Source: a virus (lineage: Duplodnaviria > Caudoviricetes). Taken from it: 64,000 bases of DNA. Positions within the stretch are counted from its first letter, which is position 1. Each line of letters starts with the position of its first letter. The notes below the pieces were generated by a model. It saw only the letters and a list, made by a program, of their open reading frames with translations. It was not told where the DNA came from and ran no database searches. The position numbers and the translations under genes are program-made. Below, piece by piece: positions 1 through 64,000 of the stretch. The stretch lies in the IMG/VR virus record IMGVR_UViG_3300038300_000071, positions 32,001 to 96,000 of that record; one strand, given 5' to 3'.

Positions 1-80
1 AAGACGACCACTTACCTACGGAAGGTGAAAAAATTGACTTAGTTCTTTTCTCAAAAGATGTTTTTGACAAAGCGGTTGAG

Positions 81-548
81 ATGGGTAAAAATGTTAAGTG
101 GTGGGATGGAAAGAAAATAAGCGACAGGCTGAGGGGGAATATTAAGACTGTATTGGTCGAGATAGAGAATATACCAGACAAGGATGACTTTATCAGAATG
201 TGGAAGTTTCAAGACATGGTTCGAGATGCATTTATGAAAGGTTACGAATGGAGTCATAATATCGACGATATAGTTTTATCACCAGATAGTTCTCATTCCG
301 AGAAGGAGGGAATTATGGAAGAAATGTTCTCCTTTCGCTGTTTTTTATATTTCATGGAAGAAATGAGATTGAGTATTGGTTTTCCGGTGGGAAAGGGAAG
401 TCAGAGTGATAACTTGGAGTCTCAGGCTGAATTCTATAAGTTTGCGTGGAAGAGATCTGAAATCAAGGCTTGGGAGAATAGGTGTAATATTTATAGGTGG
501 GACTGCGAAGAAGGAGCGCTGTTTGTAGGAGAGACGGAGGAGGTATGA
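81..548 (+). CDS. hypothetical protein
   Basis: 155 aa ORF on the dominant coding strand. Confidence 0.6.
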   Translation: MGKNVKWWDGKKISDRLRGNIKTVLVEIENIPDKDDFIRMWKFQDMVRDAFMKGYEWSHNIDDIVLSPDSSHSEKEGIMEEMFSFRCFLYFMEEMRLSIGFPVGKGSQSDNLESQAEFYKFAWKRSEIKAWENRCNIYRWDCEEGALFVGETEEV

Positions 549-1262
549 ATTGTGCTTGCTGTAAATACTTAAAAGAAGAGAGGATATTCTTTTCTAGCAT
601 ATTTGTTTGCGACAAATGTGACAAGTCTCAAAAAGGAAGAGAAGTGGCGTGTTATTACTTTGCAATTTCCAATACGAGATTTATTAAGTATGCAATAGTT
701 CCAATGTTAATAGTTCATGGTTTTATATCTCCTGATGGATTTTTATGGCTTCCAATTATTGTTAATATAACTTTGGGATTTTTCATTATGCCAAAGGTGG
801 TAAGGGTAAGTCTTCCAAGCAGAGAGGAAGTGTCGGACGAAATATTAATGGCCAACCTGCAGGATTAGCGTGTTTGAATTGTAAGTAATATTTTATTGAT
901 AAACTGCTCTTAATGAAGATGTGTTTGATCTTAACTTAGGACGGAGAGAAGCTATGAATGAGGATTCCTTTAAAGAAAACGAAACAAATACGGAAATGTT
1001 CTATACAGATCTAAAGTCAAAAATAGATTATCATTTAATTGAAAATGATTTAACATTTGCCGAGGTTATTGGAACCATTGAGATAATAAAGCAAGAGATA
1101 TTGGGTCAAATGTATGAGGATACCTTCATTATGGAAATGCTTGATGAGGATGACGATGACTTTGAGGATTATTAAGGGGATCGGCCATAATTAGAAATAA
1201 ATAATTTTTTAATATTTATATGTTTGTATGACAATTTAATATATTTAAGGGTAGAAAAGACT

Positions 1263-2150
1263 ATGGATAAGATAAAAGCAGCGAGAGAACTTCTTAAAAT
1301 TGCCAAAGATTTAGAGGCGTATGAGTTTCCAAATCAAAAAGAATTGGTTAAGTACTTGCATGAGCATCCGGCTGCAAGGCCAAGCAAGCATACTGTAAAG
1401 AGAACTCCTAAAAAGAACAGGCTTCCAGACCAGTTGAGAAATCCTGACAAGGATAGGCATGAAGAGTACAGCAAGCTTGAGCATAAAGATTTAGATAAAG
1501 ATAAAGTTAAGAAGATTAGAAAGAAGCTTAAAAACCTTAAAGATAGAATTAAGAAGGTTGATGACCGCAACGATAAGATTAAAAAGAATATCAAAGATGA
1601 AAAGCCAGTTGAAGCTCCTCCAGTTGAGGAAGTGACTCCTAAGCTTAATAAATCCAGATATACTCGCTCAAAGAATAAGCACATTAAATCCTATTCCAAT
1701 TATAATTTTGATGCAGATCCTGATAAGAAAGAATCTCCTTGGAAGGATATGGATTGGAAGAAGTATACAAAATTTGCAAAACAGGCTACTCATATTGCGC
1801 ATGCACTTCTTGATGAGCATGATTTTGACGATGAGGCAATGAATGATATTAGAGAGACTAGAAAGAATAGATTTGGAGCAAAGTCTACTTTAACTCCTCA
1901 AGAAATCAAACAGAAGTATATGGACAACATGAATCTTAAAAACTTTAGCAGTCCAGAAGCTTTAAAGAATGCTAAGGAAAGAGTTAGTAAGATGAGTCCA
2001 GCAGACTTCTTGATTGTTTTCAGATCAATACTTGCCGAGGAAGAAGATGAGGAAGGTGTTATTCAGAATATGAAGAACATTAAGAATAATCAACAAAAGT
2101 TCTTGAGTAGTCCTCAGTGGAGCGGTGAATCTGCCCATAAGACTTGGTAA
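1263..2150 (+). CDS. hypothetical Lys-rich protein, possibly virion-associated
   Basis: Long ORF; ATG at 1263 preferred over the track's TTG start; followed by an intrinsic terminator. Confidence 0.6.
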   Translation: MDKIKAARELLKIAKDLEAYEFPNQKELVKYLHEHPAARPSKHTVKRTPKKNRLPDQLRNPDKDRHEEYSKLEHKDLDKDKVKKIRKKLKNLKDRIKKVDDRNDKIKKNIKDEKPVEAPPVEEVTPKLNKSRYTRSKNKHIKSYSNYNFDADPDKKESPWKDMDWKKYTKFAKQATHIAHALLDEHDFDDEAMNDIRETRKNRFGAKSTLTPQEIKQKYMDNMNLKNFSSPEALKNAKERVSKMSPADFLIVFRSILAEEEDEEGVIQNMKNIKNNQQKFLSSPQWSGESAHKTW

Positions 2151-2175
2151 TATAATCTACCCGTGTTAAATTGTT

Positions 2176-2207
2176 AGGCCTCCTAGAAATGGGAGGCCTT
2201 TTTTTTT
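2176..2207 (+). terminator. intrinsic terminator
   Basis: aggcctcct-agaaat-gggaggcct followed by a T run. Confidence 0.8.
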
Positions 2208-2304
2208 GCTGATAAAAAGTTTTAAATTAATATAAAAAAGAACTGGCAATATATTTTTAGACCGCTATAGTTTATTATCTTAAAGAAAAACAAAGGATAA
2301 TAAA

Positions 2305-3141
2305 ATGAATGTAAATGGAATTATAGGCGTAAATGTTTACTGGAATCTAAAGAACGTTGGCAAGATTGGAACGACAAGATTGATTAAACTGATAAACGAT
2401 AATGGTTTTGAAGATGCGGATATTAAATTGCCATCAGACAAGACGGCTTTTTGCAGAGCTATAAAGGATTTTAATAATGCAAGAGGGCACAGGCTGTCAA
2501 GAAAGATCTCTGATAATAAAGATTGCATTGTGTATGGTATAGTTGATGAAGCTGTGAATAAAGAGGATGAAACTCTAAAGTACACAAAGGAAACCAGTGC
2601 AAGATTCGACAAGGAAACCAGTGCTGTTGAGGCAGAAGGGCCTCTCTCCAAGAGAATCTGCGACAGCTATGAGTCATATATGGATGTTTTCGTTAGAGCG
2701 GATATAAGCCAGTTTCTAAGAGTATGCATCAACAAAGCATGTGGCGTTCCAAAAAGACCTTCTGGAGGGATATATTTTGTTCCTCAGGAAAAGATTGAAG
2801 TTATAGAATCAATGGCTAAGATTGTTGAAGAGCTTCGCATTGGGAAGGTGTATATTGAGAGAATATATGACGGCCCTCAAGAGCGTGGTAATATCTGGGA
2901 ATCCTGCGAAGAGGAAATAGAGCGTGTTGTTGATGACGTTTTTTCCAATACGAAGAAAATTGGGAAAAGAGTATCTGCTCTTGAGAATCAAGAATCCAAG
3001 CTGAATCAAATGAATGATCTTATGGGTGTTTACAGAGAATTGCTTGGAAAAGAGGCAGTGGTTGAAGATATGGTTGAAAAGATTCAAAGGGCTGAGTCGT
3101 TCATAAGCGAAAAGATGAAAGAACTTTCAGAGCTGGTGTAA
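2305..3141 (+). CDS. conserved phage protein (DUF6744-like)
   Basis: 278 aa, AGGA RBS; GGIYFVP motif recalled from this family (not searched). Confidence 0.5.
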   Translation: MNVNGIIGVNVYWNLKNVGKIGTTRLIKLINDNGFEDADIKLPSDKTAFCRAIKDFNNARGHRLSRKISDNKDCIVYGIVDEAVNKEDETLKYTKETSARFDKETSAVEAEGPLSKRICDSYESYMDVFVRADISQFLRVCINKACGVPKRPSGGIYFVPQEKIEVIESMAKIVEELRIGKVYIERIYDGPQERGNIWESCEEEIERVVDDVFSNTKKIGKRVSALENQESKLNQMNDLMGVYRELLGKEAVVEDMVEKIQRAESFISEKMKELSELV

Positions 3142-3143
3142 TT

Positions 3144-4403
3144 ATGAAAATCGGCCTGCTAACCTTTCCTTGTTTGTTTGATAGCTTCTTTGATGGAGAT
3201 GATACGGAATACCATCAAATCTTGGAGCCATCAGTTCTCTATCTTGCGACTAAAAGTCATGACTGTGAATTCATTTATGACAATAAGCCAAAGGAAGGAA
3301 TAGATATCTACATTTGTAGCGTTTATACGAGAGGATATAATGAATTTAGAAGGTTTAGCGAGCTAGTTGGAAGTGATAAAATTATTGCAGGCGGATATCA
3401 TGTGACCGCCATTCCAGACCACTTTGATGGCTATGCTGATAAAATTGTTACTGGATATTGTAGCAATATAGATGAGATAATTGAAAAGCCTAAAGGGTCT
3501 TACAAGGGAGAATTTGGATTCAGCGAGATGAATAGAGATTTGATTGACATGAAAAGAATGAATCAAGTTTATCCTGATATAACTGATGAAGATGTTAAAG
3601 GTTCAATGGTGACATCGGTAGGTTGTCCATATGCATGCGAATTTTGCTCTACTCCAAATATGTCTGGAAGAAGAATGAAAGTTGGAGAGTTTGACTATGT
3701 TCACAGAGAGATTGAAAATCTTCTAGAGAAAGATGTCACAACTGTATTTCTCCGAGATGAGAGCTTTGCAACGCATCCTAAGATTAAAGAGATAGCCAGT
3801 ATTTTAAAAGACAAGTTTAGAGTTCTATACAGCTTTGGAACTTTGGGAGTCATGAGCAAGCGTGAGGATGTTGTAAAGCATCTTGCTGAATGTGGTTGGC
3901 ATAGTTTGAATTTTGGATTGGAGGATATAGGAACGAAGTACAACAAGAATCGCGATGTGATGAATGCTGTGCAAAACTGTCAGAAGTATGGGCTTAAGTA
4001 CAACATGAGCTTCATAGTTAATGATTATGGTAAAGATCAAGATAGCCTGAGGGCTAATTACAATGCTCTTTATGATTCTTTCTGTTCTTATAAGCCAAGC
4101 CAGTTAAATGCAAACTTTATGATGCCATTGCCTGCTACCGGATTGTGGGAGAGATTTGGAGATAGATTTAGCTTGGAAGATTTTGACAAATTTGATTCTA
4201 AGACTCCATTGTTTAATGACGACTTGGTTAGTTGGAACAAGCGCATGTTGGTTGCCGTGCAGTTGAAATATTATTACTCTGATATATATAATAAAGAAGT
4301 GAGAGATTTCAATTGTGGGGATAATTTAAGTAAGAGAATGTTTGAGCTTGAGGATCGCTTTGACCTGAAGGGAATTAGCCACGACAAGCTTTTAGAGCTT
4401 TAG
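3144..4403 (+). CDS. B12-binding-type radical SAM protein
   Basis: CPYACEFC (CxxxCxxC) motif, N-terminal AGGYHVT segment, FLRDESF. Confidence 0.8.
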   Translation: MKIGLLTFPCLFDSFFDGDDTEYHQILEPSVLYLATKSHDCEFIYDNKPKEGIDIYICSVYTRGYNEFRRFSELVGSDKIIAGGYHVTAIPDHFDGYADKIVTGYCSNIDEIIEKPKGSYKGEFGFSEMNRDLIDMKRMNQVYPDITDEDVKGSMVTSVGCPYACEFCSTPNMSGRRMKVGEFDYVHREIENLLEKDVTTVFLRDESFATHPKIKEIASILKDKFRVLYSFGTLGVMSKREDVVKHLAECGWHSLNFGLEDIGTKYNKNRDVMNAVQNCQKYGLKYNMSFIVNDYGKDQDSLRANYNALYDSFCSYKPSQLNANFMMPLPATGLWERFGDRFSLEDFDKFDSKTPLFNDDLVSWNKRMLVAVQLKYYYSDIYNKEVRDFNCGDNLSKRMFELEDRFDLKGISHDKLLEL

Positions 4404-4808
4404 GATGAATAGTTTTATGAAAAACTTATACACCTGCGATGATTGTGATAATACTGATCCTCTGTGGAAAATGCATAAAAGGTCTCATGGTGGATATGAT
4501 TGTCCTTTGTGCGGCGGAGAGGTATCTCTTACGTTTGTTGTGAGTGCTTCTGGCTGCCTGTGTGTAACGGAAAAAGAAAAATTGGAAGAGTGAGATTGTA
4601 TTATGGATGATAAGTATTTAGATGAAGTTCAGAAGAGATACAGAGAATTCGTAATGTCATTCAGAGAAGAGAGGATTAAAAGGGAGGGATTGCGAGAAGG
4701 AGAAAAGAAGGGCGGTGATTGACTTATTTTTCAAGCTCGTCTGAGCAGTAAATTCCCATATTAAATTTATAAATTCCCCATTGGTAACGTTAATATGGGA
4801 ATTTATTT

Positions 4809-5378
4809 ATGTGGAGTTGCTCGGACTATGAAAGACAACTTAGACCTACTGAAAAGAGATTGTTCGTTGAATCTGTATGTAGAATTGCTGATTCTATAGA
4901 GGCTGACGTCTATGGAAGTCAGCATGATGATTATTCTGTTTTTGGCAAAATGTCGAAAGGAGAGAAGTTGATATCTTTGGCCTATGTTTGCAGCTATCTA
5001 ACCAATGATATAGAATCTCCAAGTGTTCATGCTTGGATGCAGTCAACAATATCATCGGTGTTTGATTGTGTGAATGATTACGTCTACGAGGAGATAGAGA
5101 CTTTGAGCGGAAGTAAGAATCCTAAGGAGTTTAAGTGGAGGCTTCTGGTAATATCTGCATTCAGCGGAGTTTCCAATACTGATAAAATATCAAAGAACTT
5201 CAACAATGATGATTATGAAGTATGGCATGATATGATCGAAGAGGTAAAGGGCGACATAATAGATGACATTTTCAAAATATATGAGTCGTTTTGTAGAATA
5301 ACCGGAACATATGTTGGCCCAACGTCTAACGATGAGATTGTTAGGCTTGCAAGAGCCTTTTTAAAAAGTATAAAATGA
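4809..5378 (+). CDS. hypothetical protein
   Basis: 189 aa ORF. Confidence 0.6.
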   Translation: MWSCSDYERQLRPTEKRLFVESVCRIADSIEADVYGSQHDDYSVFGKMSKGEKLISLAYVCSYLTNDIESPSVHAWMQSTISSVFDCVNDYVYEEIETLSGSKNPKEFKWRLLVISAFSGVSNTDKISKNFNNDDYEVWHDMIEEVKGDIIDDIFKIYESFCRITGTYVGPTSNDEIVRLARAFLKSIK

Positions 5379-5448
5379 TAAATCCCACTTGCTTTTCTAC
5401 AAACAAAGTCTATATTGTTAAGTAAATAATATAGATAAATTAAAGAGT

Positions 5449-6126
5449 GTGGCTGATATGTATGATTGGGATTGCTGCTTTGGAATATACAAACCTCTCA
5501 AGGGTAAAAGATTCTCCACTGTAAGAAAGAACGCCAAGGGGTTGATTGATGATGTCGTTTTACTTGCAGCATTGGAGGGGGATTGTGAGAATAACATGGC
5601 AAAAAGATTCATGAAATACTGCAACGAGCAGATATATCCATTGGGAGAAGGCCAAGGGGGTAAATCAGTTGCGCTAGGACTTTGCAGCTATGTTTACAGT
5701 CAGTTGAATAAGCAAGATGTAGTTTTGGCAGAAATTTATGATTTGTTTAATCAAGTGAGTAAACATTTAAAAGGGAGTAAAGAATATAAGGATTTAGCGT
5801 ATAGTATGTCATTGACGCTTTACGATCTTTCGTATTATATTTCCTTGTCTGGATCGTGGTCAAAGTCTTCCGTGTGTAGAGATTCATTTTACAATGATGA
5901 TGACAGGAGGAGTAATTGGCCGCTAAAGCTTCCAAAGGATTTGAACATGGATGACCTTTTAAACATTGCTTGGATGCTATCAAACATGGTAATGATTGAT
6001 AAATTTCCAAAGGAAGAGACGACTGTGTCATTTCTTGGATTGATGAGGGCAAGTAGTGCCTCTCGTGAAATAATGGAAAGGGTTAAAGAGTTTTCAGAGT
6101 CTAAAAATATAAACAAAGGTAAATAG
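5449..6126 (+). CDS. hypothetical protein
   Basis: 225 aa ORF abutting def. Confidence 0.6.
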   Translation: MADMYDWDCCFGIYKPLKGKRFSTVRKNAKGLIDDVVLLAALEGDCENNMAKRFMKYCNEQIYPLGEGQGGKSVALGLCSYVYSQLNKQDVVLAEIYDLFNQVSKHLKGSKEYKDLAYSMSLTLYDLSYYISLSGSWSKSSVCRDSFYNDDDRRSNWPLKLPKDLNMDDLLNIAWMLSNMVMIDKFPKEETTVSFLGLMRASSASREIMERVKEFSESKNINKGK

Positions 6127-6573
6127 ATGAAAATACTTCAAAAGACGAATAAGAAGCTCAGAGTCACATCGGAGCCAGTTGTTGGAAAGATAACATCTGA
6201 TGTAAGAAAGTTAGCGGTTGACTTAAAGAGGGCTTTGCTCGCTTCTGGAAATGGAGTTGGCATTGCGGCAATACAGTTGGGGATTCCTATTAGAATGATA
6301 GCGGTTGCCATTGATTCAATAAAAAAACCAACTATAATGATTAATCCAGATATACTGGAGTTTTCTTCTGAGCAAGTTGTTGGGGAAGAGGGATGTCTTT
6401 CTGTTGCTGGAGAGTTTGGGCTTGTAAAGCGAGCTAAGGGTGTCACAGTCGAGTTTAAAACGTTAATGGGAGAAGTTGTTAGAATGAAGTGCGAAGGCTT
6501 CACAGCGCGTTGTATTCAGCATGAGGTTGATCATTTGGATGGAATTTTATTTATAGATAAGATGGAAAAGTAA
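6127..6573 (+). CDS. def: peptide deformylase
   Basis: All three motifs present: GVGIAAIQ, EGCLS, QHEVDHLDG. Confidence 0.95.
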   Translation: MKILQKTNKKLRVTSEPVVGKITSDVRKLAVDLKRALLASGNGVGIAAIQLGIPIRMIAVAIDSIKKPTIMINPDILEFSSEQVVGEEGCLSVAGEFGLVKRAKGVTVEFKTLMGEVVRMKCEGFTARCIQHEVDHLDGILFIDKMEK

Positions 6574-6591
6574 GTGGTAAAAATAGATTTT

Positions 6592-6633
6592 AAGATGGCA
6601 AGCATTGTTTAGACATGTTTGCCATCTTTTTTT
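6592..6633 (+). terminator. intrinsic terminator
   Basis: aagatggcaagcat...atgtttgccatctt plus T run. Confidence 0.75.
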
Positions 6634-6720
6634 GTGGTCAAAATAATTTTATAATATCTCTTTAGTAAAAGCCAGACAAACCTGGTTGATAATAAAAATG
6701 ATATTATAGAGAGAACAGCG

Positions 6721-7152
6721 ATGAAAGTTTGCGTAAGAATATTAGAATTCGATGCTGGCCACAGAGTGATGCTTCATGAGAGTAAGTGCAAGACGGCACA
6801 TGGTCACAGATTTAAGACCGAAATACATGCCAGATCAGAAAATTTAGATGGCGTGGGAAGAGTTATTGACTTTTCAGTATTGAAAGGAAAGATCGGAACA
6901 TGGATAGATGATAATTGGGATCATACGTTTATCGTTTACAAGAAAGATGTAGAAACCCACAAAGCATTGCTGATGATGCCTAGAATGAAAGATCCTTTCG
7001 TTCTTCCAACAAATCCAACCTCAGAAAATTTAAGTCAATATCTATTGGATGTTGTTTGTCCTGCGGAGCTAAAGGATACTGGAGTTGAGGTGTTCAAGAT
7101 AGTTCTGTGGGAAACTCCTAATTGTTTTGCGATAGCAGAATTGGAGGACTAA
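6721..7152 (+). CDS. queD: 6-carboxy-5,6,7,8-tetrahydropterin synthase
   Basis: FDAGH, C-x3-HGH, DFS, PTSENL, WETP motifs. Confidence 0.92.
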   Translation: MKVCVRILEFDAGHRVMLHESKCKTAHGHRFKTEIHARSENLDGVGRVIDFSVLKGKIGTWIDDNWDHTFIVYKKDVETHKALLMMPRMKDPFVLPTNPTSENLSQYLLDVVCPAELKDTGVEVFKIVLWETPNCFAIAELED

Positions 7153-7851
7153 GTGAAAATTTCAGAAATGTTCGGCCCAACGCTTCAGGGTGAAGGGATG
7201 TTTTCAGGATTCCCTTGTTTCTTTATTAGAACTTCGGGATGTAATTTGCGTTGTGGATTTTGTGACACTAAGTTTGCAAGTTGGAATCCTGAGGGAGATA
7301 ATTACAACTTAGATGATTTAATGAAAGAGATAAGTGCCAGTGGATGGGATGGTATAAAGCATGTTGTTATCAGCGGCGGAGAGCCAATGATGCAAAAGCA
7401 AATAGCAGAACTTGTGGATAGGCTTCATGGAAAAGATCACTATGTGACGGTTGAAACTGCGGGTACGATATTTAAAGAAGATGTAAAAGCAGATCTGTTT
7501 AGTATATCTCCAAAGCTTAAGAACAGCTTTCCCAATAAAGATATAAATCCAAAAGAGTTTAAGCTTCATGCAAGGAATAATACTTTTGAAAATCTTAAGA
7601 TGTTTGTTGATTCGGATTTAAATTATCAGTTTAAGTTTGTGGTAGAGGGGCGCGATGATGTTCCTGAAATAAAATCTTTAGTGGAGAAGTATGATGTGCC
7701 AAATGAAAAAGTTTTCATTATGCCTGAGGGAGTGGAAAGAGAAGTAATTCAGTCAAGGCTTTTGGAGTTGGCGGAGATTTGTAAAGAAGAGAATTGGATT
7801 CTGACGAATAGATTGCATGTTCAGATCTGGGGAAAAATGAGGGGAGTATAG
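7153..7851 (+). CDS. queE: 7-carboxy-7-deazaguanine synthase (radical SAM)
   Basis: TLQGEG, CNLRCGFCDT, SGGEP, ISPKL, RLHVQIWG. Confidence 0.93.
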   Translation: MKISEMFGPTLQGEGMFSGFPCFFIRTSGCNLRCGFCDTKFASWNPEGDNYNLDDLMKEISASGWDGIKHVVISGGEPMMQKQIAELVDRLHGKDHYVTVETAGTIFKEDVKADLFSISPKLKNSFPNKDINPKEFKLHARNNTFENLKMFVDSDLNYQFKFVVEGRDDVPEIKSLVEKYDVPNEKVFIMPEGVEREVIQSRLLELAEICKEENWILTNRLHVQIWGKMRGV

Positions 7852-7852
7852 C

Positions 7853-8278
7853 ATGGAAGATAAATATTATGTTACTTGGGATGAATATGGCAAGATGACA
7901 AAATGTCTTGGAGATATTATACTAGGAAACAAGAAGAAGTATGAAAATGTATATGGAGTTCCAAGAGGTGGAGCGCCAATAGCTGTTGCTCTGTCTCACA
8001 GGCTGGATATTCCATACATTACCAATCCAAATGCTATAATCGATCAAACATTAATTGTTGATGATATAGTTGACACTGGAAAGGAGTTGTATAAGCTTAT
8101 CAATGTATACAGTATAATAAATAAAAATTGTGATACGTGTAGTTTGTATAAAAAGCCAGATCCTCTTGTGGAGCCAACCTATTCGGTAGAAACTACCACC
8201 AAGTGGATAGTTTTCCCTTATGAGCAAGATTGCGACACGGTAAGCAATGTGATATATGATAAATCAAAAGATAAATAA
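7853..8278 (+). CDS. type I phosphoribosyltransferase (Gpt-like)
   Basis: GVPRGG, LIVDDIVDTG PRPP-binding loop, WIVFPYE. Confidence 0.85.
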   Translation: MEDKYYVTWDEYGKMTKCLGDIILGNKKKYENVYGVPRGGAPIAVALSHRLDIPYITNPNAIIDQTLIVDDIVDTGKELYKLINVYSIINKNCDTCSLYKKPDPLVEPTYSVETTTKWIVFPYEQDCDTVSNVIYDKSKDK

Positions 8279-8294
8279 AGGTTAGATTAATAAT

Positions 8295-8936
8295 ATGAAA
8301 ACAGTTTCGATTGATATAAATGATTTAATTCCAGATCCAAGAAACGCAAGAACTCATAGTAGGGCGAACGTTGAGGCTTTGAAGGCGAGCTTGTTGAAAT
8401 TTGGCCAGCAAAAACCTATTGTTGTGAATAGTGAAAATATGATTGTAGCGGGAAATAGTACGGTCTCTTCGGCAAGAGAGTTGGGATGGCAGCAAATAAG
8501 TGCCGTTGTTACTGATTTAACTGAGGATGCTTTAAGAGCTTATTCTATTGCTGACAACAAAACGTGCGAGCTTTCTGATTGGGATTACGTTACTCTTGTA
8601 GAAATATTAGAGGAACTGAGAGACGATGATGTGGATGTAGAAGTTACTGGATTTAGCATGGATGATATTGAAACTTATAAAGGAGTAGACGACTGGGAAT
8701 CCATTCCAATCGATCCCCTTTCGGCAGATTCTTTAACTTCAAAGAAAATACTAATCGAGGGGAATACTAAAATGTTTTTTGAAAGCACTCTTAAAAAGTT
8801 TGAACGTGAAAAGGGGATTCAGTTTAAAGCTGAAGATGCTTTGTCTGAGATATGTAGTGCCTATATTGATTTTTACACTTCAAGCAAAGGGTCGGAAGTG
8901 GCAAGTGAAGAAGAGGGAGAAGATCATGAAGATTAA
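8295..8936 (+). CDS. ParB/Srx N-terminal domain protein
   Basis: PDPRNARTH, FGQQKPIVV, IVAGN, IADNK. Confidence 0.85.
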   Translation: MKTVSIDINDLIPDPRNARTHSRANVEALKASLLKFGQQKPIVVNSENMIVAGNSTVSSARELGWQQISAVVTDLTEDALRAYSIADNKTCELSDWDYVTLVEILEELRDDDVDVEVTGFSMDDIETYKGVDDWESIPIDPLSADSLTSKKILIEGNTKMFFESTLKKFEREKGIQFKAEDALSEICSAYIDFYTSSKGSEVASEEEGEDHED

Positions 8937-9567
8937 AAAAATAGCTATTGACAAGTTAAAGTTTGATCCAAGAAATGCAAGACTGCATGATGGTAGAAAT
9001 ATAAGCGCAGTTATAAGGAGCTTGGAAGAGTTTGGCCAGCAGAGGCCTATTATTGTGGATGAAGACAATGTGGTTAGGGCTGGGAATGGCCTTTTGGAGG
9101 CTGCCAAAGAGCTGGGTTGGAAAGAAATTAGCATCGTCGTGACGGAGCTAAAGGGAAGCGATTTAAAGGCCTATGGGATAGCAGACAACAGAACTGCGGA
9201 GTTGTCAGATTGGAATTATGAAGTTTTAGGAGAGCATTTTTCCGAAATGGCAGAAATTGATTTTGATATTGAGTCTACTGGGTTTGAGGAATATGAGGCC
9301 GGAGTGATAATGAATGCCGCCGAATGGACTCCTGATTTATCTGACGGGGATAGCAGCGCTTCAAGCAAGGACTCATCTCCTCCTGAGAATAAGAATTCTG
9401 GTGAAAGTCTTGAGTTTTCTCTGAATGATCGTCAGTTTGGCGTATATAAGGAGGCGTTTAGAATCGTGTTGGAGAGAGAGAATTTGGAGATGTCCGATAG
9501 CGAAGTTGTTCTTCATATCTGTGAGGATTATCTAAGAAGATCGATAAAGAAGTCTATGGATAAGTAA
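8926..9567 (+). CDS. ParB/Srx N-terminal domain protein (paralog of the upstream gene)
   Basis: FDPRNARLH, FGQQRPIIV, IADNRTAELSDW; likely start ATG at 8926. Confidence 0.85.
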   Translation: MKIKKIAIDKLKFDPRNARLHDGRNISAVIRSLEEFGQQRPIIVDEDNVVRAGNGLLEAAKELGWKEISIVVTELKGSDLKAYGIADNRTAELSDWNYEVLGEHFSEMAEIDFDIESTGFEEYEAGVIMNAAEWTPDLSDGDSSASSKDSSPPENKNSGESLEFSLNDRQFGVYKEAFRIVLERENLEMSDSEVVLHICEDYLRRSIKKSMDK

Positions 9568-9587
9568 AAGTATAGTAGTTTGCGAGG

Positions 9588-9627
9588 AAGGGCGGTTGAC
9601 TTGATATTCGAGTTGGCTGCCCTTTTT
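9588..9627 (+). terminator. intrinsic terminator
   Basis: agggcggttgactt...gagttggctgccct plus T run. Confidence 0.7.
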
Positions 9628-9715
9628 GTGTCTGGGATGTAATTGTGAACAAAAGAAATATTTGTTATAAACTTGACTGTGTGATTTTATATAGTTACTA
9701 AATGTAATTTTATAA

Positions 9716-10015
9716 GTGAGATGGATTATGGGAATAAGAGAAGAAATTTCTGAGAATTATGATGGCATTGTATTTGCTCTTGGATTTGATAGGGCTTGTA
9801 TTGGGGTTTCCTATAAAGACACTGGACATGTTGCATGTTATGATATTGATATGTGTATCGAAGTTCTGATGGAGGAAGGAATGAGCGATGGAGATGCGAG
9901 GGAATACTTTGAATACAATGTAGTTGGCGCTTATATTGGCAATAGCACTCCAGTATTTATAGAAAGATTTAGTACTGGAATTTTAACGCTTTTGGGAGAA
10001 AAAGAGAATGAATAA
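9716..10015 (+). CDS. conserved phage hypothetical protein
   Basis: EYFEYNVVGAYIG motif typical of a common phage family. Confidence 0.65.
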   Translation: MRWIMGIREEISENYDGIVFALGFDRACIGVSYKDTGHVACYDIDMCIEVLMEEGMSDGDAREYFEYNVVGAYIGNSTPVFIERFSTGILTLLGEKENE

Positions 10016-10637
10016 GATAATTGATATGTATGAAATAAAAATGAAATCTTTTCAAGAGGAAAAGATTAAAAACGATTTAATTCGAATTGGAATAGAAAAC
10101 AACAACAAGAAGATAGCGACCTCGGCGGATGAGCTAAAGATAAATCAAGATGCGTTGCAGTTTTTAGAAGATTTGGCAAACAGTCGTAGGAATTCGATGA
10201 AAGGGAAGATAGAAGCTGTAATAACTGAGGCTCTTGCTTTAGTTTATGGCCCTGAATATTCAGTTGAGCTGATGTATGACATTAAGAACAACAGAAGCTT
10301 CCTTGATATAGAGTTAATCAAACAGACGGCAAACGGAGAAATTAGAAGGAATATGTCTGGTTTTGGAGGCGGAGTTTCTGATTGTATAAGCGTACCTCTG
10401 AGATTGTTAGTTCTTCTTGGGTCTAAGCAGACAGGGAGGATATGCATATTGGATGAGTGTTATAAGCATGTAGATCCTGAGAGAATTGAATTTGTTTCAA
10501 AGTTTATACAAGAGATAGCCAAAAAGCTAAACATACAGATAATTATTTGCTCTCATCATAGCGCAATGAAAGATAGTGCGGATGTAGTTTATGAAATATC
10601 TGATAATAATGGTGAATCCGTCTTGAAAGAGTTATAA
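10008..10637 (+). CDS. SbcC/Rad50-like ABC ATPase C-terminal domain protein
   Basis: Coiled coil, FGGG signature, ILDE Walker B, SH switch. Confidence 0.7.
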   Translation: MNKIIDMYEIKMKSFQEEKIKNDLIRIGIENNNKKIATSADELKINQDALQFLEDLANSRRNSMKGKIEAVITEALALVYGPEYSVELMYDIKNNRSFLDIELIKQTANGEIRRNMSGFGGGVSDCISVPLRLLVLLGSKQTGRICILDECYKHVDPERIEFVSKFIQEIAKKLNIQIIICSHHSAMKDSADVVYEISDNNGESVLKEL

Positions 10638-10686
10638 GTGGTGCTATTTTAGGAAAGTTAAGTGCTAATATTAAAGGATAATAAGA

Positions 10687-11208
10687 ATGGCGAAAGTCTC
10701 AGGTGTAAGAAAAGTAGAAACGGAAACAGAATTGCGATCTCTAGTGGATAATGGAAATTCATTAGATAATGAAATAAAGAACTTGCAATTTAAGTCTGAA
10801 GCGATAAAGTCATCTATACTGGATCTGGCAGGCGATGGAATAGGTGAGAATGAAAAATCTATCAGGCTTGTTGCAGAAAGGTCAAATGCTTTATTAACTA
10901 GAACTGAAAAGGTAGAGTTTTCCAAGGATGAGAATTACTTGGACTTGCTAAAAGCTGTTGATGCTGGCGAATCTCCTTTGGAATTAACTTTTAAAAAGGA
11001 ATACAAACTAACAAAAAACATAGATGAAGTATTGGAGTTGTTGGAAGAAAACGGATTGCTTGATTCATTGGATGAAAAAACAACCATCGCAATAAAGCCA
11101 GAAGTTTTTAAAGGAATGAGTAAGACGGGAAAATTACAAAAAGCAATTCAAGACTGCGGTAAAGTAACGCCTTCGTTTAAAATAAAATATGAAATAAGAG
11201 AAGACTAG
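10687..11208 (+). CDS. hypothetical protein
   Basis: 173 aa ORF with RBS. Confidence 0.6.
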   Translation: MAKVSGVRKVETETELRSLVDNGNSLDNEIKNLQFKSEAIKSSILDLAGDGIGENEKSIRLVAERSNALLTRTEKVEFSKDENYLDLLKAVDAGESPLELTFKKEYKLTKNIDEVLELLEENGLLDSLDEKTTIAIKPEVFKGMSKTGKLQKAIQDCGKVTPSFKIKYEIRED

Positions 11209-11216
11209 GAGATATT

Positions 11217-12521
11217 ATGAGTAATGAAGAAGAGATTGACAATGAGCGCAGTTACGAAGGTTGCCACGGAGCTAAAGTTTTCGCACAGGATTTAGATTTG
11301 TTCCTTGGTGATGTTTTCGCCATGAATGCAGCATCTGATGAAATTGATGAGACTGAGAGCTCAAGATTTGCGTCTTGCATTTGGGGTCATCCGGGTATTG
11401 GTAAAACCGCCAAAATTAAGCAGTTTGCAAAAACTCCTGTGACTTGGAAGGGCAAGGATTATGAAGGTTATAAAGTTTACGATGTTCCAATCGGTCAGTT
11501 TGAAGAAATGGGCGACCTGCACGGAATGCCGGAGAAACATGCTTACATGAAGATTGAGCAGAGTGGAGCGGAAGGCGAAGAAGGTTATAAAGAAGCAGAG
11601 GGAAAATGGGTAGCAATGCCACTTATAGGTCAATATGAAGAGCAGGGATGGACTGCGGACACTTCAAAAGGAACGAAGACTCTTTATCTTCCACCTTCTT
11701 GGGTTCCAACTGAGGAAGGCCCATCAATCCTTTTGTTTGATGATTGGAACAGAGCTTCGATTCGTATTGTAAAGGGTATCATGCAGTTGTTTCAAAACTA
11801 TGGACTGCTGTCTTGGAAGCTTCCAAAGGGTTGTAATATCGTCCTTACGGGAAATCCAGACGAGCAGGATTACTTGGTAACTACCATTGATGATGCTATT
11901 CTGACTCGTATTAAAAGTGTTACATTGAAGCAGGATGCCAAAGAGTGGGCTGTTTGGGCTCAAGGCCAAGATTTAGATCCTCGTGGTATCAACTTCATCT
12001 TGCGTTATCCAGAGATGATGGTTGGCCCTTCGAGGACTAATCCAAGAACTCTTTCTGAATTTTTCAGAGCTTTGAAGCATGTTGGATCTTTAGATTCAAA
12101 TGAAAACAAGAAACGTATGAATATGCAGGCAGAAGCTTTGCTTGACGATGATACGATTTCGGTGATGAATACTTTCTTTTCTCGTGAGATCGAAATGATT
12201 ATCGAACCTGAGCAGATTGTCAGTGGCGACAAGAAGGCTCTTGATCACTTGAAGGCTCTGATGACGAAAAAGGAGCCAAGAACAGATATTGTTGGCATCA
12301 TCTGTGAAAGACTTTATGGCTTTGTTGTAAAGTTTGATGGAACTCCAACAAAAGATCAGATTGAGAATTTCCAGAAGTTTATTACTTCCGATAGTATTCC
12401 AGATGACTTACGACATGGTATTTGCCGTAGAATCGCTCGAAACAAGGCCAATAGCAACACAAAGCAATGGCTTATTGGAAATAAGATTCTGAGAGACCTT
12501 ATCTTAGAGACTCTTCATTAA
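11217..12521 (+). CDS. MoxR-like AAA+ ATPase
   Basis: GHPGIGKT Walker A, LLFDDWNR Walker B, TGNP, NPRT. Confidence 0.85.
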   Translation: MSNEEEIDNERSYEGCHGAKVFAQDLDLFLGDVFAMNAASDEIDETESSRFASCIWGHPGIGKTAKIKQFAKTPVTWKGKDYEGYKVYDVPIGQFEEMGDLHGMPEKHAYMKIEQSGAEGEEGYKEAEGKWVAMPLIGQYEEQGWTADTSKGTKTLYLPPSWVPTEEGPSILLFDDWNRASIRIVKGIMQLFQNYGLLSWKLPKGCNIVLTGNPDEQDYLVTTIDDAILTRIKSVTLKQDAKEWAVWAQGQDLDPRGINFILRYPEMMVGPSRTNPRTLSEFFRALKHVGSLDSNENKKRMNMQAEALLDDDTISVMNTFFSREIEMIIEPEQIVSGDKKALDHLKALMTKKEPRTDIVGIICERLYGFVVKFDGTPTKDQIENFQKFITSDSIPDDLRHGICRRIARNKANSNTKQWLIGNKILRDLILETLH

Positions 12522-12562
12522 AAATTAGGAATGGCGGGCTTCGTGTCCGTCTTTTTTTAGAT

Positions 12563-12922
12563 ATGAAAAAATTTAAAAGAAAATTAAAGCCTGAAGAAGA
12601 GAGTGTAAGCGCAACTCCTGATAGGAAGATAATATCTCAGACTAAAAAGATGTCTAAGAGGGATTACTTTGCAGGAGAAGCGCTTTTTTCATTAGTAGTT
12701 AGAAACGAGGCTTGTAATTTCTCAGTAGAGGCTTATTATGTAGCAGACCACATGCTGTCAAAGACGACAGATGAGGAGTGGAGTTCTGAAGTTGGTTTGA
12801 AGGATTATTTCGCTTCAAAGTTTATTTCAGGAGTGATACAGGCAAAACTGGATAGAAAGTATTCTCCAGAGGATGCTTTTAACGTTGCAAGTGAGATGAT
12901 TGAATCTCGTGAAAGAAAGTAA
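12563..12922 (+). CDS. hypothetical phage protein with two RDYFA-type repeats
   Basis: KRDYFAG and LKDYFAS internal repeats. Confidence 0.6.
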   Translation: MKKFKRKLKPEEESVSATPDRKIISQTKKMSKRDYFAGEALFSLVVRNEACNFSVEAYYVADHMLSKTTDEEWSSEVGLKDYFASKFISGVIQAKLDRKYSPEDAFNVASEMIESRERK

Positions 12923-13788
12923 TATTGATGAGATAGGAGATGTGTAAATTGGCATATTCGGAGGAAAATAGAATTGCGGACGAGATAGTAAATGATTTTA
13001 AGCATGGCGATTCTTGGCGGGTAATGAGCCAAGGCGGGAGGTTGACTTTTCTCAGAAGTTGTGAGAATAGCATGGAATTATATCTTTATAATTACATTTG
13101 TCCTTTCTATAAGGTTTCCATGGAGAGTCCTTTGCTTTTTAATTTTTCATATTTATCAAGTCGTAAGATCTCCAAAGCTTTCAAAGTTTATTTGAAAGCT
13201 TTGATGAAGGAGGAAAAGGAAAGAGGGAGGGCTGCAGTGTTGAATGAGTTTAAGGGATTGTATTTGCGGAACAATGATGGAAAGCTTTACCTGTATGATA
13301 AGAAAAAGATTAAATAGTAAAAAGGTTTAATAGTATGAAAAATGACATGACGAAAAAGGAAGCTTCACAGTGAGAAGTTTTAATGTAAATAGGGTTGCTT
13401 GGGATGGAAAGAGGGAGGTTCGCATTGATAATATTCCCAGATTGGATAAGAATCATAGGGATTTTATAGATTATATTGTTGAGAATGGGCATTGCTCTCC
13501 TGATTTTCTTATTAAAAGTAGTAAGAAGTATAAGTCTTCAAGGGAATTGATTAAGGCATCTTTTGGATCTCAGATGGTGTGCAAGAATTATTCTAATCAT
13601 AGAGTTTGGATTTGGTCAATGTCCGACTGGGAAGGAAAGGCTGATTTGTATTTGATGTACTCCGTAAAGGGAATGGGATTTTCTTACAAGGATGGGTCAA
13701 GTACGGATGAAGTGGTAAAGTTATATAAAGAAGTAGTTGATTGTATGAGTAATTTTTTAAATAAATAATAAAAAGAAGGTTGATTTAA

Positions 13789-14571
13789 ATGTCAAATCCA
13801 GTTTTAAATAGTAAGAAGTTTAAGAGTGATGGGTCAGAGTCCATGACTATGCAAGGAACAATAAACAAAACTTTAATTTTGTTTGGAATCCTTATGGTGA
13901 CAGCATCTTTAACGTGGACAAAGACGATAGGAGCTTTGAAGGCGAATGAAGTAGTTGCGGTAGGCGGTTCGGAAGAAATCTCAAGACTTTCATATGTCCC
14001 AGATGGAATAATCCCATTGGTTCTTGGAGGATGCCTTATTGGATTCGTTGTTGCGATGATTATAATATTTTTTCAAAAGTCGGCTCCAGTCTTAGCTCCT
14101 GTGTATGCTGCTCTTGAGGGAGTCTTTATTGGTGGTTTGTCAGCTATGTTTGAGTATATGTATCCAAATATCGCAATACAGGCTGCAGGATTAACATTGG
14201 CAGTTTTCTTTGCAATGTTGGCATTGTATAAAGCTAGAATTATAAGAGCAACGGAAAAGTTTAGAGCTGGATTGATGTCGGCTATGATTGGAATACTTAT
14301 TCTTTACTTAGTTGATTTATTCGCAGGAATGGCTGGATACAATCTTCCTTTGATTAACGATACCGGATTTTGGGGAATAGCTCTTTCTTTGTTTATAGTT
14401 ACAATAGCATCTTTGAATCTAATATTGGATTTTGATATGATTGAGACTGGAGTGGCATCCAAGGCTCCAAAGTACATGGAATGGTATGCAGGGTTTGGAT
14501 TGATGGTTACTCTTGTATGGCTTTACTTGGAGATACTGAGACTCTTGGCGAAGTTGAGAGGAAACGATTAA
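13789..14571 (+). CDS. Bax inhibitor-1/YccA family membrane protein
   Basis: About 7 TM segments; MTMQGTINKT, LDFD, EWYAGFGLMVTLVWLYLEILRLL. Confidence 0.9.
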   Translation: MSNPVLNSKKFKSDGSESMTMQGTINKTLILFGILMVTASLTWTKTIGALKANEVVAVGGSEEISRLSYVPDGIIPLVLGGCLIGFVVAMIIIFFQKSAPVLAPVYAALEGVFIGGLSAMFEYMYPNIAIQAAGLTLAVFFAMLALYKARIIRATEKFRAGLMSAMIGILILYLVDLFAGMAGYNLPLINDTGFWGIALSLFIVTIASLNLILDFDMIETGVASKAPKYMEWYAGFGLMVTLVWLYLEILRLLAKLRGND

Positions 14572-14591
14572 AGCTGTAAGTAGATAATTTC

Positions 14592-14627
14592 AAATGGCCC
14601 CTTTGTTGAAAAGGGGCCATTTTTTTT
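14592..14627 (+). terminator. intrinsic terminator
   Basis: aaatggccccttt-gttg-aaaaggggccattt plus T run. Confidence 0.8.
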
Positions 14628-15284
14628 GTTTTCACAGTGACAACGGTAGAAAAGAGGCTATTGTAAATAAAAAAGAGGATGGTGTTTTGAGCAAAGAGAT
14701 AAAAAAGAAGATGGTTGCAATTAGCAAAGAAATGAAATTAAAAACAGATAAGATATATTCCTCAAAGCAGGAACTGTACTCCCTTGAAGAAGAATATAGT
14801 GCTTTGAAAAAAGAATTGGCGGTTTTGGATGTTCCTGTTGTGTCGGTAAGTTTATACCATGACGATAGAGATGAGTTTAAGCTGACAGGAAGCTTTGATG
14901 CTGATGATGCTTTGGATAAGAGATTGGATTTAAACACTTCATGGGACAATGGGAAACGCGCTAGTCTGTATGCTGGGATTGAAGGATTACATTGTGCAGA
15001 GTATTCAATGGATGAGAATCCTTTGGCAAAAGTTTGTTCTGGAGAAACTATATTTACATATCCTTCTAATTCGGACAGTGGAAGGTATGAATCGAAAAAA
15101 ATAAATTCTCCAAATAATGCCCAAGCGTTGATTTTCTTCTTCAGGGCCATGCATTTTGTTGGAGATACACATCATTGTTATCTAGAAGGATATGAAATTA
15201 AAAAAGAAAATGGAATAAACATTGTAGAATTTTCCTCAGGGAGTTAATTTAAAGTATGTTTGTTTTAATAGAAGGAATTGGTAG

Positions 15285-15914
15285 ATGATATATTTTACAT
15301 CAGATCCACATTATTTCCACAAGAATATAATTAAGTATGAAAACAGGCCTTTTGAGTCTGTGGAAGAAATGAATGAGGCGATGATTAGTAATTGGAATTC
15401 GATAGTGAAGCCCGAAGACACAGTTTATCTTTTAGGAGATTTTGCATTTGTCAATAAGAGACATGAATTGGAAAGCATTGTAAAGAAATTAAATGGCCAC
15501 ATTCATTGGATACGTGGAAATCATGATAAGATTAAAAATGTAAAGGGAGTTGCGTGGGAAGGATCTTATCAGGAAGTGAGATATGATGATGGTATTTCCG
15601 AGAAGGGGAAATGGAAGTTTGTTCTAAGTCATTATCCCTTTGCATCTTGGAATGGAATGCATCATGGTTCAATACACTGTCATGGACACTGCCACGGCAA
15701 TCTCCCAGACTTAAGTCAATTGATAAAGAAACATGCAGAGATAGAAATTAAAACTCCAGAGCTCCTGAGGTTTGACGTGGGAGTTGATTGCTTTGACTTC
15801 TTTCCAGTTTCTATTGAAAGAATTATTGAGCTTGCAAAGGAGAGAATTGCCAGAAATGAAGAGTTTTTTGGCAAAAGATTTAGAGCCGATGATCATCACG
15901 GAGAGGATAGTTGA
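15285..15914 (+). CDS. calcineurin-like metallophosphoesterase
   Basis: SDPH, LGD, GNHD, SHYP, HGHCH motifs. Confidence 0.9.
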   Translation: MIYFTSDPHYFHKNIIKYENRPFESVEEMNEAMISNWNSIVKPEDTVYLLGDFAFVNKRHELESIVKKLNGHIHWIRGNHDKIKNVKGVAWEGSYQEVRYDDGISEKGKWKFVLSHYPFASWNGMHHGSIHCHGHCHGNLPDLSQLIKKHAEIEIKTPELLRFDVGVDCFDFFPVSIERIIELAKERIARNEEFFGKRFRADDHHGEDS

Positions 15915-15917
15915 GAT

Positions 15918-16664
15918 ATGTTAAAGTCTTTTTCATTTAGTAACTTCAGAATGTTTAAGGATGAAGCAACTATAGATTTCTCTACTGTTGACAAACACAG
16001 AAGTTCAAAGATAATTACCACTGGTGAATTTAACAAAGTGATTGCACTGTATGGAAGACCTTCTTCTGGAAGGTCAACTATATTAAATGTTTTACATGAG
16101 AGGCCGGATGGTATAAACTTCAAGGCCGATTCTGACGGAGAAATTAAGACATTTCATTTGGACGATATATCGGTAGAGCAGGCAACTTTGGCATATATAA
16201 ACGACCCAAAGGCTCTCAAATTTACAGTGGGAATATTGAAGAACTCAGATTTGGGAGTAACCAATGTAGTTATCGACAAGAATGGAAGTGTCAGATTCGA
16301 GCATGGGAAGTTTGAATTGCCAATGAAAAGTGAGTCAAGTGGAACGATAAGGCTTTACTGTATAATGCTTGGTATTTACAGAGCTGCTAAAGTAAAGGGA
16401 GTAGTTTTGTGGGATGAGCATACAATACTGCATCCAATGTTGGTTCGCGCTCTAATAAGTTTATTTTATGATACTGAATCTCAGTTGATAATATCAACAA
16501 ACATATCTTTAGACTGGATGACGGAGTGCTTTTTCGATGACAGTCAGATCTATATGGTGGATAAAGTTTCTGGTGGAAGCGTTGTCAGCAGAGTAGATGC
16601 AATGAGGGAAAGAACTTTGTATAATTCATCTTTGTGTAATAATTTATTTATAAATAAGCCTTAG
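15918..16664 (+). CDS. degenerate AAA_21/AbiEii-like ABC ATPase
   Basis: NFRMFK, GRPSSGRS (Walker A K to R), ESSGT, WDE..LHP. Confidence 0.65.
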   Translation: MLKSFSFSNFRMFKDEATIDFSTVDKHRSSKIITTGEFNKVIALYGRPSSGRSTILNVLHERPDGINFKADSDGEIKTFHLDDISVEQATLAYINDPKALKFTVGILKNSDLGVTNVVIDKNGSVRFEHGKFELPMKSESSGTIRLYCIMLGIYRAAKVKGVVLWDEHTILHPMLVRALISLFYDTESQLIISTNISLDWMTECFFDDSQIYMVDKVSGGSVVSRVDAMRERTLYNSSLCNNLFINKP

Positions 16665-16688
16665 TAAGATCTTATAAGGGAGTGTTTA

Positions 16689-17255
16689 ATGTACAATAAA
16701 GATATATCAAAAGAAGAGCTGGCAGAGCATATCCTACAGGGATGGATGCCAAAGCATGATTTTCCAAAAAACGTGATGAAGTTTATTGAAGACAATATTG
16801 GCGATATTCCATGGCTTAAGTTGCATGTTGTGGTTGAGAAAGATTTGTTGAAAGTAGGAATTTCATCAGTTGAAAATGCTAAGATTGGGAAAGGACTTTC
16901 TGGTTTCCAAAAGATAGCAGGAGTTACCATTTTAGTCATTACGTCTGGAAGTAGCAAGATTGGAATATACCATGATGCTTTGAGGCTTAGAGCTATAAAG
17001 ATTAATGGAAGTAATGCAGAGGAAGGTAAAAAAGATATAGCAAAGAAGATAAAGCCTGCCTTTGTTGTAGTAGAAGAAAAAATAGTTAAAGCTTCTCCTG
17101 CAAAAAAGAAAAGAACAAAAAAGCAAATTAAAGAAGCAATTGAAGACGCTGTTGAAGACGCGATGGAAGATGCGATTGAAGATATAATCGAGGATGTTCT
17201 CGAAGAGATTGAATCTTCTGAAGAGATTGCTGAAGAAAAAAACGATGATGAATAA
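16689..17255 (+). CDS. hypothetical protein with acidic C-terminal repeats
   Basis: IEDAVEDAMEDAIED repeat. Confidence 0.6.
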   Translation: MYNKDISKEELAEHILQGWMPKHDFPKNVMKFIEDNIGDIPWLKLHVVVEKDLLKVGISSVENAKIGKGLSGFQKIAGVTILVITSGSSKIGIYHDALRLRAIKINGSNAEEGKKDIAKKIKPAFVVVEEKIVKASPAKKKRTKKQIKEAIEDAVEDAMEDAIEDIIEDVLEEIESSEEIAEEKNDDE

Positions 17256-17674
17256 TGAAGGTCGGATTTGTAGGTTCTAAGTACGGAGGGAATGAATTCC
17301 AGCAGGATCTTCTCAGGGATCTCCTGCTGGCAATGGAGCCTTGCGAGGTTCATCACGGAGATAGAGTTGGTGCAGATGTGCAAATGCACGATATTTGTAG
17401 AGAATTGAATATACCAGTAATTATTCATCCTCCAGCTCATAAGGAATTAAGATCCTTTTGTGAAGGGTATAAGAAATGCCACGAGCCGAAGAGTTATATA
17501 TCAAGAAATAAAGATATAGTTAATGATACAGATATAGTAATAGCAATGCCAGATACATTAAGTGAGTCATTTAAGTCAGACACTTGGTCAACAATAAGAT
17601 ATGCCAAGAAATACTTAAGGCCATTGGTTGTAATAATGCTAGATGGCACTATTGTAGAAAAGAATATATCGTAA
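17255..17674 (+). CDS. SLOG-superfamily (DprA/Smf-like) protein
   Basis: VGFVGS, HHGD.VGAD, RNKDIV, TWSTIRYA. Confidence 0.7.
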   Translation: MKVGFVGSKYGGNEFQQDLLRDLLLAMEPCEVHHGDRVGADVQMHDICRELNIPVIIHPPAHKELRSFCEGYKKCHEPKSYISRNKDIVNDTDIVIAMPDTLSESFKSDTWSTIRYAKKYLRPLVVIMLDGTIVEKNIS

Positions 17675-17828
17675 GTTTAGGAAGGCTATGAGGCATCTCT
17701 CCCCCGTCGATGCTTTGTAGTTTTCCTTTTTTTTTGCAAATTTTCCACTTTTAGTATATATAATAAGTAGAATTTTTCTCAATCGGAGATATTGTATATT
17801 AGTGATTGCGTTGAGGTGAGAGCGGATA

Positions 17829-18209
17829 ATGTTAAAAAATGAAGGCGTTTATTGTTCAGTAGGTCTAAGGGAGTCGCGAGGCTGCTTGGTCATTTATGAT
17901 AAGAAGGAACTAGACGGTTCTTTCTCTGGATTTTTGATTAATAGCGACGGAGCTCTAAGGAAGTATGAATGCGGAGTTTATCATCGTGAGAACGATCAGC
18001 CAGCCAGAGTAACGAAGGGCGGAGCTATGATTTGGTATATCGATGGAAAGATGAGAAGAGATTATGGCCTTCCTTGTTTGATAACCGATTCTGGAGAAAG
18101 AGTTTGGTTCTCAGAGAGTTCTGACGGACACATGAATAAAGATCGTACAATTTCACTAGAAGCATTGAATGGTGCTTTGGTTATTGGATTTAAAGAGATT
18201 GTAGAATAA
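17829..18209 (+). CDS. hypothetical protein with HR-x-D-x-PA repeat
   Basis: HRENDQPA / RRDYGLP repeat. Confidence 0.55.
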   Translation: MLKNEGVYCSVGLRESRGCLVIYDKKELDGSFSGFLINSDGALRKYECGVYHRENDQPARVTKGGAMIWYIDGKMRRDYGLPCLITDSGERVWFSESSDGHMNKDRTISLEALNGALVIGFKEIVE

Positions 18210-18232
18210 TATTAAAAAGAAGGAGACTTGTT

Positions 18233-18571
18233 GTGCCTAGATTAAAGCCAATGAAGAAAGAAGAAGTAATGGAGTTGCTTGACACTCTTAATGGAGCCAC
18301 GAAAATTGGCAAAAGTAGCGATGGTTCAAGGATTCACATAAGATATAGAAAGTTTACAAAGGATACTGCTTTGTCAGTTCAAGAGCGTGAAAGAGCTAAG
18401 GATCTGAAGATTAAAGATGATCGATATACTGGACGTTTGGATCGTGTTTATAAAAGTGGCAGTGGAGATACAATAATGACAATGTTAGTTGAGCTTGAAA
18501 GAGATCATAAGTATAGATCTTTCAATCTCGATAAAGGTGAATTAATAACAATAGCAGTTCTCGGAAACTGA
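18233..18571 (+). CDS. hypothetical protein
   Basis: AGGAG RBS, 112 aa. Confidence 0.6.
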   Translation: MPRLKPMKKEEVMELLDTLNGATKIGKSSDGSRIHIRYRKFTKDTALSVQERERAKDLKIKDDRYTGRLDRVYKSGSGDTIMTMLVELERDHKYRSFNLDKGELITIAVLGN

Positions 18572-18584
18572 AAGGATTAGAAAA

Positions 18585-18968
18585 ATGGCTTTGAAAAAAT
18601 TTACAACAGCAGATAAGAAAAAGATTGAACTTCCACCGAAGGCGATAACTATAAATACGCACGGGAAGATAGTTTTCAACAAAAGTGTTGAAATGTCATA
18701 TGATTTTAAAGAAAATTTAAAGTATGCCGTTATATGGTTCGATGATGTCAAGAATTTGGTTTCAATTTCATTTGCTGGAAGTGGGAAAGACGATGGAGCT
18801 ATGGAAGTTTCTCACTCTGACAGTGTTGGTTATCATATAAATGCGAAATCTTTTTTAACATGGGCAAAAATACCTTTCGAGAGAACTGCAACTTTCCCAA
18901 TGTCAGAAAAGGATAATCGTTTTATTTTTACTTTAAAGAAGAGTAAGCTCAAGAAGCCGCAAAAGTGA
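18585..18968 (+). CDS. hypothetical protein
   Basis: AGGA RBS, 127 aa. Confidence 0.6.
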   Translation: MALKKFTTADKKKIELPPKAITINTHGKIVFNKSVEMSYDFKENLKYAVIWFDDVKNLVSISFAGSGKDDGAMEVSHSDSVGYHINAKSFLTWAKIPFERTATFPMSEKDNRFIFTLKKSKLKKPQK

Positions 18969-19558
18969 TAACGGTTATTACCCCCACGTACAAGAGGCCA
19001 AAAGATATAATAGAGAGGGCTGTAGGCTCTCTCAGGGCTCAAACGTATGTAAAGTGGAATCAGATAATATGTTCTGATGGAAGAGCTGAGGAAGTGCCTA
19101 GAAGGATAGCCGAGTCGGAAGAGAACAAACATCGAGTAAGTTATACAAATTCAAGCAAGAGTTATAATGACTATGGGCCGGGTGTAAGGGCCGAGATGCT
19201 GGAGAGAGTTGACACTGAGTATGTTTGTTTCCTTGATGATGATAATATCCTAATGCCTACTTATCTTGAAAAAATGATAAAGGCGATAGAGGATGATGGG
19301 GTTGATTTGGCAATTTGTCATTGTCTTCATTATGGGCCTCTTCCTCGAAGTTTCGGCAAAGCTCCAAAGATAGTAACTGGAATGCCTCCAAAGCTTTATA
19401 ATATTGATACTATACAGATAGTATGTAAGACTGAAGCGATTAGGGATATTGGCTGGCAAACAGAGAGTGGATATTACGCTGACGGAGTTACTTATGAGAA
19501 GTTGGCAGAGAAGTATAAATATGTAGAAGTTCCAGAAGTGTTGGCACTCCATTTGTAG
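18965..19558 (+). CDS. glycosyltransferase family 2
   Basis: VITPTYKR, CSDG, FLDDDN DxD motif. Confidence 0.85.
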   Translation: MITVITPTYKRPKDIIERAVGSLRAQTYVKWNQIICSDGRAEEVPRRIAESEENKHRVSYTNSSKSYNDYGPGVRAEMLERVDTEYVCFLDDDNILMPTYLEKMIKAIEDDGVDLAICHCLHYGPLPRSFGKAPKIVTGMPPKLYNIDTIQIVCKTEAIRDIGWQTESGYYADGVTYEKLAEKYKYVEVPEVLALHL

Positions 19559-19619
19559 GGATATATTTTAATATTTTTTTAATATTTTTTCCCATTGTAA
19601 ATGGAATTAGGAGCAATAA

Positions 19620-20378
19620 ATGAGTATTATTAGTTTTGAGAAGGATTTCTTCGTAGAGGTCATCAAAGGTAATGTGTCAGGGCACTCAATGGTCAATAAA
19701 TTTGGATATAACCTATCCATAGACACAGGTTCAGTCCCTGAGGATGTTTGGAACGGCGGAGGTTTATATGCTGCGTTTAACGCAACAGCAGCAGAGATTG
19801 TCGAGGTGTTTTCATCTGATGCTGCGGATGATTCAGCGGGTACTGGGGCGCGGACAGTGGATTTGTTCGGGCTAGATGGTAGTTATAATGAAACATCAGA
19901 AACTGTTATTCTTGATGGAGTTACGCCAGTTAACACAGTTAATTCTTATTTAAGGCTAGATAGAGCTATTGTTATTACGGCGGGTACTGGCGGCTCTAAT
20001 GCTGGAGTCATAACAGCTCGGCAGAGTGTGACAACCGCAAATGTCTTCACGGCCATTCCGATTTCCCGCAATCAAACAAATATAGCAGCCTATACCATTC
20101 CAGCGGGAAAAACGGGCTATTTATATTCTCTTGGGGTAACGGTGTCGAAGGCTACAGATACTGAAGCCCAGTTTGATCTTTTTGTTAGACCATTCGGGGA
20201 AGTGTTTCAAGGCAAAGATCCAGGTGTGGCATCAAAGGCTGGTGGACAATACATTCGAAACACTCACCCGTGGCTTGAGATTACTGAAAAGTCTGACATT
20301 GTTGTCAGAGTTAGTTCAGTAGGAGCTAACGGTACTCAGGTTGACGCAAACTTCGCTATACTATTAGTTGACAATTAA
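19620..20378 (+). CDS. putative virion structural protein
   Basis: Beta-rich G/A/T/S composition, NKFGYN motif typical of phage structural proteins. Confidence 0.5.
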   Translation: MSIISFEKDFFVEVIKGNVSGHSMVNKFGYNLSIDTGSVPEDVWNGGGLYAAFNATAAEIVEVFSSDAADDSAGTGARTVDLFGLDGSYNETSETVILDGVTPVNTVNSYLRLDRAIVITAGTGGSNAGVITARQSVTTANVFTAIPISRNQTNIAAYTIPAGKTGYLYSLGVTVSKATDTEAQFDLFVRPFGEVFQGKDPGVASKAGGQYIRNTHPWLEITEKSDIVVRVSSVGANGTQVDANFAILLVDN

Positions 20379-20441
20379 AGAATGCGAAGTAGTCGTAAGA
20401 ACAAATGATGTGTGAGTATGAATAAATATTTAAAAAGTTAC

Positions 20442-20470
20442 TTGACATGTAGGCAATTAAGAAGTATATT
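20442..20470 (+). promoter_or_regulatory. sigma70-type promoter of tRNA operon 1
   Basis: TTGACA-17 nt-TATATT. Confidence 0.85.
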
Positions 20471-20513
20471 TGTGTTATAAGATTTAAAAACAATTTAAAA
20501 AGAGAAAGAAAAA

Positions 20514-20591
20514 ATGTTTAACAAGATTACAGCGATTGAACCTAAAGGGCCGGAAGCGATTAAGCTTTCAGGGCTAGGTGCGTTGCTGTAG
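20514..20591 (+). CDS. attenuator leader peptide 1 (MFNKITAIEPKGPEAIKLSGLGALL)
   Basis: 25 codons between promoter and terminator; K/I/A/E/P/G codons match the downstream tRNAs. Confidence 0.8.
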   Translation: MFNKITAIEPKGPEAIKLSGLGALL

Positions 20592-20620
20592 TGATTTAAA
20601 AAACATTAGTAACAATCTTT

Positions 20621-20659
20621 AAAAGCCCTGAAAGCGTAAAAGCTCTCAGGGCTTTTTTT
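20621..20659 (+). terminator. attenuator terminator 1
   Basis: agccctgaaagc-gtaaaa-gctctcagggct-T run; 5' arm is also perfectly complementary to 20564-20575. Confidence 0.85.
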
Positions 20660-20673
20660 ATGTAAAAATTTAA

Positions 20674-20747
20674 CTGTGTGTATGTCAGTCTGGTAGACAA
20701 CTCCCCTTGGATGGGAGAAGCCGTTCGTTCAAATCGAACCACACAGA
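20674..20747 (+). tRNA. tRNA-Pro(TGG)
   Basis: Cloverleaf; ctccc-ct-TGG-at-gggag. Confidence 0.85.
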
Positions 20748-20758
20748 CTTTTTAAATT

Positions 20759-20832
20759 GGGGAATTAGCTCATTTGGCTAGAGCGCTGCCTTTGCAAGGC
20801 AGAGGTAACGAGTTCGAACCTCGTATTCTCCA
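20759..20832 (+). tRNA. tRNA-Ala(TGC)
   Basis: Cloverleaf, G3:U70, ctgcc-tt-TGC-aa-ggcag. Confidence 0.95.
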
Positions 20833-20927
20833 CTGGTTGGTTTGAGTTTCAGTTAGTATTTTCTGTTCTCATGTAGACAAAAATGGAAAAATGAAGGAAA
20901 GGCAACCTTTTGAAAAAATGTCTATAT

Positions 20928-21002
20928 GCTACGATATGCAAATTAGTTAAGCAGCTTTTCTGATAAAGAAGTGATTTTCAGGTGCAAGTCCTGATCGTAG
21001 TA
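20928..21002 (+). tRNA. tRNA-Ile(GAT)
   Basis: Cloverleaf, ct-GAT-aa loop, variant T loop. Confidence 0.85.
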
Positions 21003-21008
21003 CTTTAA

Positions 21009-21079
21009 GTCTCTATGGTGTAATGGTAGCACAAGCGGTTTTCATCCGCTAGGACTCGGATCGTAACCGTGTAGAGGTA
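21009..21079 (+). tRNA. tRNA-Glu(TTC)
   Basis: agcgg-tt-TTC-at-ccgct, variant T loop. Confidence 0.85.
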
Positions 21080-21161
21080 TTTTAAGAAATAAAAGATGAA
21101 GTATTTAAGAGTTAGATGTAGATTTTAAAAAAAGTGATTGTATAGTAGTTCAAGTAATTAA

Positions 21162-21235
21162 CGGAATGTAGCGCAGTCTGGTAGCGCGTCTCGTTTGGGA
21201 CGAGAAGGTCGCAGGTTCGATCCCTGTCATTCCGA
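21162..21235 (+). tRNA. tRNA-Pro(TGG)
   Basis: Canonical CGG start, tctcg-tt-TGG-ga-cgaga. Confidence 0.95.
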
Positions 21236-21297
21236 TTTTTTAAAAAGAAAATAATAGGACGCAAGTGGGTTCTGAAATATGATAGGGATTTGGTAAA

Positions 21298-21963
21298 ATG
21301 GTAAAGAATTTAAATTTTGTAGTTTTAGCTTTAATTTTGGTTGTTTCTTTTGGTTGTGAGACTTTAGTGAAGAGGAGTTCTCTGGGGTCTTATGAAAAAG
21401 TTCTTTCATGGGGAGAAAGCGAAAAATTATATTATAGTAATTATAATTTTGTATATGTTGAGAGAGGAAAGAGTCATACGTTTGATGGAGTGAGTCGTGT
21501 TTATGATGCGGAGTTGATTGGATCAAGACAGGGAGAGAATTTAACTGTTTCCGAAGTTAGAGTCTTCTACAGAGATAAGTCCAAGTCATTTAAAGTAAAC
21601 AGGCCCGTTCTGAGTTTTGGAAATACTAAAGAGAATGGATATGGAGATAAGATTAAGACAGGCGGAATGCATTACATGTCGGCTGGATATCTTGATGATC
21701 TTTTGGCAGATGTTGGCAGATATAGGAAGTTGCTTGCGGGCAGTTATGAGCATTCTTCTGGCGCTAAAATAGTCCTAGATGAGAATGGAGAGGGTGTTTC
21801 TGGGAGTGAGAAGATTTTATTGTCAAATCAGTTTGGAAGGTCTGATCTTGTACTTACGAATGGACAAAGAAATCTTCCAGTTTTATCATTTGATGAAGGC
21901 GGCATGGTTCTTGGAAACGAGAAACATAAAATAGTTTTCAAGAAGATTAATGTTAAAAAATAA
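21298..21963 (+). CDS. putative lipoprotein
   Basis: Hydrophobic signal peptide ending in SFGC lipobox. Confidence 0.6.
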   Translation: MVKNLNFVVLALILVVSFGCETLVKRSSLGSYEKVLSWGESEKLYYSNYNFVYVERGKSHTFDGVSRVYDAELIGSRQGENLTVSEVRVFYRDKSKSFKVNRPVLSFGNTKENGYGDKIKTGGMHYMSAGYLDDLLADVGRYRKLLAGSYEHSSGAKIVLDENGEGVSGSEKILLSNQFGRSDLVLTNGQRNLPVLSFDEGGMVLGNEKHKIVFKKINVKK

Positions 21964-21979
21964 GATTTATGATTGTTGA

Positions 21980-22098
21980 TCATGCTGCGGTATGGTCGCA
22001 CTTTGATGACATGGCAATTTCGCTACCGCATCAAAGATCGAATTGGATAGCGGTATCCGATTTGACGGAATTGAGCAACTGCCGAAAAGGGTGCTCAC
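21980..22098 (+). ncRNA. unidentified structured RNA (candidate pseudoknot plus two hairpins)
   Basis: GC-richer intergenic island with several complementary pairs. Confidence 0.45.
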
Positions 22099-22100
22099 AA

Positions 22101-22216
22101 CAGTGTATGGCTGATATTGGTTAGGCTCGTCGATATTTATGATTACTAAATACACATTTAATGTGGCGGTGATTTCTATGATCTTCGATATTTGGGTTCG
22201 ATTCCCGAAACACTGA
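22101..22216 (+). ncRNA. tRNA-like RNA with expanded anticodon arm
   Basis: cagtgt/acactg acceptor, D arm, GGTTCGATTCC T arm, roughly 60 nt central domain. Confidence 0.6.
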
Positions 22217-22242
22217 TAGTTTTGAAAAGAAGAGTAGTATAT

Positions 22243-22314
22243 GCGAAAGTAGCTCAATGGTAGAGCACCATCCTTCCAAGTTGGTTGTTGCGGGTTCGAG
22301 TCCCGTCTTTCGCT
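22243..22314 (+). tRNA. tRNA-Gly(TCC)
   Basis: GCG start, ct-TCC-aa, U73. Confidence 0.95.
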
Positions 22315-22604
22315 TTTAGAATTATAAATTGGAGAATCCATAATGGGAATATTTTATTCATATTGCACAAGATGCAATAAACAACTTAGGTATTTTATTG
22401 AGTATGGTCATGATGGAATCGAGTGTGATGTATGTTCTCATTTCAATATCGATAGTGATGTAAAGGGAACACTTTTTAAATATAACAATGGCAGGCCGGA
22501 TGGCGCATTGAATATATGGGGAGAAGAAATAATGGAAAGTAAAATGAAACGAAAGATAAAACATAGCATTTAAAGCCTTCTAAGTTGGGGAGGCAAAAAT
22601 TAAT

Positions 22605-22678
22605 GCCTCCGTAGCTCAGTTGGTTAGAGCATCTGACTTTTAATCAGAATGTCATGGGTTCGAATCCCATCGGGGGCA
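22605..22678 (+). tRNA. tRNA-Lys(TTT)
   Basis: tctga-ct-TTT-aa-tcaga. Confidence 0.95.
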
Positions 22679-23141
22679 CTTTCAAAAGGGAGACGTTCGT
22701 GAACAACATAGATTATTTAAGAGAAGATTTAGCTCGGATTCTAGATAAGAGCAGTAGTCTGAGTTGTGAGTTTCTAAGTGCAGTTCTTGAGTTGAATATT
22801 ATGCGAAGAGAATTTAAAGTTTCGATGGGATCTAATTTTGATGGATTCTTGACAATAGGGTATAAAGAAGTATATAAATAAAAACAAAGAGGAAATAACA
22901 TGGTTTACAGTTTTAATTTTAGTGCGGAAGATGAAGTAGACGTAATTCAAGTTTTGGAAACTAAAAATGGATACGTTTACTTTCAAGATGGTGATAGAAA
23001 GGGAAGAATAGAAGAAAAGTTCTTTGCGATGAACTTTACCCATGTTGAAGCTCCACTGGTATAATAAAAAGAAACAATATATAAAAAGGACTTACTTTAA
23101 ATAGTAAGTCCTTTTTTTGTATAGTAATTATAAAATATACT

Positions 23142-23678
23142 ATGGTGGAAGAAATGTCGGTTCGTAAAGTAATATGGTTAACGGGAATGTCTGGTGCGGG
23201 AAAATCAACTATATCTTCAATGCTTGAAGAGAAGCTTTTGGTTAAAGGGTATAGTGTGAAAATACTAGATGGAGATGAAGTCAGGGAAAATCTAACTTCT
23301 GATCTTGGCTTTAGCAAGAAGGACAGAGATGAAAATGTAAAAAGAATTTCTTATGTGGCTAAATGTATATGCGATGTTGACGGGGTGGCCATAGTTGCTG
23401 CTATTTCTCCATACAAGGATGCAAGGCAGAAGGCTATATCTTTAATTGGTGAAGATAACTTTTTAGGAGTTTTTGTCAAGTGTGATATTGATACGCTGAT
23501 AAGCAGAGATGTTAAGGGTTTGTATGAAAAGGCTATTCGTGGTGACATTCCAAATTTCACAGGAATAAGCGATCCTTATGAAGATCCTTTAGGTTTTGAA
23601 GTTGTTTGTAATACAGCGGTAGAGACTATTGAAGAATCGGCAAACAAGATAATCAAGAAGTTGGAAGGTAAATCCTAA
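23142..23678 (+). CDS. cysC: adenylylsulfate kinase
   Basis: WLTGMSGAGKST, LDGDEVR, ISPY, RDVKGLY, FTGISDPYE. Confidence 0.95.
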   Translation: MVEEMSVRKVIWLTGMSGAGKSTISSMLEEKLLVKGYSVKILDGDEVRENLTSDLGFSKKDRDENVKRISYVAKCICDVDGVAIVAAISPYKDARQKAISLIGEDNFLGVFVKCDIDTLISRDVKGLYEKAIRGDIPNFTGISDPYEDPLGFEVVCNTAVETIEESANKIIKKLEGKS

Positions 23679-23981
23679 GTTTTTTTATATTCTAGCCGTA
23701 TGTAAACAGCTAGGGTCTAAAGATGTCAAGAAAAGTTATCATAAGTCTTTTTAAGTGCAGGCTAGATTGCAATCCTTTTGAGACGATAGAGAATAAGCCA
23801 GACGGGGCGTTGATGATATGGGGATTGAGCAGCATTCCAAGCTGTTATGATTTTCAGAATTATTTAGATTATATCAGAGATGCAATCGATATGAATAAAT
23901 CAAAGTAAAATTCTTCTTTAAAAATTATATTTCTTTTATAAAATTCATATTAGTAAATAAATGCTAACGTGGAGTTTTTAA

Positions 23982-24980
23982 ATGGGATATATCAAGAATC
24001 CTTCTGATAATGGTCAGTTTTGGAGAGAATCAGCGGCTAATGATAGCGCCTCTGTTTGGCATGGTTTTGATAGTAAAAATAACGGTAAAGACAAATTTTT
24101 CAAATCAGAAACATTGCCAAATAATCCAGATACCTTGAAAGAAACTGGAACTGTTTCTTCTAGTGGCGATAGGCTGTTGGCTGGTGTTTATGGAGATATT
24201 CCAAGTGTTTCTCTTTGGACTCCTGAGTCTATTATTACTGACGTTTGGTTTGATGCTTCTGATTCTAGCACCATTACTGAAATTGGGGGCCGAGTTAGTC
24301 AGTTGGATGACAAGAGTAATAATGCTGTACCTCAGAATATTGCTCAAGGGGTTGGATCGGAGCAGCCACAGACAGGAGTTGACACTTTAAATGGTTTGAA
24401 TGTGCTTACATTCGATGAGGCTTTCGATGAGGGTTTACAAAAGAATGGATGGGATAACATCGGTAAAGCGGGTAGTTTTTCTGTCTTTACTGTTGGGAAG
24501 ATGACGTCGAGTACAAATGGAAGCTTCCTAAACCTTCAAGATGATATGCATACTTACAGAAATAGATTTGATCCATATGGAAAGAGAACGTCGAGCAGTG
24601 TTCCAAAGTCCGTCAGTTATACAGAGCCAAGCTCGGCATACATTCTTAACGGAAATGCAAGATATGATGTGAGTCACACACTTCCTGACAGTTATTTCAA
24701 CGTTTTCATAAATGGTACACAAGAGGGTGTTAATGCCTTCTTCGACAATCCATTGCCAGAGAATGCCCCCAGTCCAAGGCTTGCAATGATGACTGCCAAC
24801 AATCCTGCCATTACAAATAGTGGAATAGTTGCAGAAGTTATAATCACCGAGGATATTGATGAAGTGTCTAGACAGAGAGTGGAAGGCTATTTGGCTTGGA
24901 AGTGGGGATTGGTAGACAGTCTTCCATCTAATCACCCTTATAAAAATAAACCTCCATACATTACTAGCGGAAACTTATAG
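23982..24980 (+). CDS. variable-core paralog 1 (putative LamG/ConA-like virion adhesin)
   Basis: Conserved N-term MGYIKNPSDNGQ...KSETLPN and C-term EGYLAWKWG...HPYK. Confidence 0.7.
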   Translation: MGYIKNPSDNGQFWRESAANDSASVWHGFDSKNNGKDKFFKSETLPNNPDTLKETGTVSSSGDRLLAGVYGDIPSVSLWTPESIITDVWFDASDSSTITEIGGRVSQLDDKSNNAVPQNIAQGVGSEQPQTGVDTLNGLNVLTFDEAFDEGLQKNGWDNIGKAGSFSVFTVGKMTSSTNGSFLNLQDDMHTYRNRFDPYGKRTSSSVPKSVSYTEPSSAYILNGNARYDVSHTLPDSYFNVFINGTQEGVNAFFDNPLPENAPSPRLAMMTANNPAITNSGIVAEVIITEDIDEVSRQRVEGYLAWKWGLVDSLPSNHPYKNKPPYITSGNL

Positions 24981-25043
24981 AGATTAGAGATATTTCTTTT
25001 ATAAAATTCATATTGGTAAATAAATGCTAATATGGAGATTCAA

Positions 25044-25985
25044 ATGGGATATATCAAGAATCCTTCTGATAATGGTCAGTTTTGGAGAGAATCAGCGGCT
25101 AATGACAGCGCTTCTGTTTGGCATGGTTTTGATAGTAAGAATAATGGTAAAGACAAATTTTTCAAATCAGAAACATTGCCAAATAATACAAAGGCTTTAA
25201 GTGAGTCTGGGTCTATTGCTTCTAGTGGTAATAGATTAATTGCTGGGGTTTATGGAGATCAAGCTTCTCTTCCTGCAAGTCTTTGGAATCCTTCTCTGAT
25301 GACATCTGTGGGTTGGTACGATGCTGATGATAGTTCTACAATTACAGAGTCTGCTGGAGCTATTAGCCAATGGGATGATAAGTCTGGGAATGACAATCAT
25401 GCTGTTCAGGGCGTTGGAAGCAAACAGCCAATTTACAATGCAAGTGATCCCGTGTTCGGTGGAAAGCCTTCCATATTGGGCGTTTTGGGTGATTATTTAG
25501 AAACTCCATCTATGTCAATAAATAGAATGTATTTAACTTTATATTTGGACGGTGTGGCAACGGCATGGCCAAATCATAATGCGGTAGTATCAGGGCCTTC
25601 TTTCCGTTTAACGGGTAGAGTTGGTGATGTTCACGTATGGGATGGCCCTAGAGACAATAAGAATTTTGATTTTAATGGAAGTACATTTAGGGATGGAAGT
25701 ACTGTTGATGTTAATTACGATCCAACTGGTTTGCCGATGGCGGGTGACATCTTTAGGATAAACGCTGAAAGCACAAAGACTCAAGTTTGGAGGTTGATGG
25801 GGAATACTCAAACATATACAACTTGGCATGGTGGTTTGGCAGAGGTGATATTTACAGACGGATCAGAGGATTTCAACACACAGCAAAAAATAGAAGGTTA
25901 CCTTGCTTGGAAGTGGGGATTTGTGGACAAGTTTCCAGCTGAGCATCCTTACAAGTCAGCTCCTCCATATATAGATGCTTATTAA
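25044..25985 (+). CDS. variable-core paralog 2
   Basis: Same termini; true start is MGYIK at 25044. Confidence 0.7.
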   Translation: MGYIKNPSDNGQFWRESAANDSASVWHGFDSKNNGKDKFFKSETLPNNTKALSESGSIASSGNRLIAGVYGDQASLPASLWNPSLMTSVGWYDADDSSTITESAGAISQWDDKSGNDNHAVQGVGSKQPIYNASDPVFGGKPSILGVLGDYLETPSMSINRMYLTLYLDGVATAWPNHNAVVSGPSFRLTGRVGDVHVWDGPRDNKNFDFNGSTFRDGSTVDVNYDPTGLPMAGDIFRINAESTKTQVWRLMGNTQTYTTWHGGLAEVIFTDGSEDFNTQQKIEGYLAWKWGFVDKFPAEHPYKSAPPYIDAY

Positions 25986-26054
25986 GATCATTTAAAAATT
26001 ATATTTCTTTTATAAAATTCATGTTAGTAAATAAATGCTAATATGGAGATTTAA

Positions 26055-26996
26055 ATGGGATATATCAAGAATCCTTCTGACAATGGTCAGTCTTGGAGAG
26101 AATCAGCCGCTGATAATTCGGCTATCCGTTGGCATGGTTTCGATAGTAAGAATAATGGTAAAGACAAATTTTTCAAATCAGAAACATTACCAAATGATCC
26201 AGACGCACTTGTTGCTGCTGGAGTCAATGCTTCTAGCGGTGATAGACTATTGGCTGGTGTTTATGGAGATATTCCAAGTGTTAATCTTTGGACTCCTGCT
26301 GGAGTCGTTACAGAACTTTGGCTTGATGCCACCGATGCTTCAACTATTACAGAATTATCTGGATCTGTGAGTCAGTGGGATGATAAGAGTGGTAGCGGTA
26401 ACGACTTCCCTCAGGGAAATGCATCCAGACAACCTATAACGGGAGTAAGAACTCTCAATGGCCTAAATGTTCTCGATTTCGATGGTGGTGATAGCATGCA
26501 AAGAGGGAGTTTGGCGAATGTGGCGAATGACTTCATTATGGTAGGAGTTTGGGATGTAGATTCGGGCGCAACACTGTTTTCAGAAACAGGTTCTCCTCAG
26601 GCTTGGAATGCAACAACTGCTGGTCTCACTACGCAATTGGATGGCACTATGCTTTACTCTGGAGGCACGATAAGCGGAGCAACTGTCGTTTCTTTTGATA
26701 TGAATCCTACGGGCCTTAATGCAGAGGCTTTTGTAAACGGAGAAAGTCAGGCAATACTTGCTCTGACGCAAAGCCTTGGAAATAGTACTGCCCGTATAGC
26801 TGCGAACTTTGTTGGCGGTTCTAATGTAGTTGGAGGAATGGGTGAAATGGTTATCTCCGATGACCGATCAGTAGAAACTCGTCAAAAGATCGAAGGATAC
26901 TTGGCTTGGAAGTGGGGTACGGAATCTGATCTTCCAGTTGGACATCCGTATAAGAACAAACCTCCATATATCACTAGTGGAAGTTTATTAGTTTAA
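26055..26996 (+). CDS. variable-core paralog 3
   Basis: Same conserved termini. Confidence 0.7.
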   Translation: MGYIKNPSDNGQSWRESAADNSAIRWHGFDSKNNGKDKFFKSETLPNDPDALVAAGVNASSGDRLLAGVYGDIPSVNLWTPAGVVTELWLDATDASTITELSGSVSQWDDKSGSGNDFPQGNASRQPITGVRTLNGLNVLDFDGGDSMQRGSLANVANDFIMVGVWDVDSGATLFSETGSPQAWNATTAGLTTQLDGTMLYSGGTISGATVVSFDMNPTGLNAEAFVNGESQAILALTQSLGNSTARIAANFVGGSNVVGGMGEMVISDDRSVETRQKIEGYLAWKWGTESDLPVGHPYKNKPPYITSGSLLV

Positions 26997-27054
26997 AAGG
27001 ATATTTCTTTTATAAAATTCATGTTGGTAAATAAGTGCTAATATGGAGATTTAA

Positions 27055-27996
27055 ATGGGATATATCAAGAATCCTTCTGACAACGGACAGTTTTGGAGAG
27101 AATCAGCGGCCAATGATAGTGCTTCTGTTTGGCACGGTTTTGATAGTAAAAATAATGGTAAAGATAAATTTTTCAAATCAGAAACATTGCCAAATGATCC
27201 AAAATCTTTAATTGCATCTGGAGCTATTGCTTCTAGTGGCGATAGATTTTTAGCTGGTGTTTATGGTGATCTTCCAAAAGTTTCTCTTTGGACTCCTGCA
27301 AAAATAGCCACATCTCTTTGGCTGGATGCCTCTGATCCTGCTACAATAACTGAGTCGGTAGGATCGGTCAGTCAGTGGGATGATAAGTCTGGAAATGGTA
27401 ACAATGTAATACAAGCCTCAGGAGTCAATCAGCCAGAAACTGGAGTAAGAGATATTAATGGATTAAACGTTCTTGATTTTGATGGCTCGGACAGCATGAC
27501 AAGAGGGGCTTTGGCGAGCAGATCTGATGATTTCATTGTGGTTGGCGTTTGGTATGTGGATTTTGTTATTTCAAGTCGCAGGAAGAATACGATGTTCGCA
27601 CAATCTGGGATATCTCAAGATTGGAATATGACAACCTCCGATATAGTCTTGCAGAGTGATGGATCTGATGCTTATTCTGGAGGCGTTTTGGCTGGTGTTA
27701 GTAGTATTATTTCTTATGATGTTAATTTTTCTGGATTGAATACTGAGGCTTTTATTAATGGTTCCAGTGAAGCGAATGTTGTGATGTCTCAGTCAGTAGG
27801 AAATTCCACAACAAATATTGGCATAGGGTTTACCGCTTCGAATTTCAATTTTTTCGGAGGTATGGGAGAGATTATTATCTCTAACGATAGATCTGTATCA
27901 ACTCGTCAAAAAATAGAAGGCTATCTTGCTTGGAAGTGGGATCAAGTTTCCAAGCTTCCTGCTGATCATCCTTATAAGAATGTACCACCCTGTTGA
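27055..27996 (+). CDS. variable-core paralog 4
   Basis: Same conserved termini. Confidence 0.7.
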   Translation: MGYIKNPSDNGQFWRESAANDSASVWHGFDSKNNGKDKFFKSETLPNDPKSLIASGAIASSGDRFLAGVYGDLPKVSLWTPAKIATSLWLDASDPATITESVGSVSQWDDKSGNGNNVIQASGVNQPETGVRDINGLNVLDFDGSDSMTRGALASRSDDFIVVGVWYVDFVISSRRKNTMFAQSGISQDWNMTTSDIVLQSDGSDAYSGGVLAGVSSIISYDVNFSGLNTEAFINGSSEANVVMSQSVGNSTTNIGIGFTASNFNFFGGMGEIIISNDRSVSTRQKIEGYLAWKWDQVSKLPADHPYKNVPPC

Positions 27997-28041
27997 TGGT
28001 GGTTGACTGAATCTTTATAAATACTAACATGGAGTTTTTAA

Positions 28042-28986
28042 ATGGGATATATCAAGAATCCTTCTGACAATGGTCAGTCTTGGAGAGAATCAGCGGCCAA
28101 TGATAGCGCTTCTATCTGGCATGGTTTCGATAGTAAGAATAATGGTAAAGACAAATTCTTTAAATCAGAAACATTGCCCAATGGTACAAAGGCTTTAAGT
28201 GAGTCTGGGTCTATTGCTTCTAGTGGTAATAGATTATTAGCTGGTGTTTATGGTAATCAATCTTCACTTCCTGCAAGCCTTTGGACTCCTAACAATATAA
28301 CTACATCAGCTTGGTTTGATGCTTCTGATGCGTCAACTATCACAGAGTCTGCCAATAAAGTTTCTCAATGGGATGATAAAAGTGGAAATAGCAAACACGC
28401 TGTGCAAGCAACTGGATCTCAACAACCGACCTATAAGCCTACCGATGCTAATATGAATGGGATGGGTAGTATCGGAGTTACAAGTAATACTGGAGCGAAA
28501 GGATTAGAAGTACCATCATTCGGAGCGAAGATTTGCTATACAGTCATTAGAAATGACAACGCCAACTTCTCATCATTCGATGTGCTGCTTGCAGGTGCGC
28601 TTGATAGATACCTTGTTCGTGGTAGTTCAGGAACTCCAGACTTCTATACTATCGGAACTCTTGAGTTCAATGATTTTACATATAAGAATGGTTCCACGGT
28701 AAGCACGGCCTTAAACGTACTTCCAATGCCGACAGCAACGATTTTCAAATTTGAAAGTGCCGCAATAAGAGAGCAGACATGGAGTTTCGGGTTTGGTAAT
28801 CAATGGGCTGGCAATAATAGAACATGGGATGGTGCTTATTCAGAGTTTATATTTACAGATGGAACTGAGGACTTATCTACACAGCAAAAGATCGAAGGAT
28901 ACCTAGCTTGGAAATGGGGAACAGAAGCTTCATTGCCTGTTAGTCATCCTTACAAGTCAGCTCCTCCATATATAGATGCTTATTAA
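28042..28986 (+). CDS. variable-core paralog 5
   Basis: Same conserved termini. Confidence 0.7.
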   Translation: MGYIKNPSDNGQSWRESAANDSASIWHGFDSKNNGKDKFFKSETLPNGTKALSESGSIASSGNRLLAGVYGNQSSLPASLWTPNNITTSAWFDASDASTITESANKVSQWDDKSGNSKHAVQATGSQQPTYKPTDANMNGMGSIGVTSNTGAKGLEVPSFGAKICYTVIRNDNANFSSFDVLLAGALDRYLVRGSSGTPDFYTIGTLEFNDFTYKNGSTVSTALNVLPMPTATIFKFESAAIREQTWSFGFGNQWAGNNRTWDGAYSEFIFTDGTEDLSTQQKIEGYLAWKWGTEASLPVSHPYKSAPPYIDAY

Positions 28987-29044
28987 TAGGATATTTCTTT
29001 TATAACTTTGTATTAGTAAATAAATGCTAACGTGGAGATTTTAA

Positions 29045-30076
29045 ATGGGATATATCAAGAATCCTTCTGACAATGGTCAGTTTTGGAGAGAATCAGCGGC
29101 TAATGATAGCGCTTCTATCTGGCATGGTTTCGATAGTAAGAATAATGGTAAAGACAAATTTTTCAAATCAGAGACATTGCCAAATGATCCAGCCGCACTT
29201 TCTGCCGCTGGAGTTAATGCTTCCAATGGAGATAGATTTTTAGCTGGTGTTTATGGAGATCAGTCTTCACTTCCTGCAAGCCTTTGGAATCCCGCTGAAA
29301 TATCCACTGAAGCTTGGTTCGATGCCAATGATGCTTCAACTATTACAGAATCAGCAGGAGCTGTAAGTCAGTGGGATGACAAGTCTGGCAATGTAAGAAA
29401 TCTTATTAACGCAACTGGCGTTCAACAGCCAATGACTGGAATTAGAACAATAGGCGGTTTAAACGCCCTAGATGCCGACGGGGTTACTCAACACCTATAT
29501 AACATTACAAACTTTGCATTTCCTGCCAGTGGAAACTTTATGGTGTTTGCGGTTGCAGTAGTAGACTCTTGCAGTGACAGAAATCAAGCTATATGGGCTT
29601 GGGATGATGATGTTGATATACAACTTGATAGTGCGCAAAACATTAATGAGTTCAGAGGTCGATTGTTTAACACTGACCCGACAAATCAAAACTTGCTATA
29701 CTCAACTAGCGACCCTGCACCATCTGGCTCAGTTATCGGACTAGACACGATGTGGACTACGGTCATGGACTTCACCGCAACGGAGAGTCACTTATATCGG
29801 AACGGACTTAATAGTGTGCTTAATCCAACAAAACTATATGCTAACAAGGTAACTAGTACTGGATTGCAACAGTTTACTGCGTTTCTAGGTGGATTCCCTA
29901 TTGCGTTTACTCATTTGCTTGATGGCGCAATAGGAGAGTTGCTTATGGTAGAAGGAACTGACACTATTACTCAACAAAAGATGGAAGGCTATCTTGCTTG
30001 GAAGTGGGGACTAGTCGCTAAACTCCCATCTGGTCATCCTTACAAGTCAGCTCCTCCATATATAGATGCTTATTAA
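29045..30076 (+). CDS. variable-core paralog 6
   Basis: Same conserved termini. Confidence 0.7.
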   Translation: MGYIKNPSDNGQFWRESAANDSASIWHGFDSKNNGKDKFFKSETLPNDPAALSAAGVNASNGDRFLAGVYGDQSSLPASLWNPAEISTEAWFDANDASTITESAGAVSQWDDKSGNVRNLINATGVQQPMTGIRTIGGLNALDADGVTQHLYNITNFAFPASGNFMVFAVAVVDSCSDRNQAIWAWDDDVDIQLDSAQNINEFRGRLFNTDPTNQNLLYSTSDPAPSGSVIGLDTMWTTVMDFTATESHLYRNGLNSVLNPTKLYANKVTSTGLQQFTAFLGGFPIAFTHLLDGAIGELLMVEGTDTITQQKMEGYLAWKWGLVAKLPSGHPYKSAPPYIDAY

Positions 30077-30113
30077 TAGGATATTTCTTTTATAAAATTC
30101 GTATTAGTAAATA

Positions 30114-30225
30114 GCTTGGTACGACCCATCAGATGAGAGCACTATAACTGAATCGGCAGGAGCGGTATCTCAGCTTGATGATAAGAGTGGTAATGATTAC
30201 GACCTCGTTCAAGCTTCTGGAGAAT
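30114..30225 (+). pseudogene. remnant of a seventh paralog
   Basis: Translates AWYDPSDESTITESAGAVSQLDDKSGNDYDLVQASG directly after the shared upstream motif; no start codon and no C-terminal part. Confidence 0.75.
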
Positions 30226-30277
30226 TAGTCATTAAGTCTAGATTGAGAGAATAAGTGATAAAAACTCTAAAAAGAAC

Positions 30278-30306
30278 TTGCAATTAACTATTTATCATGG
30301 TATATT
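30278..30306 (+). promoter_or_regulatory. sigma70-type promoter of tRNA operon 2
   Basis: TTGCAA-17 nt-TATATT. Confidence 0.8.
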
Positions 30307-30362
30307 GGTTACACAGAAGAAAAAAGTATTATTAAAAACAATTTAAAAGAAAGAGATTTAAA

Positions 30363-30440
30363 ATGAAATTTTCAAGCTACAATTTAAGCAATTGTTCGAG
30401 TTACTTATATAGTAATTCGTATGATCCTGTGCTTAAATGA
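30363..30440 (+). CDS. attenuator leader peptide 2 (MKFSSYNLSNCSSYLYSNSYDPVLK)
   Basis: 17 consecutive S/Y/N/L/C codons matching the downstream tRNAs. Confidence 0.85.
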   Translation: MKFSSYNLSNCSSYLYSNSYDPVLK

Positions 30441-30465
30441 GGTAGCAAATAATTTTAAATATTTG

Positions 30466-30506
30466 AATCCCCTTTTGAGCTAATCACTCAGAAGGGGATT
30501 TTTTTT
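30466..30506 (+). terminator. attenuator terminator 2
   Basis: aatccccttttgag-ctaatca-ctcagaaggggatt plus T run. Confidence 0.85.
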
Positions 30507-30519
30507 GTTTGGATTTTAT

Positions 30520-30609
30520 GGAGATAGTCCGGCATGGACGAGGACACTGTTTTGAAAGCAGCTGCGCACTAATACGGCGTCGAGGGTTCGATTCCCTCTG
30601 TCTCCGCCA
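30520..30609 (+). tRNA. tRNA-Ser(TGA)
   Basis: Long variable arm, G73, encoded CCA. Confidence 0.9.
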
Positions 30610-30641
30610 TTTTTAAAAGATAGGAAAGTAAGAAGTTAAAT

Positions 30642-30714
30642 GAACAATTGGCCGATTGGATATAGGCGCAGGATTGCAAACCCTGTTAGGCGAGTTCGAT
30701 TCTCGCATTGTTCT
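30642..30714 (+). tRNA. tRNA-Cys(GCA)
   Basis: tt-GCA-aa loop, U73. Confidence 0.9.
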
Positions 30715-30718
30715 CTAA

Positions 30719-30808
30719 GGAATGGTATAACGAAATTGGTATCGTCGCTGGTTGCTAACCAGTTCAGCAGGTTAAATGGCTGTGTGGGTTCGAGTCCCAC
30801 TCATTCCG
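30719..30808 (+). tRNA. tRNA-Ser(GCT)
   Basis: gctgg-tt-GCT-aa-ccagt, long variable arm, G73. Confidence 0.9.
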
Positions 30809-30828
30809 CTTTAATGAAGAAGTTTGAA

Positions 30829-30905
30829 GTGTATATTTGTCCAAGGTGGCGATATGTTACGCATTGTAGTTCAGGAACTAGGTTCGAGTCCTAGCTTATA
30901 TGCAC
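30829..30905 (+). ncRNA. tRNA-like RNA without a canonical anticodon loop
   Basis: gtgtatat/atatgcac stem and ctagGTTCGAGTCctag T arm; no 7-nt anticodon loop. Confidence 0.5.
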
Positions 30906-30913
30906 TTTTTTTT

Positions 30914-30986
30914 GATGGAGTAACCAAATTGGTATTGGTCTTGCCTGTTAAGCAAGTATGAGTGAGTTCGATTCTCATCTCCATCT
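30914..30986 (+). tRNA. tRNA-Asn(GTT)
   Basis: cttgc-ct-GTT-aa-gcaag; atypical U73. Confidence 0.8.
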
Positions 30987-30990
30987 TTTT

Positions 30991-31062
30991 AGGCGTGTAT
31001 CTCAATGGTAGAGACTTCGGTTGTTACCCGAAAGGTTGCTGGTTCGAGTCCAGCCGTGCCTG
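30991..31062 (+). tRNA. tRNA-Asn(GTT)
   Basis: ttcgg-tt-GTT-ac-ccgaa, G73. Confidence 0.85.
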
Positions 31063-31078
31063 TTGTTAGTAAGAATAA

Positions 31079-31160
31079 GCCGCTGTGGGGGAATTGGCAT
31101 ACCCGACGAGTTTAAGCCTCGTTGCCTTTGTGCATGAGAGTTCGAATCTCTCCAGCGGTA
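31079..31160 (+). tRNA. tRNA-Leu(TAA)
   Basis: acgag-tt-TAA-gc-ctcgt, variable arm, A73. Confidence 0.9.
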
Positions 31161-31167
31161 TTAACAT

Positions 31168-31241
31168 AGCTCTGTAGCCGAATTGGCATAGGCGGCAGTC
31201 TCAAAAACTGTAATTTACAGGTTCGAGTCCTGTCAGAGCTA
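31168..31241 (+). tRNA. tRNA-Leu(CAA), short variable loop
   Basis: gcagt-ct-CAA-aa-actgt, A73. Confidence 0.85.
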
Positions 31242-31245
31242 CTAT

Positions 31246-31320
31246 GTATTCATAGCTTAATGGTAAAGCGCAGTAGCAAATTGTATGAGCAAGATGTTGG
31301 TTCGATTCCAGCTGAATACG
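31246..31320 (+). ncRNA. tRNA-like RNA with aberrant anticodon arm
   Basis: Perfect acceptor, D and T arms; anticodon arm closes only a 5-nt loop. Confidence 0.55.
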
Positions 31321-31339
31321 TTAATGGAAATAAATATAA

Positions 31340-31421
31340 GTCGTCGTATATGTCTAAGGAGGACATCCAGTCTGTAAAACTGGCGCTTTGAGCTCGGTGG
31401 GATCGTTACCCACAGGCGACA
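31340..31421 (+). tRNA. tRNA-Tyr(GTA)
   Basis: ccagt-ct-GTA-aa-actgg, variable arm. Confidence 0.85.
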
Positions 31422-31425
31422 TTTT

Positions 31426-31470
31426 AAAAAAACTCTTTTAGTCTGATATAATAGGCTGAAAGAGTTTTTT
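31426..31470 (+). terminator. terminator ending tRNA operon 2
   Basis: aaaaaactcttttagtct...aggctgaaagagtttttt. Confidence 0.75.
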
Positions 31471-31705
31471 ATGGATTACAGACATGAGCGAAGGAACGGG
31501 AGCGTGTAATGGAAAATATACTTAAAGGGTTGCATGAGAAAGATCCTGCAAACAGGGTTGAATTTTCTTGTTTGAATAAGAATAAAGTTTTATGTTGGAT
31601 ATGCTATAAGGACGGCAAGAGGATTTTATCTGGATGCGAATCGGGAAAGAATCACAAAGAGGCCTTGGAAAATACAATGAATAACTTAAAAGAATAAGGA
31701 TTGTT

Positions 31706-32062
31706 ATGACTAATTCTACAGCGAAGTATCCTTTTATTCCAGAGTCAGCGGAAGGAAGAGTTGTTAATATTACTTGGACGGATGACGATGAATTTAAAAT
31801 GTTTGGAAAGTATAAGTGGAAGAATGGCGAAACTAAAACGATCAAGACGGAAGAGTGGTGGGTGGTTAGAAATGATGTTCACGGAAGATCTACTCTGTAT
31901 AATTCTAGTCATGGAAGTGATAACTCGAATTCATTTACGACTGAGAACGGGATTACGGTAAGAGTTCAAATGAACAATGATTATCTTCAAGTTGGAGAGA
32001 AAGTTGGAATTGAAGAATATGCTCCTGTTCCTGAAAAGATTTATTATTGTTATGGAACGTAA
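31706..32062 (+). CDS. hypothetical protein
   Basis: 118 aa ORF with AGGA RBS. Confidence 0.55.
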   Translation: MTNSTAKYPFIPESAEGRVVNITWTDDDEFKMFGKYKWKNGETKTIKTEEWWVVRNDVHGRSTLYNSSHGSDNSNSFTTENGITVRVQMNNDYLQVGEKVGIEEYAPVPEKIYYCYGT

Positions 32063-32138
32063 GAATAAGTTCATGTGAGATAAATTTAATATTGTTATTG
32101 TTAGTGTAAGATGACAATATTAAATAACGAGGTTAAGC

Positions 32139-33038
32139 ATGAACATTTTGATAAGTTATGCATTTATAAGAAGAAGTAAAGCATTGTTCAACTATGCATT
32201 GGCAATTTCTAAACATTGTAATGTATTGATCGATAGTGGCGCATTCAGTGCCTTTAAGTCTGGAGAAGTAATAACGTTAAAGGAATATAATAATTTCTGT
32301 AAGAAGTATGGAAAAAACTTTACAGGATATATTCAGCTTGATGTTATTGGAGATAAAGTACAGACTGAAATAAATTACCAAAAAAGCTTAGACGAGGGAT
32401 TGACTCCAATTCCCGTTCTTCAGGTTGATGAGGATGTAGAGAAGTCTATAAAGTTAAAAGAGACAACTGATTACATTTGCATATCAGGCCCAGCCGTAAG
32501 AGGAATTTCGAAAGAGTGGGTTTCTGAGAGGATCAGACAAGTTTATGATTTAACTGGATTGAAGATGCATGCTCTTGGCTTAGGCCCAACTGATGATATA
32601 GGAGATATACCTTTGTATTCTTGCGATAGCTCTGGATATACTATTCCGGGTATGAACTATCTTATTTCGCTGTTCAATGGAAAGAATTCGCTGCTTCATG
32701 AGCTTGATGATATGAAGTCTCTAGTGTTTGCTTCTAAGTGCGAAACAAAGGCTTTAAAAAATGGAAACAACAGTTTGTCTTACTTCTCTGGATTTTATTC
32801 TTATCTTCTGTATCAGCATTATATAAAAGAGAGTTTTGATAAGAACTATTATTTTGCAATTGCAAATAGTGACAATCTGAGAAGGCTTGCTTATATTTGT
32901 AGTACGAGTACTGTTGATAAACCAGATTATATGGGATATTATCATACGTTTAGAAATTACCGCATTAGCAATAGTAAAAAGCATATGATGACTGCTGTCC
33001 TTAAATATGGAAGTATGTTTAAATATTCAAACTTTTAG
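32139..33038 (+). CDS. TGT-fold (DpdA/queuine transglycosylase-like) protein
   Basis: IDSGAFS, QLDVIGD, PIPV, MHALG, SCDSS motifs. Confidence 0.7.
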   Translation: MNILISYAFIRRSKALFNYALAISKHCNVLIDSGAFSAFKSGEVITLKEYNNFCKKYGKNFTGYIQLDVIGDKVQTEINYQKSLDEGLTPIPVLQVDEDVEKSIKLKETTDYICISGPAVRGISKEWVSERIRQVYDLTGLKMHALGLGPTDDIGDIPLYSCDSSGYTIPGMNYLISLFNGKNSLLHELDDMKSLVFASKCETKALKNGNNSLSYFSGFYSYLLYQHYIKESFDKNYYFAIANSDNLRRLAYICSTSTVDKPDYMGYYHTFRNYRISNSKKHMMTAVLKYGSMFKYSNF

Positions 33039-33116
33039 AAACGTGCTCCTTAAAATATCATAAGTTATTCGATAGAGTAGAGATAGTACAATTTTAAATT
33101 AGATTAGGAATATTTT

Positions 33117-34049
33117 GTGAAAAAATTAACTGTAGTGATCCCATTCGCAAACGAGGGTGCTTATCTCAAAAAGACTTTAAATGGTATAAGGTTGACAGCA
33201 GAGGAAGAAGTTGACATTGTTCTGATTGATGATGCGTCAAATGATGGTATTGATTATGAGGAAATAGCAGAGGCATATAATTGTAAGTATATTAAAAATG
33301 AAGAGAGGATTGGGCCTACCGCAAGCAGGGGGAAAGGCGTGGCTTTAGCGGACACTCCTTATATTTTGCTCACAGACGCTCATATGTCCTTCTATTTCAA
33401 TGATTGGAATGTTCAGCTGGAAGATGCTTTAGATGACAACAGCAGGGCTGTATACTGCGCTAATCCGGTTCCTTTGAATAGATATGCCAGAAGGGATGCT
33501 CAGATATTAGATGGTCTTTTGCGTGAGGCTAATGTAATTGGAGTAAAGGCTAAAGATTCAAGAACGAGTTTTGTTCATGTTAGTGATGGGGAGACAAATA
33601 TAATACCAATTCTTTTTGGTGGAAGTTATGCCATTTCAAAGGAGTATTATAATACCTTGCATACATCTGAAAGTCTTAAAGGGGTTGGTTGCTTTAATTT
33701 GCTTTTAAGTTTGAAAGTGTTCTCGGAGGGCGGCGATCTTATATTCTTAGAAGACGTTGAGATCGGTCATGTTTATACTGATCTTTTATCATATGATGCT
33801 GATGAGTCTGCGTGTAGGGATGACAATCTTTTGTTGACTGGACTGATTTTAGATCTGTCAGGAGAGGATAAAGATAAATTCTTTGCCAGTGCAGTTGAAG
33901 GGGATGCGAAAGAAGATATTGATAGAAGGGCGGAAGATCTGGATCGATTGAAGGAGTTCATGTGTGATAATCTAAACTCAAGAGGGGCTGAGGAATTTAT
34001 GTTATTTAGAGATTCGTTTCAAGAAGATCTCATAGGGGATATTCCTTAA
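33117..34049 (+). CDS. glycosyltransferase family 2 (ppGalNAcT-like)
   Basis: VVIPFANE, IDDAS, TDAH (DxH), IGH. Confidence 0.8.
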   Translation: MKKLTVVIPFANEGAYLKKTLNGIRLTAEEEVDIVLIDDASNDGIDYEEIAEAYNCKYIKNEERIGPTASRGKGVALADTPYILLTDAHMSFYFNDWNVQLEDALDDNSRAVYCANPVPLNRYARRDAQILDGLLREANVIGVKAKDSRTSFVHVSDGETNIIPILFGGSYAISKEYYNTLHTSESLKGVGCFNLLLSLKVFSEGGDLIFLEDVEIGHVYTDLLSYDADESACRDDNLLLTGLILDLSGEDKDKFFASAVEGDAKEDIDRRAEDLDRLKEFMCDNLNSRGAEEFMLFRDSFQEDLIGDIP

Positions 34050-34200
34050 GTCTATATCGGAATAACAATTCTGTAAACATCTTATCAAAAGCCAGTGTTA
34101 ACTCTCATATTTTTTTTATAAGAAAGCATCTTATAGAGGTAGAGTCAATGCTGGCTTTTTTGTGTTTAAAAACAAGTTTAAAATTAAGATGGGTGTTCAG

Positions 34201-34947
34201 ATGTTAGTATATACGTGTAAAAAAAGATTTTTTTGTCCCTCATTGAAAAGGCACATTCCAGTAGGAACAGAAATGTTACGTTTTGAAAACATTACAAAGC
34301 TTACCATTAAAGAGTTTGATTCCAAGGGAAGAGCGACAGTTTATCATTACACAAGCGATGAAGAAGTTATATGGTTTCATGGAATGGAGTTAAATGCTGG
34401 CTTCTTTACTCCTAAGGGAAAATTTCAGGAAAGTGATGCCGGAAGAGTTATAATGGAATCCGGCGAGCCTACATTAACTCTTAAGGTGTTGAGTACTAAT
34501 GATAGAAATAAAGAAGGCTTTCAGATAAAGGGAGCATTTCATTTCAACAGGGATAGGAACAGGATAGAAGTATTTGATGGTGTTGTTTGGTTGAATGAAG
34601 ATTTAATTAAACTTAAAAACAAATCAGGGAAAGATCTGTATGAGGGTCATCCTGTAGTAGTAAGTAAAAATTTTAGCAATGCAGTAACTACAACAGATGT
34701 AGAAAAAGACGTAAATGTTTTAGGAGTTGTGGTTGATGGCAATCATGATGGTAGCTTTTTGACAGTGGCGATCAGCGGAGAATACAGAGTTAACATTACA
34801 GGCTCTATTCAAAGTGGCGACTTTATTACATCGGACAGCGATGGAAAGGCAAAGTCTAACGGATCGAACAAGGATGGATCTGTTTTTGGGATTGCACTGC
34901 AGAATGGTGAGAACGGCCTTATTAGGGCATTTATATTTCAAGGATAA
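34201..34947 (+). CDS. putative virion structural protein (C-terminal cement/fiber-like domain)
   Basis: GDFITSDSDGKA...GIAL C-term; N-term similar to the next gene (VYxCxKxFFC..LKR.I). Confidence 0.5.
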   Translation: MLVYTCKKRFFCPSLKRHIPVGTEMLRFENITKLTIKEFDSKGRATVYHYTSDEEVIWFHGMELNAGFFTPKGKFQESDAGRVIMESGEPTLTLKVLSTNDRNKEGFQIKGAFHFNRDRNRIEVFDGVVWLNEDLIKLKNKSGKDLYEGHPVVVSKNFSNAVTTTDVEKDVNVLGVVVDGNHDGSFLTVAISGEYRVNITGSIQSGDFITSDSDGKAKSNGSNKDGSVFGIALQNGENGLIRAFIFQG

Positions 34948-34950
34948 ATT

Positions 34951-36123
34951 ATGATTGTATACAAGTGTTTAAAAACATTCTTCTGCTCGCAGCTTAAAAG
35001 ATATATAGCTATAGATGCGATTGTTTATAGGTATGAGAATTCCACTAAGATAAATATAAATGGCTCTCCTTATACTGACTCAACAACTCAAGTTACATCA
35101 AACAGTTGGGAATTCGAAGATGAAACAGAAGTAACATGGTTCTACGAGCTTGAACCAGCTCCGAAAGGAACGTCTCTGTCAGGATTTTTTGAGTTTGTAA
35201 CGTATCTTCCAGAAGATGAAGCAGGCGGTGGTATTGGGGCTGGAACTGGCCCTGCTGGAGATATGATTTACATTGGGGATATTTTAGTTAGTGGAGATTT
35301 CCCAGATCTAATCGATAGAAGAATAGGCGATGTGTATCTAGTAGAAGCTCCCGTAACAGATCCAGAAACTGGTAATGATTATACTAATAATCAAACAATC
35401 ATGTGGGATGGGACTGAGTACGTAATTATAGGATTGTCTGATATTGAGGCAACTTCGTCAAATGAAAGAATAATAGAGCAGACTGCTCATGGATTCTCTC
35501 TTGGGGATATTGTAAGAATAGATTCGGTAACTGATTCATATGTTCTTGCGCAGTCTGATACTGATGTCAATTCGGAAGCAGCAGGAATGGTTACATTTAT
35601 AACAGACGTAGATCATTTTACCCTTACGACAGATGGATATTTTGACTTAACTGGATCTGGAGCCTCTGCGCTTCCTCTGGATATAGGATGTGTTTATTTC
35701 TTAAGCACAACCGTCGCAGGAGGAGTTCAGTTGACCTCTCCTAGTTTTGTTGGACAAATAACAAAGCCAATATTCTTATCTGAAACTGCAAACACTGGTT
35801 ACATTAGAATAATGAGAGGAGTTGAAATACTTCCTGCTCCTACAATTGTAGATGATGAATCTGACAGTGGTTACTTGGATATTGGTGATGCTAGAATTCA
35901 GTGGGGAAGAACTTCTTCAACTTTAGATACTGGCGAAACAATAGCATTCAATGTTCCGTTTGGAGTTGTGCCAGTTGTAACGACCACTTTAGAGCATCTT
36001 GGAAGCGAGGGCGGTGGAATATCAAGCATTACTGTTAATGACTTTATATATAATAGAGATGATGCTGTGGCAAATCCGGCATTTATTCATTGGCATGCTG
36101 TTGGTAAAAAGCCTATAGTGTAA
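34951..36123 (+). CDS. putative tail fiber-like protein
   Basis: AHGFSLGD repeat-type segment and C-terminal IQWG...W.A.G gp53-like tip. Confidence 0.55.
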   Translation: MIVYKCLKTFFCSQLKRYIAIDAIVYRYENSTKININGSPYTDSTTQVTSNSWEFEDETEVTWFYELEPAPKGTSLSGFFEFVTYLPEDEAGGGIGAGTGPAGDMIYIGDILVSGDFPDLIDRRIGDVYLVEAPVTDPETGNDYTNNQTIMWDGTEYVIIGLSDIEATSSNERIIEQTAHGFSLGDIVRIDSVTDSYVLAQSDTDVNSEAAGMVTFITDVDHFTLTTDGYFDLTGSGASALPLDIGCVYFLSTTVAGGVQLTSPSFVGQITKPIFLSETANTGYIRIMRGVEILPAPTIVDDESDSGYLDIGDARIQWGRTSSTLDTGETIAFNVPFGVVPVVTTTLEHLGSEGGGISSITVNDFIYNRDDAVANPAFIHWHAVGKKPIV

Positions 36124-36140
36124 AAAGTTTAATAAAAAGT

Positions 36141-36169
36141 TTGACATGTAAAGAAGTTAGAAGTATACT
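36141..36169 (+). promoter_or_regulatory. sigma70-type promoter of tRNA operon 3
   Basis: TTGACA-17 nt-TATACT. Confidence 0.85.
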
Positions 36170-36206
36170 GTAGTTATAAATTTAAAAAAATTAATGAGTA
36201 GATATA

Positions 36207-36287
36207 ATGAAAAGCCAAGTGATAGTCATAGATAGAGTGAGACGACAGGATTCTGATCGTCAAGTTCTGCGTGTGTCTAATGGCTAA
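36207..36287 (+). CDS. attenuator leader peptide 3 (MKSQVIVIDRVRRQDSDRQVLRVSNG)
   Basis: Q/V/I(ATA)/D/R codons match the downstream tRNAs. Confidence 0.85.
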   Translation: MKSQVIVIDRVRRQDSDRQVLRVSNG

Positions 36288-36309
36288 GTTATAAATCTAC
36301 ATTATTTTT

Positions 36310-36349
36310 AAAAAGCCCTTAGATGTAAAAATCTAAGGGCTTTTTTTTT
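36310..36349 (+). terminator. attenuator terminator 3
   Basis: agcccttagat-gtaaaa-atctaagggct plus T run. Confidence 0.88.
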
Positions 36350-36395
36350 GGATTGATTTGACTTAGTATGAAAGAAGGATAAAGTAAGTAAATAA

Positions 36396-36469
36396 GCACG
36401 AGTAGCTCAATTGGTTAGAGCATCTGGTTTACACCCAGAAGGTTGTGGGTTCGAGTCCCTCTTCGTGTA
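36396..36469 (+). tRNA. tRNA-Val(TAC)
   Basis: tctgg-tt-TAC-ac-ccaga. Confidence 0.92.
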
Positions 36470-36478
36470 TTTAAAGAG

Positions 36479-36551
36479 GCAGCTATGGTGAAATGGATTA
36501 TCACCTTTCTCTACGAAAGAAAAGTTCTGAGTTCGAATCTCAGTAGCTGTA
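36479..36551 (+). tRNA. tRNA-Arg(ACG)
   Basis: tttct-ct-ACG-aa-agaaa. Confidence 0.9.
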
Positions 36552-36627
36552 TTAAAAGTGAAAGAAAGTTAGAATGATAGATTGAAATATTTACAATAGG
36601 ATGTAGTGTAGTTAAAGAAATTTTAAT

Positions 36628-36821
36628 CGATGGATAACTCAATTGGTATGAAGTGAAGAACAGAAAGATATTCTAGAATGTCTTCCTGTAAGTAGCGTAA
36701 TTATTAGATTACTTTTTAGTAGGGTTTGATTCCCTAACTTGATTCGTCAAGATTGTAATCTAATTAGAGTGCCTAGAGTTGTATCTAGGAAGTGGAGGTT
36801 CGAGTCCTTCTCCATCGGCCA
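36628..36821 (+). ncRNA. tRNA-like RNA with roughly 115 nt D-loop insertion and 8-nt anticodon loop, ending GCCA
   Basis: cgatgga/tccatcg acceptor, actc...gagt D stem, T arm, encoded CCA. Confidence 0.6.
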
Positions 36822-36847
36822 TTTTAAAGAAAGAAAAGAATATGTAT

Positions 36848-36922
36848 GCTCCGGTAGCTCAGTTGGATTAGAGCATCTGCCTTCTAAGCAGAAAGTCCTT
36901 GGTTCGAGTCCAAGTCGGAGTA
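36848..36922 (+). tRNA. tRNA-Arg(TCT)
   Basis: tctgc-ct-TCT-aa-gcaga. Confidence 0.95.
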
Positions 36923-37308
36923 CTTTTAAGAAAGTAAGGAAAGAAGATGGAATATGTTATTAAGACAGGAATTTATTACTTTATGTTTTCAGGATTGCAC
37001 ACATGTACTACAAATTGTATAGAAGGTGCAACTAAGATTACTAATATAAATCATCTGAATAAAATGCTGAAATATGTCAGTACGAAATTTGAAGATGTGT
37101 CTTACGAGAAGGTGTAGAAATGAAAGAGATTTATCACTGTTCTTTGACCCGTATGGAAGATCTTTTGAATGCAGTAGATGAAGGATGTTTGTATGTGTAT
37201 GATACTTTCCCCGCATCGTCTTGGAGGGAGAAAGAAGATGAAAGAATGAGAGGGAAGCTGGAAAGACACTTTTCTGGAAAAGGAGATTGATGTAAAGAAT
37301 AAATTTAA

Positions 37309-37382
37309 GGGATTTTAGCTCAGTTGGTTAGAGCGGCGCTCTCATAAAGCGAAGGTCGTGGGTTCGAGTCCCTCAAGTCCCA
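37309..37382 (+). tRNA. tRNA-CAT, probably Ile2 (lysidine, reads AUA)
   Basis: ct-CAT-aa loop, GGG acceptor start; leader 3 uses only ATA Ile codons and has no internal Met. Confidence 0.8.
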
Positions 37383-37440
37383 CTTAGCAAGTGAAATGAT
37401 TAATGTGTGATAAAGAATATTATAGATGGAAAGTAGTTCT

Positions 37441-37517
37441 GGGGTTAGAAGGTTTATAAGAAGTAAAAAACCGCATGCGGCATATTTCTTATCTGAGTTC
37501 AAGTCTCAGTAGCTCCA
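37441..37517 (+). ncRNA. D-arm-less tRNA-like RNA resembling a tmRNA tRNA-like domain
   Basis: GGGGTTA/TAGCTCC-A with G3:U70, unpaired D region, long stem, T arm. Confidence 0.5.
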
Positions 37518-37519
37518 TT

Positions 37520-37649
37520 AGTTCTAAGAGTACGATGGAAAGTACAGGCAGTGAGTAAGTCCTAAGATGCAGAAGTCGCGAACTGCTGAGAATTCTAGCG
37601 AACGATTCCCCGAAAGGGATGGATATGGGTTCAAATCCCATTGGAACTA
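37520..37649 (+). ncRNA. tRNA-like RNA with multibranched central domain
   Basis: agttcta/tggaact acceptor, gtac/gtac D arm, atgggTTCAAATcccat T arm. Confidence 0.55.
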
Positions 37650-37823
37650 TTAAGGCACTATTACAGGCCTTGTGCGCACAAAAGCGATTAGACTATTATG
37701 CTCTGTCGCAGTATAGGAAGTTATGAAATGGGATTATGGCGTCGTATCATGATTTTAGGAAGTAATTTTTGAAATACTTATATTGCATAGCAGCGGCGGT
37801 TGTAAGCGGTATAAGTATATTTT

Positions 37824-37897
37824 GGCGATGTAGCTCAATTGGCTAGAGCACTGCCCTGTCACGGCAGACGTTGCGGGTTCGAATCCCGTCATTGCCG
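37824..37897 (+). tRNA. tRNA-Asp(GTC)
   Basis: ctgcc-ct-GTC-ac-ggcag, G73. Confidence 0.95.
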
Positions 37898-38114
37898 CTT
37901 TTAAGTAAAGGAAGGTGTTATGGAAGTTAAAGCAGAAAGATTCTATAGGGATCAGATACGATTGGGACTTTATAAGCTACCAAGTGGATGGTTGGATAAG
38001 TTTGATAGAATATATGGCTCTGTCGAAAAAGTACCTGTTGATAAGTTGGATTCAGCTTTAGGTTTGGTAGAGAGAAGTTTGTTAAGTTTAAAAATTAAAT
38101 AGTAGGTTGAGTTT

Positions 38115-38666
38115 ATGTTTGTAGAATCAGGTGATCATGTTCATAGTTTTGGTTGGATTGGAGTTCCTATTGAAGGAACTCAAAAGGATATGCTGTTGTC
38201 GATAGCGAATAAGATAGACAAGGAAGATTTATTCGAAGAAGACGATGATACTGGAATCGAAGAAGATAGCCATGTGACAGTTCTTTATGGAGTTCATGAT
38301 AAACAGAATTTCAAAGTAAAGGCATTGCTTGGATCTGTATTGCAAATGAATGGAGAGCTTGTAGGACTTCATATATTTGAAAATGAAAGATATGATGTTT
38401 TGGTCGTTAAGGTTGAAAGCGAAGACCTGAAAGATTTAAACAAAAAGTTGAAAGACGGTCTTAAGTATACTAATGACTATCCAGAATATAAGGCACATGC
38501 TACAGTCGCATACCTGAAGTCTGGAACAGGGAAAAAGTATGTAGAAGATTTTAAGAAAGTCGATTGCGTGTTTGATAGAGTTTTTTACAACAATTCTGAC
38601 AATACGCACAACGAGAAGATTGAGCTTAAGAAGAATGACATTGATGAAATGTTGAAAGGAATTTAA
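38115..38666 (+). CDS. 2H phosphoesterase, Acb1/T4 gp57B-like
   Basis: HVTVLYG and YKAHATVAY HxT motifs. Confidence 0.75.
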   Translation: MFVESGDHVHSFGWIGVPIEGTQKDMLLSIANKIDKEDLFEEDDDTGIEEDSHVTVLYGVHDKQNFKVKALLGSVLQMNGELVGLHIFENERYDVLVVKVESEDLKDLNKKLKDGLKYTNDYPEYKAHATVAYLKSGTGKKYVEDFKKVDCVFDRVFYNNSDNTHNEKIELKKNDIDEMLKGI

Positions 38667-38676
38667 AAGTATTCAT

Positions 38677-38748
38677 TGCTCTGTGGTGTAATTGGTAACA
38701 CTTTGCCTTTTGACGGCAACATTACAGGTTCAAGCCCTGTCGGAGCAT
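38677..38748 (+). tRNA. tRNA-Gln(TTG)
   Basis: U1:A72, ttgcc-tt-TTG-ac-ggcaa. Confidence 0.9.
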
Positions 38749-39059
38749 TATAATAAAAGGAATAAGATGATTGTTAATGTCAGATTTGAAAAGAATGAAG
38801 AATATAAAGAGTTTGAAGTTGAGATAGGTGAAAATGAGCATGTGGAAAATACAAACACTATACCGATCAAATTATATTCCGAGATAACGCAAGATCAATT
38901 AGACTCTGTGGTTGGAAAAGCAAATAAAATGCTGGAAGGAACTGATTGGGATTCTCCAGATGCTTATTTCGTAAATTACTGGCTATAAGTAGAGCGTTGG
39001 AAGCGTTTGCAATTTGTGTAAGAGCTGTTAAAGTAAGATGAAATTAAATAAAAGAAAGG

Positions 39060-39839
39060 ATGGCTATGATACTATTGCATGGTGACTGTTTAAAGGAGAT
39101 GGAAAATATTGAGAGTGGATCTATTGATTTGGTTTTGGCAGATCCACCTTACGGAACGACAAATTGTAAGTGGGATTCAATAATTCCACTTGGGCCAATG
39201 TGGCAGCAATTGAAAAGAATTGTTAAGCCTACGGGCGCTATCGTTTTAATGGGGAATGAACCATTTACTTCAATGTTAGTATGTAGTAATATTAACGAAT
39301 TTAAGTATCGCTGGGTGTGGGAGAAAAATAAATCTACAGGCTTTTTAAATGCTAAGAAACAGCCTTTAAGATGCATTGAAGATGTTTGTGTTTTCTATAG
39401 AAAGCAATGCACTTATAATCCTCAGAAGACATTTGGCCATAAGCCTGTCAATAGTTTCAAGAAGAATACTGGCGATGGCGAAACAATGGGAAAGACAAAG
39501 ATTGGCATTTCCGGTGGTGGTCAAACTGACAGATACCCTAAAAACATTATTAAGAATATCAGAGTGATGAATAATGATGGAAGTCATGGCAAAAAGACTA
39601 ACGCAACTCAGAAGCCAGTAAAGCTTATGGAGTATCTTATCAAAACTTATTCTAACGAGAATGATAAAGTGTTAGATTTTGCCATGGGAAGCGGTACAAC
39701 TGCGATTGCTTGTCTAAACACAAAGAGAAGCTTTATCGGTATAGAACTTGAAGCAGATGGCTTTAAAGATGCCTCAGAAAGAATAGAGGCTCATGCTAAG
39801 ACAATTGATTCTGCCCCAAAAGTATCGTATATTTTATAG
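39060..39839 (+). CDS. DNA N4-C/N6-A methyltransferase (beta class)
   Basis: DPPY followed by TQKP and DFAMGSGTT. Confidence 0.9.
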   Translation: MAMILLHGDCLKEMENIESGSIDLVLADPPYGTTNCKWDSIIPLGPMWQQLKRIVKPTGAIVLMGNEPFTSMLVCSNINEFKYRWVWEKNKSTGFLNAKKQPLRCIEDVCVFYRKQCTYNPQKTFGHKPVNSFKKNTGDGETMGKTKIGISGGGQTDRYPKNIIKNIRVMNNDGSHGKKTNATQKPVKLMEYLIKTYSNENDKVLDFAMGSGTTAIACLNTKRSFIGIELEADGFKDASERIEAHAKTIDSAPKVSYIL

Positions 39840-40670
39840 AAGTATTGTAAAATCAAAAGGAGTGTGAACTTATGAAGATCTAATAATCAACATAAGGAGT
39901 CCCAGATGGGGAATACATATAAGAATAAATCACATACTGGATATTATAGGCGTTGCAGAGGACATAAGAAGGCAAGGATAAACAAGGCGAGGAGTATTCC
40001 TCCTGATGGTTGGGCTGAAGAAAGATGGCCTTGTAATATAAACAATATACCTTGGATTATCGTTGAGAGAATGTTTAATGATGGTTGGCCTGAGTATGAA
40101 GCTTTTGAAAGAGTAATGAGAAAGTGCAGGATCAGCAGGAGTAAGGCATCGGATATAACGAAGTTTTTCTACCATAGAATGCGATGGTATAGAAAAGGAA
40201 AGCCTGAACCTGATAATAAAACTCCAGAAGGATATTTAAAAGTTTGGAGAATAACAAGAGTTAAGGTAAATAAATACAAATAAATAAAGGGTCATGCTGA
40301 AAAGTGTGGCCTTTTATATTTCAATAGGAATGGATATGGCTGTAGATTGCTTGGGAAGAGATATGAAGGTTGGAGATTGGGTTTCTTATACAAACACATG
40401 GCAGGCTGCTGATGTGAGAGTTGGTAAAATATCGATAATAAGAGATAAGCGTAAAGATGGAAAGCCAAGAGTTCATGCAGAGATCACAATATCTGGAATA
40501 GAGGGATATTGTACAAACGTAAATAGAAGTGGATATATATGCTTAATGGAGGCTCCCTTTGACAAGTTGAAAGGAGCGCTTGGAGTGGGAGATAAGTATA
40601 AGATGTAGTTGTATATTTTTTCAATATTTGGGAAGTATTGGAATGTATAACAACAGAAAGGGGTAGTAAG

Positions 40671-41342
40671 ATGTTAAAAGGAATAAGTTTAAATATACTT
40701 TTTGCCTTCTTCATAGCAATGTTCAGCTCTTCTGCTGGAATTATCACTCTTGACTCGGATGCAAGTCTTTCCAGTGTGGGAAATTACACTAAAACCAAAA
40801 TAAAGAAACCGAAGAGCGAGGTGTTTACTTATGGCTCTGGGATCGCTAGTGTATTCAAAACTGGAAAGCCGAAAAAGGGAGATGCGACACCAGAGAGCGA
40901 ATCAAGAGCTTATTTTGTTTTCGATTTATCCGAGGTGACTACCGAGATACTGAATGCTAGTATTGATTTCAGCGGCAGCGGTGATATTTTGAACTTTGAG
41001 TTTTTTCAAGTTAAATCAAATATAGAAGATTTGCGAGATGGGGTCGGAAGCGGTGCTCAGTTTGAGGAGTTTTATGATGACTTAGGGAAAGGCGTAAGAT
41101 ATGCAAATGGTAAAAGCACTAGCTTTAACTTCGATTCAGCATTGATTGATATGAATAATACCAGAAGTCTAGGAAGTTCTTTATTTGCCTTTGGTGTAAA
41201 GAGTAAAGATAAGAAATACTTCCTCTTTGAAAATGTCAAACTAACCTTGACGACTGCGGTTCCTGAGCCTAGAGAAATCCTTCTTCTCCTGACAGGTGTC
41301 ATTTCAGTGTTTCTCCTCCGCCGTAAGAAATCATTGGCTTAA
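40671..41342 (+). CDS. PEP-CTERM surface protein
   Basis: N-terminal signal peptide; C-terminal VPEP + TM helix + RRKK. Confidence 0.85.
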   Translation: MLKGISLNILFAFFIAMFSSSAGIITLDSDASLSSVGNYTKTKIKKPKSEVFTYGSGIASVFKTGKPKKGDATPESESRAYFVFDLSEVTTEILNASIDFSGSGDILNFEFFQVKSNIEDLRDGVGSGAQFEEFYDDLGKGVRYANGKSTSFNFDSALIDMNNTRSLGSSLFAFGVKSKDKKYFLFENVKLTLTTAVPEPREILLLLTGVISVFLLRRKKSLA

Positions 41343-41425
41343 GTGTTATTGAGATATTTCCTTGGTATATTTTTTCAATATTTAGGGGTTGTTGACAGAT
41401 ATTAACTACAACAAGGGATGAAAAG

Positions 41426-41866
41426 ATGTTAAAAGGGATGGTAATGTTTATATTGGTTGCATTTATTGCTTCCAGCTTAACTTCATGCGGTATTATGCAG
41501 ATCACTCCGGGTCTTACTGGAAGCGGTGTTTATGAGCTAGGAGAAATAGGTGGTGTTAAGTATTACACTGTTCACTCTAGCCATATTGCAGGCCCAAATC
41601 AGACTGTAATGGTTTCACACGACACGCTTAAAGAAGGAGCAAGGCCTGTTAATATCGCTGTTAATGGCGGAGAAGGAATTGGCAAGTCTATTGTGGGAGC
41701 AGTTGGAAGTGTTGGATCTTCTTATGTGTTCGGAAAGTCTTTAAAGCCATCGAGTGAGAGCTCTTCTGTTGATGTGTCGGGAGGAAATGCTGCAGGAGGC
41801 GATGGAGGTAGTTCAACTTCCAGAGGTGGAAACGCAACTTCCAGAAATACCAACAATAATAGATAG
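41426..41866 (+). CDS. putative lipoprotein
   Basis: Signal peptide with LTSC lipobox; G/S-rich tail. Confidence 0.6.
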   Translation: MLKGMVMFILVAFIASSLTSCGIMQITPGLTGSGVYELGEIGGVKYYTVHSSHIAGPNQTVMVSHDTLKEGARPVNIAVNGGEGIGKSIVGAVGSVGSSYVFGKSLKPSSESSSVDVSGGNAAGGDGGSSTSRGGNATSRNTNNNR

Positions 41867-41884
41867 AAATTAAATTAAAGAGTC

Positions 41885-41913
41885 AAAAGGCCCCACCTTG
41901 GTTGGGGCCTTTT
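41885..41913 (+). terminator. intrinsic terminator
   Basis: aaaaggcccca...tggggcctttt. Confidence 0.75.
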
Positions 41914-42252
41914 GTTTGAACCTGTTTAATGGGTGATAATTGCACTACAAATACTTAGAGTGAAAACAGCGGATATTTAGACATATTGAGAAAATTATAG
42001 GATGAAAAACCTGTATGTAAGATGTTAGTTTGCAGTTAATTGTAATCATATCAGATTTTCCTAAAAATTTCCTATTATTATAAGTAGTATTCATACCGTC
42101 CAAGGCCTGCGCCATTTATTAGCTCCATATCTTTCGTAAAAAAATAAGAAATCTAGGACACTGAGATAAAATATATCAATAGACAAATTAAAATCCTCAA
42201 CAACGCAGTGCATGTTAGATTTAATAAGAGAAAATTCGTACAGGAGAGAAGA

Positions 42253-43068
42253 ATGCAGTTGATAAAAAAAACAAACGAACACGTTAGAAGATTAAAATCT
42301 CGACTTACTGGGATTGATTATCAGCTTGTCTTTGGTGGGGCTGTCAGAGATTCATTAATGGAAAGAAGTTACCAAGACGTAGATTTATTTTTCACAGACA
42401 GGACAAAATATATAAACACTGTGGGAAGATTGTGTGAAGAGGGATATTCGATAGTAGAGTTGTGCAGGAGAAAGTGGTCAAAGAATTTCATTTGTTTGTT
42501 CGGCAGGTATGAGAAAGAAAACCGTTTTAATAAATCGGGAAAAGAATTTGTAGATGTGATGTTGTTTGATTGCACAGAGGAAGAGTTAATTGCAGATTTC
42601 AAGTTGAGTTTTGATTTTGGTGTAAACGTGTGTTATATGAAAGATGGCGAAATTTATGCAAGTGACAGGTGCTTAAGTGAAATAGAGGATGGTGGTGTTT
42701 TAGAATTAGTGTCTGATAAAATTTCAATAGGGAACTGTATTGTAAGGGCTGAAAAGTTTCGAAGCAGAGGTTTTAAAGTCGGATCTAGTGTGATTGGATA
42801 TATTATAAAAGAAATAGAGCTGATGGAGGATTCTCCAGAGGATTACGAAAGTTCGAGATATATTAAGGTTCATGGTGGATATGGAACCTATTGTAATATA
42901 AAAGGCAAAAAGTTATATAGAGATTTTTTTAAACTAATTGACGAGGATACATTAATATTGGCAATGATGAGCAGTAGTGAAAAGATATTAGATTATTCTA
43001 AAAATAATCACAATAAGAAAATCAATAAGAAAGGTGTAGTTTCTAAAATAAGGAATTTGTTTGCATGA
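42253..43068 (+). CDS. CCA-adding/poly(A) polymerase-family nucleotidyltransferase
   Basis: FGGAVRD-x8-DVDLF, FDFGVN. Confidence 0.7.
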   Translation: MQLIKKTNEHVRRLKSRLTGIDYQLVFGGAVRDSLMERSYQDVDLFFTDRTKYINTVGRLCEEGYSIVELCRRKWSKNFICLFGRYEKENRFNKSGKEFVDVMLFDCTEEELIADFKLSFDFGVNVCYMKDGEIYASDRCLSEIEDGGVLELVSDKISIGNCIVRAEKFRSRGFKVGSSVIGYIIKEIELMEDSPEDYESSRYIKVHGGYGTYCNIKGKKLYRDFFKLIDEDTLILAMMSSSEKILDYSKNNHNKKINKKGVVSKIRNLFA

Positions 43069-43943
43069 AATACAACGCAGAGGTTATAAGTATAGAGGAG
43101 GTCAGTGAAAATCTAAGAATATTTAGAATAAAGCCTGATTTCCCTGTCAATAGTTATGAAGCTGGCCAATATACCACTTTGGGGTTAGATGGGAGCGAAG
43201 CTAGAGTACCAAGAGCGCAAAAGGAAGAGTTGGCCGAGGGAATGCTTAATAAAGTCCAAAAGAGGGCTTACAGCATATCTTCTCCGGTTTTCAAAGAGGA
43301 TCATGATTTGGTAGATCATAATGAATTGGATTATTTAGAGTTCTATATTTCATTAGTACCAGTTGGGCACAAGAGTTATCCTCCTTATTTGACTCCGAGA
43401 TTGTTTATGCTTAAGGAAGGCGATAGAGTAAACATGGGAAAGAAGATAACGGGTAATTATCTTTTAGGAGATGTAGATGATAAAGATACGATTATATTTA
43501 TATCTACTGGAACTGGATTGGCTCCTCATAACCCGATGTTGTCAAAGTTGCTAAGAGATGGGCATGAGGGGAAAATAGTTATAGTTGAGTGTAATCGTTA
43601 TAGCTGTGAGTTTGGCTATAGTACGCAGATAGAAGAAATTGTCGAATCTTATCCTAACGTGTTTCATGAAGTAATGATTACATCAGAGCGCGAAGATTAT
43701 TACATACAGAATTTATTTTCTGAGAATGTTTTAGAGGATAAGTATGATTTCAAGATTGAGGCGAAGAATACAAAAGTGTATCTTTGCGGAAGTCCTAGAA
43801 TGATTGGCGCTCCTAAGTTGGTAGATGGCAAAGAAGTATTTGACAACAAAGATGGAATGGTTTCACTCCTTCAGTCAAAGTATGGATTAAAGTCTAATTA
43901 TGAAAATGACGAAGGTCAGATTAATTTTGAGAAGTATTGGTAA
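43065..43943 (+). CDS. fpr: ferredoxin--NADP(+) reductase
   Basis: GQYTTLG, RAYSISS, TGTGLAP, YLCGSP, C-terminal EKYW. Confidence 0.9.
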   Translation: MKYNAEVISIEEVSENLRIFRIKPDFPVNSYEAGQYTTLGLDGSEARVPRAQKEELAEGMLNKVQKRAYSISSPVFKEDHDLVDHNELDYLEFYISLVPVGHKSYPPYLTPRLFMLKEGDRVNMGKKITGNYLLGDVDDKDTIIFISTGTGLAPHNPMLSKLLRDGHEGKIVIVECNRYSCEFGYSTQIEEIVESYPNVFHEVMITSEREDYYIQNLFSENVLEDKYDFKIEAKNTKVYLCGSPRMIGAPKLVDGKEVFDNKDGMVSLLQSKYGLKSNYENDEGQINFEKYW

Positions 43944-44282
43944 GAGTGTAAATGGGAGTAGAAACATGGAGAGAGTAGAATTGAAGTTGAAAGATTGTGA
44001 TTTAGATGCAGTTGATCTAGATGGTGGTTGTTGGGGCTTTGGAAGTATGTATGGCAATGATTGGCATATATATCATGTAGATGATCATCTTAACGAAACC
44101 TCCTATGCCTTCCCTGAGTGGTTAAACGATTTGATTAATGCTAAATACAATCAAGGATCGGATGATAAAGTGAGCGAGATAAGAAAGGCTTTAAATCTGT
44201 GAGAAGGTGGAAGTTTTAAATTTAACATATTTTAAATAAAAAAACCCTTTTTAGTGAGTTATTAACTAAAGAGGGTTTTTTT

Positions 44283-44687
44283 GTGGACAAAATGACAGTA
44301 TTAAATGGGATAGCGGCCATCAGCAGCATGAATGATAAATTCCAATATATAATAAATTTAGCGAAAGCGGCAGATGGTCTAGATGATTCAGAGAAGGTTC
44401 ACAAATATAAGATAAGAGGATGCAATTCCAAATTGTGGTTAGTTCCTAAGTTTGAGAATGGTCTTGTTGAGTTCAGAGTGGATGGTGAGGCGATGATACC
44501 TAAAGGAATAGGAATTATATTAGCCTTGGCTTATTCTGGGATGACGCCTGATGAAGTTATTGGAAAAGATCCTATCTTTTTAACTCAGTACGGGATAACT
44601 CATCACTTGACAGCCAGTCGTAGAAACGTCCTCAGTGGATTATACAAACAGATGAAATATTATGCTTCTGCTTATAAGAACATGTAA
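44283..44687 (+). CDS. sufE: SufE-family sulfur acceptor
   Basis: IRGCNSKLWL, DGEA.I.KG, LTASRRN. Confidence 0.85.
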   Translation: MDKMTVLNGIAAISSMNDKFQYIINLAKAADGLDDSEKVHKYKIRGCNSKLWLVPKFENGLVEFRVDGEAMIPKGIGIILALAYSGMTPDEVIGKDPIFLTQYGITHHLTASRRNVLSGLYKQMKYYASAYKNM

Positions 44688-46337
44688 GGCCTCGGATTGA
44701 ATTGTCATTGTTTAGAGGATATATTAAGAGTGAATACAAGTGTGCTGAATTAGAATTCGTATGAATAAAACTTTTATTTTATTCCTTTTTATACGGGTGC
44801 TTACTTTTTTAGGATAAAATTAAATATATAATCTATCATTTTAAAAGGATCGGAGGCATACAATGAACTTGCATAGCGCAATTGGTGATCTATGTTCATC
44901 GTGCGAAGAAGTTGGGAGATTATCTCAAGCTATTGATCTTATGTACGCAAAGAACGAAATTGAAGACGTATATTCAAAAGAAGAAGTTTCAAAGAGGGAG
45001 TCGGAAGTCCATGTTAAGATTTGCAGATGTAATAATCTTAGGGTTGAGATTGAAGGTTTCATCAAGGCGGAATTAAAACGAGGCGGGTGAATGCAATCTG
45101 GAAATGTAGTTAGATGTCTGAGGGCCGAGTCAGCAATTGATCCTTATGGCAGTTCTTATGAGAAGACAGGATTAAAGGATGGCGCATATTATTTGGTAAT
45201 ATTGAATTCTAATGAAAAGTTGAAGTTATTTGGAGTTAGAGGATATTTCAAGAAGGATTTATTTGAGCTCAAACATGATGTGGAGTATCATTCTCTTCCT
45301 TGGTTTAAGAAAGATTATTCTAAATGTGGGAATTGGGTTCTTGTTGATGGGATGAATTGGAGGTTTAAATATTCTTCCAACACTTACGGAGGCCCAGATT
45401 ATCCTAAGATAAAGAACGCATTGTTTGTAGACCCTCATTCAGTAGAGAGAGTGTGCGAAAGTTAAGAATTTGAGTTATTGTTCGTATAGTTGTATGTGAG
45501 TATAATTGGAATTGAAGGAATTGATGATGGCGCTTGGTAATGGATTAGACGTGTCTTGCTTTAACTACATTGGAGGGAATTTAACTTCAATGCCTTCGGA
45601 GGTGGAAGTTGCCTACACGAACAAGATAAAAAATTTAAATAAGATGGTATCGGTTTTATCAGAGGAAGTGGATTTGGATAAATTCGATAAAAGTTTCAAA
45701 GGCAATATAGAGGAAGTTTTAGAAGAACGCTACAGAGATAAGATAGAAGGCCATGAGTCTTTAATCAATTTATTGAAGGGTGAGATTTTAGAACATGAGT
45801 CTCTTATTGATAAAATTAAAAGTTTAGGTGGTGTGGCTGGTGGTGAGTTGCTTGAATCTTACAGATTATGCAAGGGCGAATTGGCAGTTGCGCAAAACAT
45901 AAAAGAGAAGGATTTATGATGTCAATATTTAAAGATATAAAGCTATTGGATGCTCTTGAAAGCGGGTGTATAACTTTACAAATGAAAAATTGTTACTCCA
46001 AAGAGGTTGATTTGGTGTGGAATGGAATAGCGAAGCACATATTTACAGATTTTTATTTCCTAGAGGTTGAGATTGCGGACAGCAAAGATCCGGCAGAAGA
46101 AGTTCAGTATTGGAAGGTATTAAATAAAATCTTCGAAGAAGTAATTGAGATAAATACCAGAAAAGATTTAGTAGCAAACATAATTTATGCAGTTTCTTCA
46201 GGTTATGTTCCGGTTGGAGTTCCAAAGTCATTCCTTGATAACATTGTAAAGTCATACAAAAACCACACAAAAGGCATCGATTTATTTAAAAGAAGAGCTA
46301 AGGATAAATAAAAGATTATATTTTTTCAACAAACAGT

Positions 46338-46366
46338 TTGCAAATTAAGAGTTGTTAAAGTATATT
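46338..46366 (+). promoter_or_regulatory. sigma70-type promoter of tRNA operon 4
   Basis: TTGCAA-17 nt-TATATT. Confidence 0.8.
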
Positions 46367-46410
46367 GTTAAATAACGAAAGATTAAAATTTATTTAAGAG
46401 AAGTAGAAAA

Positions 46411-46497
46411 ATGAAAAACTTTACAGAAAACACAACACATCTAGGCCTTGTACTTCATGGTACGTGGTTTATGGGTTGTATTGGGTTTTCTGAATAA
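46411..46497 (+). CDS. attenuator leader peptide 4 (MKNFTENTTHLGLVLHGTWFMGCIGFSE)
   Basis: F/T/H/L(CTN)/G(GGY)/W/M codons match the downstream tRNAs. Confidence 0.85.
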   Translation: MKNFTENTTHLGLVLHGTWFMGCIGFSE

Positions 46498-46523
46498 GTA
46501 TATTTTTACATATATAGTTTTAG

Positions 46524-46557
46524 AAAGCCCTTTGAGAAATCCTCAAAGGGCTTTTTT
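46524..46557 (+). terminator. attenuator terminator 4
   Basis: aaagccctttgag-aaatc-ctcaaagggcttt plus T run. Confidence 0.88.
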
Positions 46558-46563
46558 GTTTTT

Positions 46564-46636
46564 AGGGAAGTAGCATAATTGGTAGTGCAGTGGATTCCAA
46601 ATCCAAAGGTTGTGAGTTCGAGTCTCTCCTTCCCTG
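46564..46636 (+). tRNA. tRNA-Trp(CCA)
   Basis: tt-CCA-aa loop, G73. Confidence 0.93.
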
Positions 46637-46943
46637 CTTAAAGATAAAGGAAAGAAAAAAAATGATTACGATTAAAGATTTTTGCGAGAAGCATGAAATA
46701 GAGAGAAGAGTAGAGAAGTATGGTGATTATAGCGATTTGTATGTGGATATTTGTAAAAGGTATAAATCGGAAGTAGAGGTTTGGTTTGAGATGGGTGCTG
46801 ATGGAAATGATTGCAAGCATATGTTAAGATATTATAAGGAAGGAGATTTGAAGGAATACTTTAAAGAGTTTTATGGTTTTACAGAGGAGATTCCAGAAGG
46901 GATGTTATCTGTAAGTGATAGTGAAGAAGTGGAGTAAAGATAA

Positions 46944-47017
46944 GGCGTGTTAGCTCAGTTCGGTAGAGCGGTTGATTGAAGCCCAACAGGTCACTGGTTC
47001 AAATCCAGTACGCGCCA
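46944..47017 (+). tRNA. tRNA-Phe(GAA)
   Basis: tt-GAA-gc loop, A73. Confidence 0.9.
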
Positions 47018-47019
47018 CT

Positions 47020-47092
47020 TCCAGAGTAGCCTAATTGGTAAGGCGACAGATTGTGACTCTGTTAATTGCGGGTTCGAGTCCCGTCTCTGGAC
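47020..47092 (+). tRNA. tRNA-His(GTG)
   Basis: acaga-tt-GTG-ac-tctgt, C73; no encoded G-1. Confidence 0.9.
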
Positions 47093-47094
47093 TT

Positions 47095-47180
47095 TGGATG
47101 ATGCACGACTGTCTTAAGGCAGTTAGGATAAGGCGCTCCGATATAAAGGAGAGATTCGTTGGTGAAAATCCAGCCATCTA
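47095..47180 (+). ncRNA. degenerate tRNA-like RNA
   Basis: tggatg/catcta stem, three hairpins, 8-nt central loop. Confidence 0.4.
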
Positions 47181-47205
47181 TTTTTTGAAGAAGAAAGAAA
47201 TTTAT

Positions 47206-47278
47206 GCATGTGTAGCTCAGTTGGTAGAGCAATGGATTTGTAACCCATAGGTCAGGAGTTCGAGCCTCCTCTCATGCT
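47206..47278 (+). tRNA. tRNA-Thr(TGT)
   Basis: tt-TGT-aa loop. Confidence 0.9.
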
Positions 47279-47283
47279 TACAT

Positions 47284-47356
47284 AAGTATGTAGCTCAATT
47301 GGTAGAGCATCTGAATCATAATCAGAATGTTGCAGGTTCGAGTCCTGTCATGCTTA
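47284..47356 (+). tRNA. tRNA-Met(CAT), elongator type
   Basis: tctga-at-CAT-aa-tcaga; paired 1:72, no GGG/CCC anticodon stem. Confidence 0.8.
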
Positions 47357-47360
47357 CTAT

Positions 47361-47434
47361 GTCAGTGTAGCTCAATTGGCTAGAGCATCTGGTTGCCAAT
47401 CAGAAGGTTGCAGGTTCGAGTCCTGTCACTGATA
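47361..47434 (+). tRNA. tRNA-Gly(GCC)
   Basis: tctgg-tt-GCC-aa-tcaga. Confidence 0.85.
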
Positions 47435-47483
47435 TTGAAGTTTAGGAAATGTTAAATTAAAATTATTTACATGGGACTTACAG

Positions 47484-47975
47484 ATGCGATCAAAGAAGGG
47501 GTTGACGGCGAAGGATATAACTGCTGGCATATTTAAGCATTTTCATAAGAAGAGCAAGTGGATAATTGAAAGTATCTACTTGCTTTTTGACAGTGAGAGT
47601 GACGTTGTAACGATGTCAAAAGCAGGATATATTACAGAGTATGAGGTAAAAGTTGCGCTGAGTGACTTTAAAAGAGACATGGCAAAGAGGTATAAGATGG
47701 GAAGAGTGTCTAAGAATAAGCATTCTGCGTTATCTAGCGGTAAGACGGGAATAAAGCACTTTTACTTCTGTGGCCCAAAGGATATGATACCTTTAGAGCT
47801 TATACCGAGTCATGCAGGCTTAATGGAATTCTGGAAGCAAGGAGGAAGGGTGAGGTATAGGATTGTAAAGAAAGCTCCTACTCTTGTGAACGCGACTAAG
47901 GCGTCTTTTAAAATGGAGAAGAAAATTATAACTTCTATGAAGTGGAAGTACATGAACAAAGTGATGAAAGAGTAA
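47484..47975 (+). CDS. PD-(D/E)XK nuclease-like protein (MmcB-like)
   Basis: ESDV...EYEVKVALSDFKRD. Confidence 0.65.
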   Translation: MRSKKGLTAKDITAGIFKHFHKKSKWIIESIYLLFDSESDVVTMSKAGYITEYEVKVALSDFKRDMAKRYKMGRVSKNKHSALSSGKTGIKHFYFCGPKDMIPLELIPSHAGLMEFWKQGGRVRYRIVKKAPTLVNATKASFKMEKKIITSMKWKYMNKVMKE

Positions 47976-48074
47976 AAGATGTTGAAGACTAAGAAATAGA
48001 GTGTTAAATTAATATAGTGGAGTTGAAAATTATAGGACTGCCATTATAGTAATTTAGAAATAAGGAAGTTGGCT

Positions 48075-48266
48075 ATGGATTACAATGTAATAGTTTTTAA
48101 AGAGGATGGAGATTTTATTGCAACGTGCAAGGAGATGCCTAGCATTTCGGGAATAGGAGACACAAAGCTGAAGGCAATAGAAGAGTTTCACATTGCAATT
48201 TCTCTTGCAAAAGAGATTATGGATGAGCAGGGAACTCCAATGCCGGAAAGAATTGATGGAGTATAA
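48075..48266 (+). CDS. HicB-like antitoxin (solo)
   Basis: F.ATC.EMP.ISG.GDT..KAIEE...G.PMP pattern. Confidence 0.7.
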   Translation: MDYNVIVFKEDGDFIATCKEMPSISGIGDTKLKAIEEFHIAISLAKEIMDEQGTPMPERIDGV

Positions 48267-48722
48267 GTGGTTTTTTTGTTTTCCTTGTGGTGGGCCGTCC
48301 ATGATTTGCATGGATTGCGATGCTTCAATTTGTACAGGAGGTTGTAGGCATGCTACGGAGTTATTTGAAGTTGAGCCTAAGTTTTGGGATGAAGACGACA
48401 CAAAGGACGTGGGAGATATTACACCTAAGAGAGCGAAAGAGTTGATAGGCGAATGGAATGACTATGGAAGGAAGATGAGGAGTGGTTGTCTTGGAATACT
48501 TGAGAAAAAAGAAATATGAGGTGTAGATTGACATGTTGTTCAGATCTCTTGGAAAGGAAGCACTTTGGTTGGGTTCTTAGTCGATCTTGGGATGTTTATC
48601 GCAAGAGGTGTCTTATAGATTTCGAAACTTTAGATGGTGAAAGTTTTACAGTTCCGATTGAAAATCTTTGTGGAGATTCTCCGAGTGGATTTTTGATTGT
48701 GGGAAATAAAGAAGAAATACAC

Positions 48723-48795
48723 GCCAGTGTAGCTCAGTTGGTAGAGCAGGTCACTTGTAATGATCAGGTCAACGGTTCGAATCCGTTCACTGGCT
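48723..48795 (+). tRNA. tRNA-Thr(TGT)
   Basis: ggtca-ct-TGT-aa-tgatc. Confidence 0.95.
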
Positions 48796-49059
48796 TTAGG
48801 AAAGAAGGAATAGATTAAGTGGTTATAGATGTAGAGATTGATAATTGTTGTGGTGGAGGTCATTGTGGGCCAGTACCCGGATATACTTATGAATGTCCAG
48901 TATGTGAGAAGAGCACGATGTGTAGGACTAGGAATGGACGTGCTCTTGATGTTGATGAAAGTTTAACTTGCTCATTATGCAAGGAAGAAATAACAGTTGT
49001 AGAAGTGTTGAGTGATGGAACATTCGATTTTGATTTTGAATTGTAAGTAAGTTTATTAT

Positions 49060-49169
49060 GCCGGAGTAGCTTAATTGGTTAGAGCATAAGTGAAGCGCAT
49101 CATCGGAGACTAGTTAATCCTTTGTTGCTAGTATCTTAAAGGTTGCAGGTTCAAGTCCTGCCTCCGGCA
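49060..49169 (+). ncRNA. tRNA-like RNA with roughly 40 nt insert replacing the anticodon loop
   Basis: Perfect acceptor, D and T arms; no 7-nt anticodon loop. Confidence 0.65.
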
Positions 49170-49191
49170 CTTTTTAGGTAATAAGTTTTAT

Positions 49192-49294
49192 GCGGGAGCC
49201 TGTTGGTTAGGGCTTAGTGAAGAGTATTTTGATGCACCTGGTTAAATCATAATGCAAGTAGCTTTGTACGGGGGTTCGAATCCCTCCTTCTGCT
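49192..49294 (+). ncRNA. tRNA-like RNA with elongated central stem
   Basis: gcgggag/cttctgc acceptor, gggggTTCGAATccctc T arm. Confidence 0.5.
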
Positions 49295-49350
49295 TTGGTT
49301 TTAAAGTATAGGCGAATTAAATAAGATATTTTGGGAAAGGGTGAAACTGA

Positions 49351-49986
49351 ATGATTAGTCATAAACATAAGTTTATTTTTTCGCATGTTCCCAAGGTTGC
49401 TGGAACATCGATAGAGATTTCTTTAAGGCCATATGATGATTCTGGCTTTAAGTGGGGATTAAGGAATGATGATTTGGGAAATGCGATTGCAAATCATAAG
49501 GATTATTTTGTATTTGGATTTGTTAGAAATCCTTATGACAGGTTGGTATCGGCGTGGAAGATGTCGAAGGTAAATGGAAAGCATGATATGCCATTTAGGG
49601 ATTATGTGACGTGTGTTGGCAAATTCCTATCTCATGATTATGAAACGTTGATAAAGTTGTACAGAAGTAATAAGTGTTGGAAGAATGGATATCCTTTGAC
49701 GATGAAGGATGCGGGATTTTTAGACCCTGTTCATGATAAGTATCATACTGTATATCAGTGGAACTTTACTTATGGTTGTAAGTTTGTAGGAAGGTATGAG
49801 CGTTTGGATGATGATTTTAAATTGGTATGTGAAGTATTAAAGTTGAATGTTGATGATCTTCGGAGGGGAAATAAGTCTGGGGATGGCAGCAATTACAAAG
49901 AGCATTATGATAAAAATTTGCAATCTCAGGTGTATGAAATGTACAAGCAAGATTTCTTAATGTTTGGTTATCAATACAAGCTGTAG
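49351..49986 (+). CDS. sulfotransferase family 2 protein
   Basis: HVPKVAGTS (5'-PSB), FVRNPYDRLVS (3'-PB), D...FGY. Confidence 0.88.
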   Translation: MISHKHKFIFSHVPKVAGTSIEISLRPYDDSGFKWGLRNDDLGNAIANHKDYFVFGFVRNPYDRLVSAWKMSKVNGKHDMPFRDYVTCVGKFLSHDYETLIKLYRSNKCWKNGYPLTMKDAGFLDPVHDKYHTVYQWNFTYGCKFVGRYERLDDDFKLVCEVLKLNVDDLRRGNKSGDGSNYKEHYDKNLQSQVYEMYKQDFLMFGYQYKL

Positions 49987-50216
49987 TTTGTGCTTAGATA
50001 ATTTTTTTATAATTCTCCAGAAATTATAAAAGGAGATTTAAAAAAATGAAATACGAATGTTTTGATTGCAGTTCAATATTTGACATAGATGCATCCAATG
50101 ATGGAAGTTGTCCAAGTTGTGGAAGTTCTAATGCGGCGCGGTATAATAATGACTATGCTAGATATGATGATGAAGATGAAGAGAGTTATAAAGATGAGTA
50201 TGATGACTAAGTTTGA

Positions 50217-50291
50217 ACCTCTGTGGGCAAATTGGCAAAGTCGCTCCGTTTAGGCCGGAGAGTTTTCTGGGTTCGAGTCCCAGCAGAGGTA
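50217..50291 (+). tRNA. tRNA-Leu(TAG), short variable loop
   Basis: ctccg-tt-TAG-gc-cggag, A73. Confidence 0.85.
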
Positions 50292-50565
50292 TTAAGGAAA
50301 CAATAAGAGGGATGGTGCTGTGAGTGATTGGGGCGATAGAGATGATGACGACTGGTTTAAGGATCGTCAAAGGCAAGGATTAAAGGAGGAGTTAAGCAGG
50401 CCGCAAAAGCTTTGCAAATGGCTGTTGGAAAAAACATTTGTCATGGCTTTTATTGCATTTGTGTTATCGTTTGCAGTGGGAAGTTTAATACCGCTGTGTG
50501 TATTTTTTGCAGTAGAGTCGGCTGCTTTGTTTTATTTGTTAGTATTTAATTAATGTAAAGGCGGT

Positions 50566-51108
50566 ATGGTTATGATCAGAAGGATAAATTTCCTTGGTGG
50601 AGCTTGCACTGGAAAGTCAACCATGGCCGCTGGTATATTTTCAAAGTTAAGAAAGAATGGATTCAGCGCAGAACTTACAGGAGAGTTTGTAAAGGATTGG
50701 GCTTATACTGGCAGAGTGGCTACTAAATTTGACAGCCTGACAACTTTTTCAAATCAGCTTTACAGAGAAGAGCTTCCACTGAAGAGTGGGATTGACTTAG
50801 TGGTCAATGACAGTCCTATATTGTTGAGTATAATTTATGCAAAAAATGATAGCGTGGGAATAGAAGAGGCAATGCTTCAAATTCTCAATAAGTTTGAGAG
50901 TTATTATCCTTCATTGAATATATTTCTAGAGAGGGATGGTATTGATTATGAGAATGAGGGAAGGTATTCCGGTTTAGACGTCGCTGAAAGAATAGATGGT
51001 GAAATATTAAATGCTCTAAGTTCAAATGGCATCGAGTATAAGCTGATGAAAAGCTTAGATGATAGTGCGGTATATGAATATATAATGAATGAATTAAATA
51101 AAAATTAA
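50566..51108 (+). CDS. P-loop kinase (AAA_28/NadR-like)
   Basis: GGACTGKST, EFVKDWAY, DSP. Confidence 0.75.
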   Translation: MVMIRRINFLGGACTGKSTMAAGIFSKLRKNGFSAELTGEFVKDWAYTGRVATKFDSLTTFSNQLYREELPLKSGIDLVVNDSPILLSIIYAKNDSVGIEEAMLQILNKFESYYPSLNIFLERDGIDYENEGRYSGLDVAERIDGEILNALSSNGIEYKLMKSLDDSAVYEYIMNELNKN

Positions 51109-51156
51109 ATAATCTAATGTTAGTGTTAATTGTTAGTTATTTAATGGGATTGGAAA

Positions 51157-51789
51157 ATGGAATCTTCAAATGTAGCACATCGTAAGACTTTAGTTCTTAA
51201 TCGTAATTTTAGCCCAATAAGTATAGTAGATAGTTTGGAAGCCATATGTAAGGTTTACACGGGAGCGGCAAAAGTTCTAGGCTCTGACTGGCAGAAGTAC
51301 GACTTTACCGATTGGGTAGACAATTGGGAAGACATTGCAGAGATGACTGGATGCGAAGTGGATTCAGGAAGATTAATAAATGGAACTTTCATTTCTCCTG
51401 AAATAATAATACTGGAAGTATACAAGGGTCATCACAGGCCTCATTCTAATTTCTCAAGAAGAAATATATTCATAAGGGATGAGAATACGTGTCAATACTG
51501 CAGTTACCATTCAAACGATAGAAAGAAATTCAATTTAGATCATGTTGTTGCAAAGTCGAAAGGTGGATTGGCGACATGGGAAAATATAGTTTTGTCATGT
51601 TTTCCTTGCAACAGAAAGAAAGCAAGTATGACTTTGAAGGAGGCTAATATGAAATTGTTAAGAGAGCCTAAGAAGCCTTTGTTTAATCAGCCAGAGTTTG
51701 GATTTGGTTCGAATAAGAAAGTTTCTACTCCCAAGAGTTGGGATGACTTTGTAGGAAGTCTATATTGGAATACAACCTTGAGGGACTGA
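51157..51789 (+). CDS. HNH endonuclease (McrA-like)
   Basis: RD..TCQYC, DHV..KS.GG..WEN.V.SC..CN..K. Confidence 0.9.
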   Translation: MESSNVAHRKTLVLNRNFSPISIVDSLEAICKVYTGAAKVLGSDWQKYDFTDWVDNWEDIAEMTGCEVDSGRLINGTFISPEIIILEVYKGHHRPHSNFSRRNIFIRDENTCQYCSYHSNDRKKFNLDHVVAKSKGGLATWENIVLSCFPCNRKKASMTLKEANMKLLREPKKPLFNQPEFGFGSNKKVSTPKSWDDFVGSLYWNTTLRD

Positions 51790-51928
51790 TTCAAGGATTG
51801 GGATGCGTTGAGTTTTAATCATAATGAAAGGTGTTTTTGATAATGAATGTGAATTAGTGAAGGTTTAGTTTCTCCCGATGTTTTAGATTTATTAGATTAT
51901 ATAATGAACGAAGTTTAACAGATAGAGA

Positions 51929-52186
51929 TTGCCAGTAATGCATCATATTGAAATAGAGTTGTTACCGTGTCCGTTTTGTAGAAGTAAAGATATTGAGCTT
52001 GTGAGTATTGATTGGAGGAAGGGGGTTAGGTGCAACTCTTGCCATGCCCAAGGCCCAAAAGTTCAAACGCCTCCAGATGTCGCATTTAGCAATGAAGCGG
52101 CTGTAAGATGGAATGAATATGGAGTAAATATAGTGGGAGTTAAGAAAAAAAATAATAAAAACATTGAAAAAAAGCAAATTGCATAG
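51929..52186 (+). CDS. Lar-like restriction alleviation Zn-finger protein
   Basis: LLPCPFC...C..C.AQGP...A..RWN. Confidence 0.65.
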   Translation: MPVMHHIEIELLPCPFCRSKDIELVSIDWRKGVRCNSCHAQGPKVQTPPDVAFSNEAAVRWNEYGVNIVGVKKKNNKNIEKKQIA

Positions 52187-52267
52187 AAATTTTTAACTTC
52201 TTTGTTGTAGTATATATGGATGTCCGTGGAAGCGGATAAAAATATAAATAAACAAGGAAGAATAAAA

Positions 52268-52648
52268 ATGCAAAAAACAGCAAATGCGGAAAAGTTAGCG
52301 GAAGCAGGAAGAAAGTCTTGGATAACTAGAAGAGAGAATGAACTAAAGCGTAAGCGCAGTGAAGCTGGCAAGAAGGCGGCTCTTACTCGTAAAGCCAATC
52401 GTGATGCTCTTCTTAAAGAAGAAGCTAAAGTTGCTCGTGCAACTAAGCGAAAGTCTACATCTAAGGCTAAGAGTTCTACACCTAAAGCTAAGTCAACTAC
52501 CGCTAAGACAAAAACTTCAAAAGCTAAGAAGGCTGTGGCAAAGAAGGTTGAAGTTTCACCTTTGACTAAGAATCAGAAGTTGAAACTTCAGCGTAGCGAA
52601 GCTGCTAAGAAATCATGGGCAACAAGAAGAAAGAACGCAAAGAAGTAA
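52268..52648 (+). CDS. basic histone H1-like DNA-binding protein with repeats
   Basis: K/A-rich; three SEA(G/A)KK(S/A)-TRR-type repeats. Confidence 0.6.
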   Translation: MQKTANAEKLAEAGRKSWITRRENELKRKRSEAGKKAALTRKANRDALLKEEAKVARATKRKSTSKAKSSTPKAKSTTAKTKTSKAKKAVAKKVEVSPLTKNQKLKLQRSEAAKKSWATRRKNAKK

Positions 52649-52979
52649 AAAGTACTCTAGGGGGAAATACTCCTAGAAGTGCTGCACTGGGGGGAAGAAC
52701 GACATTTACTGAATACAAATGTCCGATTTGCTCAGAAACAGATGCGTACTACTACATTGTAGATGCCGCAGGGTCGAGAGGTAACTCTTGGCTTTGCGGC
52801 ATTTGTGGTTCTAGGAATTCGCCTTATTTGTCCGATTTGCCATTCGGATGCTTAGCAACAGGCATTAAGAAAGGTGTCTGAGATTATTAGAATTAAATAC
52901 AGGATCATTAATATGCGTAGAAATCTCTATGGTATATGATTATAATTGATTCTTAATCTTAAAAGTTAGGTAAATTAAT

Positions 52980-53735
52980 ATGCGGAAGAAGAAGAGAGCG
53001 GAAGAATCGTCTTTAAAGAATACTGGTGGAAAAAATAATCCTGTTGGAGAAGACTGGAAAAAGCCTTGGTGTACTTTTAAAGGCAATGATAACGGACTTA
53101 AACAGAAGCAATATTGCGATTTAATAGGTAGCAGCGAAATAACTATATGTGCTGGCCCAGCTGGAACGGGGAAATCATATATCTCAATATACAAGGCGTT
53201 GGATTTGCTATGGAAGAAGGGTAATGGATATGATAAGATAACTTTATTTAAGCCAGTAGTTGAAGCTGATGAGAAGATAGGATTCCTACCTGGCAGCGTC
53301 GAAGATAAGATTTCCGTATATTCAAGTTCTTCTTTGAGCATAATTGACAAGATAATCGGGAAAGAGAAGAGATTGGAATTGGTATCAATGGGAATTATTG
53401 AATGTAGAGCTTTGGCCTACATAAGAGGAGATAGTTTTGATCATACCATTCTAATTCTAGAAGAGGGGCAGAACTCTAGCCCAAGGCAGATGAAAACGTT
53501 ATTGACGAGAATTGGTGAAAAGACTAAATATATTATCAATGGAGATATGGATCAGTCTGACAGATTCAAAGATTACACAAAAACAGGCCTTTATGATGTG
53601 GTTAATAGGCTAAAGGGAATTGAAGGTGTTGGAACGTTTGAGTTTGAAATAGGCGACATCGTTAGGAATCCGATTATCAGTAAAATTCTTGAAAGGTATG
53701 AAGATGACTATGATGATGGAAGAATGTTTGAATAA
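52980..53735 (+). CDS. phoH: PhoH family ATPase
   Basis: GPAGTGKS, GFLPG, YIRG, LTRIGE, GD..Q.D, DIVRNP. Confidence 0.93.
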   Translation: MRKKKRAEESSLKNTGGKNNPVGEDWKKPWCTFKGNDNGLKQKQYCDLIGSSEITICAGPAGTGKSYISIYKALDLLWKKGNGYDKITLFKPVVEADEKIGFLPGSVEDKISVYSSSSLSIIDKIIGKEKRLELVSMGIIECRALAYIRGDSFDHTILILEEGQNSSPRQMKTLLTRIGEKTKYIINGDMDQSDRFKDYTKTGLYDVVNRLKGIEGVGTFEFEIGDIVRNPIISKILERYEDDYDDGRMFE

Positions 53736-53759
53736 TATTTAAAAAAAAGAAAAAGCAAG

Positions 53760-53788
53760 TGGACAATATTAGTTTCATGCGCTATAAT
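53760..53788 (+). promoter_or_regulatory. sigma70-type promoter
   Basis: TGGACA-17 nt-TATAAT upstream of the odd tRNA. Confidence 0.65.
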
Positions 53789-53859
53789 AAAGACATAAGC
53801 TTCAATATATAAAGAATCAGGCAAAATAAAAAAGTGATTAATTGAGAGGCTTATGTTTT

Positions 53860-53946
53860 GGATATATAGCTCAGCGGCCAGAGCAGAAGGATTCTAACCC
53901 TTTGGTAGTCGAAAGGCAGGCGCAGGTTCGATTCCTGTTATATCCT
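53860..53946 (+). tRNA. tRNA with ATTCTAAC loop: possible amber suppressor (CTA) or 8-nt-loop tRNA, long variable arm
   Basis: ggatata/tatatcc acceptor, D and T arms; gaagg-attctaac-ccttt. Confidence 0.6.
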
Positions 53947-53974
53947 TTTCTTATATTCATTGCGGCGACGCTAG

Positions 53975-54115
53975 TACATGCGGACTAAAGCGAACGGTGG
54001 AGCACCTCTAAAGTGTTCTTGACAAGCAAGGAAATGTACTGCTTGTCAAATATAAGATCGAGGCTTGATTTTCTTGTTGCGGAAAATCTGATCGCAAGCG
54101 GTAGAAGTCCGAAGT
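53975..54115 (+). ncRNA. unidentified structured RNA
   Basis: cggact/agtccg closing stem enclosing three hairpins and a candidate pseudoknot. Confidence 0.45.
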
Positions 54116-54265
54116 AACATTATTTTTTAACGTAAGTAAACAAAAGCAAAGTAAGGAAAAGAAAATGAAAAAAGTATTCTTGTAGATCAAAAGAGGCCCT
54201 CCGGCATTAATTCGGTGTTTAAAAGTTTTTAGAGTTGAATTAATTAAATATATCGGAGAAGAAAA

Positions 54266-54634
54266 ATGATTACTATTGAAAAAAATGAAACAGAAGTAAG
54301 TGAAATAGAAGTAAACAAGATTAGAGCAGTTAAGGCTAACTTGAAGACGAAGATTAAAGACCAAGCTGTTCTTCAGAAGAGAGCCAAGTCTAATAATAAA
54401 GAAGTACAGCGTGAAGTAACTAAGTGTGGATGGAATTCAGATCTTTACAAGAGAAGAATGATCAATTTGTCCTACGACATTACGCTAACCCACATTCTTT
54501 ATAATCGCCTAAGAAATAGACCTCCTCATACAGGATCTGTCGAAAGCGATAATTCATACATGTCTACGTATGGAGATTACTCAAATATAAAAAATGATCT
54601 AGAGTCTAGATTCTCAATAAGCTTGGGAGTTTAA
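54266..54634 (+). CDS. hypothetical phage protein
   Basis: GGAG RBS, 122 aa. Confidence 0.6.
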   Translation: MITIEKNETEVSEIEVNKIRAVKANLKTKIKDQAVLQKRAKSNNKEVQREVTKCGWNSDLYKRRMINLSYDITLTHILYNRLRNRPPHTGSVESDNSYMSTYGDYSNIKNDLESRFSISLGV

Positions 54635-54635
54635 G

Positions 54636-54962
54636 ATGGAATCTAGAATGTATATCTTAGTCAATAAGTCGTTGACCAAATCTCAAAGAATACCTCAATC
54701 ATCTCATGCAGTGGCAGAATTTATGCATACTCATGGGTCTGACAAAAAGGTTAAGACTTGGGTGGAAGATCACAGAACGATGGTTGTCCTTGAATCTGAC
54801 TTTAGCAATATGGATGACATATTAAATACAGTCGAAAAGGATGGATATAAGGCCAGATCTTTTAGAGAGCCTGATTTGAACGATGTGGTGACTGCTATTG
54901 CTTTTGAACCTATGACAAGGCAGGAAGGCGGAAAGTATTTTTCAAGATTAAAATTGGCGTAA
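54636..54962 (+). CDS. peptidyl-tRNA hydrolase PTH2-like protein
   Basis: MYILV..L...Q..HA, T.VVL, F.EPDL...TAIA. Confidence 0.7.
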   Translation: MESRMYILVNKSLTKSQRIPQSSHAVAEFMHTHGSDKKVKTWVEDHRTMVVLESDFSNMDDILNTVEKDGYKARSFREPDLNDVVTAIAFEPMTRQEGGKYFSRLKLA

Positions 54963-56303
54963 TGAAGCATTGGAGAGGCTTTACGGCCTCTCTTTTCTTT
55001 TTAAAGGAGTAAAGATGAAAAAAGAAAATTATGATAAGTTGGTAGAAGAATTTGTCGATCTTGAAGATTTGGTTTATGGTCATATTGAAAGGTATAAGGA
55101 GTTCTATGGCGATGGGTGTTGCCATGTCGGTATGGATTCTTTTGATGAATGTACTGTAGAACTTAGCGGAGTTGAGACATGGAGGTATGGAGGTCGAGAG
55201 GAGCATTTCTTAACTTTAGAAGTTGATGATCTGTTTAGCGAAGAGAGAATGAATGTTAAGCTTAAAAAGAGAAGTGATGAGATTATAAAAGAGAAGAATA
55301 AGAAGAAGAGAGCGGAGCAAAGAAAAAAGAGGGAAAAGATTAAAGCTGCTCGTAAGTTGCTAAAGGATAATAACGAATTATGAATGTAAGAGAGCTGATA
55401 AACGAGTTGAAGGGATGCGATCCTGATGCAATAATTTGCACTGGGGGAAATGAGTCTATAAATTATATAGAGTGTTTACCTTCTTATTATGATGGAAGAC
55501 TTATGCATGTAATGCAGGATGAATGTGGAAACCCTGTTAAGATATCGATGAGGAGTGGTGGATCAAAGGTCAAAATGCATTCGTATGACATTGAGGATGT
55601 TATTTTTGATAATCCAAGAATAGAAGTTGAAACTGGGGATGGCTTTAACTCATCTTTAAGTACTTATGCTGAGTGGAGACAGGAAGGTTTAGATTATGAA
55701 AGAAATGCAAGAAAAAAGTTTTATCATTACGGTTATTTAGAAAAGTATGACGACATGTTGTTTATATGGGATGTGGTAGAATTATGAGGAGAAGAGATAT
55801 GAAGAAGGAATTTATAAAAGTAAAGACGGATGGCTTTGAGAATCTAACAGAGGGTAAGATTTATTCAGTTTTGTCTTGCGATGTGTGGGATATGGCCCTA
55901 GTTTATCTTTTTTTTAATGATGTGGGGAAGTTGGTTCAGCATCATGACTGGGAGGATTATTGGGAAGATAACTTTGAGTTAATTAACGAGGAGATGACAG
56001 ATAGGGAGGTGATGATATTTAACAGTGGAATATCTCACGGACTTTGTATAGCAAAGACAGATGTTGACGAAGAGTATGGAATGAAATGCTTTGAGAGGGG
56101 GAAGAAGAAGCGCAAGAGTCTGAAGGAGAAAAAAGGATATCTTTGGTTGGACGATGGGGTTGAGAAGATAAGGAGTAATTTAAATAGTCTTTACAGTGAG
56201 AAGACAGATCATTTCTATGACAGTGGTGATAAAGATGGTATAGTTTGATTTAGAAGTTGAAAAATAAATAATGACGTGTATTGTAATGTAAGAAAAAATA
56301 TAA

Positions 56304-56532
56304 GCCTTGGTAGCTCAATTGGCGTAGAAGGTGAATTATGTATTCGGTGTTTAATAATTGCAATTGTTAATCGGAGAATATATATGAAGCATCTGCACTC
56401 CAACTAATATAAAGGTTTAAGAGTTGGTTATAGAGCGCTGAATTGTGAAGACTGTGAGAGAAAGGCCTTTTAAAGTATCTTATAGAAGTAGCAAATATTC
56501 AGAGGTTTGAGGTTCGAACCCTCACCAAGGCA
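56304..56532 (+). ncRNA. giant tRNA-like RNA with insertions in both D loop and anticodon loop
   Basis: gccttgg/ccaaggc-A acceptor, gctc...gagc D stem, ctgaat...attcag stem, tgaggTTCGAACcctca T arm. Confidence 0.65.
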
Positions 56533-56553
56533 CTTTTAAAAATATAAAAAATA

Positions 56554-57048
56554 ATGGATAATGATATGATAACAATGATGTTCGCAAGTGATGAAGATGG
56601 TTTGATTGGAGATGGTTTAAAAATGCCTTGGCATATTTCATCTGATTTTAAACACTTTAAGAAGTACACTACTGGAAAAAATATAGTGATGGGAAGAAAG
56701 ACAGCTGAGTCTCTTGGCAAGCCTCTTCCAGATAGGGTAAATTATGTATTGTCTAATTCAAAAACAAAAGATACAGAATTCGGCATTAAGTCAGAAGATG
56801 GGTGGATCTATATTGACCATATTGATTTGCTATGGACGGCTGACAATGAAATGGAAGATTTTGTTGTTATTGGTGGGTCTCAAATTTATTCATTGTTCGA
56901 GCAGTATGCTGATAGAATATTATGGACGCAAGTTAATGGAAGCCATAATGGGGATGTTTATTTTAAACTTAAGGATGATTGGTCTAAAAAGGTTCATCTT
57001 GGAGAAGATCCAGAGGGCAAGTGTGTTTTTTGGGAGCTGACTCGTTAA
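56554..57048 (+). CDS. folA: dihydrofolate reductase
   Basis: IG...MPWH..DFKHFK..T, VMGRKT.ES..KPLP.R.N, IGGSQIY, GDVYF. Confidence 0.93.
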   Translation: MDNDMITMMFASDEDGLIGDGLKMPWHISSDFKHFKKYTTGKNIVMGRKTAESLGKPLPDRVNYVLSNSKTKDTEFGIKSEDGWIYIDHIDLLWTADNEMEDFVVIGGSQIYSLFEQYADRILWTQVNGSHNGDVYFKLKDDWSKKVHLGEDPEGKCVFWELTR

Positions 57049-57597
57049 TGAATCCTAGGTCTGATGTGGTGGTGTGTAGTTATTGTGGAATGGATACATG
57101 CGAAGTTTATGAAGAGAATGGAGAGCTTGATGAGTCTTGCGGAATGTGTGGATTTTACAGAGATCCAGTAATGGAGAGAATTCCAAGCCTGCGCGAAGCA
57201 AGTGATGCTATTGATTTTGTCATCTTCTTTAAGGAATGGGCTAATAAGAGGAATATAGAAGAGCCTTCTGACTATGCCATAATGAGGTCAAGAAAAGACG
57301 GAATATCGATGTGGATGAATTTGGAAGATTTACCCGATGGGAAGAGCTTTGCCGAGTATAATGGGGAGCTTGGTTATGACAAGCTGAAGGAAGAAAGCGT
57401 AAAGATTTTTAATTTCTTTTTCAACGATGAAGTTTTCAATGGCGGCCTGAGTGTAACTGAAAAAATGGAAATTGGAAAGGAGGGTGTTGATTTAATGGAA
57501 TATATAATTGGCTGAGAAATATTTTTTTTATATTTAGAACTCTTATAGGAATTAATTAATTAATATATATATAATTTACTTTAGGAGAAAAAGGCCA

Positions 57598-57978
57598 ATG
57601 ATTGACAGTAGCAATGTTATTGAGATTATTGCAATACTACTTACGCTTGGATTGGCATTCAATCAATGGCTTTCGGCTGTAAAGAGAAAAGCCACAGACG
57701 GAGATAGACAGAAGGAGCTAGCCAAACTCAAAGAAGAGATTAAAAGGGAGTTTGACAAAGAACTTGATGAAGTCAAATCTGAATTGGTATCCTTTCGAGG
57801 AGTTAAGTCAAAGGTTGATTTGATAGAAGCGAGAGTTGGCGATATTTTTACTATAATGAATAAGATGTCGGATAATCTTGACAAGTATGTGGAAAAGATA
57901 GAAGCAAACATAGAAAGTAAAAATCAAAAGCATGAAGAGAAAATTAACAATCTTTATTCCATCAAGGTTGATAAGTAG
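57598..57978 (+). CDS. membrane-anchored coiled-coil protein (holin-like?)
   Basis: One N-terminal TM segment followed by coiled coil. Confidence 0.45.
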   Translation: MIDSSNVIEIIAILLTLGLAFNQWLSAVKRKATDGDRQKELAKLKEEIKREFDKELDEVKSELVSFRGVKSKVDLIEARVGDIFTIMNKMSDNLDKYVEKIEANIESKNQKHEEKINNLYSIKVDK

Positions 57979-58316
57979 TGAAGAATCTTAAAATACTGCT
58001 GCTTGAAGATGAAGAAGCAGCAGTATATTTTTCTGGGAAAGAGTTATTGCTTAGTTTTCCAGATGCAGAGTTTGCATTCGTAGCAATTCCAATGTTCAAG
58101 CCTGATATCATCATCCTGCGGTATCAATTCCAAACTTCCACGGCAAAAATAATATTTGAAAAGATTAAAAAGTTCAAAGGCTTGGTAATCTTGCATTCAG
58201 ATATGGATCAAAAGTTTTTAGAGGAAGAATTCAAAGATATTCCGAATATTGCAATCGCAAATAGATCAGATGAAAAAAAGTTAGTAGAAATTATAAAAAA
58301 GAGCTTTAAAAAATAA
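57978..58316 (+). CDS. degenerate receiver-domain-like protein
   Basis: KILLLEDE, PDIIIL(R replaces the phospho-Asp). Confidence 0.45.
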   Translation: MKNLKILLLEDEEAAVYFSGKELLLSFPDAEFAFVAIPMFKPDIIILRYQFQTSTAKIIFEKIKKFKGLVILHSDMDQKFLEEEFKDIPNIAIANRSDEKKLVEIIKKSFKK

Positions 58317-58719
58317 ATAGAACATATATATTCTTATAAATAAATTTAGCTGTGTCTATCAGATACAATAATATAAATAAGGATATATATGAAAAAGAAA
58401 GAGACTGGCGATTGGCTTGAAGTTAGAGGTCAGGAGTTTACAGCAGATGAAGCTCGGCAAGCATCAGACTTTGCCGACACGGTATCAAACTACCACGTTC
58501 AACCCGAAGAATTAAAAGATTTCCTCCTAGAGAATGTTAAATTAGGCCATAGACTATTTATGGCTGAAATGATGCCTATTGATGATATGGGCATTTTATT
58601 ACTTAGTGAAGAAGATGAAAGGCTTATTAAAATTGCTAAAGATAGATGCAATGGAGATAGTGGTGGGTTGTATATCCCTGGGTCATCCAGTGGAATAATA
58701 TTAAAATTAGGAATATAAA

Positions 58720-60006
58720 ATGGCTCAATTAAACGTTCAAAAGGAAGTTGTCAAAGGAATTGTTGATCTTATCAGAAACAAACAGTTCTACGGGCACATC
58801 CTTCAACAGTTAACAAAAGTATATATTAAGGATGAAAATCATCCTTTGAAGACTATGGCTGTTGGTAAGTATAAAGATGATCAGCTTATTAAGTTGTTCG
58901 TCAATGAAGACTTTGTAAGAAATACAGTATATGCAAAGGATAGGAATGAAGATGAGGCTTGGGATTTACTTGTTGCAGCTCTTGAGCATGAAGTACTTCA
59001 TGTTGTGTTTAGCCATCTTACTCTTGAATTCTCAGATAAAGAAAGAAGCGCAGTTGCGGTTGATTGTGTTGTTAATTCTTGCATAGAGAATATTAAGTAT
59101 CTTGATGGGATTATACTTCCTGAGCAGTTTGGTTTCGACAAACATAAGTCAGCTCAGTGGTATTATAATAATCTGAGAGATAACGATCAGTTTGATAAAA
59201 TGCGAAAGAATATGCAAGGGCAAGGACAGGGCCAAGGGCAGGGGCAGGGGCAGGGGCAGGGTCAAGGGCAGGGTCAACAAGGCCAAGAAAAAGGAATGGG
59301 AGACTTGAAGGAGTCTATGGATTCTCACAAGATGTGGGAAGAGGCTATGAAAGATCCTATGTTAAAAGATTTTGTTAAGGATATCATCAGACAGGCAAAA
59401 GATCTTTGTAATGGAGACTATGGTTCTGTGCCGGGTGAAGTTATGGAATCTGTAAATTCAAGACTTGCAAAGAAGAAAGCAATCGTGCCATGGAATAAGG
59501 TTTTAAGGTCTTTTTGTGCTTCGTCTACTGAATCAGAGCTTAGCTATACCATGAAGCGTGAAAGTAATAGATATGGAACAAGGCCGGGTATCAAAAAGGA
59601 AGATGTTCTTCATCTTTGCGTTTGTGTTGATACGTCTGGATCTGTTTCCGCCAAGCTGTTGGAGATATTCTTTAATGAGATAAAGTGGATTTATAAGAAT
59701 GGAGCTAAGATTACAATCTATGAGGCAGATACAAGAGTTACAAGGGAGTATAAGTTTAAAGGTAAGTTTAAAGGAGATATAACTGGAAGAGGCGGTACTC
59801 ATTTCGAGCCTGCTATAAAACAAGCATCAGCATGTCATAAATTTGACGCAATGATATATTTTACTGACTTTTGTGCGCCAAAAATAGAAAAAAAGTACAA
59901 AATTCCGATACTATGGGTATTGACGGAAGATATGCCGAAGTCGCAGTATCCCTATAAATGGGGTAGGCACGTGAAGATTCATGAAGCTTTGGGAAGTAAA
60001 TATTAA
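58720..60006 (+). CDS. DUF2201-type metallopeptidase + VWA domain protein
   Basis: HEVLH, (GQ)n linker, VDTSGS MIDAS, GRGGT, YFTD. Confidence 0.88.
   Translation: MAQLNVQKEVVKGIVDLIRNKQFYGHILQQLTKVYIKDENHPLKTMAVGKYKDDQLIKLFVNEDFVRNTVYAKDRNEDEAWDLLVAALEHEVLHVVFSHLTLEFSDKERSAVAVDCVVNSCIENIKYLDGIILPEQFGFDKHKSAQWYYNNLRDNDQFDKMRKNMQGQGQGQGQGQGQGQGQGQGQQGQEKGMGDLKESMDSHKMWEEAMKDPMLKDFVKDIIRQAKDLCNGDYGSVPGEVMESVNSRLAKKKAIVPWNKVLRSFCASSTESELSYTMKRESNRYGTRPGIKKEDVLHLCVCVDTSGSVSAKLLEIFFNEIKWIYKNGAKITIYEADTRVTREYKFKGKFKGDITGRGGTHFEPAIKQASACHKFDAMIYFTDFCAPKIEKKYKIPILWVLTEDMPKSQYPYKWGRHVKIHEALGSKY
59215..59287 (+). repeat. (GQ)n coding repeat
   Basis: Tandem CAR-GGN codons. Confidence 0.85.
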
Positions 60007-60024
60007 AACAAAAGGAGAAGTATA

Positions 60025-61945
<1,921 letters not shown>

Positions 61946-61957
61946 GTCATTAGGTTT

Positions 61958-61992
61958 AAAAGCCCTGAGTCGGTTTGATTCGGGGCTTTTTT
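61958..61992 (+). terminator. intrinsic terminator
   Basis: aaaagccctgagtc-ggttt-gattcggggcttttt. Confidence 0.8.
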
Positions 61993-62469
61993 ATGGATTT
62001 ATTTTATTTTTTTAGTAAAAGGCCAGTTCATTGTTGTATAGTAATATGTAACGGAGATGTAATTGAATGAAAACGTTTTTAATTTGTATAGAGTACAATA
62101 TAAACAATCATGTTGGTGAAGAATATGATGACATTCTAGAGGTTGAAGATATGCCTACTCAAATGACTATAGCTCACTGGGCTGATAGAATTAAGGGTAG
62201 AATAAGGAAGCTTTGGAATGAGGATAGTGATATTGATGAGGATGACGGAAGTAAGATTGAGAATTGGGAAAGAGGTGTGGAGATATATTTAGATGGAACC
62301 GCTCCCTATCATACAATTTTGATGAGACTTCAACTTGTCATGAAGAAAGAGGAGGGTATTGATTTCGACGTTCCATATGTAGAAGATTTGGACGAAGAGG
62401 TTGTGAGTGACTCTCAAAAAGAAGATTTTTTAAGAAAAAGAAATAAAATATAAAAAGGAATAAATAGTT

Positions 62470-62988
62470 ATGGCTAAGAATGTAGATTTTATAGTGTCAG
62501 GTGAGATTGCAGGATTGATGGAAGATATGATTGACGGTTTTCCGGCACTTTTTGATGGATTTGATGTATCGAGAGTTGCCTGTGTGATGACTCAGAGAAA
62601 GAAGGCTAAAGTCGCTGTCAAGCTTCATAATATTGGTTATCCGAAAGAAGTTCTAAGTGATAAAGTATATATCGTGGAGGTTTTTGCTGAATCATGGAAG
62701 GATATGGATGCTAAGAAAAGAAATTTAGCTTTGTTTCACGCTATGTGTGGCGTTCCGGTTGGTGGTTTCGATGAATTGAGTAAGAATTATGGTAAGAAGA
62801 AAAGACCTGATTACTCAATGTATCTTGAAGAGTTTGCCGTTTCTGGTGGTGTTCCCAACTGGATGGAGAACGATGCGGCTCAAGATCCAATGGACTTGGC
62901 GGCTGAGATTGCAGCAGAAGACGAAAAGGATGATGGCGTACAGAGAAGTGCCTTAACTCCTGCCGATGTTGCTAATATCGGAGAGTAG
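62470..62988 (+). CDS. putative phage metallopeptidase-like protein (degenerate)
   Basis: W..M...KR.LALFHAMC...PD...EEF pattern; lacks an intact HExxH. Confidence 0.45.
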   Translation: MAKNVDFIVSGEIAGLMEDMIDGFPALFDGFDVSRVACVMTQRKKAKVAVKLHNIGYPKEVLSDKVYIVEVFAESWKDMDAKKRNLALFHAMCGVPVGGFDELSKNYGKKKRPDYSMYLEEFAVSGGVPNWMENDAAQDPMDLAAEIAAEDEKDDGVQRSALTPADVANIGE

Positions 62989-62999
62989 TAGTATATTAA

Positions 63000-63638
63000 A
63001 TGGCTCATTATCGATTAAATGATTTTCTCAAGCTTCCACCAGAAGAAAGGCGGAAGAGAACTTTTTCAAATGTAAATGAAAAAAGGTTCTATGGAAGAAG
63101 AAACTTTTCTGAGGAAGAGATTGTAACCTATTTAACTATAAATGGGTTGGATACTTCAAGGAAGCTTGCGAATTTTAGAAAAGATAATGAGCCAACAGTT
63201 TATGATTGCGTAAAGGCTTTTGGAAGCTGGAAGGAAACGAAAAGAGCGGTATTTGGAGTCGGCATTGATGATATTATCAATGAAGAACCTAAGTGCGATG
63301 CGGAGTATTTAGTTAAGGCAGTAATTGAAAACAATTTGTGGACATGGAGGAGTTACTTGGAAGCCAGAAAGAAAAGGCCAGATATAATTCCATCCACGAA
63401 TCAAATAAAGAAGAACTGGAAAGCTTTTTCCGATTTAATTAATTTTTCAAAGGCATATTCGATAAAGCACAGCGCGGTTAGTTTCTTGAGTTTGAAGAGA
63501 GAAATTGGTAGGACTCCTACCAAAAAGGATTGCGAAAGTGCTGGAATAAATTTGGAAAGAGTTATAGATAAGTTTGGCGGAAAGAGAGAGTTTGATAAGT
63601 TCATTAAAAACATGGAGTTAATCCAAGATGCGATCTAA
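63000..63638 (+). CDS. homing-endonuclease-associated repeat-like protein
   Basis: Repeated P.......FGSW / GRTPT...FG units. Confidence 0.5.
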   Translation: MAHYRLNDFLKLPPEERRKRTFSNVNEKRFYGRRNFSEEEIVTYLTINGLDTSRKLANFRKDNEPTVYDCVKAFGSWKETKRAVFGVGIDDIINEEPKCDAEYLVKAVIENNLWTWRSYLEARKKRPDIIPSTNQIKKNWKAFSDLINFSKAYSIKHSAVSFLSLKREIGRTPTKKDCESAGINLERVIDKFGGKREFDKFIKNMELIQDAI

Positions 63639-64000
63639 AGATGAAGTACTAGAGAAATTTTATGACTTATATCAAAGAAGACTGAAGGAAAGAAAGAAGA
63701 AGTATTTAAGCAAGGGTCATATGAATTGCAAGTTTAACAAAAAGAGCAGAGTTAAAGATTGCGGTGTTGTTGGTTTTTGTGGAAACGATAAAATTATTAA
63801 TAGATTTAATAGAAGCTCTTTGTTTCTATGCGATGATGATGGCGTTTCAGAGGCTTGCGGTAAGTTTGTGTGCAAGCATACTGAAAAATCTGTTGAGAGT
63901 GACTTTATTGATGTGATTAAAAGCCCTTCAAGGTGTGGACAAGAGTATCCAAAGTTGGCGGTTATGATATGGATAATGCAGGACGAAAGTATTACCGCTG
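63628..64000 (+). CDS. Cys-rich hypothetical protein, truncated by the window end
   Basis: ATG at 63628 overlapping the previous stop; frame open to the end. Confidence 0.55.
   Translation, partial: MRSKDEVLEKFYDLYQRRLKERKKKYLSKGHMNCKFNKKSRVKDCGVVGFCGNDKIINRFNRSSLFLCDDDGVSEACGKFVCKHTEKSVESDFIDVIKSPSRCGQEYPKLAVMIWIMQDESITA

Follow-up and report, generated by a model that had tools for sequence, protein, structure and literature searches.

A 202-kb phage genome carries four blocks of tRNA genes within the window (the 64,000-nt stretch of DNA analysed here), each with a promoter, a short leader open reading frame (ORF) and a terminator in front, and we consider it likely that these four units work by ribosome-mediated attenuation, exerting negative feedback on tRNA supply in which a tRNA block would be made if its cognate decoding is slow. 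The phage would probably make each block only upon slow ribosome decoding of that block's own codons. Sequence and computation show the layout, the matching of codons and isoacceptors, the alternative pairings in operons 1, 3 and 4, conservation and co-variation; from these we infer translation of the leaders, read-through in response to stalling and a natural cause that depletes the tRNA pool.

Layout of the four tRNA units

The same layout occurs four times (Table 1), as an earlier note on this DNA had described, with leader ORFs of 25-28 codons and spacers of 23-29 nt between stop codon and terminator stem. All four attenuator terminators lie between -20 and -22 kcal/mol and are followed by 6-9 U. 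In a promoter and terminator scan of the 202-kb genome, a strong promoter with a strong terminator at most 300 nt downstream was found only at the leaders of operons 1 and 3, the two tRNA leaders retained by the promoter filter. The earlier note had each operon gated by its attenuator, and for operons 1, 2 and 4 this stands, as the gap between U-tract and first tRNA (15, 14 and 7 nt, respectively) is too short for a promoter and the tRNAs would be made by terminator read-through only. Strict attenuator dependence of operon 3 is unsupported because a promoter-like site, recognized by sequence inspection, lies between its terminator and tRNA-Val and has a counterpart within a conserved block of the relative L085 (TTGACT-16-TATAGT); operon 3 may therefore also have a bypass promoter.

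Table 1. Positions of the features of the four tRNA units in the window.
Feature	Position	Strand	Description
Operon 1 promoter	20442..20470	+	TTGACA-17-TATATT; 11/12 consensus matches; A/T-rich stretch upstream
Leader ORF 1	20514..20591	+	25 codons; 13 of codons 4-17 are K/I/A/E/P/G
Antiterminator strand, leader 1	20563..20576	+	12 perfect bp with terminator 5' arm, -23.8 kcal/mol
Attenuator terminator 1	20621..20662	+	29 nt from stop codon to stem; -21.4 kcal/mol, U-tract; 15 nt 5' of tRNA-Pro
Operon 1 tRNAs	20674..22679	+	Pro(UGG), Ala(UGC), Ile(GAU), Glu(UUC), Pro(UGG), Gly(UCC), Lys(UUU); ORFs interspersed
Operon 1 end terminator	23084-23115	+	
Operon 2 promoter	30278..30306	+	TTGCAA-17-TATATT; TG-extended -10; conserved in L085
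Leader ORF 2	30363..30440	+	25 codons; codons 4-20 are 17 S/Y/N/L/C codons in a row
Attenuator terminator 2	30465..30508	+	24 nt from stop codon to stem; -21.7 kcal/mol, 8 U; 14 nt 5' of tRNA-Ser
Operon 2 tRNAs	30520..31421	+	Ser(UGA), Cys, Ser(GCU), Asn x2, Leu(UAA), odd 75-nt tRNA(CAA), degenerate Cys-like tRNA, Tyr(GUA)
Operon 2 end terminator	31429-31468	+	
Operon 3 promoter	36141..36169	+	TTGACA-17-TATACT
Leader ORF 3	36207..36287	+	26 codons; 18 of codons 4-23 are Q/V/I/D/R; Arg as AGA and CGA/CGT
Antiterminator strand, leader 3	36274..36286	+	-11.8 kcal/mol with terminator 5' arm; last codons and stop codon
Attenuator terminator 3	36311..36353	+	23 nt from stop codon to stem; -20.3 kcal/mol, 9 U; 47 nt from U-tract to first tRNA
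Candidate bypass promoter	36358..36385	+	TTGACT-16-TAAAGT
Operon 3 tRNAs	36396..38748	+	Val(UAC), Arg(ACG), Arg(UCU), CAU (inferred Ile2), Asp(GUC), Gln(UUG); ORFs interspersed
Operon 4 promoter	46338..46366	+	TTGCAA-17-TATATT; L085 counterpart TTGTAA-17-TATATT
Leader ORF 4	46411..46497	+	28 codons; 16 of codons 4-22 are F/T/H/L/G/W/M
Antiterminator strand, leader 4	46478..46491	+	-12.2 kcal/mol
Attenuator terminator 4	46523..46561	+	25 nt from stop codon to stem; -21.0 kcal/mol, U-tract; 7 nt 5' of tRNA-Trp
Operon 4 tRNAs	46564..50291	+	Trp, Phe, His, Thr(UGU), Met, Gly(GCC), Thr(UGU), tRNA-like gene, Leu(UAG); ORFs interspersed
Operon 4 end terminator	50405-50451	+	

The tRNA-Tyr that the earlier note had placed in operon 2 is real (31343-31421) and is detected at a relaxed ARAGORN threshold. 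One ORF among the operon 3 tRNAs encodes an Acb1-like 2H phosphoesterase, and the tRNA-like gene before Leu(UAG) in operon 4 has an insert in the anticodon loop.

Codon content and conservation of the leaders

The leaders had been read as matched to the tRNAs behind them and as together sensing all 20 amino acids, and both statements held. Under strict wobble, tRNAs of the same operon read 14 of 24, 17 of 24, 16 of 25 and 15 of 27 codons in leaders 1-4, against background match rates of 0.29, 0.20, 0.20 and 0.16 (binomial P 2e-3, 7e-8, 2e-6 and 3e-6, respectively), and none of ~44,000 same-length stretches of the phage's own genes reached the values of leaders 2-4. Matches of a leader to any of the other three operons numbered at most five, and the other two reading frames gave only 1-9, so that the match is confined to the ORF frame. 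Synonymous choice follows the same pattern, with 36 of 44 informative codons readable by own-operon tRNAs where 24.2 were expected (P 4.5e-5). For Ile, leader 1 uses ATT and both Ile codons of leader 3 are ATA; the Gly codons of leader 1 are mostly GGG, those of leader 4 GGC or GGT; and for Leu the leader 2 sensor zone uses TTA, leader 4 CTA or CTT. Cognate codons for 25 of the 26 anticodon species, covering all 20 amino acids, are present in the species' own leader, the one tRNA left over being the anticodon-CAA gene of operon 2 (31168-31242). Counting against attenuation, the Shine-Dalgarno elements of the leaders are weak and GAGA-type, whereas those of the phage genes are mostly AGGA/GGAG.

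Conservation and co-variation of the leaders at homologous loci, named beforehand as a test that could refute the attenuator reading, came out in its favour in L085, G003, G001 and other phages. In L085, a close syntenic relative (flanking protein 74% identical), the segments from leader ORF to terminator are 91-97% identical to those of the window, whereas the flanking gene is 76% identical and the tRNAs 58-97% (median ~72%), and leader ORF 2 is 100% identical. Terminator stems are invariant between the two while their loops vary, all changes in the sensor zone remain in the decodable set of that operon, and indels between relatives are in-frame, keeping the leader reading frame. In G003 and G001, whose TerL is 52-54% identical to that of the window phage, Phe and Val tRNAs share an array with those for Ser, Leu, Asn, Cys and Tyr, the homologous leader has F and V codons, and the antiterminator strands vary in step with the terminator arms.

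Two computational checks proposed in the earlier note gave the same picture. Among 739 short ORFs scanned without bias, the top ranks were held by leaders directly 5' of arrays, including new ones in the huge phage G014, where a Q/R/E leader stands in front of Glu/Gln/Arg tRNAs (P 3e-13). Further analogous leaders were found in G018, LR745208.1 and the cultured Tunturiibacter phage Tunturi 5; examination of the array-bearing phages G012, G015 and Vibrio phage Va1 found no clear leaders. When 11 leader/array pairs were shuffled, 0 of 100,000 permutations reached the observed diagonal sum (7.12, versus 2.97 +/- 0.65).

Antiterminator pairing and the proposed switch

The claimed pairing of each leader's 3' end with the 5' arm of its terminator proved true for operon 1, where it is excellent, and moderately so for operons 3 and 4, where it is above background, but failed for operon 2, where we found no convincing antiterminator and the best pairing (-5.6 kcal/mol) is at the level of random sequence. 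The G-run that forms the antiterminator in the homologous leaders of G003 and G001 is absent from the operon 2 leader. Ranked by upstream pairing to the 5' arm, the leader terminators come 1st, 3rd, 4th and 24th of 30 strong plus-strand terminators in the genome, and in three of the four units the antiterminator strand lies within the last ORF codons. Folds with a masking ribosome gave the expected switch: in operon 1, where the antiterminator strand is sequestered in a leader hairpin when the ribosome is absent, the terminator probability falls from 0.96 to 0.01 with a ribosome on codons 11-12, and in operon 4 the antiterminator is the default fold and is lost once a ribosome occupies the last codons. 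At thermodynamic equilibrium the terminator is favoured in all units but operon 1, and the switch would thus have to be kinetic, as in classical attenuators. The match at frame and codon level, the pairing ranks and the ribosome-masking folds together support the reading of these units as codon-matched multivalent attenuators.

We propose that host sigma-70 RNA polymerase would initiate at the near-consensus promoter and transcribe the short leader ORF, whose middle codons are those read by tRNAs of the same operon. With fast decoding, the ribosome would get as far as the final codons or the stop codon, and the antiterminator strand would be covered, or sequestered after release; the strong terminator 23-29 nt downstream would then form and, in operons 1, 2 and 4, stop transcription 7-15 nt 5' of the first tRNA. 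Were any sensed aminoacyl-tRNA scarce, the ribosome would stall in the sensor zone, the free 3' end of the ORF would pair with the 5' arm of the terminator, and polymerase would continue into the array. The new tRNAs would lift the stall, a negative feedback on decoding capacity split over four channels that together would sense all 20 amino acids.

The alternative that survives best is that the codon-matched leaders are translated sensors that act not by the intrinsic terminator switch but, for instance, by polymerase pausing, by control of Rho access or by effects on RNA processing or stability, with the terminators as leaky insulators. The leaders of G014 and LR745208.1 end 7-51 nt 5' of the first tRNA without a U-tract terminator, showing that codon matching is not always paired with this exact switch, and the want of a credible antiterminator in operon 2 and the dominance of terminators at equilibrium point the same way. 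We nonetheless judge it unlikely, given that a terminator of -20 kcal/mol with 6-9 U stands at a fixed 23-29 nt behind every leader in the window, that in three of four units the antiterminator strand occupies just the stretch that a terminating ribosome would cover, and that the terminator stems are unchanged in L085. A reversed logic, with efficient leader translation favouring read-through and tRNA expression self-reinforcing or licensed by working decoding, has nothing specific to recommend it and appears highly improbable: a terminating ribosome would cover the antiterminator strand yet could not mask the terminator, since the stop codon lies 23-29 nt from the stem, out of reach, and in the folds the antiterminator is freed by sensor-zone stalls and not by completed translation. 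Slightly less probable again is direct, ribosome-free pairing of leader codons with the anticodons of uncharged tRNAs, as in a T-box; complementarity of the leader codons to those anticodons is given by definition, but they match only in the frame that an ATG with a purine-rich element upstream opens and a stop codon at constant spacing from the terminator closes, in 14-17 consecutive in-frame codons versus one specifier codon, with no T-box or riboswitch match at E<=1 and with the frame preserved by in-frame indels between relatives. Fortuitous short ORFs, with terminators that merely trim strong-promoter expression, hardly come into question even though AT-rich DNA has many short ORFs and these were picked after inspection, because the statistics reject such a reading (combined probability of the four matches <1e-18, with chance also rejected by both the unbiased scan and the permutations), the leaders are more conserved than the tRNAs behind them, and in other phages leader composition tracks array content.

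Returning to attenuation, a stall caused by amino acid starvation is not curable by extra tRNA, which counts against the feedback reading. Cleavage of tRNAs by host defences such as anticodon nucleases might conceivably be the trigger, though the operon groupings are not known to fit any nuclease target set. Literature searches found no published account of such control over tRNA genes.

Comparison with known systems

Work on tRNA depletion and anticodon nucleases views phage tRNA arrays as replacing host tRNAs lost in infection. The cargo here is the same, large phage tRNA sets covering all amino acids, but in that literature arrays are treated as expressed cargo, and the huge-phage paper and the Tunturi 5 paper make no mention of leaders, attenuators or terminators at these arrays. 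The arrays have also been viewed as codon-usage compensation (Bailly-Bechet et al. 2007, as cited in PMC11924767). T-box riboswitches resemble the phage units in sensing a specific tRNA state and in choosing between terminator and antiterminator 5' of translation-related genes. Their contact with uncharged tRNA is direct and ribosome-free, made by a single specifier codon together with a conserved T-box sequence, whereas the phage leaders have no detected T-box motif and their signal is an in-frame multi-codon ORF.

With the trpL, hisL, pheL and leuL leaders the units share their geometry, a 2:3 antiterminator competing with a 3:4 terminator, and operons 1 and 3 also have the 1:2 leader hairpin, which sequesters the antiterminator strand without a ribosome. 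Unlike those leaders, which have single-codon runs, the phage leaders have mixed runs; no clear 1:2 hairpin is seen in operons 2 and 4, nor a clear 2:3 pairing in operon 2. Multivalent attenuators are known from enterobacterial amino-acid operons, with Ile, Leu and Val codons in the ilvGMEDA leader and Thr and Ile codons in the thr leader. These likewise have a promoter-proximal short ORF with regulatory codons for several amino acids and then an intrinsic terminator, and an antiterminator that competes according to ribosome position, such that stalling at any one of the sensed codons leads to read-through. The phage leaders have no sequence relationship to them and match no Rfam leader family, and they differ in being phage-borne, in regulating tRNAs and not biosynthetic enzymes, in sensing 5-7 amino acids per leader with a match at isoacceptor level, in carrying the antiterminator strand inside the last ORF codons, and in sharing out all 20 amino acids among four units. 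In the pheM leader of pheST, as here, ribosome-mediated attenuation regulates a component of the translation apparatus and not a biosynthetic pathway; pheM responds to a single amino acid and governs an operon that encodes proteins (an aminoacyl-tRNA synthetase), whereas the product of the phage units would be the sensed molecule itself, the tRNA, closing a direct feedback loop.

Four tRNA operons behind short leader ORFs

The source record is a single sequence of 202,452 bp with a G+C content of 37%, of which the window covers bases 32001-96000, and one strand carries nearly all genes. Its gene content, which includes a terminase large subunit (TerL), portal, DnaB-type helicase, DNA polymerase and collagen-like tail fibres, marks it as a large tailed phage. 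No close match to its TerL was found among GenBank phages, the best being the uncultured huge phage LR745208.1 at 34% identity. All tRNA genes of the record lie inside the window, and the earlier note had described four units among them, each with a promoter, a leader ORF, a spacer, a terminator and then tRNAs; all four were found with every one of these parts at the same positions (see table). Strong terminators end operons 1, 2 and 4, and the one behind operon 4 supports its extension to tRNA-Leu(UAG) at 50291, as previously proposed.

Each leader ORF starts with ATG 31-50 nt past the -10 element and is preceded at 6-12 nt by a purine-rich GAGA-type element, a Shine-Dalgarno sequence weaker than that of typical genes in the same phage; the second codon is AAA in three of the four. 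The terminators behind the leaders form hairpins of -20 to -22 kcal/mol, each with a tract of 6-9 U, and the tRNA arrays come directly after. From the U-tract to the first tRNA there are only 15, 14 and 7 nt in operons 1, 2 and 4, gaps too short for a promoter, so that the tRNAs there can arise only by terminator read-through. The gap in operon 3 is 47 nt, and between its terminator and tRNA-Val lies a promoter-like TTGACT-16-TAAAGT (36358-36385), within a block conserved in the contig of a close syntenic relative (L085), where it reads TTGACT-16-TATAGT. This candidate second promoter may permit attenuator-independent tRNA expression, and because of it the arrangement of a terminator with no promoter between it and the tRNAs holds only in part for operon 3. 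In a genome-wide scan of strong promoter-like sites, the leaders of operons 1 and 3 were the only places with a strong terminator within 300 nt; promoters 2 and 4 fell below the filter used.

Positions of the features discussed (window positions unless a fetched segment, L plus number, is named)
Feature	Position	Details
Promoter 1	20442	TTGACA-17-TATATT
Promoter 2	30278	TTGCAA-17-TATATT
Promoter 3	36141	TTGACA-17-TATACT
Promoter 4	46338	TTGCAA-17-TATATT
Leader ORF 1	20514-20591	25 codons; stop codon to terminator stem 29 nt
Leader ORF 2	30363-30440	25 codons; stop codon to terminator stem 24 nt
Leader ORF 3	36207-36287	26 codons; stop codon to terminator stem 23 nt
Leader ORF 4	46411-46497	28 codons; stop codon to terminator stem 25 nt
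Strong terminator, end of operon 1	23084	
Strong terminator, end of operon 2	31429	
Strong terminator, end of operon 4	50405	
Weak tRNA-like sequence	30829-30903	anticodon CAU
tRNA(CAA)	31168-31242	75 nt
Degenerate Cys-like gene	31245-31321	operon 2; Rfam/relaxed ARAGORN; weak tRNA-like sequence
tRNA-Tyr	31343-31421	operon 2; Rfam/relaxed ARAGORN
tRNA-like gene with anticodon-loop insert	49060-49170	operon 4; Rfam 51.8 bits, relaxed ARAGORN
tRNA with anticodon CUA	53760-53946	87 nt, class-II-like; promoter TGGACA-17-TATAAT
APS kinase	23142-23678	right after operon 1
Six tandem paralogous ORFs	23982-30076	313-343 aa
ORF between tRNA-Asp and tRNA-Gln	38115-38666	operon 3
N6/N4 DNA methylase	39060-39839	
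Sulfotransferase	49351-49986	within operon 4
HNH endonuclease	51157-51789	
PhoH	52980-53735	
GroEL-type chaperonin	60332-61945	
Leader without U-tract terminator	L078 3302-3421	
Leader without U-tract terminator	L078 6055-6114	
Leader without U-tract terminator	L077 2361-2438	
Leader without U-tract terminator	L077 16532-16615	
Leaders without U-tract terminator	L095-L100	
TTGACAACCGAA-type motif	L082 ~470-495	reverse strand
TTGACAACCGAA-type motif	L081 ~3130-3150	
TTGACAACCGAA-type motif	L092 ~1314-1330	
TTGACAACCGAA-type motif	L091 ~9600-9615	

Rfam and relaxed ARAGORN added three genes to the default tRNA list, among them the tRNA-Tyr that the earlier note had listed. The gene with the anticodon-loop insert has ~44 nt in place of the expected 9-nt anticodon region, and could be a tRNA with an intron, a decoy or a pseudogene. 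The tRNA(CAA) has no long variable arm, unlike what is expected of a tRNA-Leu, and is missing from L085. Neither of the two CAU tRNAs has the look of an initiator, and we infer that the operon 3 copy is Ile2 from the ATA codons of leader 3 and the heavy use of ATA by the phage. All 20 amino acids are served by the tRNAs of the four operons. Separate from them stands a tRNA of the amber suppressor type (labelled Pyl by ARAGORN), with its own promoter, a long hairpin and U-run immediately upstream and no codon-matched leader ahead of the gene; TAG is nonetheless the stop codon of 28 of the 153 long ORFs.

Other genes share the region. The six tandem paralogues are 44% identical overall: an N-terminal stretch of ~47 residues is nearly the same in all, a C-terminal motif is conserved and the middle varies. 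They resemble a family of diversified cassettes, which may serve receptor binding, and the two searched against Pfam gave no hit. The ORF inside operon 3 matches Acb1 (anti-CBASS) and the 2H phosphoesterase/2'-5' RNA ligase superfamily, and may encode an enzyme that, expressed along with the tRNAs, either degrades cyclic nucleotides as a counter-defence or heals RNA ends. The adenylylsulphate (APS) kinase and the sulfotransferase suggest a phage-encoded sulfation pathway.

Codon match and antiterminator pairing

The earlier claim that each leader is written in the codons of its own tRNAs was borne out, in one reading frame and down to synonymous codons. Under strict wobble rules and with the start codon left out, 14/24, 17/24, 16/25 and 15/27 codons of leaders 1-4 are read by tRNAs of the same operon and at most five by those of any other operon, while the four codon sets make up 0.29, 0.20, 0.20 and 0.16 of codon use in phage genes (binomial P = 2e-3, 7e-8, 2e-6 and 3e-6). 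None of ~44,000 equal-length windows from phage genes reached the values of leaders 2-4, and in the other two reading frames own-operon matches dropped to 1-9. Synonymous choice follows the tRNAs as well: among the 44 informative codons, i.e., those with a synonymous alternative unreadable by the operon's tRNAs, 36 can be read, where phage codon usage predicts 24.2 (P = 4.5e-5). Thus Ile is written ATT beside tRNA(GAU) in operon 1 and ATA beside the CAU tRNA in operon 3, Gly mostly GGG with tRNA(UCC) in operon 1 and mostly GGC/GGT with tRNA(GCC) in operon 4, and Leu TTA in the sensor zone (the middle codons matched to the tRNAs) of leader 2 and CTA/CTT in leader 4. Of 26 anticodon species, 25 have a cognate codon in their own leader, tRNA(CAA) being the sole exception. 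The phrase that the leaders together sense all 20 amino acids is right as a description, since tRNAs of all 20 are represented by leader codons.

It had also been claimed that the 3' end of every leader ORF can pair with the 5' arm of its terminator, and here the operons differ. In operon 1 the stretch 20563-20576, just past the sensor codons, contains an exact 12-bp complement of the terminator 5' arm (20624-20635; -23.8 kcal/mol). In the fold without a ribosome this stretch is tied up in a leader hairpin; a ribosome placed on codons 6-13 lets it pair with the arm instead, and the computed probability of the terminator falls from 0.96 to 0.01. In operons 3 and 4 the pairing is moderate and an antiterminator plausible: the strands (-11.8 and -12.2 kcal/mol) lie within the last ORF codons, free in folds with the ribosome stalled upstream and covered with the ribosome at the ORF end. 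The claim failed for operon 2, where the best pairing (-5.6 kcal/mol) gave no antiterminator beyond random. These duplex tests set pairing against random segments and against all genomic terminators, and among 30 strong plus-strand terminators ranked by upstream pairing to the 5' arm the leader terminators of operons 1, 4, 3 and 2 came 1st, 3rd, 4th and 24th; three of four within the top four has a chance of ~0.004. When full leader-terminator RNAs were folded at equilibrium with ribosome masking, only operon 1 switched, a result that is not decisive because attenuators act kinetically; transcripts ending at the terminator loop were folded instead.

Conservation and spread of the leaders

Searching the phage collection at the DNA level for near and distant matches returned short tRNA matches only. 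Flanking proteins were searched twice against IMG/VR, once without finding a relative and once with two hits that were neither syntenic nor accompanied by tRNAs. The metagenomic contig behind L085, syntenic and with a flanking protein 74% identical, carries the same operons 2, 3 and 4. Between leader ORF and terminator, both included, identity is 97%, 91% and 92% (leader ORF 2 at 78/78 positions), against 76% for the flanking gene and 58-97% (median ~72%) for the tRNAs. Terminator stems are unchanged and loops vary, and all sensor-zone changes stay within the operon's decodable set: leader 3 has lost and gained a Val codon in frame, shifting the Val/Ile order, and leader 4 has a Leu-to-Phe change with synonymous His and Phe changes.

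In two more distant IMG/VR relatives (G003 and G001; TerL 52-54% identical) a promoter, leader and terminator precede one array of Phe, Leu, Ser, Val, Asn, Cys and Tyr tRNAs. Their leader shares an internal hairpin with leader 2 and runs through 16-17 consecutive codons from exactly L/S/Y/V/C/F/N, so that F and V codons appear where Phe and Val tRNAs join the array; the antiterminator strands (-17.1 and -15.1 kcal/mol) differ in step with the terminator arms. Homologous loci thus conserve the leaders in L085, and leader contents follow the tRNAs in G003/G001.

An unbiased scan of 739 short ORFs in the fetched tRNA regions put leaders just 5' of arrays in its top ranks. The 412-kb phage G014 has a Q/R/E leader before Glu, Glu, Gln, Arg, Arg and Gln tRNAs (P = 3e-13), a T/V/A/C/G/W leader ahead of Trp, Cys, Gly, Val, Ala and Thr tRNAs, a Leu-rich leader before three Leu tRNAs and, spotted by eye, a P/M/H/Y leader before Pro, Met, His and Tyr tRNAs. 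Further codon-matched leaders occur in the huge phage G018, in LR745208.1 and in the cultured jumbo phage Tunturi 5, where both leaders (at ~231.16-231.25 kb and ~251.57-251.72 kb of PP885688.1) match their arrays (P = 1e-3 and 4.5e-5) with antiterminator pairings of ~-15.5 kcal/mol. The permutation test of leader codons against downstream anticodons that had been suggested, applied to 11 leaders and 11 arrays, gave an observed match of 7.12 against 2.97 +/- 0.65, reached in 0 of 100,000 trials, a figure that is generous because the codon match itself had helped to find some of the leaders in relatives; the window's four leaders stand on their own.

In G014 and LR745208.1 the codon-matched leaders stop 7-51 nt short of the first tRNA without a U-tract terminator between (the exception in distance, L077 2361-2438, lies ~155 nt upstream of tRNA-Pro), and the same sensing idea may be read out there by another mechanism. 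Convincing leaders were not found at the arrays of G012, G015, G016 and Vibrio phage Va1, and G002 and several other TerL relatives have no tRNAs. Given arrays with no clear leader (G012, G015, Va1) and leaders without U-tract terminators (G014, LR745208.1), the codon-matched leader is widespread in the clade, not universal, and its read-out may differ between lineages. Separately, in G018 and Tunturi 5 a conserved TTGACAACCGAA-type motif, with no matching -10 element alongside, occurs downstream of the leader terminator and 15-30 nt upstream of the array's first tRNA.

Proposed mechanism and comparison with known systems

The feature is real and statistically secure, and we consider it probable that it works by ribosome-mediated attenuation with negative feedback, the tRNA genes being the regulated output. 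Quick decoding of the sensor codons would lead to termination, a stall on any of them would allow read-through into the tRNAs, and the newly made tRNAs would relieve the stall. What the analysis shows is structural and statistical; translation of the leaders, a response of read-through and whatever depletes the tRNAs in nature are inferred. The reading is least certain at the switch of operon 2 and at the possible bypass promoter of operon 3. The triggers listed in the earlier note (host tRNAs depleted, uncharged or cleaved) are a reasonable guess and no more, because a ribosome cannot distinguish a missing from an uncharged tRNA. A circuit that adjusts the supply of tRNAs to what the phage's own codons require fits equally well, an example of such demand being the 44% share of ATA among phage Ile codons.

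A broader reading, which we hold tentatively and think rather unlikely, is that the phage encodes a meter of decoding capacity, in which host ribosomes compare, for each codon group, the infected cell's tRNA supply with the phage's demand, the corresponding tRNA block being turned on solely where supply falls short. If host tRNA loss were the trigger, through anticodon-nuclease cleavage, other tRNA-targeting defences or phage-induced host shut-off, such a meter would serve as an inducible circuit for counter-defence and host adaptation. Many large phages would then share it, among them this 202-kb phage, huge phages of >400 kb and Tunturi 5, with leader codons co-edited whenever tRNA genes move between arrays. 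The idea that the operon grouping mirrors a particular anticodon nuclease was dropped: such enzymes have target sets such as Tyr/His/Asn/Asp, or Lys alone, and the four operons map onto none known to us.

Phage tRNA genes are usually seen as constitutively expressed cargo for correcting codon bias or making up for lost host tRNAs. Were attenuation to operate as proposed, a ribosome-read sensor at each array would let the phage measure decoding failure directly and answer with the missing tRNAs, in a closed feedback loop whose regulated product is the sensed molecule; this would explain both the grouping of the tRNAs and the strong terminators immediately 5' of the arrays, and a single phage could adapt to hosts that differ in their tRNA pools or in defences that target tRNAs. 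The function of phage tRNAs would become directly testable, including in the cultured pair Tunturi 5 and Tunturiibacter psychrotolerans, and the units could serve synthetic biology as compact, modular, codon-specific tRNA sensors on consensus sigma-70 promoters.

Full-text literature searches, with most subscription journals outside their reach, returned no description of leader-peptide control of tRNA arrays, which is absence of evidence only, and targeted reading of the huge-phage and Tunturi 5 papers revealed none either. A cmscan of 19000-56000 at E<=1 returned tRNAs and chance-level hits only, with no match to the curated Rfam leader families (Trp, His, Leu, Thr, Phe and the like) and no T-box or other riboswitch; the nearest hit, a trpB motif over 46420-46563, was rejected (34.9 bits, below the 59-bit threshold; E = 0.25). 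T-boxes are marked by a specifier loop, a conserved T-box sequence and stem I, whereas here the signal is an in-frame ORF. In design the window units group with leader-peptide attenuators, nearest to the multivalent ilv and thr leaders; where the translation apparatus is the target of control, the closest precedent is the pheM leader. The best explanation for the units is that a known regulatory principle has been put to a new use.

Follow-up and report, generated by a model that had tools for sequence, protein, structure and literature searches.

The multivalent leader-peptide attenuators of enterobacterial biosynthetic operons, such as ilvL in front of ilvGMEDA (Ile, Leu and Val) and thrL (Thr and Ile), employ a short open reading frame (ORF) that samples several amino acids, and stalling of the ribosome within this ORF selects an antiterminator over an intrinsic terminator. 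In the trpL leader of E. coli, which carries two tandem Trp codons, segments 1:2 and 3:4 pair in the free RNA, and 2:3 pairs when the ribosome covers segment 1. The pheM leader of E. coli pheST responds to a single amino acid, and its target is a protein enzyme, a tRNA synthetase. T-box leaders act without a ribosome by binding uncharged tRNA through a specifier codon, and the tRNA status of the cell thereby decides between terminator and antiterminator in front of genes related to translation. The reason for tRNA genes in phages is a long-standing question; it has been proposed that they compensate for codon usage, that they let the phage survive the degradation of host tRNAs and that they evade defences which cleave tRNA.

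Here we describe a locus of a huge phage, leader 1, which is quite likely to be a ribosome-mediated (leader-peptide) transcription attenuator gating seven phage tRNA genes and a few small ORFs, as judged from its sequence and from folding models. This reading is supported because a promoter and short ORF, codons matched to the downstream tRNAs, and mutually exclusive helices are found together in the right geometry. A first-pass annotation of the locus had already proposed a leader-peptide sensor, and this proposal has held up with respect to the required elements, the codon match, the fold switch and the fourfold replication of the arrangement in the genome, together with its occurrence in two distant phages.

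The window, a stretch of 64,000 nucleotides, comprises bases 32001-96000 of a 202,452-base IMG/VR virus record with 37% G+C and an estimated completeness of about 62%. ARAGORN found 29 tRNA genes in addition to two aberrant tRNA-like genes, all of them on the plus strand and all within the window. An anticodon was sought in the tRNA-like gene at 31246-31320 and none could be assigned. The phage also encodes a tRNA with a CTA anticodon. The identity of its TerL is 34% to the 485-kb uncultured phage LR745208.1 and 28% to the 309-kb cultured Tunturiibacter phage Tunturi_5, and such low values indicate a huge phage without close sequenced relatives. The features of the leader 1 unit and of three sibling leaders are collected in the table.

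Features of the leader 1 unit and of the three sibling leaders (window coordinates)
Feature	Coordinates	Strand	Remark
Sigma-70-type promoter, TTGACA-17-TATATT	20442-20470	+	11/12 consensus positions
5' UTR	20496-20513	+	weak purine-rich Shine-Dalgarno-like GAGAAAG 8-14 nt before ATG
Leader 1 ORF	20514-20591	+	25 sense codons + TAG (20589-20591); peptide MFNKITAIEPKGPEAIKLSGLGALL
Sensor codons 4-17 (K I T A I E P K G P E A I K)	20523-20564	+	codon-to-tRNA match
Segment 1	20541-20557	+	pairs with segment 2 in free RNA; inside sensor codons (codons 10-15)
Segment 2	20564-20578	+	antiterminator 5' strand; core 20564-20575
Segment 3	20621-20635	+	terminator 5' arm, common to antiterminator and terminator
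Segment 4	20642-20659	+	terminator 3' arm and U-tract of seven T (20653-20659); one C-A mismatch
tRNA Pro(TGG)	20674-20748	+	
tRNA Ala(TGC)	20759-20833	+	
tRNA Ile(GAT)	20928-21003	+	
tRNA Glu(TTC)	21009-21079	+	
tRNA Pro(TGG), second	21162-21235	+	
ORF	21298-21963		splits distal from proximal tRNAs
tRNA Gly(TCC)	22243-22314	+	
ORF	22343-22573		splits distal from proximal tRNAs; CxxC pairs
tRNA Lys(TTT)	22605-22679	+	
Palindromic, apparently bidirectional terminator	23083-23118	.	likely end of the leader 1 unit
Leader 2 promoter	30278		
Leader 2 ORF	30363-30440		
Leader 2 terminator	30465-30501		
Leader 3 promoter	36141		
Leader 3 ORF	36207-36287		
Leader 3 terminator	36310-36345		
Leader 4 promoter	46338		
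Leader 4 ORF	46411-46497		
Leader 4 terminator	46522-46556		

The promoter of leader 1 ties with that of leader 3 as the top-scoring promoter-like site in a scan of 18000-37900, and TTGACATGTA...AGAAGTATA is common to the two; transcription of leader 1 would start near 20477-20478. The long genes of this phage carry AGGA or GGAG at -12 to -8, whereas all four leaders have just an (A/T)GAG core there, and by this measure the ribosome-binding sites of the leaders are weaker than those of typical genes of the phage. The frame of the leader 1 ORF is the sole open frame of six across its stretch, and a TGA lies directly behind its TAG.

Codons 4-17 of this ORF read AAG ATT ACA GCG ATT GAA CCT AAA GGG CCG GAA GCG ATT AAG. 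They had been described as serving, in 13 of 14 cases, amino acids of the downstream tRNAs, and our count at the amino-acid level is the same: all encode Lys, Ile, Ala, Glu, Pro or Gly except ACA (Thr), at the positions first given for them. Under strict wobble rules, the anticodons of the block read 12 of the 14, and CCT additionally needs a modified U34. All six block amino acids are already found within codons 4-13. Over the entire ORF, these six account for 16 of 24 residues, compared to 39% in the phage proteome (binomial P = 6e-3), and by this content the ORF ranks first among the 737 ATG ORFs of 20-35 codons on the contig. The match is also specific to the frame (16/24 compared to 4-12 in the other five frames). 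Synonymous codons that are rare in the phage occur in the sensor, namely GCG (0.13), GGG (0.13) and CCG (0.08); they may raise its sensitivity, or segment 1 may equally well require them for its high GC content.

An intrinsic terminator at 20621-20659 (stem 20621-20656, hairpin of -21.9 kcal/mol) lies between the leader 1 ORF and the tRNAs. The perfect 12-bp antiterminator reported by the first-pass annotation is exact, as GCTTTCAGGGCT (20564-20575) is the reverse complement of AGCCCTGAAAGC (20624-20635) in the 5' arm of the terminator without any mismatch. When the upstream 141 nt were shuffled, none of 20,000 shuffles contained a 12-nt exact complement of this arm, and the maximum of 11 was reached twice. 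The 3' arm of the terminator, GCTCTCAGGGCT (20642-20653), has one mismatch to the 20624-20635 arm, and the antiterminator had therefore been thought to pair better than the terminator's own 3' arm. This is correct for the 12-nt core but not for the helices overall, since the terminator contains four A-U pairs (AAAA/UUUU) that are absent from the antiterminator; the two duplexes are thus close in energy (-23.8 kcal/mol for the antiterminator vs -22.3 kcal/mol for the terminator), and the antiterminator is not clearly the stronger one.

In the predicted fold of the free leader 1 RNA, an inner 1:2 hairpin with a loop of 6 nt (-14.1 kcal/mol) sits inside an ORF-wide protector hairpin (20526-20592, -29.6 kcal/mol), and the terminator is formed as well. 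The ribosome was modelled as a masked footprint from -15 to +12 around the A-site codon, and the leader was folded over 20475-20665. With no ribosome, the terminator formed with P = 1.00 and the antiterminator with P = 0.00. With the A site at codons 4, 7, 10 and 13, the probability of the antiterminator was 0.04, 0.39, 0.84 and 0.78, respectively, and it returned to 0.00 at codon 20 and at the stop codon. Folding with and without a mask over 20560-20600, which had been proposed as a check of the locus, gave the terminator in both cases and an antiterminator probability of 0.00. Among the A-site positions, codon 13 is the last one at which the footprint (to 20562) stops short of segment 2 (from 20564). 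In a transcript cut at 20640, from which segment 4 is absent, any stall at codons 4-13 gave the antiterminator with P = 1.00, compared to 0.13 when no ribosome was placed; in the full leader at equilibrium, a stall at codons 4-6 yields little antiterminator. Thus, in silico, stalls at codons 7-13 shift the leader from the terminator to the antiterminator, while a ribosome at codon 20 or the stop codon, or no ribosome at all, leads to termination, which is the geometry of an attenuator. With the ribosome at the stop codon and segment 4 still unmade, ten bases of segment 2 are free and a 10-bp antiterminator is favoured at equilibrium (P = 0.83). For transcription to stop when translation is fast, the local 1:2 hairpin would therefore have to fold ahead of the long-range 2:3 helix, a kinetic order that is plausible.

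The first tRNA of the block (Pro, 20674) starts 14 nt past the U-tract. No promoter-like site was found between the terminator and this tRNA, where 14 nt leave no room for one, and no other terminator-like site was found on the plus strand from 20660 to 23083 except a tRNA T-arm. With no promoter in this gap and no terminator before 23083, the leader 1 unit would probably span about 2.6 kb and include the leader, five tRNAs, an ORF, tRNA-Gly, an ORF, tRNA-Lys and two small ORFs. The presence of Gly and Lys codons (GGG and AAG/AAA) in leader 1 argues that the distal tRNAs share its transcription unit. The small ORFs downstream of leader 1 gave no family match, and no relatives of the in-operon ORF 21298-21963 were found in viral contigs. 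For the upstream protein encoded at 19620-20378, relatives were found in two viral and six metagenome contigs (34-46% identity), with no tRNAs nearby. A degenerate pattern of the promoter shared by leaders 1 and 3 had no match in viral contigs, and a DNA search with 19000-23000 against cultured phages returned matches through the tRNA genes only. Collectively, these searches of viral and metagenome contigs and cultured phages yielded no usable orthologue of the leader 1 locus.

The same cassette, consisting of a promoter, a short ORF, a terminator and tRNAs, precedes all four tRNA blocks of the 202-kb phage. When each leader was scored against each block, the diagonal of the 4x4 matrix held 16/24, 14/24, 16/25 and 18/27 residues for leaders 1-4, and the off-diagonal values were 0-9. 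Binomial tests give P = 6e-3, 1.6e-4, 1.1e-5 and 6e-5 in the same order, and of the 24 possible pairings of leaders with blocks, the actual one scores best. The match extends to isoacceptors. For Gly, the sensor of leader 1 contains GGG and its block Gly-TCC, and leader 4 contains GGC/GGT and goes with Gly-GCC; for Leu, leader 2 has TTA with Leu-TAA, and leader 4 has CTA/CTT with Leu-TAG. Leader 1 by itself is suggestive, and the replication across four blocks is the decisive point and the strongest support for the attenuator reading. The four leader peptides are not similar to each other. Besides the promoter motif of leaders 1 and 3, AAAGCCCT...AGGGCTTTTT is common to three terminators of this genome. 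On account of these shared promoter and terminator motifs, the four cassettes look like diverged copies whose ORFs would have been retuned to their own blocks. Leader 2 also contains Tyr codons, for which the phage has no clearly assigned tRNA.

Similar cassettes were found in other huge phages. Tunturi_5 (PP885688.1) and LR745208.1 were chosen as the two nearest terminase relatives, and the DNA before each of their tRNA blocks was read. In Tunturi_5, all three tRNA blocks start 8-96 nt after a strong terminator, which is itself preceded by a short ORF. The leader MKTLCLSSYCLSSSLSLS... stands before Leu, Cys, Leu, Leu, Tyr, Leu, Ser, Ser and Ser, and MQHVSTFRFAVPATAGNPAGQQGT... before Gln, Gln, Gly, Thr, Thr, Thr, Pro, His, Ala, Ala, Ala, Phe and Pro. 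The third leader, of 49 codons and rich in D/I/R/G/K/V/W/E/M, stands before Trp, Asp, Met, Met, Lys, Val, Lys, Arg, Arg, Glu, Glu, Arg, Arg, Val, Ile and Gly. The diagonal of the 3x3 leader-by-block matrix is 16/31, 23/36 and 37/48. The leader before the Leu/Cys/Tyr/Ser block, the single one checked in this respect, is without annotation. The paper describing the Tunturi_5 genome makes no mention of leaders, terminators or attenuation (PMC11924767).

In the GC-rich LR745208.1, the leader MNQHLHHHCY precedes Tyr, Cys and His, and the E/D-rich leader MNSYTTSERERESDSERT precedes Glu, Asp and Glu. Furthermore, an R/G-rich ORF is found before Arg, Arg, Arg, Gly and Gly, a P/A-rich ORF before Pro and Ala, and a T-rich ORF before three Thr tRNAs. 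A convincing leader is absent at two or three blocks of this phage, and in a simple scan, none of its blocks had a canonical terminator directly in front of it. The cassette design therefore appears widespread but not uniform. The cassettes of Tunturi_5 and LR745208.1 and leaders 2-4 share with leader 1 the promoter, the ORF enriched for the amino acids of its block and the tRNA block. For Tunturi_5 and leaders 2-4, a clear intrinsic terminator just before the first tRNA is a further common feature. These other cassettes differ from leader 1 in that they show no sequence homology to it and have a different block composition and GC content.

The potential for an antiterminator was compared across the seven units with a clear terminator, which are leaders 1-4 and the three Tunturi_5 units. 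The 5' arm of the terminator finds its best partner in the 3' part of the leader ORF, past the matched codons, in six of these units. The best-partner duplex of leader 1 (-22.6 kcal/mol, reached in 0/300 shuffles) is the strongest by far, and the sibling leaders fall well short of it (-5.6 to -13.3 kcal/mol). Leader 4 has -13.3 kcal/mol (6/300 shuffles), leader 3 has -11.8 kcal/mol (11/300), and the Tunturi_5 units range from -10.5 to -14.4 kcal/mol (15-53/300). Leader 2, at -5.6 kcal/mol (139/300), has no significant partner. Leader 1, with its four segments and perfect 12-bp antiterminator, is the structurally cleanest example of the design.

Three other explanations of the cassette were weighed. 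It could report general translation capacity or transcription-translation coupling, in the manner of pyrBI, instead of particular tRNAs, and the amino-acid match would then be secondary. The modelled switch does respond to any stall at codons 7-13 irrespective of codon identity, and the weak ribosome-binding site makes initiation a possible variable. However, such a sensor does not need four different codon sets that each match their own block, and it leaves the same matching in two other phages and the split of Gly and Leu codons at the isoacceptor level without account; we consider it unlikely. It is very unlikely, in our view, that leader 1 is a small gene in its own right, encoding a peptide of 25 residues or a small RNA, and that the tRNAs result from constitutive leak-through or from a promoter that escaped recognition, with some other cause for the codon match. 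Although the distance of about 180 nt from promoter to terminator is also the layout of a small-RNA gene, and the four dissimilar peptides do not have the appearance of one protein family, the gap of 14 nt between terminator and tRNA contains no promoter-like site, and terminators are tightly juxtaposed to tRNAs in 4/4 blocks here and in 3/3 of Tunturi_5. Moreover, the codon match is far beyond chance and specific to each block, and the exact 12-nt complement to the terminator arm would have no role in such a gene.

A riboswitch-like leader that binds tRNA or a protein directly, in the way of a T-box or a protein-dependent antiterminator, would make the ORF incidental. A terminator/antiterminator pair is indeed also the output platform of T-boxes and protein-dependent attenuators, but no T-box or other Rfam family reaches the threshold at this locus, a T-box reads one specifier codon and not six amino acids, and an open, frame-specific ORF with matched codons is left without account. 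This explanation we regard as highly improbable.

Ribosome-mediated attenuation, the reading that we prefer, would operate as follows. Host RNA polymerase would start at the 20442-20470 promoter, and a ribosome would translate the 25-codon ORF during synthesis of the leader. When the Lys, Ile, Ala, Glu, Pro and Gly codons are decoded fast, the ribosome would cross segment 2 (20564-20578) and reach the stop codon; behind the finished ribosome, segment 2 would pair with segment 1, the 3:4 hairpin would form and transcription would stop at 20659. When a cognate charged tRNA is scarce, the ribosome would linger at about codons 7-13, cover segment 1 and free segment 2, which could then bind segment 3 by 12 perfect pairs ahead of the synthesis of segment 4. 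With the terminator blocked, polymerase would read into Pro, Ala, Ile, Glu, Pro, Gly and Lys, and the new tRNAs would relieve the stall and close a negative feedback loop. Candidate triggers include a mismatch between the host tRNA pool and phage codon usage, the loss of host tRNAs in infection and host anticodon nucleases. Stalling would not separate a missing tRNA from a missing amino acid, and the latter would not be helped by more tRNA. Two variants of the scheme were rejected. Positive feedback, in which efficient translation melts the terminator, is precluded by the position of the stop codon about 30 nt upstream of the stem, which is beyond a terminating ribosome. Extension of the ORF by a CTA-anticodon tRNA that reads TAG is precluded by the TGA directly after it.

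On balance, we lean toward the view that huge phages carry an undescribed class of tRNA-demand sensors, in which a multivalent leader serves as a codon checklist and each tRNA set is transcribed only when decoding of its own codons slows. If this is true, phage tRNAs would be an inducible response to host tRNA depletion, be it by shut-off, codon mismatch or anticodon nucleases, and not a constitutive supplement; the phage would supply tRNAs on demand, in response to a signal that can be named. Leader-peptide attenuation, which is textbook knowledge for amino-acid operons and a few other genes, would extend to RNA genes. The multivalency would be unusual as well, with six amino acids in leader 1 and 19 across the four tRNA blocks. 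Tunturi_5 is in culture together with its host, Tunturiibacter psychrotolerans, and contains the same design, which makes the mechanism directly testable. Furthermore, the cassettes have a size suited to reporter and cell-free assays, and they could act as natural codon-specific reporters of tRNA availability.

A search of Rfam at gathering scores found no known leader, T-box or riboswitch at leader 1. At E values up to 10, no T-box was found in 20430-20680, and the best leader-type hit was His_leader with 19.8 bits compared to a gathering score of 49 (E = 0.33). Leader 1 also departs from the classical amino-acid operon leaders in lacking a covariance-model match and in having tRNAs and small ORFs downstream instead of biosynthetic enzymes. 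It is not a member of any described leader family, because the genes that it would regulate are tRNAs and not enzymes. In the openly readable full-text literature, we found no description of tRNA genes under the control of a leader peptide, be it in phages or in bacteria. The novelty of leader 1 would lie in the application of ribosome-mediated attenuation to phage tRNA operons and in a leader for six amino acids.

Compared to the described systems, leader 1 resembles ilvL and thrL by analogy, in that its short ORF samples several amino acids and stalling would select the antiterminator over an intrinsic terminator. Unlike these leaders of biosynthetic enzymes, it is phage-borne, would gate tRNA genes, samples six amino acids and has no sequence relation to them. 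With trpL it shares the alternation of 1:2 and 3:4 with 2:3, and its predicted fold would also terminate without translation, as in trp superattenuation. The trpL stop codon precedes segment 2, whereas that of leader 1 lies 13 nt beyond it; and in place of tandem Trp codons, leader 1 has about ten mixed regulatory codons and a tRNA target. As in pheM, attenuation would adjust the decoding apparatus rather than amino-acid synthesis, but the product would be the tRNAs themselves, which would feed back directly on the sensed quantity. T-box leaders are similar in coupling tRNA status to termination, and they differ in their ribosome-independent reading, while leader 1 has an open frame-specific ORF and no T-box match. 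By these analogies, leader 1 would be closest to the multivalent ilvL and thrL leaders overall, to trpL in the logic of its fold and to pheM-pheST in the type of its target.

The four leader cassettes of the tRNA region have sequence in common on either side of their open reading frames. Leaders 1 and 3 share the promoter sequence TTGACATGTA...AGAAGTATA, and leaders 1, 3 and 4 share the terminator sequence AAAGCCCT...AGGGCTTTTT. Despite this, the leader ORFs differ completely among the four. Because promoter and terminator sequences are common to cassettes whose ORFs are completely different, the comparison suggests that the cassettes were duplicated and that the leader codons were subsequently retuned.

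Features of the tRNA region, a conserved protein outside it, and leader units in two distant huge phages (window coordinates unless another handle is given)
Feature	Position	Remarks
Leader cassettes 1 to 4	20436-20672, 30272-30518, 36135-36394, 46332-46562	
First Pro(TGG) tRNA, block 1	20674-20748	58.1 bits
Second Pro(TGG) tRNA, block 1	21162-21235	67.5 bits
Adenylylsulphate (APS) kinase	23142-23678	Pfam PF01583, E = 5e-54
Five tandem ORFs	23982-30076	313-343 codons each, about 1 kb spacing
tRNA-like gene	31246-31320	Rfam 47 bits; anticodon arm 4 nt over normal length
tRNA gene with anticodon-arm insertion of about 35-37 nt	49060-49169	Rfam 52 bits
tRNA with anticodon CTA (87 nt, long variable arm) and its promoter-like site	53760-53946	amber suppressor
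668-residue protein	G000 21871-23877, outside the window	phrog_1735, E = 2e-280
Three codon-matched leader-terminator units before tRNA blocks of Tunturi_5 (PP885688.1)	L017 657-807; L018 623-780; L019 574-774	
Very short, sharply matched leaders of LR745208.1	L025 about 2900-2975; L020 about 3230-3320	

The sequences of the two Pro(TGG) tRNAs behind leader 1 differ strongly: the second is typical, while the first is divergent, and both its acceptor stem and its D arm are unusual. Directly 3' of the leader-1 operon terminator lies the APS kinase gene, an auxiliary metabolic gene, and the five tandem ORFs, apparently an array of paralogues, occupy the space that separates tRNA block 1 from block 2. 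Each of these ORFs contains the same internal promoter-like motif, (T/C)TGGCA-16-AATAAT, and the first matches phrog_10356, a virion structural protein family.

Two tRNA-like genes are aberrant. The gene with the overlong anticodon arm was called by ARAGORN under relaxed settings only, as Cys(GCA) with poor geometry. Its identity matters for the leader 2 cassette, since leader 2 carries four Tyr codons and there is no clear tRNA-Tyr on the contig. The other gene was read by ARAGORN in intron mode as Thr(AGT) with a 37-nt intron; the insertion could be an intron, or the gene could be disrupted or a decoy.

The amber-suppressor tRNA has no leader cassette and is preceded, 70 nt upstream, by a promoter-like site of its own (TGGACA-17-TATAAT). 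TAG ends 27 of the 149 long plus-strand ORFs and is therefore still in wide use as a stop codon.

Outside the window, the 668-residue protein shows far stronger conservation than the terminase. It shares about 55% identity with proteins encoded by many phages, about 145 kb in size, of Klebsiella, Serratia and Salmonella; annotations of these proteins vary, and include RNA polymerase in some.

Comparable leaders occur in distant huge phages. In LR745208.1, the leader MNQHLHHHCY lies upstream of Tyr-Cys-His tRNAs and the leader MNSYTTSERERESDSERT upstream of Glu-Asp-Glu tRNAs, each with a TTGACA/TATACT-like promoter in front of it; the genome is GC-rich and yielded no canonical U-tract terminator. 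The leader-terminator units of Tunturi_5 are not discussed in its genome paper, and the single unit checked, that of L017, carries no annotation. Tunturi_5 is a cultured acidobacterial phage of 309 kb, and it offers an experimental system for the whole leader-tRNA phenomenon.

What the first reader, a model, noticed from the sequence alone, without database searches (positions are those of the whole stretch)
22101..56532. Family of tRNA-shaped RNAs with intact acceptor/T arms but replaced anticodon or D loops
About nine elements (22101, 30829, 31246, 36628, 37441, 37520, 47095, 49060, 49192, 56304) retain a paired acceptor stem and T arm but lack a 7-nt anticodon loop or carry 40-115 nt inserts. 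Preserved stems with altered loops argue against random decay, and the inserts are too short for group I introns. Inference: they could be uncleavable decoys for anticodon nucleases or tRNA-sensing defences, tRNA scaffolds that RNase P and RNase Z release as stable cargo RNAs, or protein-spliced tRNAs. Most lie inside the attenuated operons and would be co-induced.
Basis: partly seen in the sequence, partly recalled or inferred. Interest (0 to 1): 0.72.

Follow-up and report, generated by a model that had tools for sequence, protein, structure and literature searches.

The report
Conserved anticodon-less tRNA-shaped phage RNAs
A large uncultured phage carries, among its 29 ordinary tRNA genes, about ten genes for tRNA-shaped RNAs that cannot decode; eight are kept in a related phage with compensating base changes, and four share a small hairpin built on a classic sarcin-ricin-type RNA loop, so they are working small RNAs of unknown job, not broken tRNAs.

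Summary
All ten places have a T arm joined to an acceptor-type stem. A strict scan gave 33 hits on the + strand and none on the - strand.

Eight elements recur in a relative that is about 80% identical in DNA; the other two (22101, 31246) do not. The element at 56304 recurs in three lineages.

Their helices are kept through compensatory changes:
- 56304: 6 pairs changed on both sides
- 49060: 7
- 49192: 4
- 36628: 12

The new result is a shared module. Four elements (36628, 49060, 49192, 56304) carry a 44-48 nt hairpin framed by GUGAAG and AGUA. These letters are invariant in 11 copies and match the AGUA/GAA sarcin-ricin (loop E) core.

The inserts are not introns:
- Removing them leaves no anticodon loop.
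- The 202 kb held show no RNA ligase, RtcB, splicing endonuclease or Ro60 gene.

The elements at 22101 and 31246 look like decaying tRNA copies.

Best reading: tRNA-scaffolded stable RNAs, matured like tRNAs, whose hairpin docks an unknown partner. The closest precedent is phage T4 RNAC/RNAD.

This scan has noted tRNA-shaped RNAs with Ro60-linked modules in other phages. Their motifs are absent here.

The parts
22101..22216 (+). E1: 116-nt tRNA-like RNA. It has a 6-bp acceptor, a D-like hairpin, a roughly 60-nt extended arm in place of the anticodon arm, and a canonical T arm. Lineage-specific.
   Evidence: MFE fold, z -1.99. ARAGORN calls it only with the intron option. In relative R1 the same slot holds a canonical tRNA-Gly(TCC), L131:6510-6582, and only the T arm aligns.
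30829..30906 (+). E2: 78-nt element with a long acceptor-type stem, one hairpin and a T arm, followed by a T run.
   Evidence: 96% identical in R1 (L042:3395-3472). The stem change U.G to C-G keeps the pairing, and the stem is 11 bp perfect in R1. Thermodynamic z is only -0.11.
31246..31320 (+). E3: 75-nt tRNA with perfect acceptor, D and T arms but no anticodon stem-loop. Lineage-specific, probably a decaying tRNA copy.
   Evidence: Rfam tRNA 47.1 bits, with 21 nt unaligned in place of the anticodon arm. No ortholog in R1. Its best match there is a canonical tRNA-Asn(GTT).
36628..36821 (+). E4: 191-nt tRNA-like RNA plus an encoded CCA. The D stem ACUC/GAGU encloses about 110 nt that include the module. 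The anticodon stem carries an 8-nt loop.
   Evidence: Fold z -2.79. The R1 ortholog is L042:8870-9047. 12 of 42 pairs changed on both sides, including 6 of 7 acceptor pairs.
36653..36696 (+). Module copy in E4: GUGAAGA, hairpin, AAGUAGC (44 nt).
   Evidence: The inner helix ACAG/CUGU becomes AUAG/CUAU in R1.
37441..37517 (+). E5: 77-nt RNA with an alanine-type acceptor (GGGGUUA/UAGCUCC, G3.U70, A73), no D arm, one long hairpin and a T arm.
   Evidence: Fold z -2.94, MFE frequency 0.51. 93.5% identical in R1 (L042:9512-9588). All 3 substitutions that fall in predicted stems keep the pair.
37520..37649 (+). E6: 130-nt RNA lying 2 nt after E5. It has a 7-bp acceptor, a 74-nt irregular arm, a small GAAA-capped hairpin and a T arm.
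   Evidence: 90% identical in R1 (L042:9592-9721). Acceptor pair 2:71 changes G-C to A-U, and a hairpin pair changes C-G to A-U.
47095..47181 (+). E7: 87-nt RNA lying 2 nt after tRNA-His. It has a 6-bp acceptor, no D arm, a 7-bp hairpin with a tetraloop in the anticodon-arm place, a long variable arm and an off-consensus T loop.
   Evidence: 95% identical in R1 (L042:17752-17838). The 3 changes that fall in predicted stems all keep the pair.
49060..49169 (+). E8: 110-nt tRNA body with perfect acceptor, D and T arms. The anticodon loop is replaced by the module, whose apical loop GACUAGUUAA is invariant.
   Evidence: Rfam tRNA 51.8 bits with a 44-nt insert. Orthologs are L042:19013-19124 and L048:893-1002. 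26 pairs, 97.4% paired, 7 changed on both sides, reached by 1 of 500 shuffles.
49090..49135 (+). Module copy in E8, the variant GUGAAGC ... UAGUAUC (46 nt).
   Evidence: The pair next to the GAA/AGUA core goes from U.U to G-C in R1.
49192..49294 (+). E9: 103-nt tRNA body whose G3.U70 acceptor pair is kept in 3 lineages. The anticodon arm is replaced by the module, with a conserved apical loop CACCYGGUUAA.
   Evidence: Orthologs are L042:19142-19246 and L048:1141-1245. 29 pairs, 96.6% paired, 4 changed on both sides. The weak tmRNA hit of 17 bits lies below the 47-bit cut-off.
49217..49262 (+). Module copy in E9 (46 nt).
   Evidence: The inner helix sequence differs wholly among the three lineages but stays paired.
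56304..56532 (+). E10: 229-nt cloverleaf standing directly before the DHFR gene. It has a 7-bp acceptor, a D stem GCUC/GAGC enclosing about 107 nt, an anticodon stem CUGAAU/AUUCAG enclosing the module, and a T arm.
   Evidence: Fold z -3.76, reached by 0 of 200 shuffles. Orthologs are L037:7613-7843, L038:1449-1677 and L041:7644-7861. 53 pairs, 97.6% paired, 6 changed on both sides, reached by 0 of 500 shuffles.
56445..56492 (+). Module copy in E10 (48 nt).
   Evidence: The 8-bp inner helix has 3 pairs changed on both sides. The apical stretch GAAAGGCCUUUUAAA is invariant.

Best explanation
Eight of the ten elements are real, conserved genes for tRNA-shaped RNAs that do not decode. They lie in or beside the phage's tRNA operons, on the same strand, with tRNA-like spacing.

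They keep the parts of a tRNA that the maturation enzymes read: a 7-bp acceptor stem stacked on a T arm, and often the D arm. I infer that they are cut out by RNase P and the 3' trimming enzymes, given a CCA tail and kept as stable small RNAs.

The anticodon loop is deliberately absent. It is closed off or replaced by a cargo hairpin.

In four of them (36628, 49060, 49192, 56304) the cargo is one shared module: a 44-48 nt hairpin whose base is an internal loop with the invariant letters GAA facing AGUA. That is the sequence of the sarcin-ricin (loop E) motif. Each gene has its own conserved apical loop.

I infer that this module is a docking platform for a protein or RNA partner. On that reading these RNAs act as tRNA-body mimics that bind or titrate a factor, possibly a host factor that handles tRNA.

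Shown: conservation, covariation, the shared module, and that the inserts are not introns. Inferred: the processing pathway. Guessed: the partner and the decoy role.

The elements at 22101 and 31246 are more likely decaying tRNA duplicates.
For: - Strand and motif statistics: 33 strict hits on the + strand against 0 on the - strand. T-loop word 44 against 11.2 expected.
- Orthologs in R1 (JAAHTG010000035.1), R2 and R3 contigs. Element identity is 72-96%, against about 80% for the neighbouring genes.
- Covariation: E10 has 6 pairs changed on both sides with 97.6% of cells paired, reached by 0 of 500 shuffles; slid controls give 35-54% paired. E8 has 7, E9 has 4, E4 has 12, including 6 of 7 acceptor pairs, and E6 has 2.
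- Module: GTGAAG, 10-60 nt, AGTAGC occurs 3 times in 202 kb, all inside E4, E9 and E10, with total lengths 44, 46 and 48. The 7-mers GTGAAGA and AAGTAGC occur 35 and 16 times in 202 kb, which I estimate gives about 0.14 chance co-occurrences. E8 holds a 46-nt variant.
- In an alignment of 11 module copies, G, GAAG and AGUA are invariant while the inner helices differ. AGUA/GAA is the canonical sarcin-ricin sequence (PMC1865062).
- Not introns: in E8 and E9 nothing resembling an anticodon arm remains outside the module.
- Precedent: T4 RNAC and RNAD lie in its tRNA cluster. RNAC has a T arm and a closing stem.
Against: - There are no expression, end-mapping or binding data.
- The phage and its host are uncultured.
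- Covariation rests on only 2-4 sequences per element.
- The MFE z-scores of E2, E6 and E9 are near zero.
- The module was not found with a T arm in IMG/VR or in cultured phages. Its recurrence is so far confined to one phage lineage and could partly reflect shared descent of paralogs.
- The sarcin-ricin fold is read from sequence only.
- No partner protein was identified. The neighbouring small zinc-ribbon ORFs have no family match.
- The phage genome shows no excess of sites complementary to the apical loops.
Confidence: 0.55

Rival explanations
1. They are partner RNAs of a Ro60/Rsr-type ring protein: tRNA-shaped Y RNAs whose grafted hairpin is the protein's docking helix. This scan has noted such RNAs in other phages.
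For: The general architecture, a tRNA body with a module on the anticodon arm, resembles earlier scan notes e1-4037503, e1-5762004 and e1-5747609. Bacterial and phage Y RNAs do mimic tRNA (PMC4201824). The contig is only 62% complete, and the host could supply Rsr.
Against: There is no TROVE/Ro60 match in the 202 kb at E<=1 and no RtcB. The published motif GNCGAA is absent from the + strand of every element. The ACnGCAA handle of the earlier notes is absent from all elements. Rfam YrlA hits fall only on ordinary tRNAs and stay far below the cut-off.
Confidence: 0.12
2. They are processing punctuation. The tRNA-like folds exist only so that RNase P and RNase Z cut the long operon transcripts and mRNAs at these points, like plant mitochondrial t-elements. 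The RNA itself has no later role.
For: E8/E9 and E10 lie between protein genes; E10 ends 22 nt before the DHFR start codon, and this order is kept in three lineages. The acceptor and T arm are the best-kept parts. t-elements are an established precedent (PMC1920247, listed).
Against: Punctuation needs only the acceptor/T minihelix. It does not explain the invariant GAA/AGUA module, the conserved apical loops, the compensatory changes in cargo helices, or elements lying between tRNAs that already give cut sites (E2, E4-E7).
Confidence: 0.12
3. Some are charged with an amino acid and used without decoding. E5 and E9 carry the alanine identity pair G3.U70. They could act as tmRNA-like or AlaRS/EF-Tu-binding mimics, or as donors for a non-ribosomal transfer.
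For: E5's acceptor GGGGUUA/UAGCUCC with A73 is nearly that of bacterial tRNA-Ala; this rests on established knowledge that AlaRS reads G3.U70 and ignores the anticodon. G3.U70 is kept in E9 in three lineages while G5.U68 becomes G-C. A tRNA-like RNA in a distant relative (L022:1050-1177) also has G3.U70. E9 gives a weak tmRNA hit.
Against: Only 2 of 10 elements have G3.U70, and it may be a relic of descent from tRNA-Ala. The tmRNA score of 17 bits is far below the 47-bit cut-off, and there is no tag reading frame. E9 has U73, not A73.
Confidence: 0.08
4. All are pseudo-tRNAs: duplicated tRNA genes decaying by insertions and deletions, without function.
For: E1 and E3 have no ortholog in R1; E1's slot there holds an intact tRNA-Gly. 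The R2 lineage has lost E4-E7. tRNA gene content changes fast among these phages.
Against: Eight elements are 72-96% identical across genomes whose genes are about 80% identical. Substitutions in stems keep the pairing, and many are compensatory. Four independent genes keep the same 11 module letters.
Confidence: 0.05
5. They are intron-bearing tRNA genes whose inserts are removed by proteins or by self-splicing to give decoding tRNAs.
For: ARAGORN with its intron option calls 22101, 49060 and 56304 as tRNAs with introns. A 2H phosphoesterase (LigT/Acb1-like) gene sits inside tRNA operon 3.
Against: After removing the insert no 5-bp stem with a 7-nt loop is left in E8 or E9. In E10 the remnant loop would have U at position 37. 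The ARAGORN anticodons are arbitrary (AAT, AGT, ATG). No Rfam intron or ribozyme hit appears at E<=10. Searches of the 202 kb found no Rnl1, Rnl2, RtcB or splicing endonuclease. All 20 amino acids are already served by the other tRNA genes: 19 by the 29 ordinary ones, and Tyr by an atypical tRNA-Tyr(GTA) gene at 31343-31421 that ARAGORN finds only at lowered thresholds. The 2H protein scores better as the anti-CBASS protein Acb1.
Confidence: 0.04

Closest known systems
Phage T4 RNAC (species 1) and RNAD (species 2) stable RNAs
   Same: They are small RNAs of 119-139 nt encoded inside a phage tRNA gene cluster, on the tRNA strand and next to tRNA genes. RNAC ends in a canonical T arm plus a closing stem. 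Their roles are unknown (PMC3014915).
   Different: I saw no sequence similarity. T4 RNAC lacks the GUGAAG/AGUA module, and its closing stem has two U.U mismatches. Here there are ten genes rather than two, several with complete D arms and perfect 7-bp acceptors.
YrlA-type bacterial and phage Y RNAs with Ro60/Rsr (Rfam RF02553; Chen et al. 2014, PMC4201824)
   Same: They are tRNA mimics with T and D arms that tRNA enzymes recognise, and they occur in phages. Like these elements, they combine a tRNA-like domain with a separate protein-docking helix.
   Different: In YrlA the RNA ends lie in the Ro-binding stem, not in the acceptor stem. The GNCGAA motif and a Ro60 gene are both missing here.
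Engineered tRNA scaffolds for expressing RNA in E. coli (the approach extended in PMC3753655)
   Same: The design principle is the same: an RNA of interest replaces the anticodon arm of a tRNA, so the cell processes and stabilises it like a tRNA. That description of the method is my own knowledge; I did not read the paper.
   Different: Those are laboratory constructs. These are natural, conserved phage genes.
Sarcin-ricin / loop E motif of rRNA (AGUA/GAA; PMC1865062)
   Same: The module's only invariant letters are GAA on the 5' strand and AGUA on the 3' strand, flanked by helices on both sides.
   Different: There is no GAGA tetraloop next to it as in the 23S rRNA loop, and the three-dimensional fold is untested. 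I know of no such motif placed on a tRNA body.
Plant mitochondrial t-elements and mascRNA-type tRNA-like processing signals
   Same: They are tRNA-like folds without an anticodon that RNase P and RNase Z cut out of longer transcripts.
   Different: Those lack conserved cargo modules, and they occur in eukaryotic systems.

Membership tests
tRNA (Rfam RF00005) | Score at or above the 29-bit gathering cut-off | tested here: inconclusive
   Met by E3 (47.1 bits) and E8 (51.8 bits) only. E6 scores 18.7 and the 3' part of E4 scores 15.4. The rest have no hit at E<=10.
tRNA (Rfam RF00005) | Anticodon arm with a 5-bp stem and a 7-nt loop | tested here: not met
   Absent in all ten.
Intron-containing tRNA gene | Removing the insert restores a canonical anticodon loop | tested here: not met
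   In E8 and E9 no arm remains. In E10 the remnant is UUAAAUA, with U at position 37.
Intron-containing tRNA gene | A self-splicing core, or a splicing endonuclease plus a ligase | tested here: not met
   No Rfam intron or ribozyme hit. PF01974, PF09414, PF09511 and PF01139 are absent from the 202 kb. The contig is only 62% complete.
YrlA / Y RNA with Ro60 | GNCGAA(N)G motif near the Ro-binding stem | tested here: not met
   No + strand match inside any element.
YrlA / Y RNA with Ro60 | Encoded next to a Ro60 (TROVE) gene | tested here: not met
   PF05731 has no match at E<=1 in the 202 kb. The rest of the genome and the host could not be tested.
YrlA / Y RNA with Ro60 | Rfam RF02553 score at or above 69 bits | tested here: not met
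   The best hits, 20-32 bits, lie on ordinary tRNAs.
tmRNA | Rfam RF00023 at or above 47 bits, or an ARAGORN tmRNA call with a tag peptide | tested here: not met
   E9 scores 17.2 bits. ARAGORN tmRNA mode found none.
T4 RNAC/RNAD-like stable RNAs of phage tRNA clusters | Non-tRNA small RNA gene inside a phage tRNA cluster, with a T arm and a closing stem | tested here: met
   Position and folds. T4 RNAC was folded for comparison. This is a likeness of kind, not homology.
T4 RNAC/RNAD-like stable RNAs of phage tRNA clusters | Accumulates as a stable processed RNA | not testable with these tools
   No expression data are available.
Sarcin-ricin (loop E, bulged-G) motif | AGUA facing GAA between two helices | tested here: met
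   Invariant in 11 of 11 module copies. The flanking pairs covary: U.G, U-A, U.U and G-C. Consensus taken from PMC1865062.
Sarcin-ricin (loop E, bulged-G) motif | S-turn three-dimensional fold | not testable with these tools
   Needs chemical probing or a solved structure.

The most novel reading that the evidence does not exclude
The module-bearing RNAs are a phage counter-defence. They would be tRNA bodies that display a sarcin-ricin-type loop where the anticodon should be, made together with the phage tRNAs when decoding slows. They would act as uncleavable decoys that soak up host immune nucleases or toxins that read tRNA shape or the ribosomal sarcin-ricin loop, for example VapC/PIN-type enzymes, anticodon nucleases or acceptor-end modifiers. 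They lie among the anti-defence genes Acb1 and a Gad2-like gene.
Probability: 0.15. Interest if true: 0.85.

Novelty: new variant of a known kind. Interest (0 to 1): 0.62.

Why it matters
Phage tRNA clusters have been known for fifty years to hold a few odd stable RNAs of unknown role, T4 RNAC and RNAD. This locus offers a much richer case:
- about eight conserved, structured, anticodon-less tRNA-shaped RNAs in one phage lineage;
- four of them sharing a compact, sequence-defined module that can be mutated, probed and used as bait.

It shows that entries flagged as pseudo-tRNA or intron-containing tRNA in phage annotation can be a separate class of non-coding RNA.

It also gives a natural counterpart of the engineered tRNA scaffold.

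If the partner proves to be a host defence factor, this would be a new kind of RNA-based counter-defence, tied to the phage's own tRNA supply.

Tried and rejected
- Near and distant BLAST of the region against cultured phages found nothing, and the elements alone gave only T-arm fragments.
- Relatives found through the sulfotransferase gene in IMG/VR (16 loci) proved unrelated phages without tRNAs. A 390-aa neighbour gave none.
- Terminase relatives at about 52% identity (G001, G003) have many tRNAs. These are mostly ordinary class II tRNAs with encoded CCA, too distant to align.
- The module-plus-T-arm pattern gave 0 hits in IMG/VR. In GTDB genomes it gave 81 scattered hits across unrelated taxa, which I take as chance and did not follow.
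- A search for targets complementary to the E8/E9 apical loops in the phage genome showed no excess.
- Rfam at E<=10 on the isolated elements gave no family other than tRNA, plus noise.
- PHROGs and Pfam on the small neighbouring ORFs gave no candidate partner.
- I considered E6 as a fifth module bearer (GUGAG ... AGUCGC here, AGUAGC in R1). I rejected it because the letters are not kept and the register differs.
- I rejected a kink-turn reading of the module because the 3' strand has no GA step.
- The script machine was lost. A planned census of non-canonical T arms in all relative loci was replaced by pattern searches.
- The metagenome records behind L037 and L041 could not be searched whole.

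Full report
SETTING

The window is bases 32001-96000 of a 202-kb IMG/VR phage contig estimated 62% complete. It has about 37% G+C, strong G-over-C skew and nearly all genes on the + strand. ARAGORN finds 29 tRNA genes, all on the + strand, in four clusters plus singletons. Earlier notes of this scan describe leader-peptide attenuators ahead of these clusters. I did not test that.

THE OBSERVATION

Rfam adds two tRNA hits that ARAGORN misses. One is 31246-31320 at 47.1 bits, with the anticodon arm unalignable. The other is 49060-49169 at 51.8 bits, with 44 nt in place of the 9 central model positions of the anticodon arm.

I scanned for a perfect 5-bp T stem, a consensus T loop, and a 7/7-paired acceptor directly after it. 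This gave 33 hits on the + strand and none on the - strand. Two of the 33 (30660-30901, 37435-37648) are chance upstream partners for a real T arm. The other three (22101, 30829, 47095) have a 6-bp acceptor, a 4-nt offset, or an off-consensus T loop.

The T-loop word GTTCRANNC occurs 44 times against 11.2 expected. Every + strand copy in the tRNA region is accounted for by a tRNA or a listed element, so the list is complete.

Unconstrained folding recovers the acceptor and T arm in nearly all elements. The z-scores run from -3.76 (56304), -2.94 (37441) and -2.79 (36628) to about 0 (30829, 49192). None has a 5-bp stem with a 7-nt anticodon loop.

RELATIVES

Cultured phages and IMG/VR gave nothing close. 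A metagenome scan with a neighbouring DUF2201 protein found contigs with about 90% protein identity. Exact-protein look-ups of homologues of the 2H phosphoesterase and the sulfotransferase then fetched the rest. The relatives are:
- R1: JAAHTG010000035.1, 152 kb, held as L131, L042 and L037, with 78-82% DNA identity to the window.
- R2: a lineage with fewer tRNAs, held as L044-L046, L041 and L038.
- R3: L048.

R1 keeps eight elements in the same order:

| Element | Identity in R1 |
|---|---|
| E2 | 96% |
| E4 | about 79% over its 5' half |
| E5 | 93.5% |
| E6 | 90% |
| E7 | 95% |
| E8 | 72% |
| E9 | 81% |
| E10 | 77% |

E10 is also in R2 (73-75%). E8 and E9 are also in R3 (76-78%).

E1 and E3 are not kept. 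E1's slot in R1 holds an ordinary tRNA-Gly(TCC), and E3 has no counterpart. R2 lacks E4-E7.

COVARIATION

| Element | Sequences | Pairs | Cells paired | Pairs changed on both sides | Shuffles reaching this |
|---|---|---|---|---|---|
| E10 | 4 | 53 | 97.6% | 6 | 0 of 500 |
| E8 | 3 | 26 | 97.4% | 7 | 1 of 500 |
| E9 | 3 | 29 | 96.6% | 4 | 25 of 500 |
| E4 | 2 | 42 | - | 12 | - |
| E6 | 2 | 36 | - | 2 | - |

- For E10 the slid controls give only 35-54% paired.
- For E8 the double changes include two in the acceptor and two in the T stem.
- For E9 the covariation score was reached by 2 of 500 shuffles.
- For E4 six of seven acceptor pairs changed: CGAUGGA/UCCAUCG against GGGGCUG/CGGCCCC.
- In E5, E7 and E2 every substitution that falls in a predicted stem keeps the pair.

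The sequence numbers are small, but the signal is consistent.

THE SHARED MODULE

The inserts of E4, E9 and E10 begin with GUGAAGA and end with AAGUAGC. In the whole 202 kb these 7-mers occur 35 and 16 times. The ordered pair within 60 nt occurs three times, only in these elements, spanning 44, 46 and 48 nt. I estimate about 0.14 such pairs by chance. E8 has a 46-nt variant, GUGAAGC ... UAGUAUC.

An alignment of 11 copies (four genes, up to four lineages) leaves G, GAAG and AGUA invariant, while the enclosed helices differ in sequence and stay paired. GAA facing AGUA between two helices is the canonical sarcin-ricin (loop E) sequence (PMC1865062). The pair that closes it covaries: U.G, U-A, U.U, G-C.

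Each gene keeps its own apical loop:
- CACCYGGUUAA in E9.
- GACUAGUUAA in E8.
- GAAAGGCCUUUUAAA in E10.

In E8, E9 and E10 the module sits on top of the anticodon stem. In E4 it sits in a D-loop insertion.

The module with a following T arm is absent from IMG/VR. Hits in bacterial genomes look like chance.

WHAT IT IS NOT

Not introns.
- Outside the module E8 and E9 have no anticodon arm at all.
- E10's remnant loop would have U at position 37.
- ARAGORN's "anticodons" are arbitrary.
- No intron or ribozyme family matches.
- The 202 kb show no Rnl1, Rnl2, RtcB or splicing endonuclease.

Not recognisable Y RNAs.
- There is no TROVE gene.
- There is no GNCGAA motif on the + strand of any element.
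- None holds the ACnGCAA handle described in earlier scan notes.

Not tmRNA.
- E9 scores 17 bits against a 47-bit cut-off.

Not generally pseudogenes, given the covariation. E1 and E3 probably are.

MECHANISM

What is kept is what RNase P, the 3' trimming enzymes and the CCA enzyme read: a 7-bp acceptor stacked on a T arm, often with a D arm that can form the elbow. This rests on established knowledge of tRNA maturation.

The elements sit 2-20 nt from tRNAs on the same strand. I therefore infer that they are excised and stabilised like tRNAs. This is the principle behind engineered tRNA scaffolds, and most likely behind T4 RNAC and RNAD, which lie in the T4 tRNA cluster and whose roles are still unknown.

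The anticodon loop is consistently closed or replaced, which argues for a non-decoding role. A conserved internal loop of a protein-binding type, together with gene-specific conserved apical loops, points to a docking function. I could not name the partner.

The neighbourhood holds the anti-defence genes Acb1 and a Gad2-like gene, plus a methylase. That gives weak support to a counter-defence role.

E5 and E9 carry the alanine identity pair G3.U70, kept in E9 across three lineages. Charging by AlaRS is therefore possible.

VERDICT

This is a real and conserved family of tRNA-shaped non-coding RNAs, with a new shared module. It is a new variant of a known but poorly understood kind. The function is open.

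Noticed in passing
window 53860-53946: ARAGORN calls this tRNA Pyl(CTA). It has a 5-bp anticodon stem with an 8-nt loop, AUUCUAAC. The loop is invariant in three lineages and the stem covaries (GAAGG/CCUUU against GGAGG/CCUCU). ARAGORN calls the R1 ortholog Arg(TCT), and R2 has lost the long variable arm. It could be an amber suppressor or a four-base (UAGA) decoder.
   Followed up: partly
window 31343-31421: The only Tyr(GTA) gene is a 79-nt tRNA with an off-consensus T loop (AUCGUUA). ARAGORN finds it only at lowered thresholds. R1 has a normal 85-nt tRNA-Tyr at L042:3929-4013.
   Followed up: no
window 38115-38666: A 2H phosphoesterase gene sits inside tRNA operon 3, between tRNA-Asp and tRNA-Gln. 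Pfam scores it as Acb1 (anti-CBASS, 2e-9) and as LigT-type 2'-5' RNA ligase (2e-6). It is conserved at 84-85% in R1 and R2.
   Followed up: partly
window 42208-43068: A nucleotidyltransferase with a weak poly(A) polymerase/CCA-enzyme head match. Its R1 homologue carries a precomputed Gad2 (anti-Gabija) hit. So the tRNA region doubles as an anti-defence island.
   Followed up: no
window 23982-30076: Six tandem paralogous ORFs of 313-343 aa with no Pfam match lie between tRNA clusters 1 and 2, in a stretch of raised G+C (0.40) and lowered skew. R1 has different genes here, including PspA and an ion-channel protein.
   Followed up: no
L048:1040-1128: Relative R3 has an extra tRNA-like gene between its E8 and E9. 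It is class II-like, with a GAAA tetraloop hairpin where the anticodon loop should be. It is absent from the window.
   Followed up: partly
L022:1050-1177: A distant relative (terminase 54% identical) has a 128-nt tRNA-like RNA with an alanine-type G3.U70 acceptor, a D arm, a 3-bp mini anticodon arm and a 60-nt arm in the variable position. Its z-score is -4.2. It lacks the module.
   Followed up: partly
window 36819-36821; L048:1003-1005; L042:19125-19127: CCA is encoded after E4 in the window and after E8 in R1 and R3. The ordinary tRNAs of these phages mostly lack an encoded CCA.
   Followed up: no
window 56322-56425: The D-loop insert of E10 holds its own conserved hairpin, with an invariant apical stretch UUUAAYAAUUGCAAKUGUU, and invariant single-stranded words UAUGAA and AUAAAGGUU. 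E4 also has UAUGAAG at the start of its insert.
   Followed up: no

What the first reader, a model, noticed from the sequence alone, without database searches (positions are those of the whole stretch)
30363..30506. Leader 2: 17 consecutive Ser/Tyr/Asn/Leu/Cys codons ahead of the Ser/Cys/Asn/Leu/Tyr tRNAs
Codons 4-20 (SSYNLSNCSSYLYSNSY) are all read by operon 2 tRNAs. Ser codons are only TCA/TCG and AGC/AGT, matching Ser(TGA) and Ser(GCT); both sensing Leu codons are TTA, matching Leu(TAA). The candidate anti-terminator GCTTAAATGAGG (30431-30442) spans the stop codon and pairs at 10 of 12 positions (including G:U) with CCCCTTTTGAGC (30469-30480). It is the weakest of the four anti-terminators.
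Basis: seen in the sequence. Interest (0 to 1): 0.85.

Follow-up and report, generated by a model that had tools for sequence, protein, structure and literature searches.

The report
Leader-peptide attenuator gating phage tRNAs
A 202-kb uncultured phage places a 25-codon test gene, written almost entirely in the codons read by the Ser, Cys, Asn, Leu and Tyr tRNA genes behind it, plus a switchable transcription stop in front of that tRNA block, so it probably makes these tRNAs only when ribosomes read those codons slowly; I found no published case of this control for tRNA genes.

Summary
The ORF at 30363-30440 has 17 consecutive codons (4-20), all readable by tRNAs of the operon that starts 14 nt after a strong terminator (30465-30501).

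- **Chance:** about 1e-12 for the run. Among 1409 short ORFs in the genome the next longest run is 8.
- **Replicates:** three other units in the window are built the same way. The 4x4 leader-by-cluster codon table is sharply diagonal, and all 14 isoacceptor choices fit the leader's own cluster.
- **Tyr tRNA:** the default finders miss it. It is real, at 31340-31421, with 14 of 24 cloverleaf pairs covarying.
- **Antiterminator:** Together with a spacer stem it forms a -12.3 kcal/mol hairpin (z -3.8).
- **Switch:** that hairpin is predicted only when a ribosome sits at codons 4-14. It is absent with no ribosome and with a ribosome near the stop codon.
- **Relatives:** a 90-95% relative keeps the 190-nt leader transcript identical. 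Two distant relatives (terminase 51-54%) have a homologous leader that gains Val and Phe codons, and their arrays contain Val and Phe tRNAs.

I read it as a classical ribosome-mediated attenuator applied to tRNA genes. This scan has reported the same system before, for leaders 1 and 4 of this genome and in other phage genomes. Six literature searches found no publication. No experiment exists.

The parts
30278..30306 (+). Sigma-70-type promoter, TTGCAA-17-TATATT with TG upstream of the -10
   Evidence: The -35 element is kept in relative L001 while the spacer changes. The same promoter type stands before the other three leaders and before the leaders of G001 and G003.
30353..30356 (+). Weak SD-like GAGA, 6 nt before the ATG
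   Evidence: Read from the sequence. Phage genes carry AAGGAG-type SD at -11 to -8, and GAGA is enriched 2.2-fold there.
30363..30440 (+). Leader ORF, 25 codons plus TGA
   Evidence: It is the only ORF of 12-45 codons that ends near this terminator.
30372..30422 (+). Sensing run, codons 4-20, 17 of 17 read by operon tRNAs
30376..30446 (+). Hairpin A (segments 1:2). It sequesters the 5' arm of the antiterminator.
   Evidence: -24.9 kcal/mol, z -5.4, 0 of 200 shuffles as good.
30431..30480 (+). Antiterminator B (segments 2:3): outer helix 30431-30437 with 30474-30480, plus an inner spacer stem. It spans the stop codon.
   Evidence: -12.3 kcal/mol, z -3.8. Probability of the 7-bp outer helix: 0.00 with no ribosome, 0.74 at codon 4 and 0.94-0.97 at codons 5-14. 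Scored over all 11 pairs of the composite hairpin, 0.78-0.94 at codons 4-14 and at most 0.13 from codon 15 to the stop.
30465..30509 (+). Intrinsic terminator T (segments 3:4): 15-bp stem, 7-nt loop, run of 8 T
   Evidence: -21.8 kcal/mol, z -6.4.
30520..30609 (+). tRNA-Ser(TGA)
30642..30715 (+). tRNA-Cys(GCA)
30719..30809 (+). tRNA-Ser(GCT)
30914..31063 (+). Two tRNA-Asn(GTT), at 30914-30986 and 30990-31063
31079..31160 (+). tRNA-Leu(TAA)
31168..31242 (+). tRNA with CAA anticodon (Leu by anticodon), only 75 nt long
31340..31421 (+). Atypical tRNA-Tyr(GUA): 5-bp D stem, T loop ATCGTTA, no encoded CCA
   Evidence: It folds as a cloverleaf. ARAGORN calls it only at -ps80. It is identical in L001.
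31427..31470 (+). Terminator at the end of the operon
   Evidence: -21.5 kcal/mol, z -6.9.

Best explanation
This is a ribosome-mediated (leader-peptide) transcription attenuator that controls a phage tRNA operon.

Proposed steps (inferred, not shown):
1. Transcription starts at the promoter at 30278-30306, and a ribosome translates the 25-codon leader.
2. If aminoacyl-tRNAs for the Ser, Tyr, Asn, Leu and Cys codons of the run are scarce, the ribosome stalls at codons 4 to about 15.
3. The stalled ribosome covers the 5' arm of hairpin A and frees 30431-30446. That stretch pairs with the terminator's 5' arm to form antiterminator B.
4. RNA polymerase then reads through into Ser, Cys, Ser, Asn, Asn, Leu, Leu and Tyr tRNAs.
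5. If decoding is fast, the ribosome reaches the end of the ORF and sits on B's 5' arm, which spans the stop codon. With no translation, hairpin A holds that arm. In both cases terminator T forms 14 nt before the first tRNA.

Because the products are the tRNAs that the leader tests, the unit is a negative-feedback supply control.

Shown in silico: the anatomy, the codon statistics, the mutually exclusive folds, the conservation and the co-variation with array content. Inferred: translation of the ORF, stalling, and regulated readthrough.
For: 1. Codon match. 17 of 17 in the run and 17 of 24 overall, P = 8e-8. It is a unique outlier among 1409 short ORFs.
2. Specificity. Matches on the diagonal of the leader-by-cluster table are 14, 17, 16 and 15, against 0-5 off the diagonal. 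Isoacceptor choices for Leu, Gly and Ile are 14 of 14 for the leader's own cluster, joint probability 10^-4.45.
3. Three alternative hairpins A, B and T, each far more stable than shuffles.
4. B is predicted only with the A site at codons 4-14. The same position dependence appears in leaders 1, 3 and 4 and in G001 and G003.
5. In L001 the flanks are 90-95% identical, yet the leader has 0 changes in 190 nt from about the transcription start to the T run. The 67 nt upstream carry 12 changes. Leader 1 behaves the same way in L238.
6. G001 and G003 (terminase 51-54% identical) carry a 24-25 codon leader plus terminator before an array of Phe, Leu, Ser, Val, Leu, Ser, Asn, Cys, Tyr and Ser tRNAs. 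Their runs of 16-17 codons add Val and Phe, P = 2e-5 to 5e-5.
7. Negative control. The same scanner finds no such unit in the arrays of jumbo phages with 30-40% terminase identity.
Against: - There are no expression, ribosome or termination data, and the host is unknown.
- The SD is weak (GAGA).
- At equilibrium on the full transcript the terminator always wins, so B must act kinetically.
- The bare 12-nt pairing is not above chance.
- In states without stalling, the folding model also pairs the terminator's 5' arm with the AU-rich 5' UTR (P 0.5-0.75). I cannot evaluate this.
- Stalls at codons 15-20 give B only if a trailing ribosome is assumed.
- No nucleotide covariation is available for helices A, B and T of this unit. 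The only close relative is identical, and the distant ones are too diverged to align column by column.
Confidence: 0.8

Rival explanations
1. Same attenuator hardware, but the physiological signal is amino-acid supply (starvation for Ser, Tyr, Asn, Leu or Cys), as in biosynthetic operons, and not tRNA abundance.
For: Stalling reports the level of charged tRNA, which falls when either the amino acid or the tRNA is short. The sequence cannot separate the two.
Against: Making more tRNA does not relieve amino-acid starvation. The match is at isoacceptor level: 14 of 14 choices, TTA and not CTN, and TCA/TCG/AGY and not TCT/TCC. An amino-acid sensor does not need this.
Confidence: 0.12
2. The terminator is a constitutive, leaky terminator that only lowers tRNA output or ends upstream transcripts. 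The ORF is untranslated and the codon match is a coincidence.
For: There is no experimental evidence of translation, and the SD is weak.
Against: The product of the four binomial tails is about 1e-21. The table is diagonal. Leader content follows array content in G001 and G003. The whole leader, not only the terminator, is invariant in L001.
Confidence: 0.04
3. The ORF encodes a functional micropeptide, and its composition is selected for the peptide's own activity.
For: Some attenuator leader peptides act in trans (peTrpL, PMC7298713).
Against: Four leaders with disjoint compositions each mirror their own tRNA set. Synonymous codon choice is also constrained.
Confidence: 0.03
4. The RNA senses tRNA directly, like a T-box, without translation.
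For: T-boxes also couple tRNA status to a terminator-antiterminator choice.
Against: Rfam gives no T-box match or any other leader-family match at gathering score. The best sub-threshold hit is the PyrG leader at 28 bits against a cut-off of 65. The element is about 150 nt and would have to sense six or more different tRNAs.
Confidence: 0.01

Closest known systems
Multivalent leader-peptide attenuators of enterobacterial amino-acid operons (ilvGMEDA leader for Ile/Leu/Val; thr leader for Thr/Ile) and the single-amino-acid trpL, hisL, pheL and leuL
   Same: Promoter, short translated ORF with clustered regulatory codons, 1:2, 2:3 and 3:4 alternative hairpins, and an intrinsic terminator before the structural genes. 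Several amino acids are sensed by one leader. (From my own knowledge of these systems; PMC3082878 and PMC4046918 describe pheL and hisL.)
   Different: The regulated genes are tRNAs, not enzymes. Five amino acids and eight tRNA genes (seven anticodons) are sensed. Codons are matched to isoacceptors. The product feeds back directly on the sensor. The element is phage-encoded. There is no sequence or Rfam relationship.
pheST attenuator (pheM leader) of E. coli
   Same: Leader-peptide attenuation that controls a component of the translation apparatus according to the level of charged tRNA (from my own knowledge).
   Different: It controls an aminoacyl-tRNA synthetase, senses one amino acid, and is a cellular gene.
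T-box riboswitches
   Same: tRNA status decides between a terminator and an antiterminator upstream of genes related to translation.
   Different: T-boxes bind one uncharged tRNA directly, need no ribosome, and carry conserved specifier and T-box motifs. None is found here.

Membership tests
Leader-peptide (ribosome-mediated) transcription attenuator | Promoter followed by a short ORF with a ribosome-binding site, upstream of the regulated genes | tested here: met
   Promoter at 30278-30306. ORF at 30363-30440 with GAGA 6 nt upstream. The SD is weak.
Leader-peptide (ribosome-mediated) transcription attenuator | Cluster of regulatory codons for the metabolite or tRNA being sensed | tested here: met
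   17 consecutive cognate codons, P about 1e-12 for the run. Specific to the unit's own operon.
Leader-peptide (ribosome-mediated) transcription attenuator | Intrinsic terminator between the leader ORF and the first regulated gene | tested here: met
   30465-30509, -21.8 kcal/mol, z -6.4. The first tRNA starts at 30520.
Leader-peptide (ribosome-mediated) transcription attenuator | An antiterminator that excludes the terminator and whose formation depends on ribosome position | tested here: met
   B at 30431-30480, -12.3 kcal/mol, z -3.8. Over the 11 pairs of the composite hairpin, P(B) is 0.00 with no ribosome, 0.78-0.94 at codons 4-14 and at most 0.13 from codon 15 to the stop. This is a thermodynamic model only.
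Leader-peptide (ribosome-mediated) transcription attenuator | Readthrough shown to depend on translation and on charged tRNA | not testable with these tools
No experiment exists.
T-box riboswitch | Match to the T-box covariance model (specifier loop, T-box sequence) | tested here: not met
   No match at gathering score or at E<=1 in 30250-31480.
Any Rfam leader or attenuator family | Covariance-model match at gathering score | tested here: not met
   Only tRNA matches reach threshold. PyrG leader scores 28 bits against 65.
tRNA (for the Tyr gene at 31340-31421) | Cloverleaf supported by covariation, GUA anticodon in a 7-nt loop | tested here: met
   98% of cells paired, 14 of 24 pairs compensatory, 0 of 500 shuffles as good. 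It is missed by the default ARAGORN and Rfam thresholds.

The most novel reading that the evidence does not exclude
The four units together form a phage-encoded, closed-loop tRNA supply system. The 20 amino acids are split over four operons, and each operon is switched on only when its own codons are decoded slowly. This would let the phage detect and repair shortages in the tRNA pool during infection. Such shortages include codon-usage mismatch with a new host and tRNA cleavage by host anticodon nucleases. The attenuators would then be sensors of a counter-defence and resupply circuit.
Probability: 0.35. Interest if true: 0.9.

Novelty: new variant of a known kind. Interest (0 to 1): 0.8.

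Why it matters
How phage tRNA genes are regulated is essentially undescribed. They are usually treated as constitutive codon-usage supplements or as decoys against tRNA-targeting defences. A leader-peptide attenuator in front of tRNA genes would be a new target class for one of the oldest known regulatory mechanisms. It would also be a direct autoregulatory loop, in which the product tRNA speeds up its own sensor.

It makes a question testable: do phages measure the state of the host translation apparatus? The leaders also predict which tRNA reads which codon, for example that the atypical Tyr tRNA is functional. The unit is compact, about 230 nt, and could serve as a portable reporter of decoding speed for chosen codons.

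Tried and rejected
- The phage collection holds no relative at DNA level, only tRNA-sized hits. GroEL, an ATPase and two other proteins did not place the phage near any cultured phage.
- A Tgt-like neighbour found no relative in IMG/VR. In the protein database it found only three short contigs. Of these, L001 carries the leader and L002 starts just after the operon.
- A paralogous upstream protein found no closer relative for leader 2. Its best hit, L238, covers leader 1 only.
- A leader-hairpin pattern found only G001 and G003 again.
- A 5'-UTR pattern scan of metagenome contigs returned 120 or more hits, apparently chance. None was followed by a leader and a tRNA array.
- MAFFT alignment of the three homologous leaders is not in codon register, so I ran no column-wise covariation test of A, B and T.
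- My first ORF coordinates were off by one and were corrected.
- The probabilities for hairpin A used mis-indexed pairs and are not used.
- TAG, TGA and TAA recoding was checked and rejected.

Full report
**What is there.** The window lies in a single 202,452-bp contig with 37% G+C. It encodes a terminase, a portal protein, a DNA polymerase and GroEL, so it is a large uncultured phage. All 29 tRNAs found by ARAGORN lie in the window, in four main blocks.

At the finding, the sequence shows these elements in order:
- a sigma-70-type promoter at 30278-30306;
- a weak SD-like GAGA;
- an ORF at 30363-30440 of 25 codons;
- a 24-nt spacer;
- a 15-bp terminator stem at 30465-30501, followed by eight T;
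- tRNA-Ser(TGA), 14 nt after the T run.

The operon continues with Cys(GCA), Ser(GCT), two Asn(GTT), Leu(TAA) and a 75-nt CAA tRNA. It ends at a second strong terminator at 31427-31470.

**The Tyr tRNA.** ARAGORN at default settings and Rfam both miss it.
- The stretch 31340-31421 folds as a cloverleaf with a GUA anticodon.
- ARAGORN calls it at a relaxed threshold.
- It is identical in relative L001.
- Its unusual T arm occurs in 24 IMG/VR loci. Four distinct sequences from five of those loci are clear homologues with GUA anticodons.
- On an alignment of five sequences, 98% of cells pair and 14 of 24 pairs show compensatory changes. No shuffle out of 500 and no slid register comes close.

The gene is therefore real, and the claim that all 17 codons are served by the operon holds.

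**Is the codon run more than chance?**
- The 12 codons read by the operon's tRNAs make up 19.7% of codons in the long ORFs of the genome.
- A run of 17 has probability about 1e-12. For 17 of 24 codons the binomial tail is 8e-8.
- Without the Tyr tRNA it is still 13 of 24, P = 2e-5.
- Among all 1409 ORFs of 20-35 codons in six frames, this ORF ranks first. No other has a run longer than 8, even when each is scored against its best cluster.

**Replicates inside the window.** The same layout stands before the three other blocks. A blind scanner for a terminator, a short ORF and a tRNA within 200 nt recovers exactly these four units.
- Codons of leader i readable by cluster j give 14, 17, 16 and 15 on the diagonal, against 0-5 elsewhere.
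- Leu, Gly and Ile have isoacceptors in different clusters. For these, all 14 codons in the sensing runs belong to the leader's own cluster, joint probability 10^-4.45 given the amino acid.

The signal is therefore at the level of the tRNA species, not of amino-acid composition.

**The switch.** Three mutually exclusive hairpins are each much more stable than dinucleotide shuffles.

| Hairpin | Coordinates | Energy (kcal/mol) | z |
|---|---|---|---|
| A | 30376-30446 | -24.9 | -5.4 |
| B | 30431-30480 | -12.3 | -3.8 |
| T | 30465-30501 | -21.8 | -6.4 |

- With the spacer stem it becomes a real hairpin. When only the upstream arm is shuffled, 10 of 500 do as well.
- I folded the nascent transcript up to the terminator loop while masking a 28-nt ribosome footprint at each A-site codon. 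Scored on the 7-bp outer helix, B has probability 0.00 with no ribosome, 0.03-0.04 at codons 2-3, 0.74 at codon 4 and 0.94-0.97 at codons 5-14. Scored over all 11 pairs of the composite hairpin, it is 0.78-0.94 at codons 4-14 and at most 0.13 from codon 15 to the stop.
- With a trailing ribosome on the start site, B persists through codon 19, at 0.85 falling to 0.26-0.50, and is 0.17 at codon 20.

The window in which a stall frees the antiterminator thus begins at the first sensing codon. Leaders 1, 3 and 4 show the same position dependence.

Caveats:
- On the full transcript the terminator wins at equilibrium. B must therefore act kinetically, as is accepted for the trp attenuator (my own knowledge).
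- The model also pairs the terminator's 5' arm with the AU-rich 5' UTR in states without stalling. I cannot judge this.

**Relatives.** Close relatives are rare.
- L001, a 4-kb JGI contig, is 90-95% identical in the flanks. It has 12 changes in the 67 nt upstream of the transcription start. It has none in the 190 nt from there to the T run, and it diverges again in the first tRNA. At 5% divergence the chance of 190 unchanged bases is about 6e-5.
- Leader 1 shows the same sharply bounded invariance in L238.
- Through the terminase (51-54% identity) I reached two IMG/VR contigs, G001 and G003.
- Each has one unit of the same design: promoter, an ORF of 24-25 codons, a 26-27 nt spacer and a terminator. 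It stands before an array of Phe, Leu, Ser, Val, Leu, Ser, Asn, Cys, Tyr and Ser tRNAs.
- Their sensing runs of 16 and 17 codons use Ser, Leu, Tyr, Asn and Cys, plus Val and Phe. These are the two amino acids whose tRNAs sit in other operons in the window phage and are absent from its leader 2 (P = 2e-5 to 5e-5).
- An inner hairpin sits at about the same codon positions in all three leaders. It differs by a G:C to A:U double change, and both changed codons stay inside the sensing set.
- Their antiterminators form with a ribosome at codons 2-17 (P 0.75-0.99) and less so from codon 19 on (0.24-0.65).
- As a negative control, arrays of seven jumbo phages with 30-40% terminase identity gave no codon-matched leader.
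- One unrelated IMG/VR contig (L094) gave another clear case: a run of ten Gln, Tyr and Pro codons, then a terminator, then Tyr, His, Pro and Gln tRNAs.

**Comparison with the known.**
- The hardware is that of classical leader-peptide attenuation. The nearest analogues are the multivalent ilv and thr leaders, and the pheST leader as a case that acts on the translation apparatus (my own knowledge; pheL and hisL in PMC3082878 and PMC4046918).
- It is not a T-box and matches no Rfam leader family.
- The new element is the target. The tRNA genes are matched to the leader at isoacceptor level, which closes a feedback loop.
- Six full-text searches found no description of such control. A survey of premature terminators does not mention tRNA genes.
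- This scan has already reported the same system for leaders 1 and 4 of this genome and in other phage genomes. Those are unchecked AI notes. I did not rely on them for evidence.

**Verdict.** My confidence that this is a functional attenuator of the tRNA operon is 0.8. What remains open is experimental proof, and whether the physiological trigger is tRNA shortage, which the isoacceptor matching favours, or amino-acid shortage.

Noticed in passing
window 31398-31415; IMG/VR loci L094-L117: The T arm GGTGGGATCGTTACCCAC has the loop ATCGTTA instead of the usual TTCGAAT, so positions 54 and 58 appear swapped. It recurs exactly in 24 IMG/VR contigs, in tRNAs with Phe, Asn, Ala, Met, Cys and Tyr anticodons. 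ARAGORN at default settings misses the Tyr-type members.
   Followed up: partly
L094:4907-5036 (IMGVR_UViG_3300038299_000184): An independent codon-matched leader in an unrelated phage contig. The 24-codon ORF has ten consecutive Gln, Tyr and Pro codons, followed by a terminator and then Tyr, His, Pro and Gln tRNAs.
   Followed up: partly
window 53860-53946: An 87-nt tRNA with a CTA anticodon, called 'Pyl' by ARAGORN. It would read TAG. The genome shows no sign of TAG recoding: TAG ends 41 of 214 long ORFs, and reading it as sense extends ORFs little.
   Followed up: partly
window 49060-49169: A 110-nt Rfam tRNA match with an insertion of about 38 nt in the anticodon region, possibly an intron. 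ARAGORN does not call it.
   Followed up: no
window 31246-31320 and 30829-30903: Two tRNA-like sequences inside operon 2. The first scores 47 bits in Rfam but has an aberrant 21-nt anticodon arm and is absent from L001. The second is called only at a relaxed threshold, with a CAT anticodon. They may be decaying tRNA genes.
   Followed up: partly
window 23982-30076: Six tandem paralogues of 313-343 aa, matching a PHROG 'virion structural protein', lie directly upstream of leader 2. In L001 the end of the first copy abuts the leader, so copy number varies between relatives.
   Followed up: partly
L001:572-1394: The relative carries an 823-bp insertion with a 240-aa ORF (no Pfam match) between a diverged tRNA-Ser(TGA) and tRNA-Cys. 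It is possibly a mobile endonuclease-type insertion in the array.
   Followed up: partly
window 31168-31242: The CAA-anticodon tRNA is only 75 nt and lacks the long variable arm expected of a bacterial-type tRNA-Leu, so its amino-acid identity is uncertain.
   Followed up: no
window 32139-33038 and 60332-61945: A gene resembling queuine tRNA-ribosyltransferase lies just after operon 2, and a GroEL homologue lies further on. The first suggests that the phage also modifies tRNAs.
   Followed up: no
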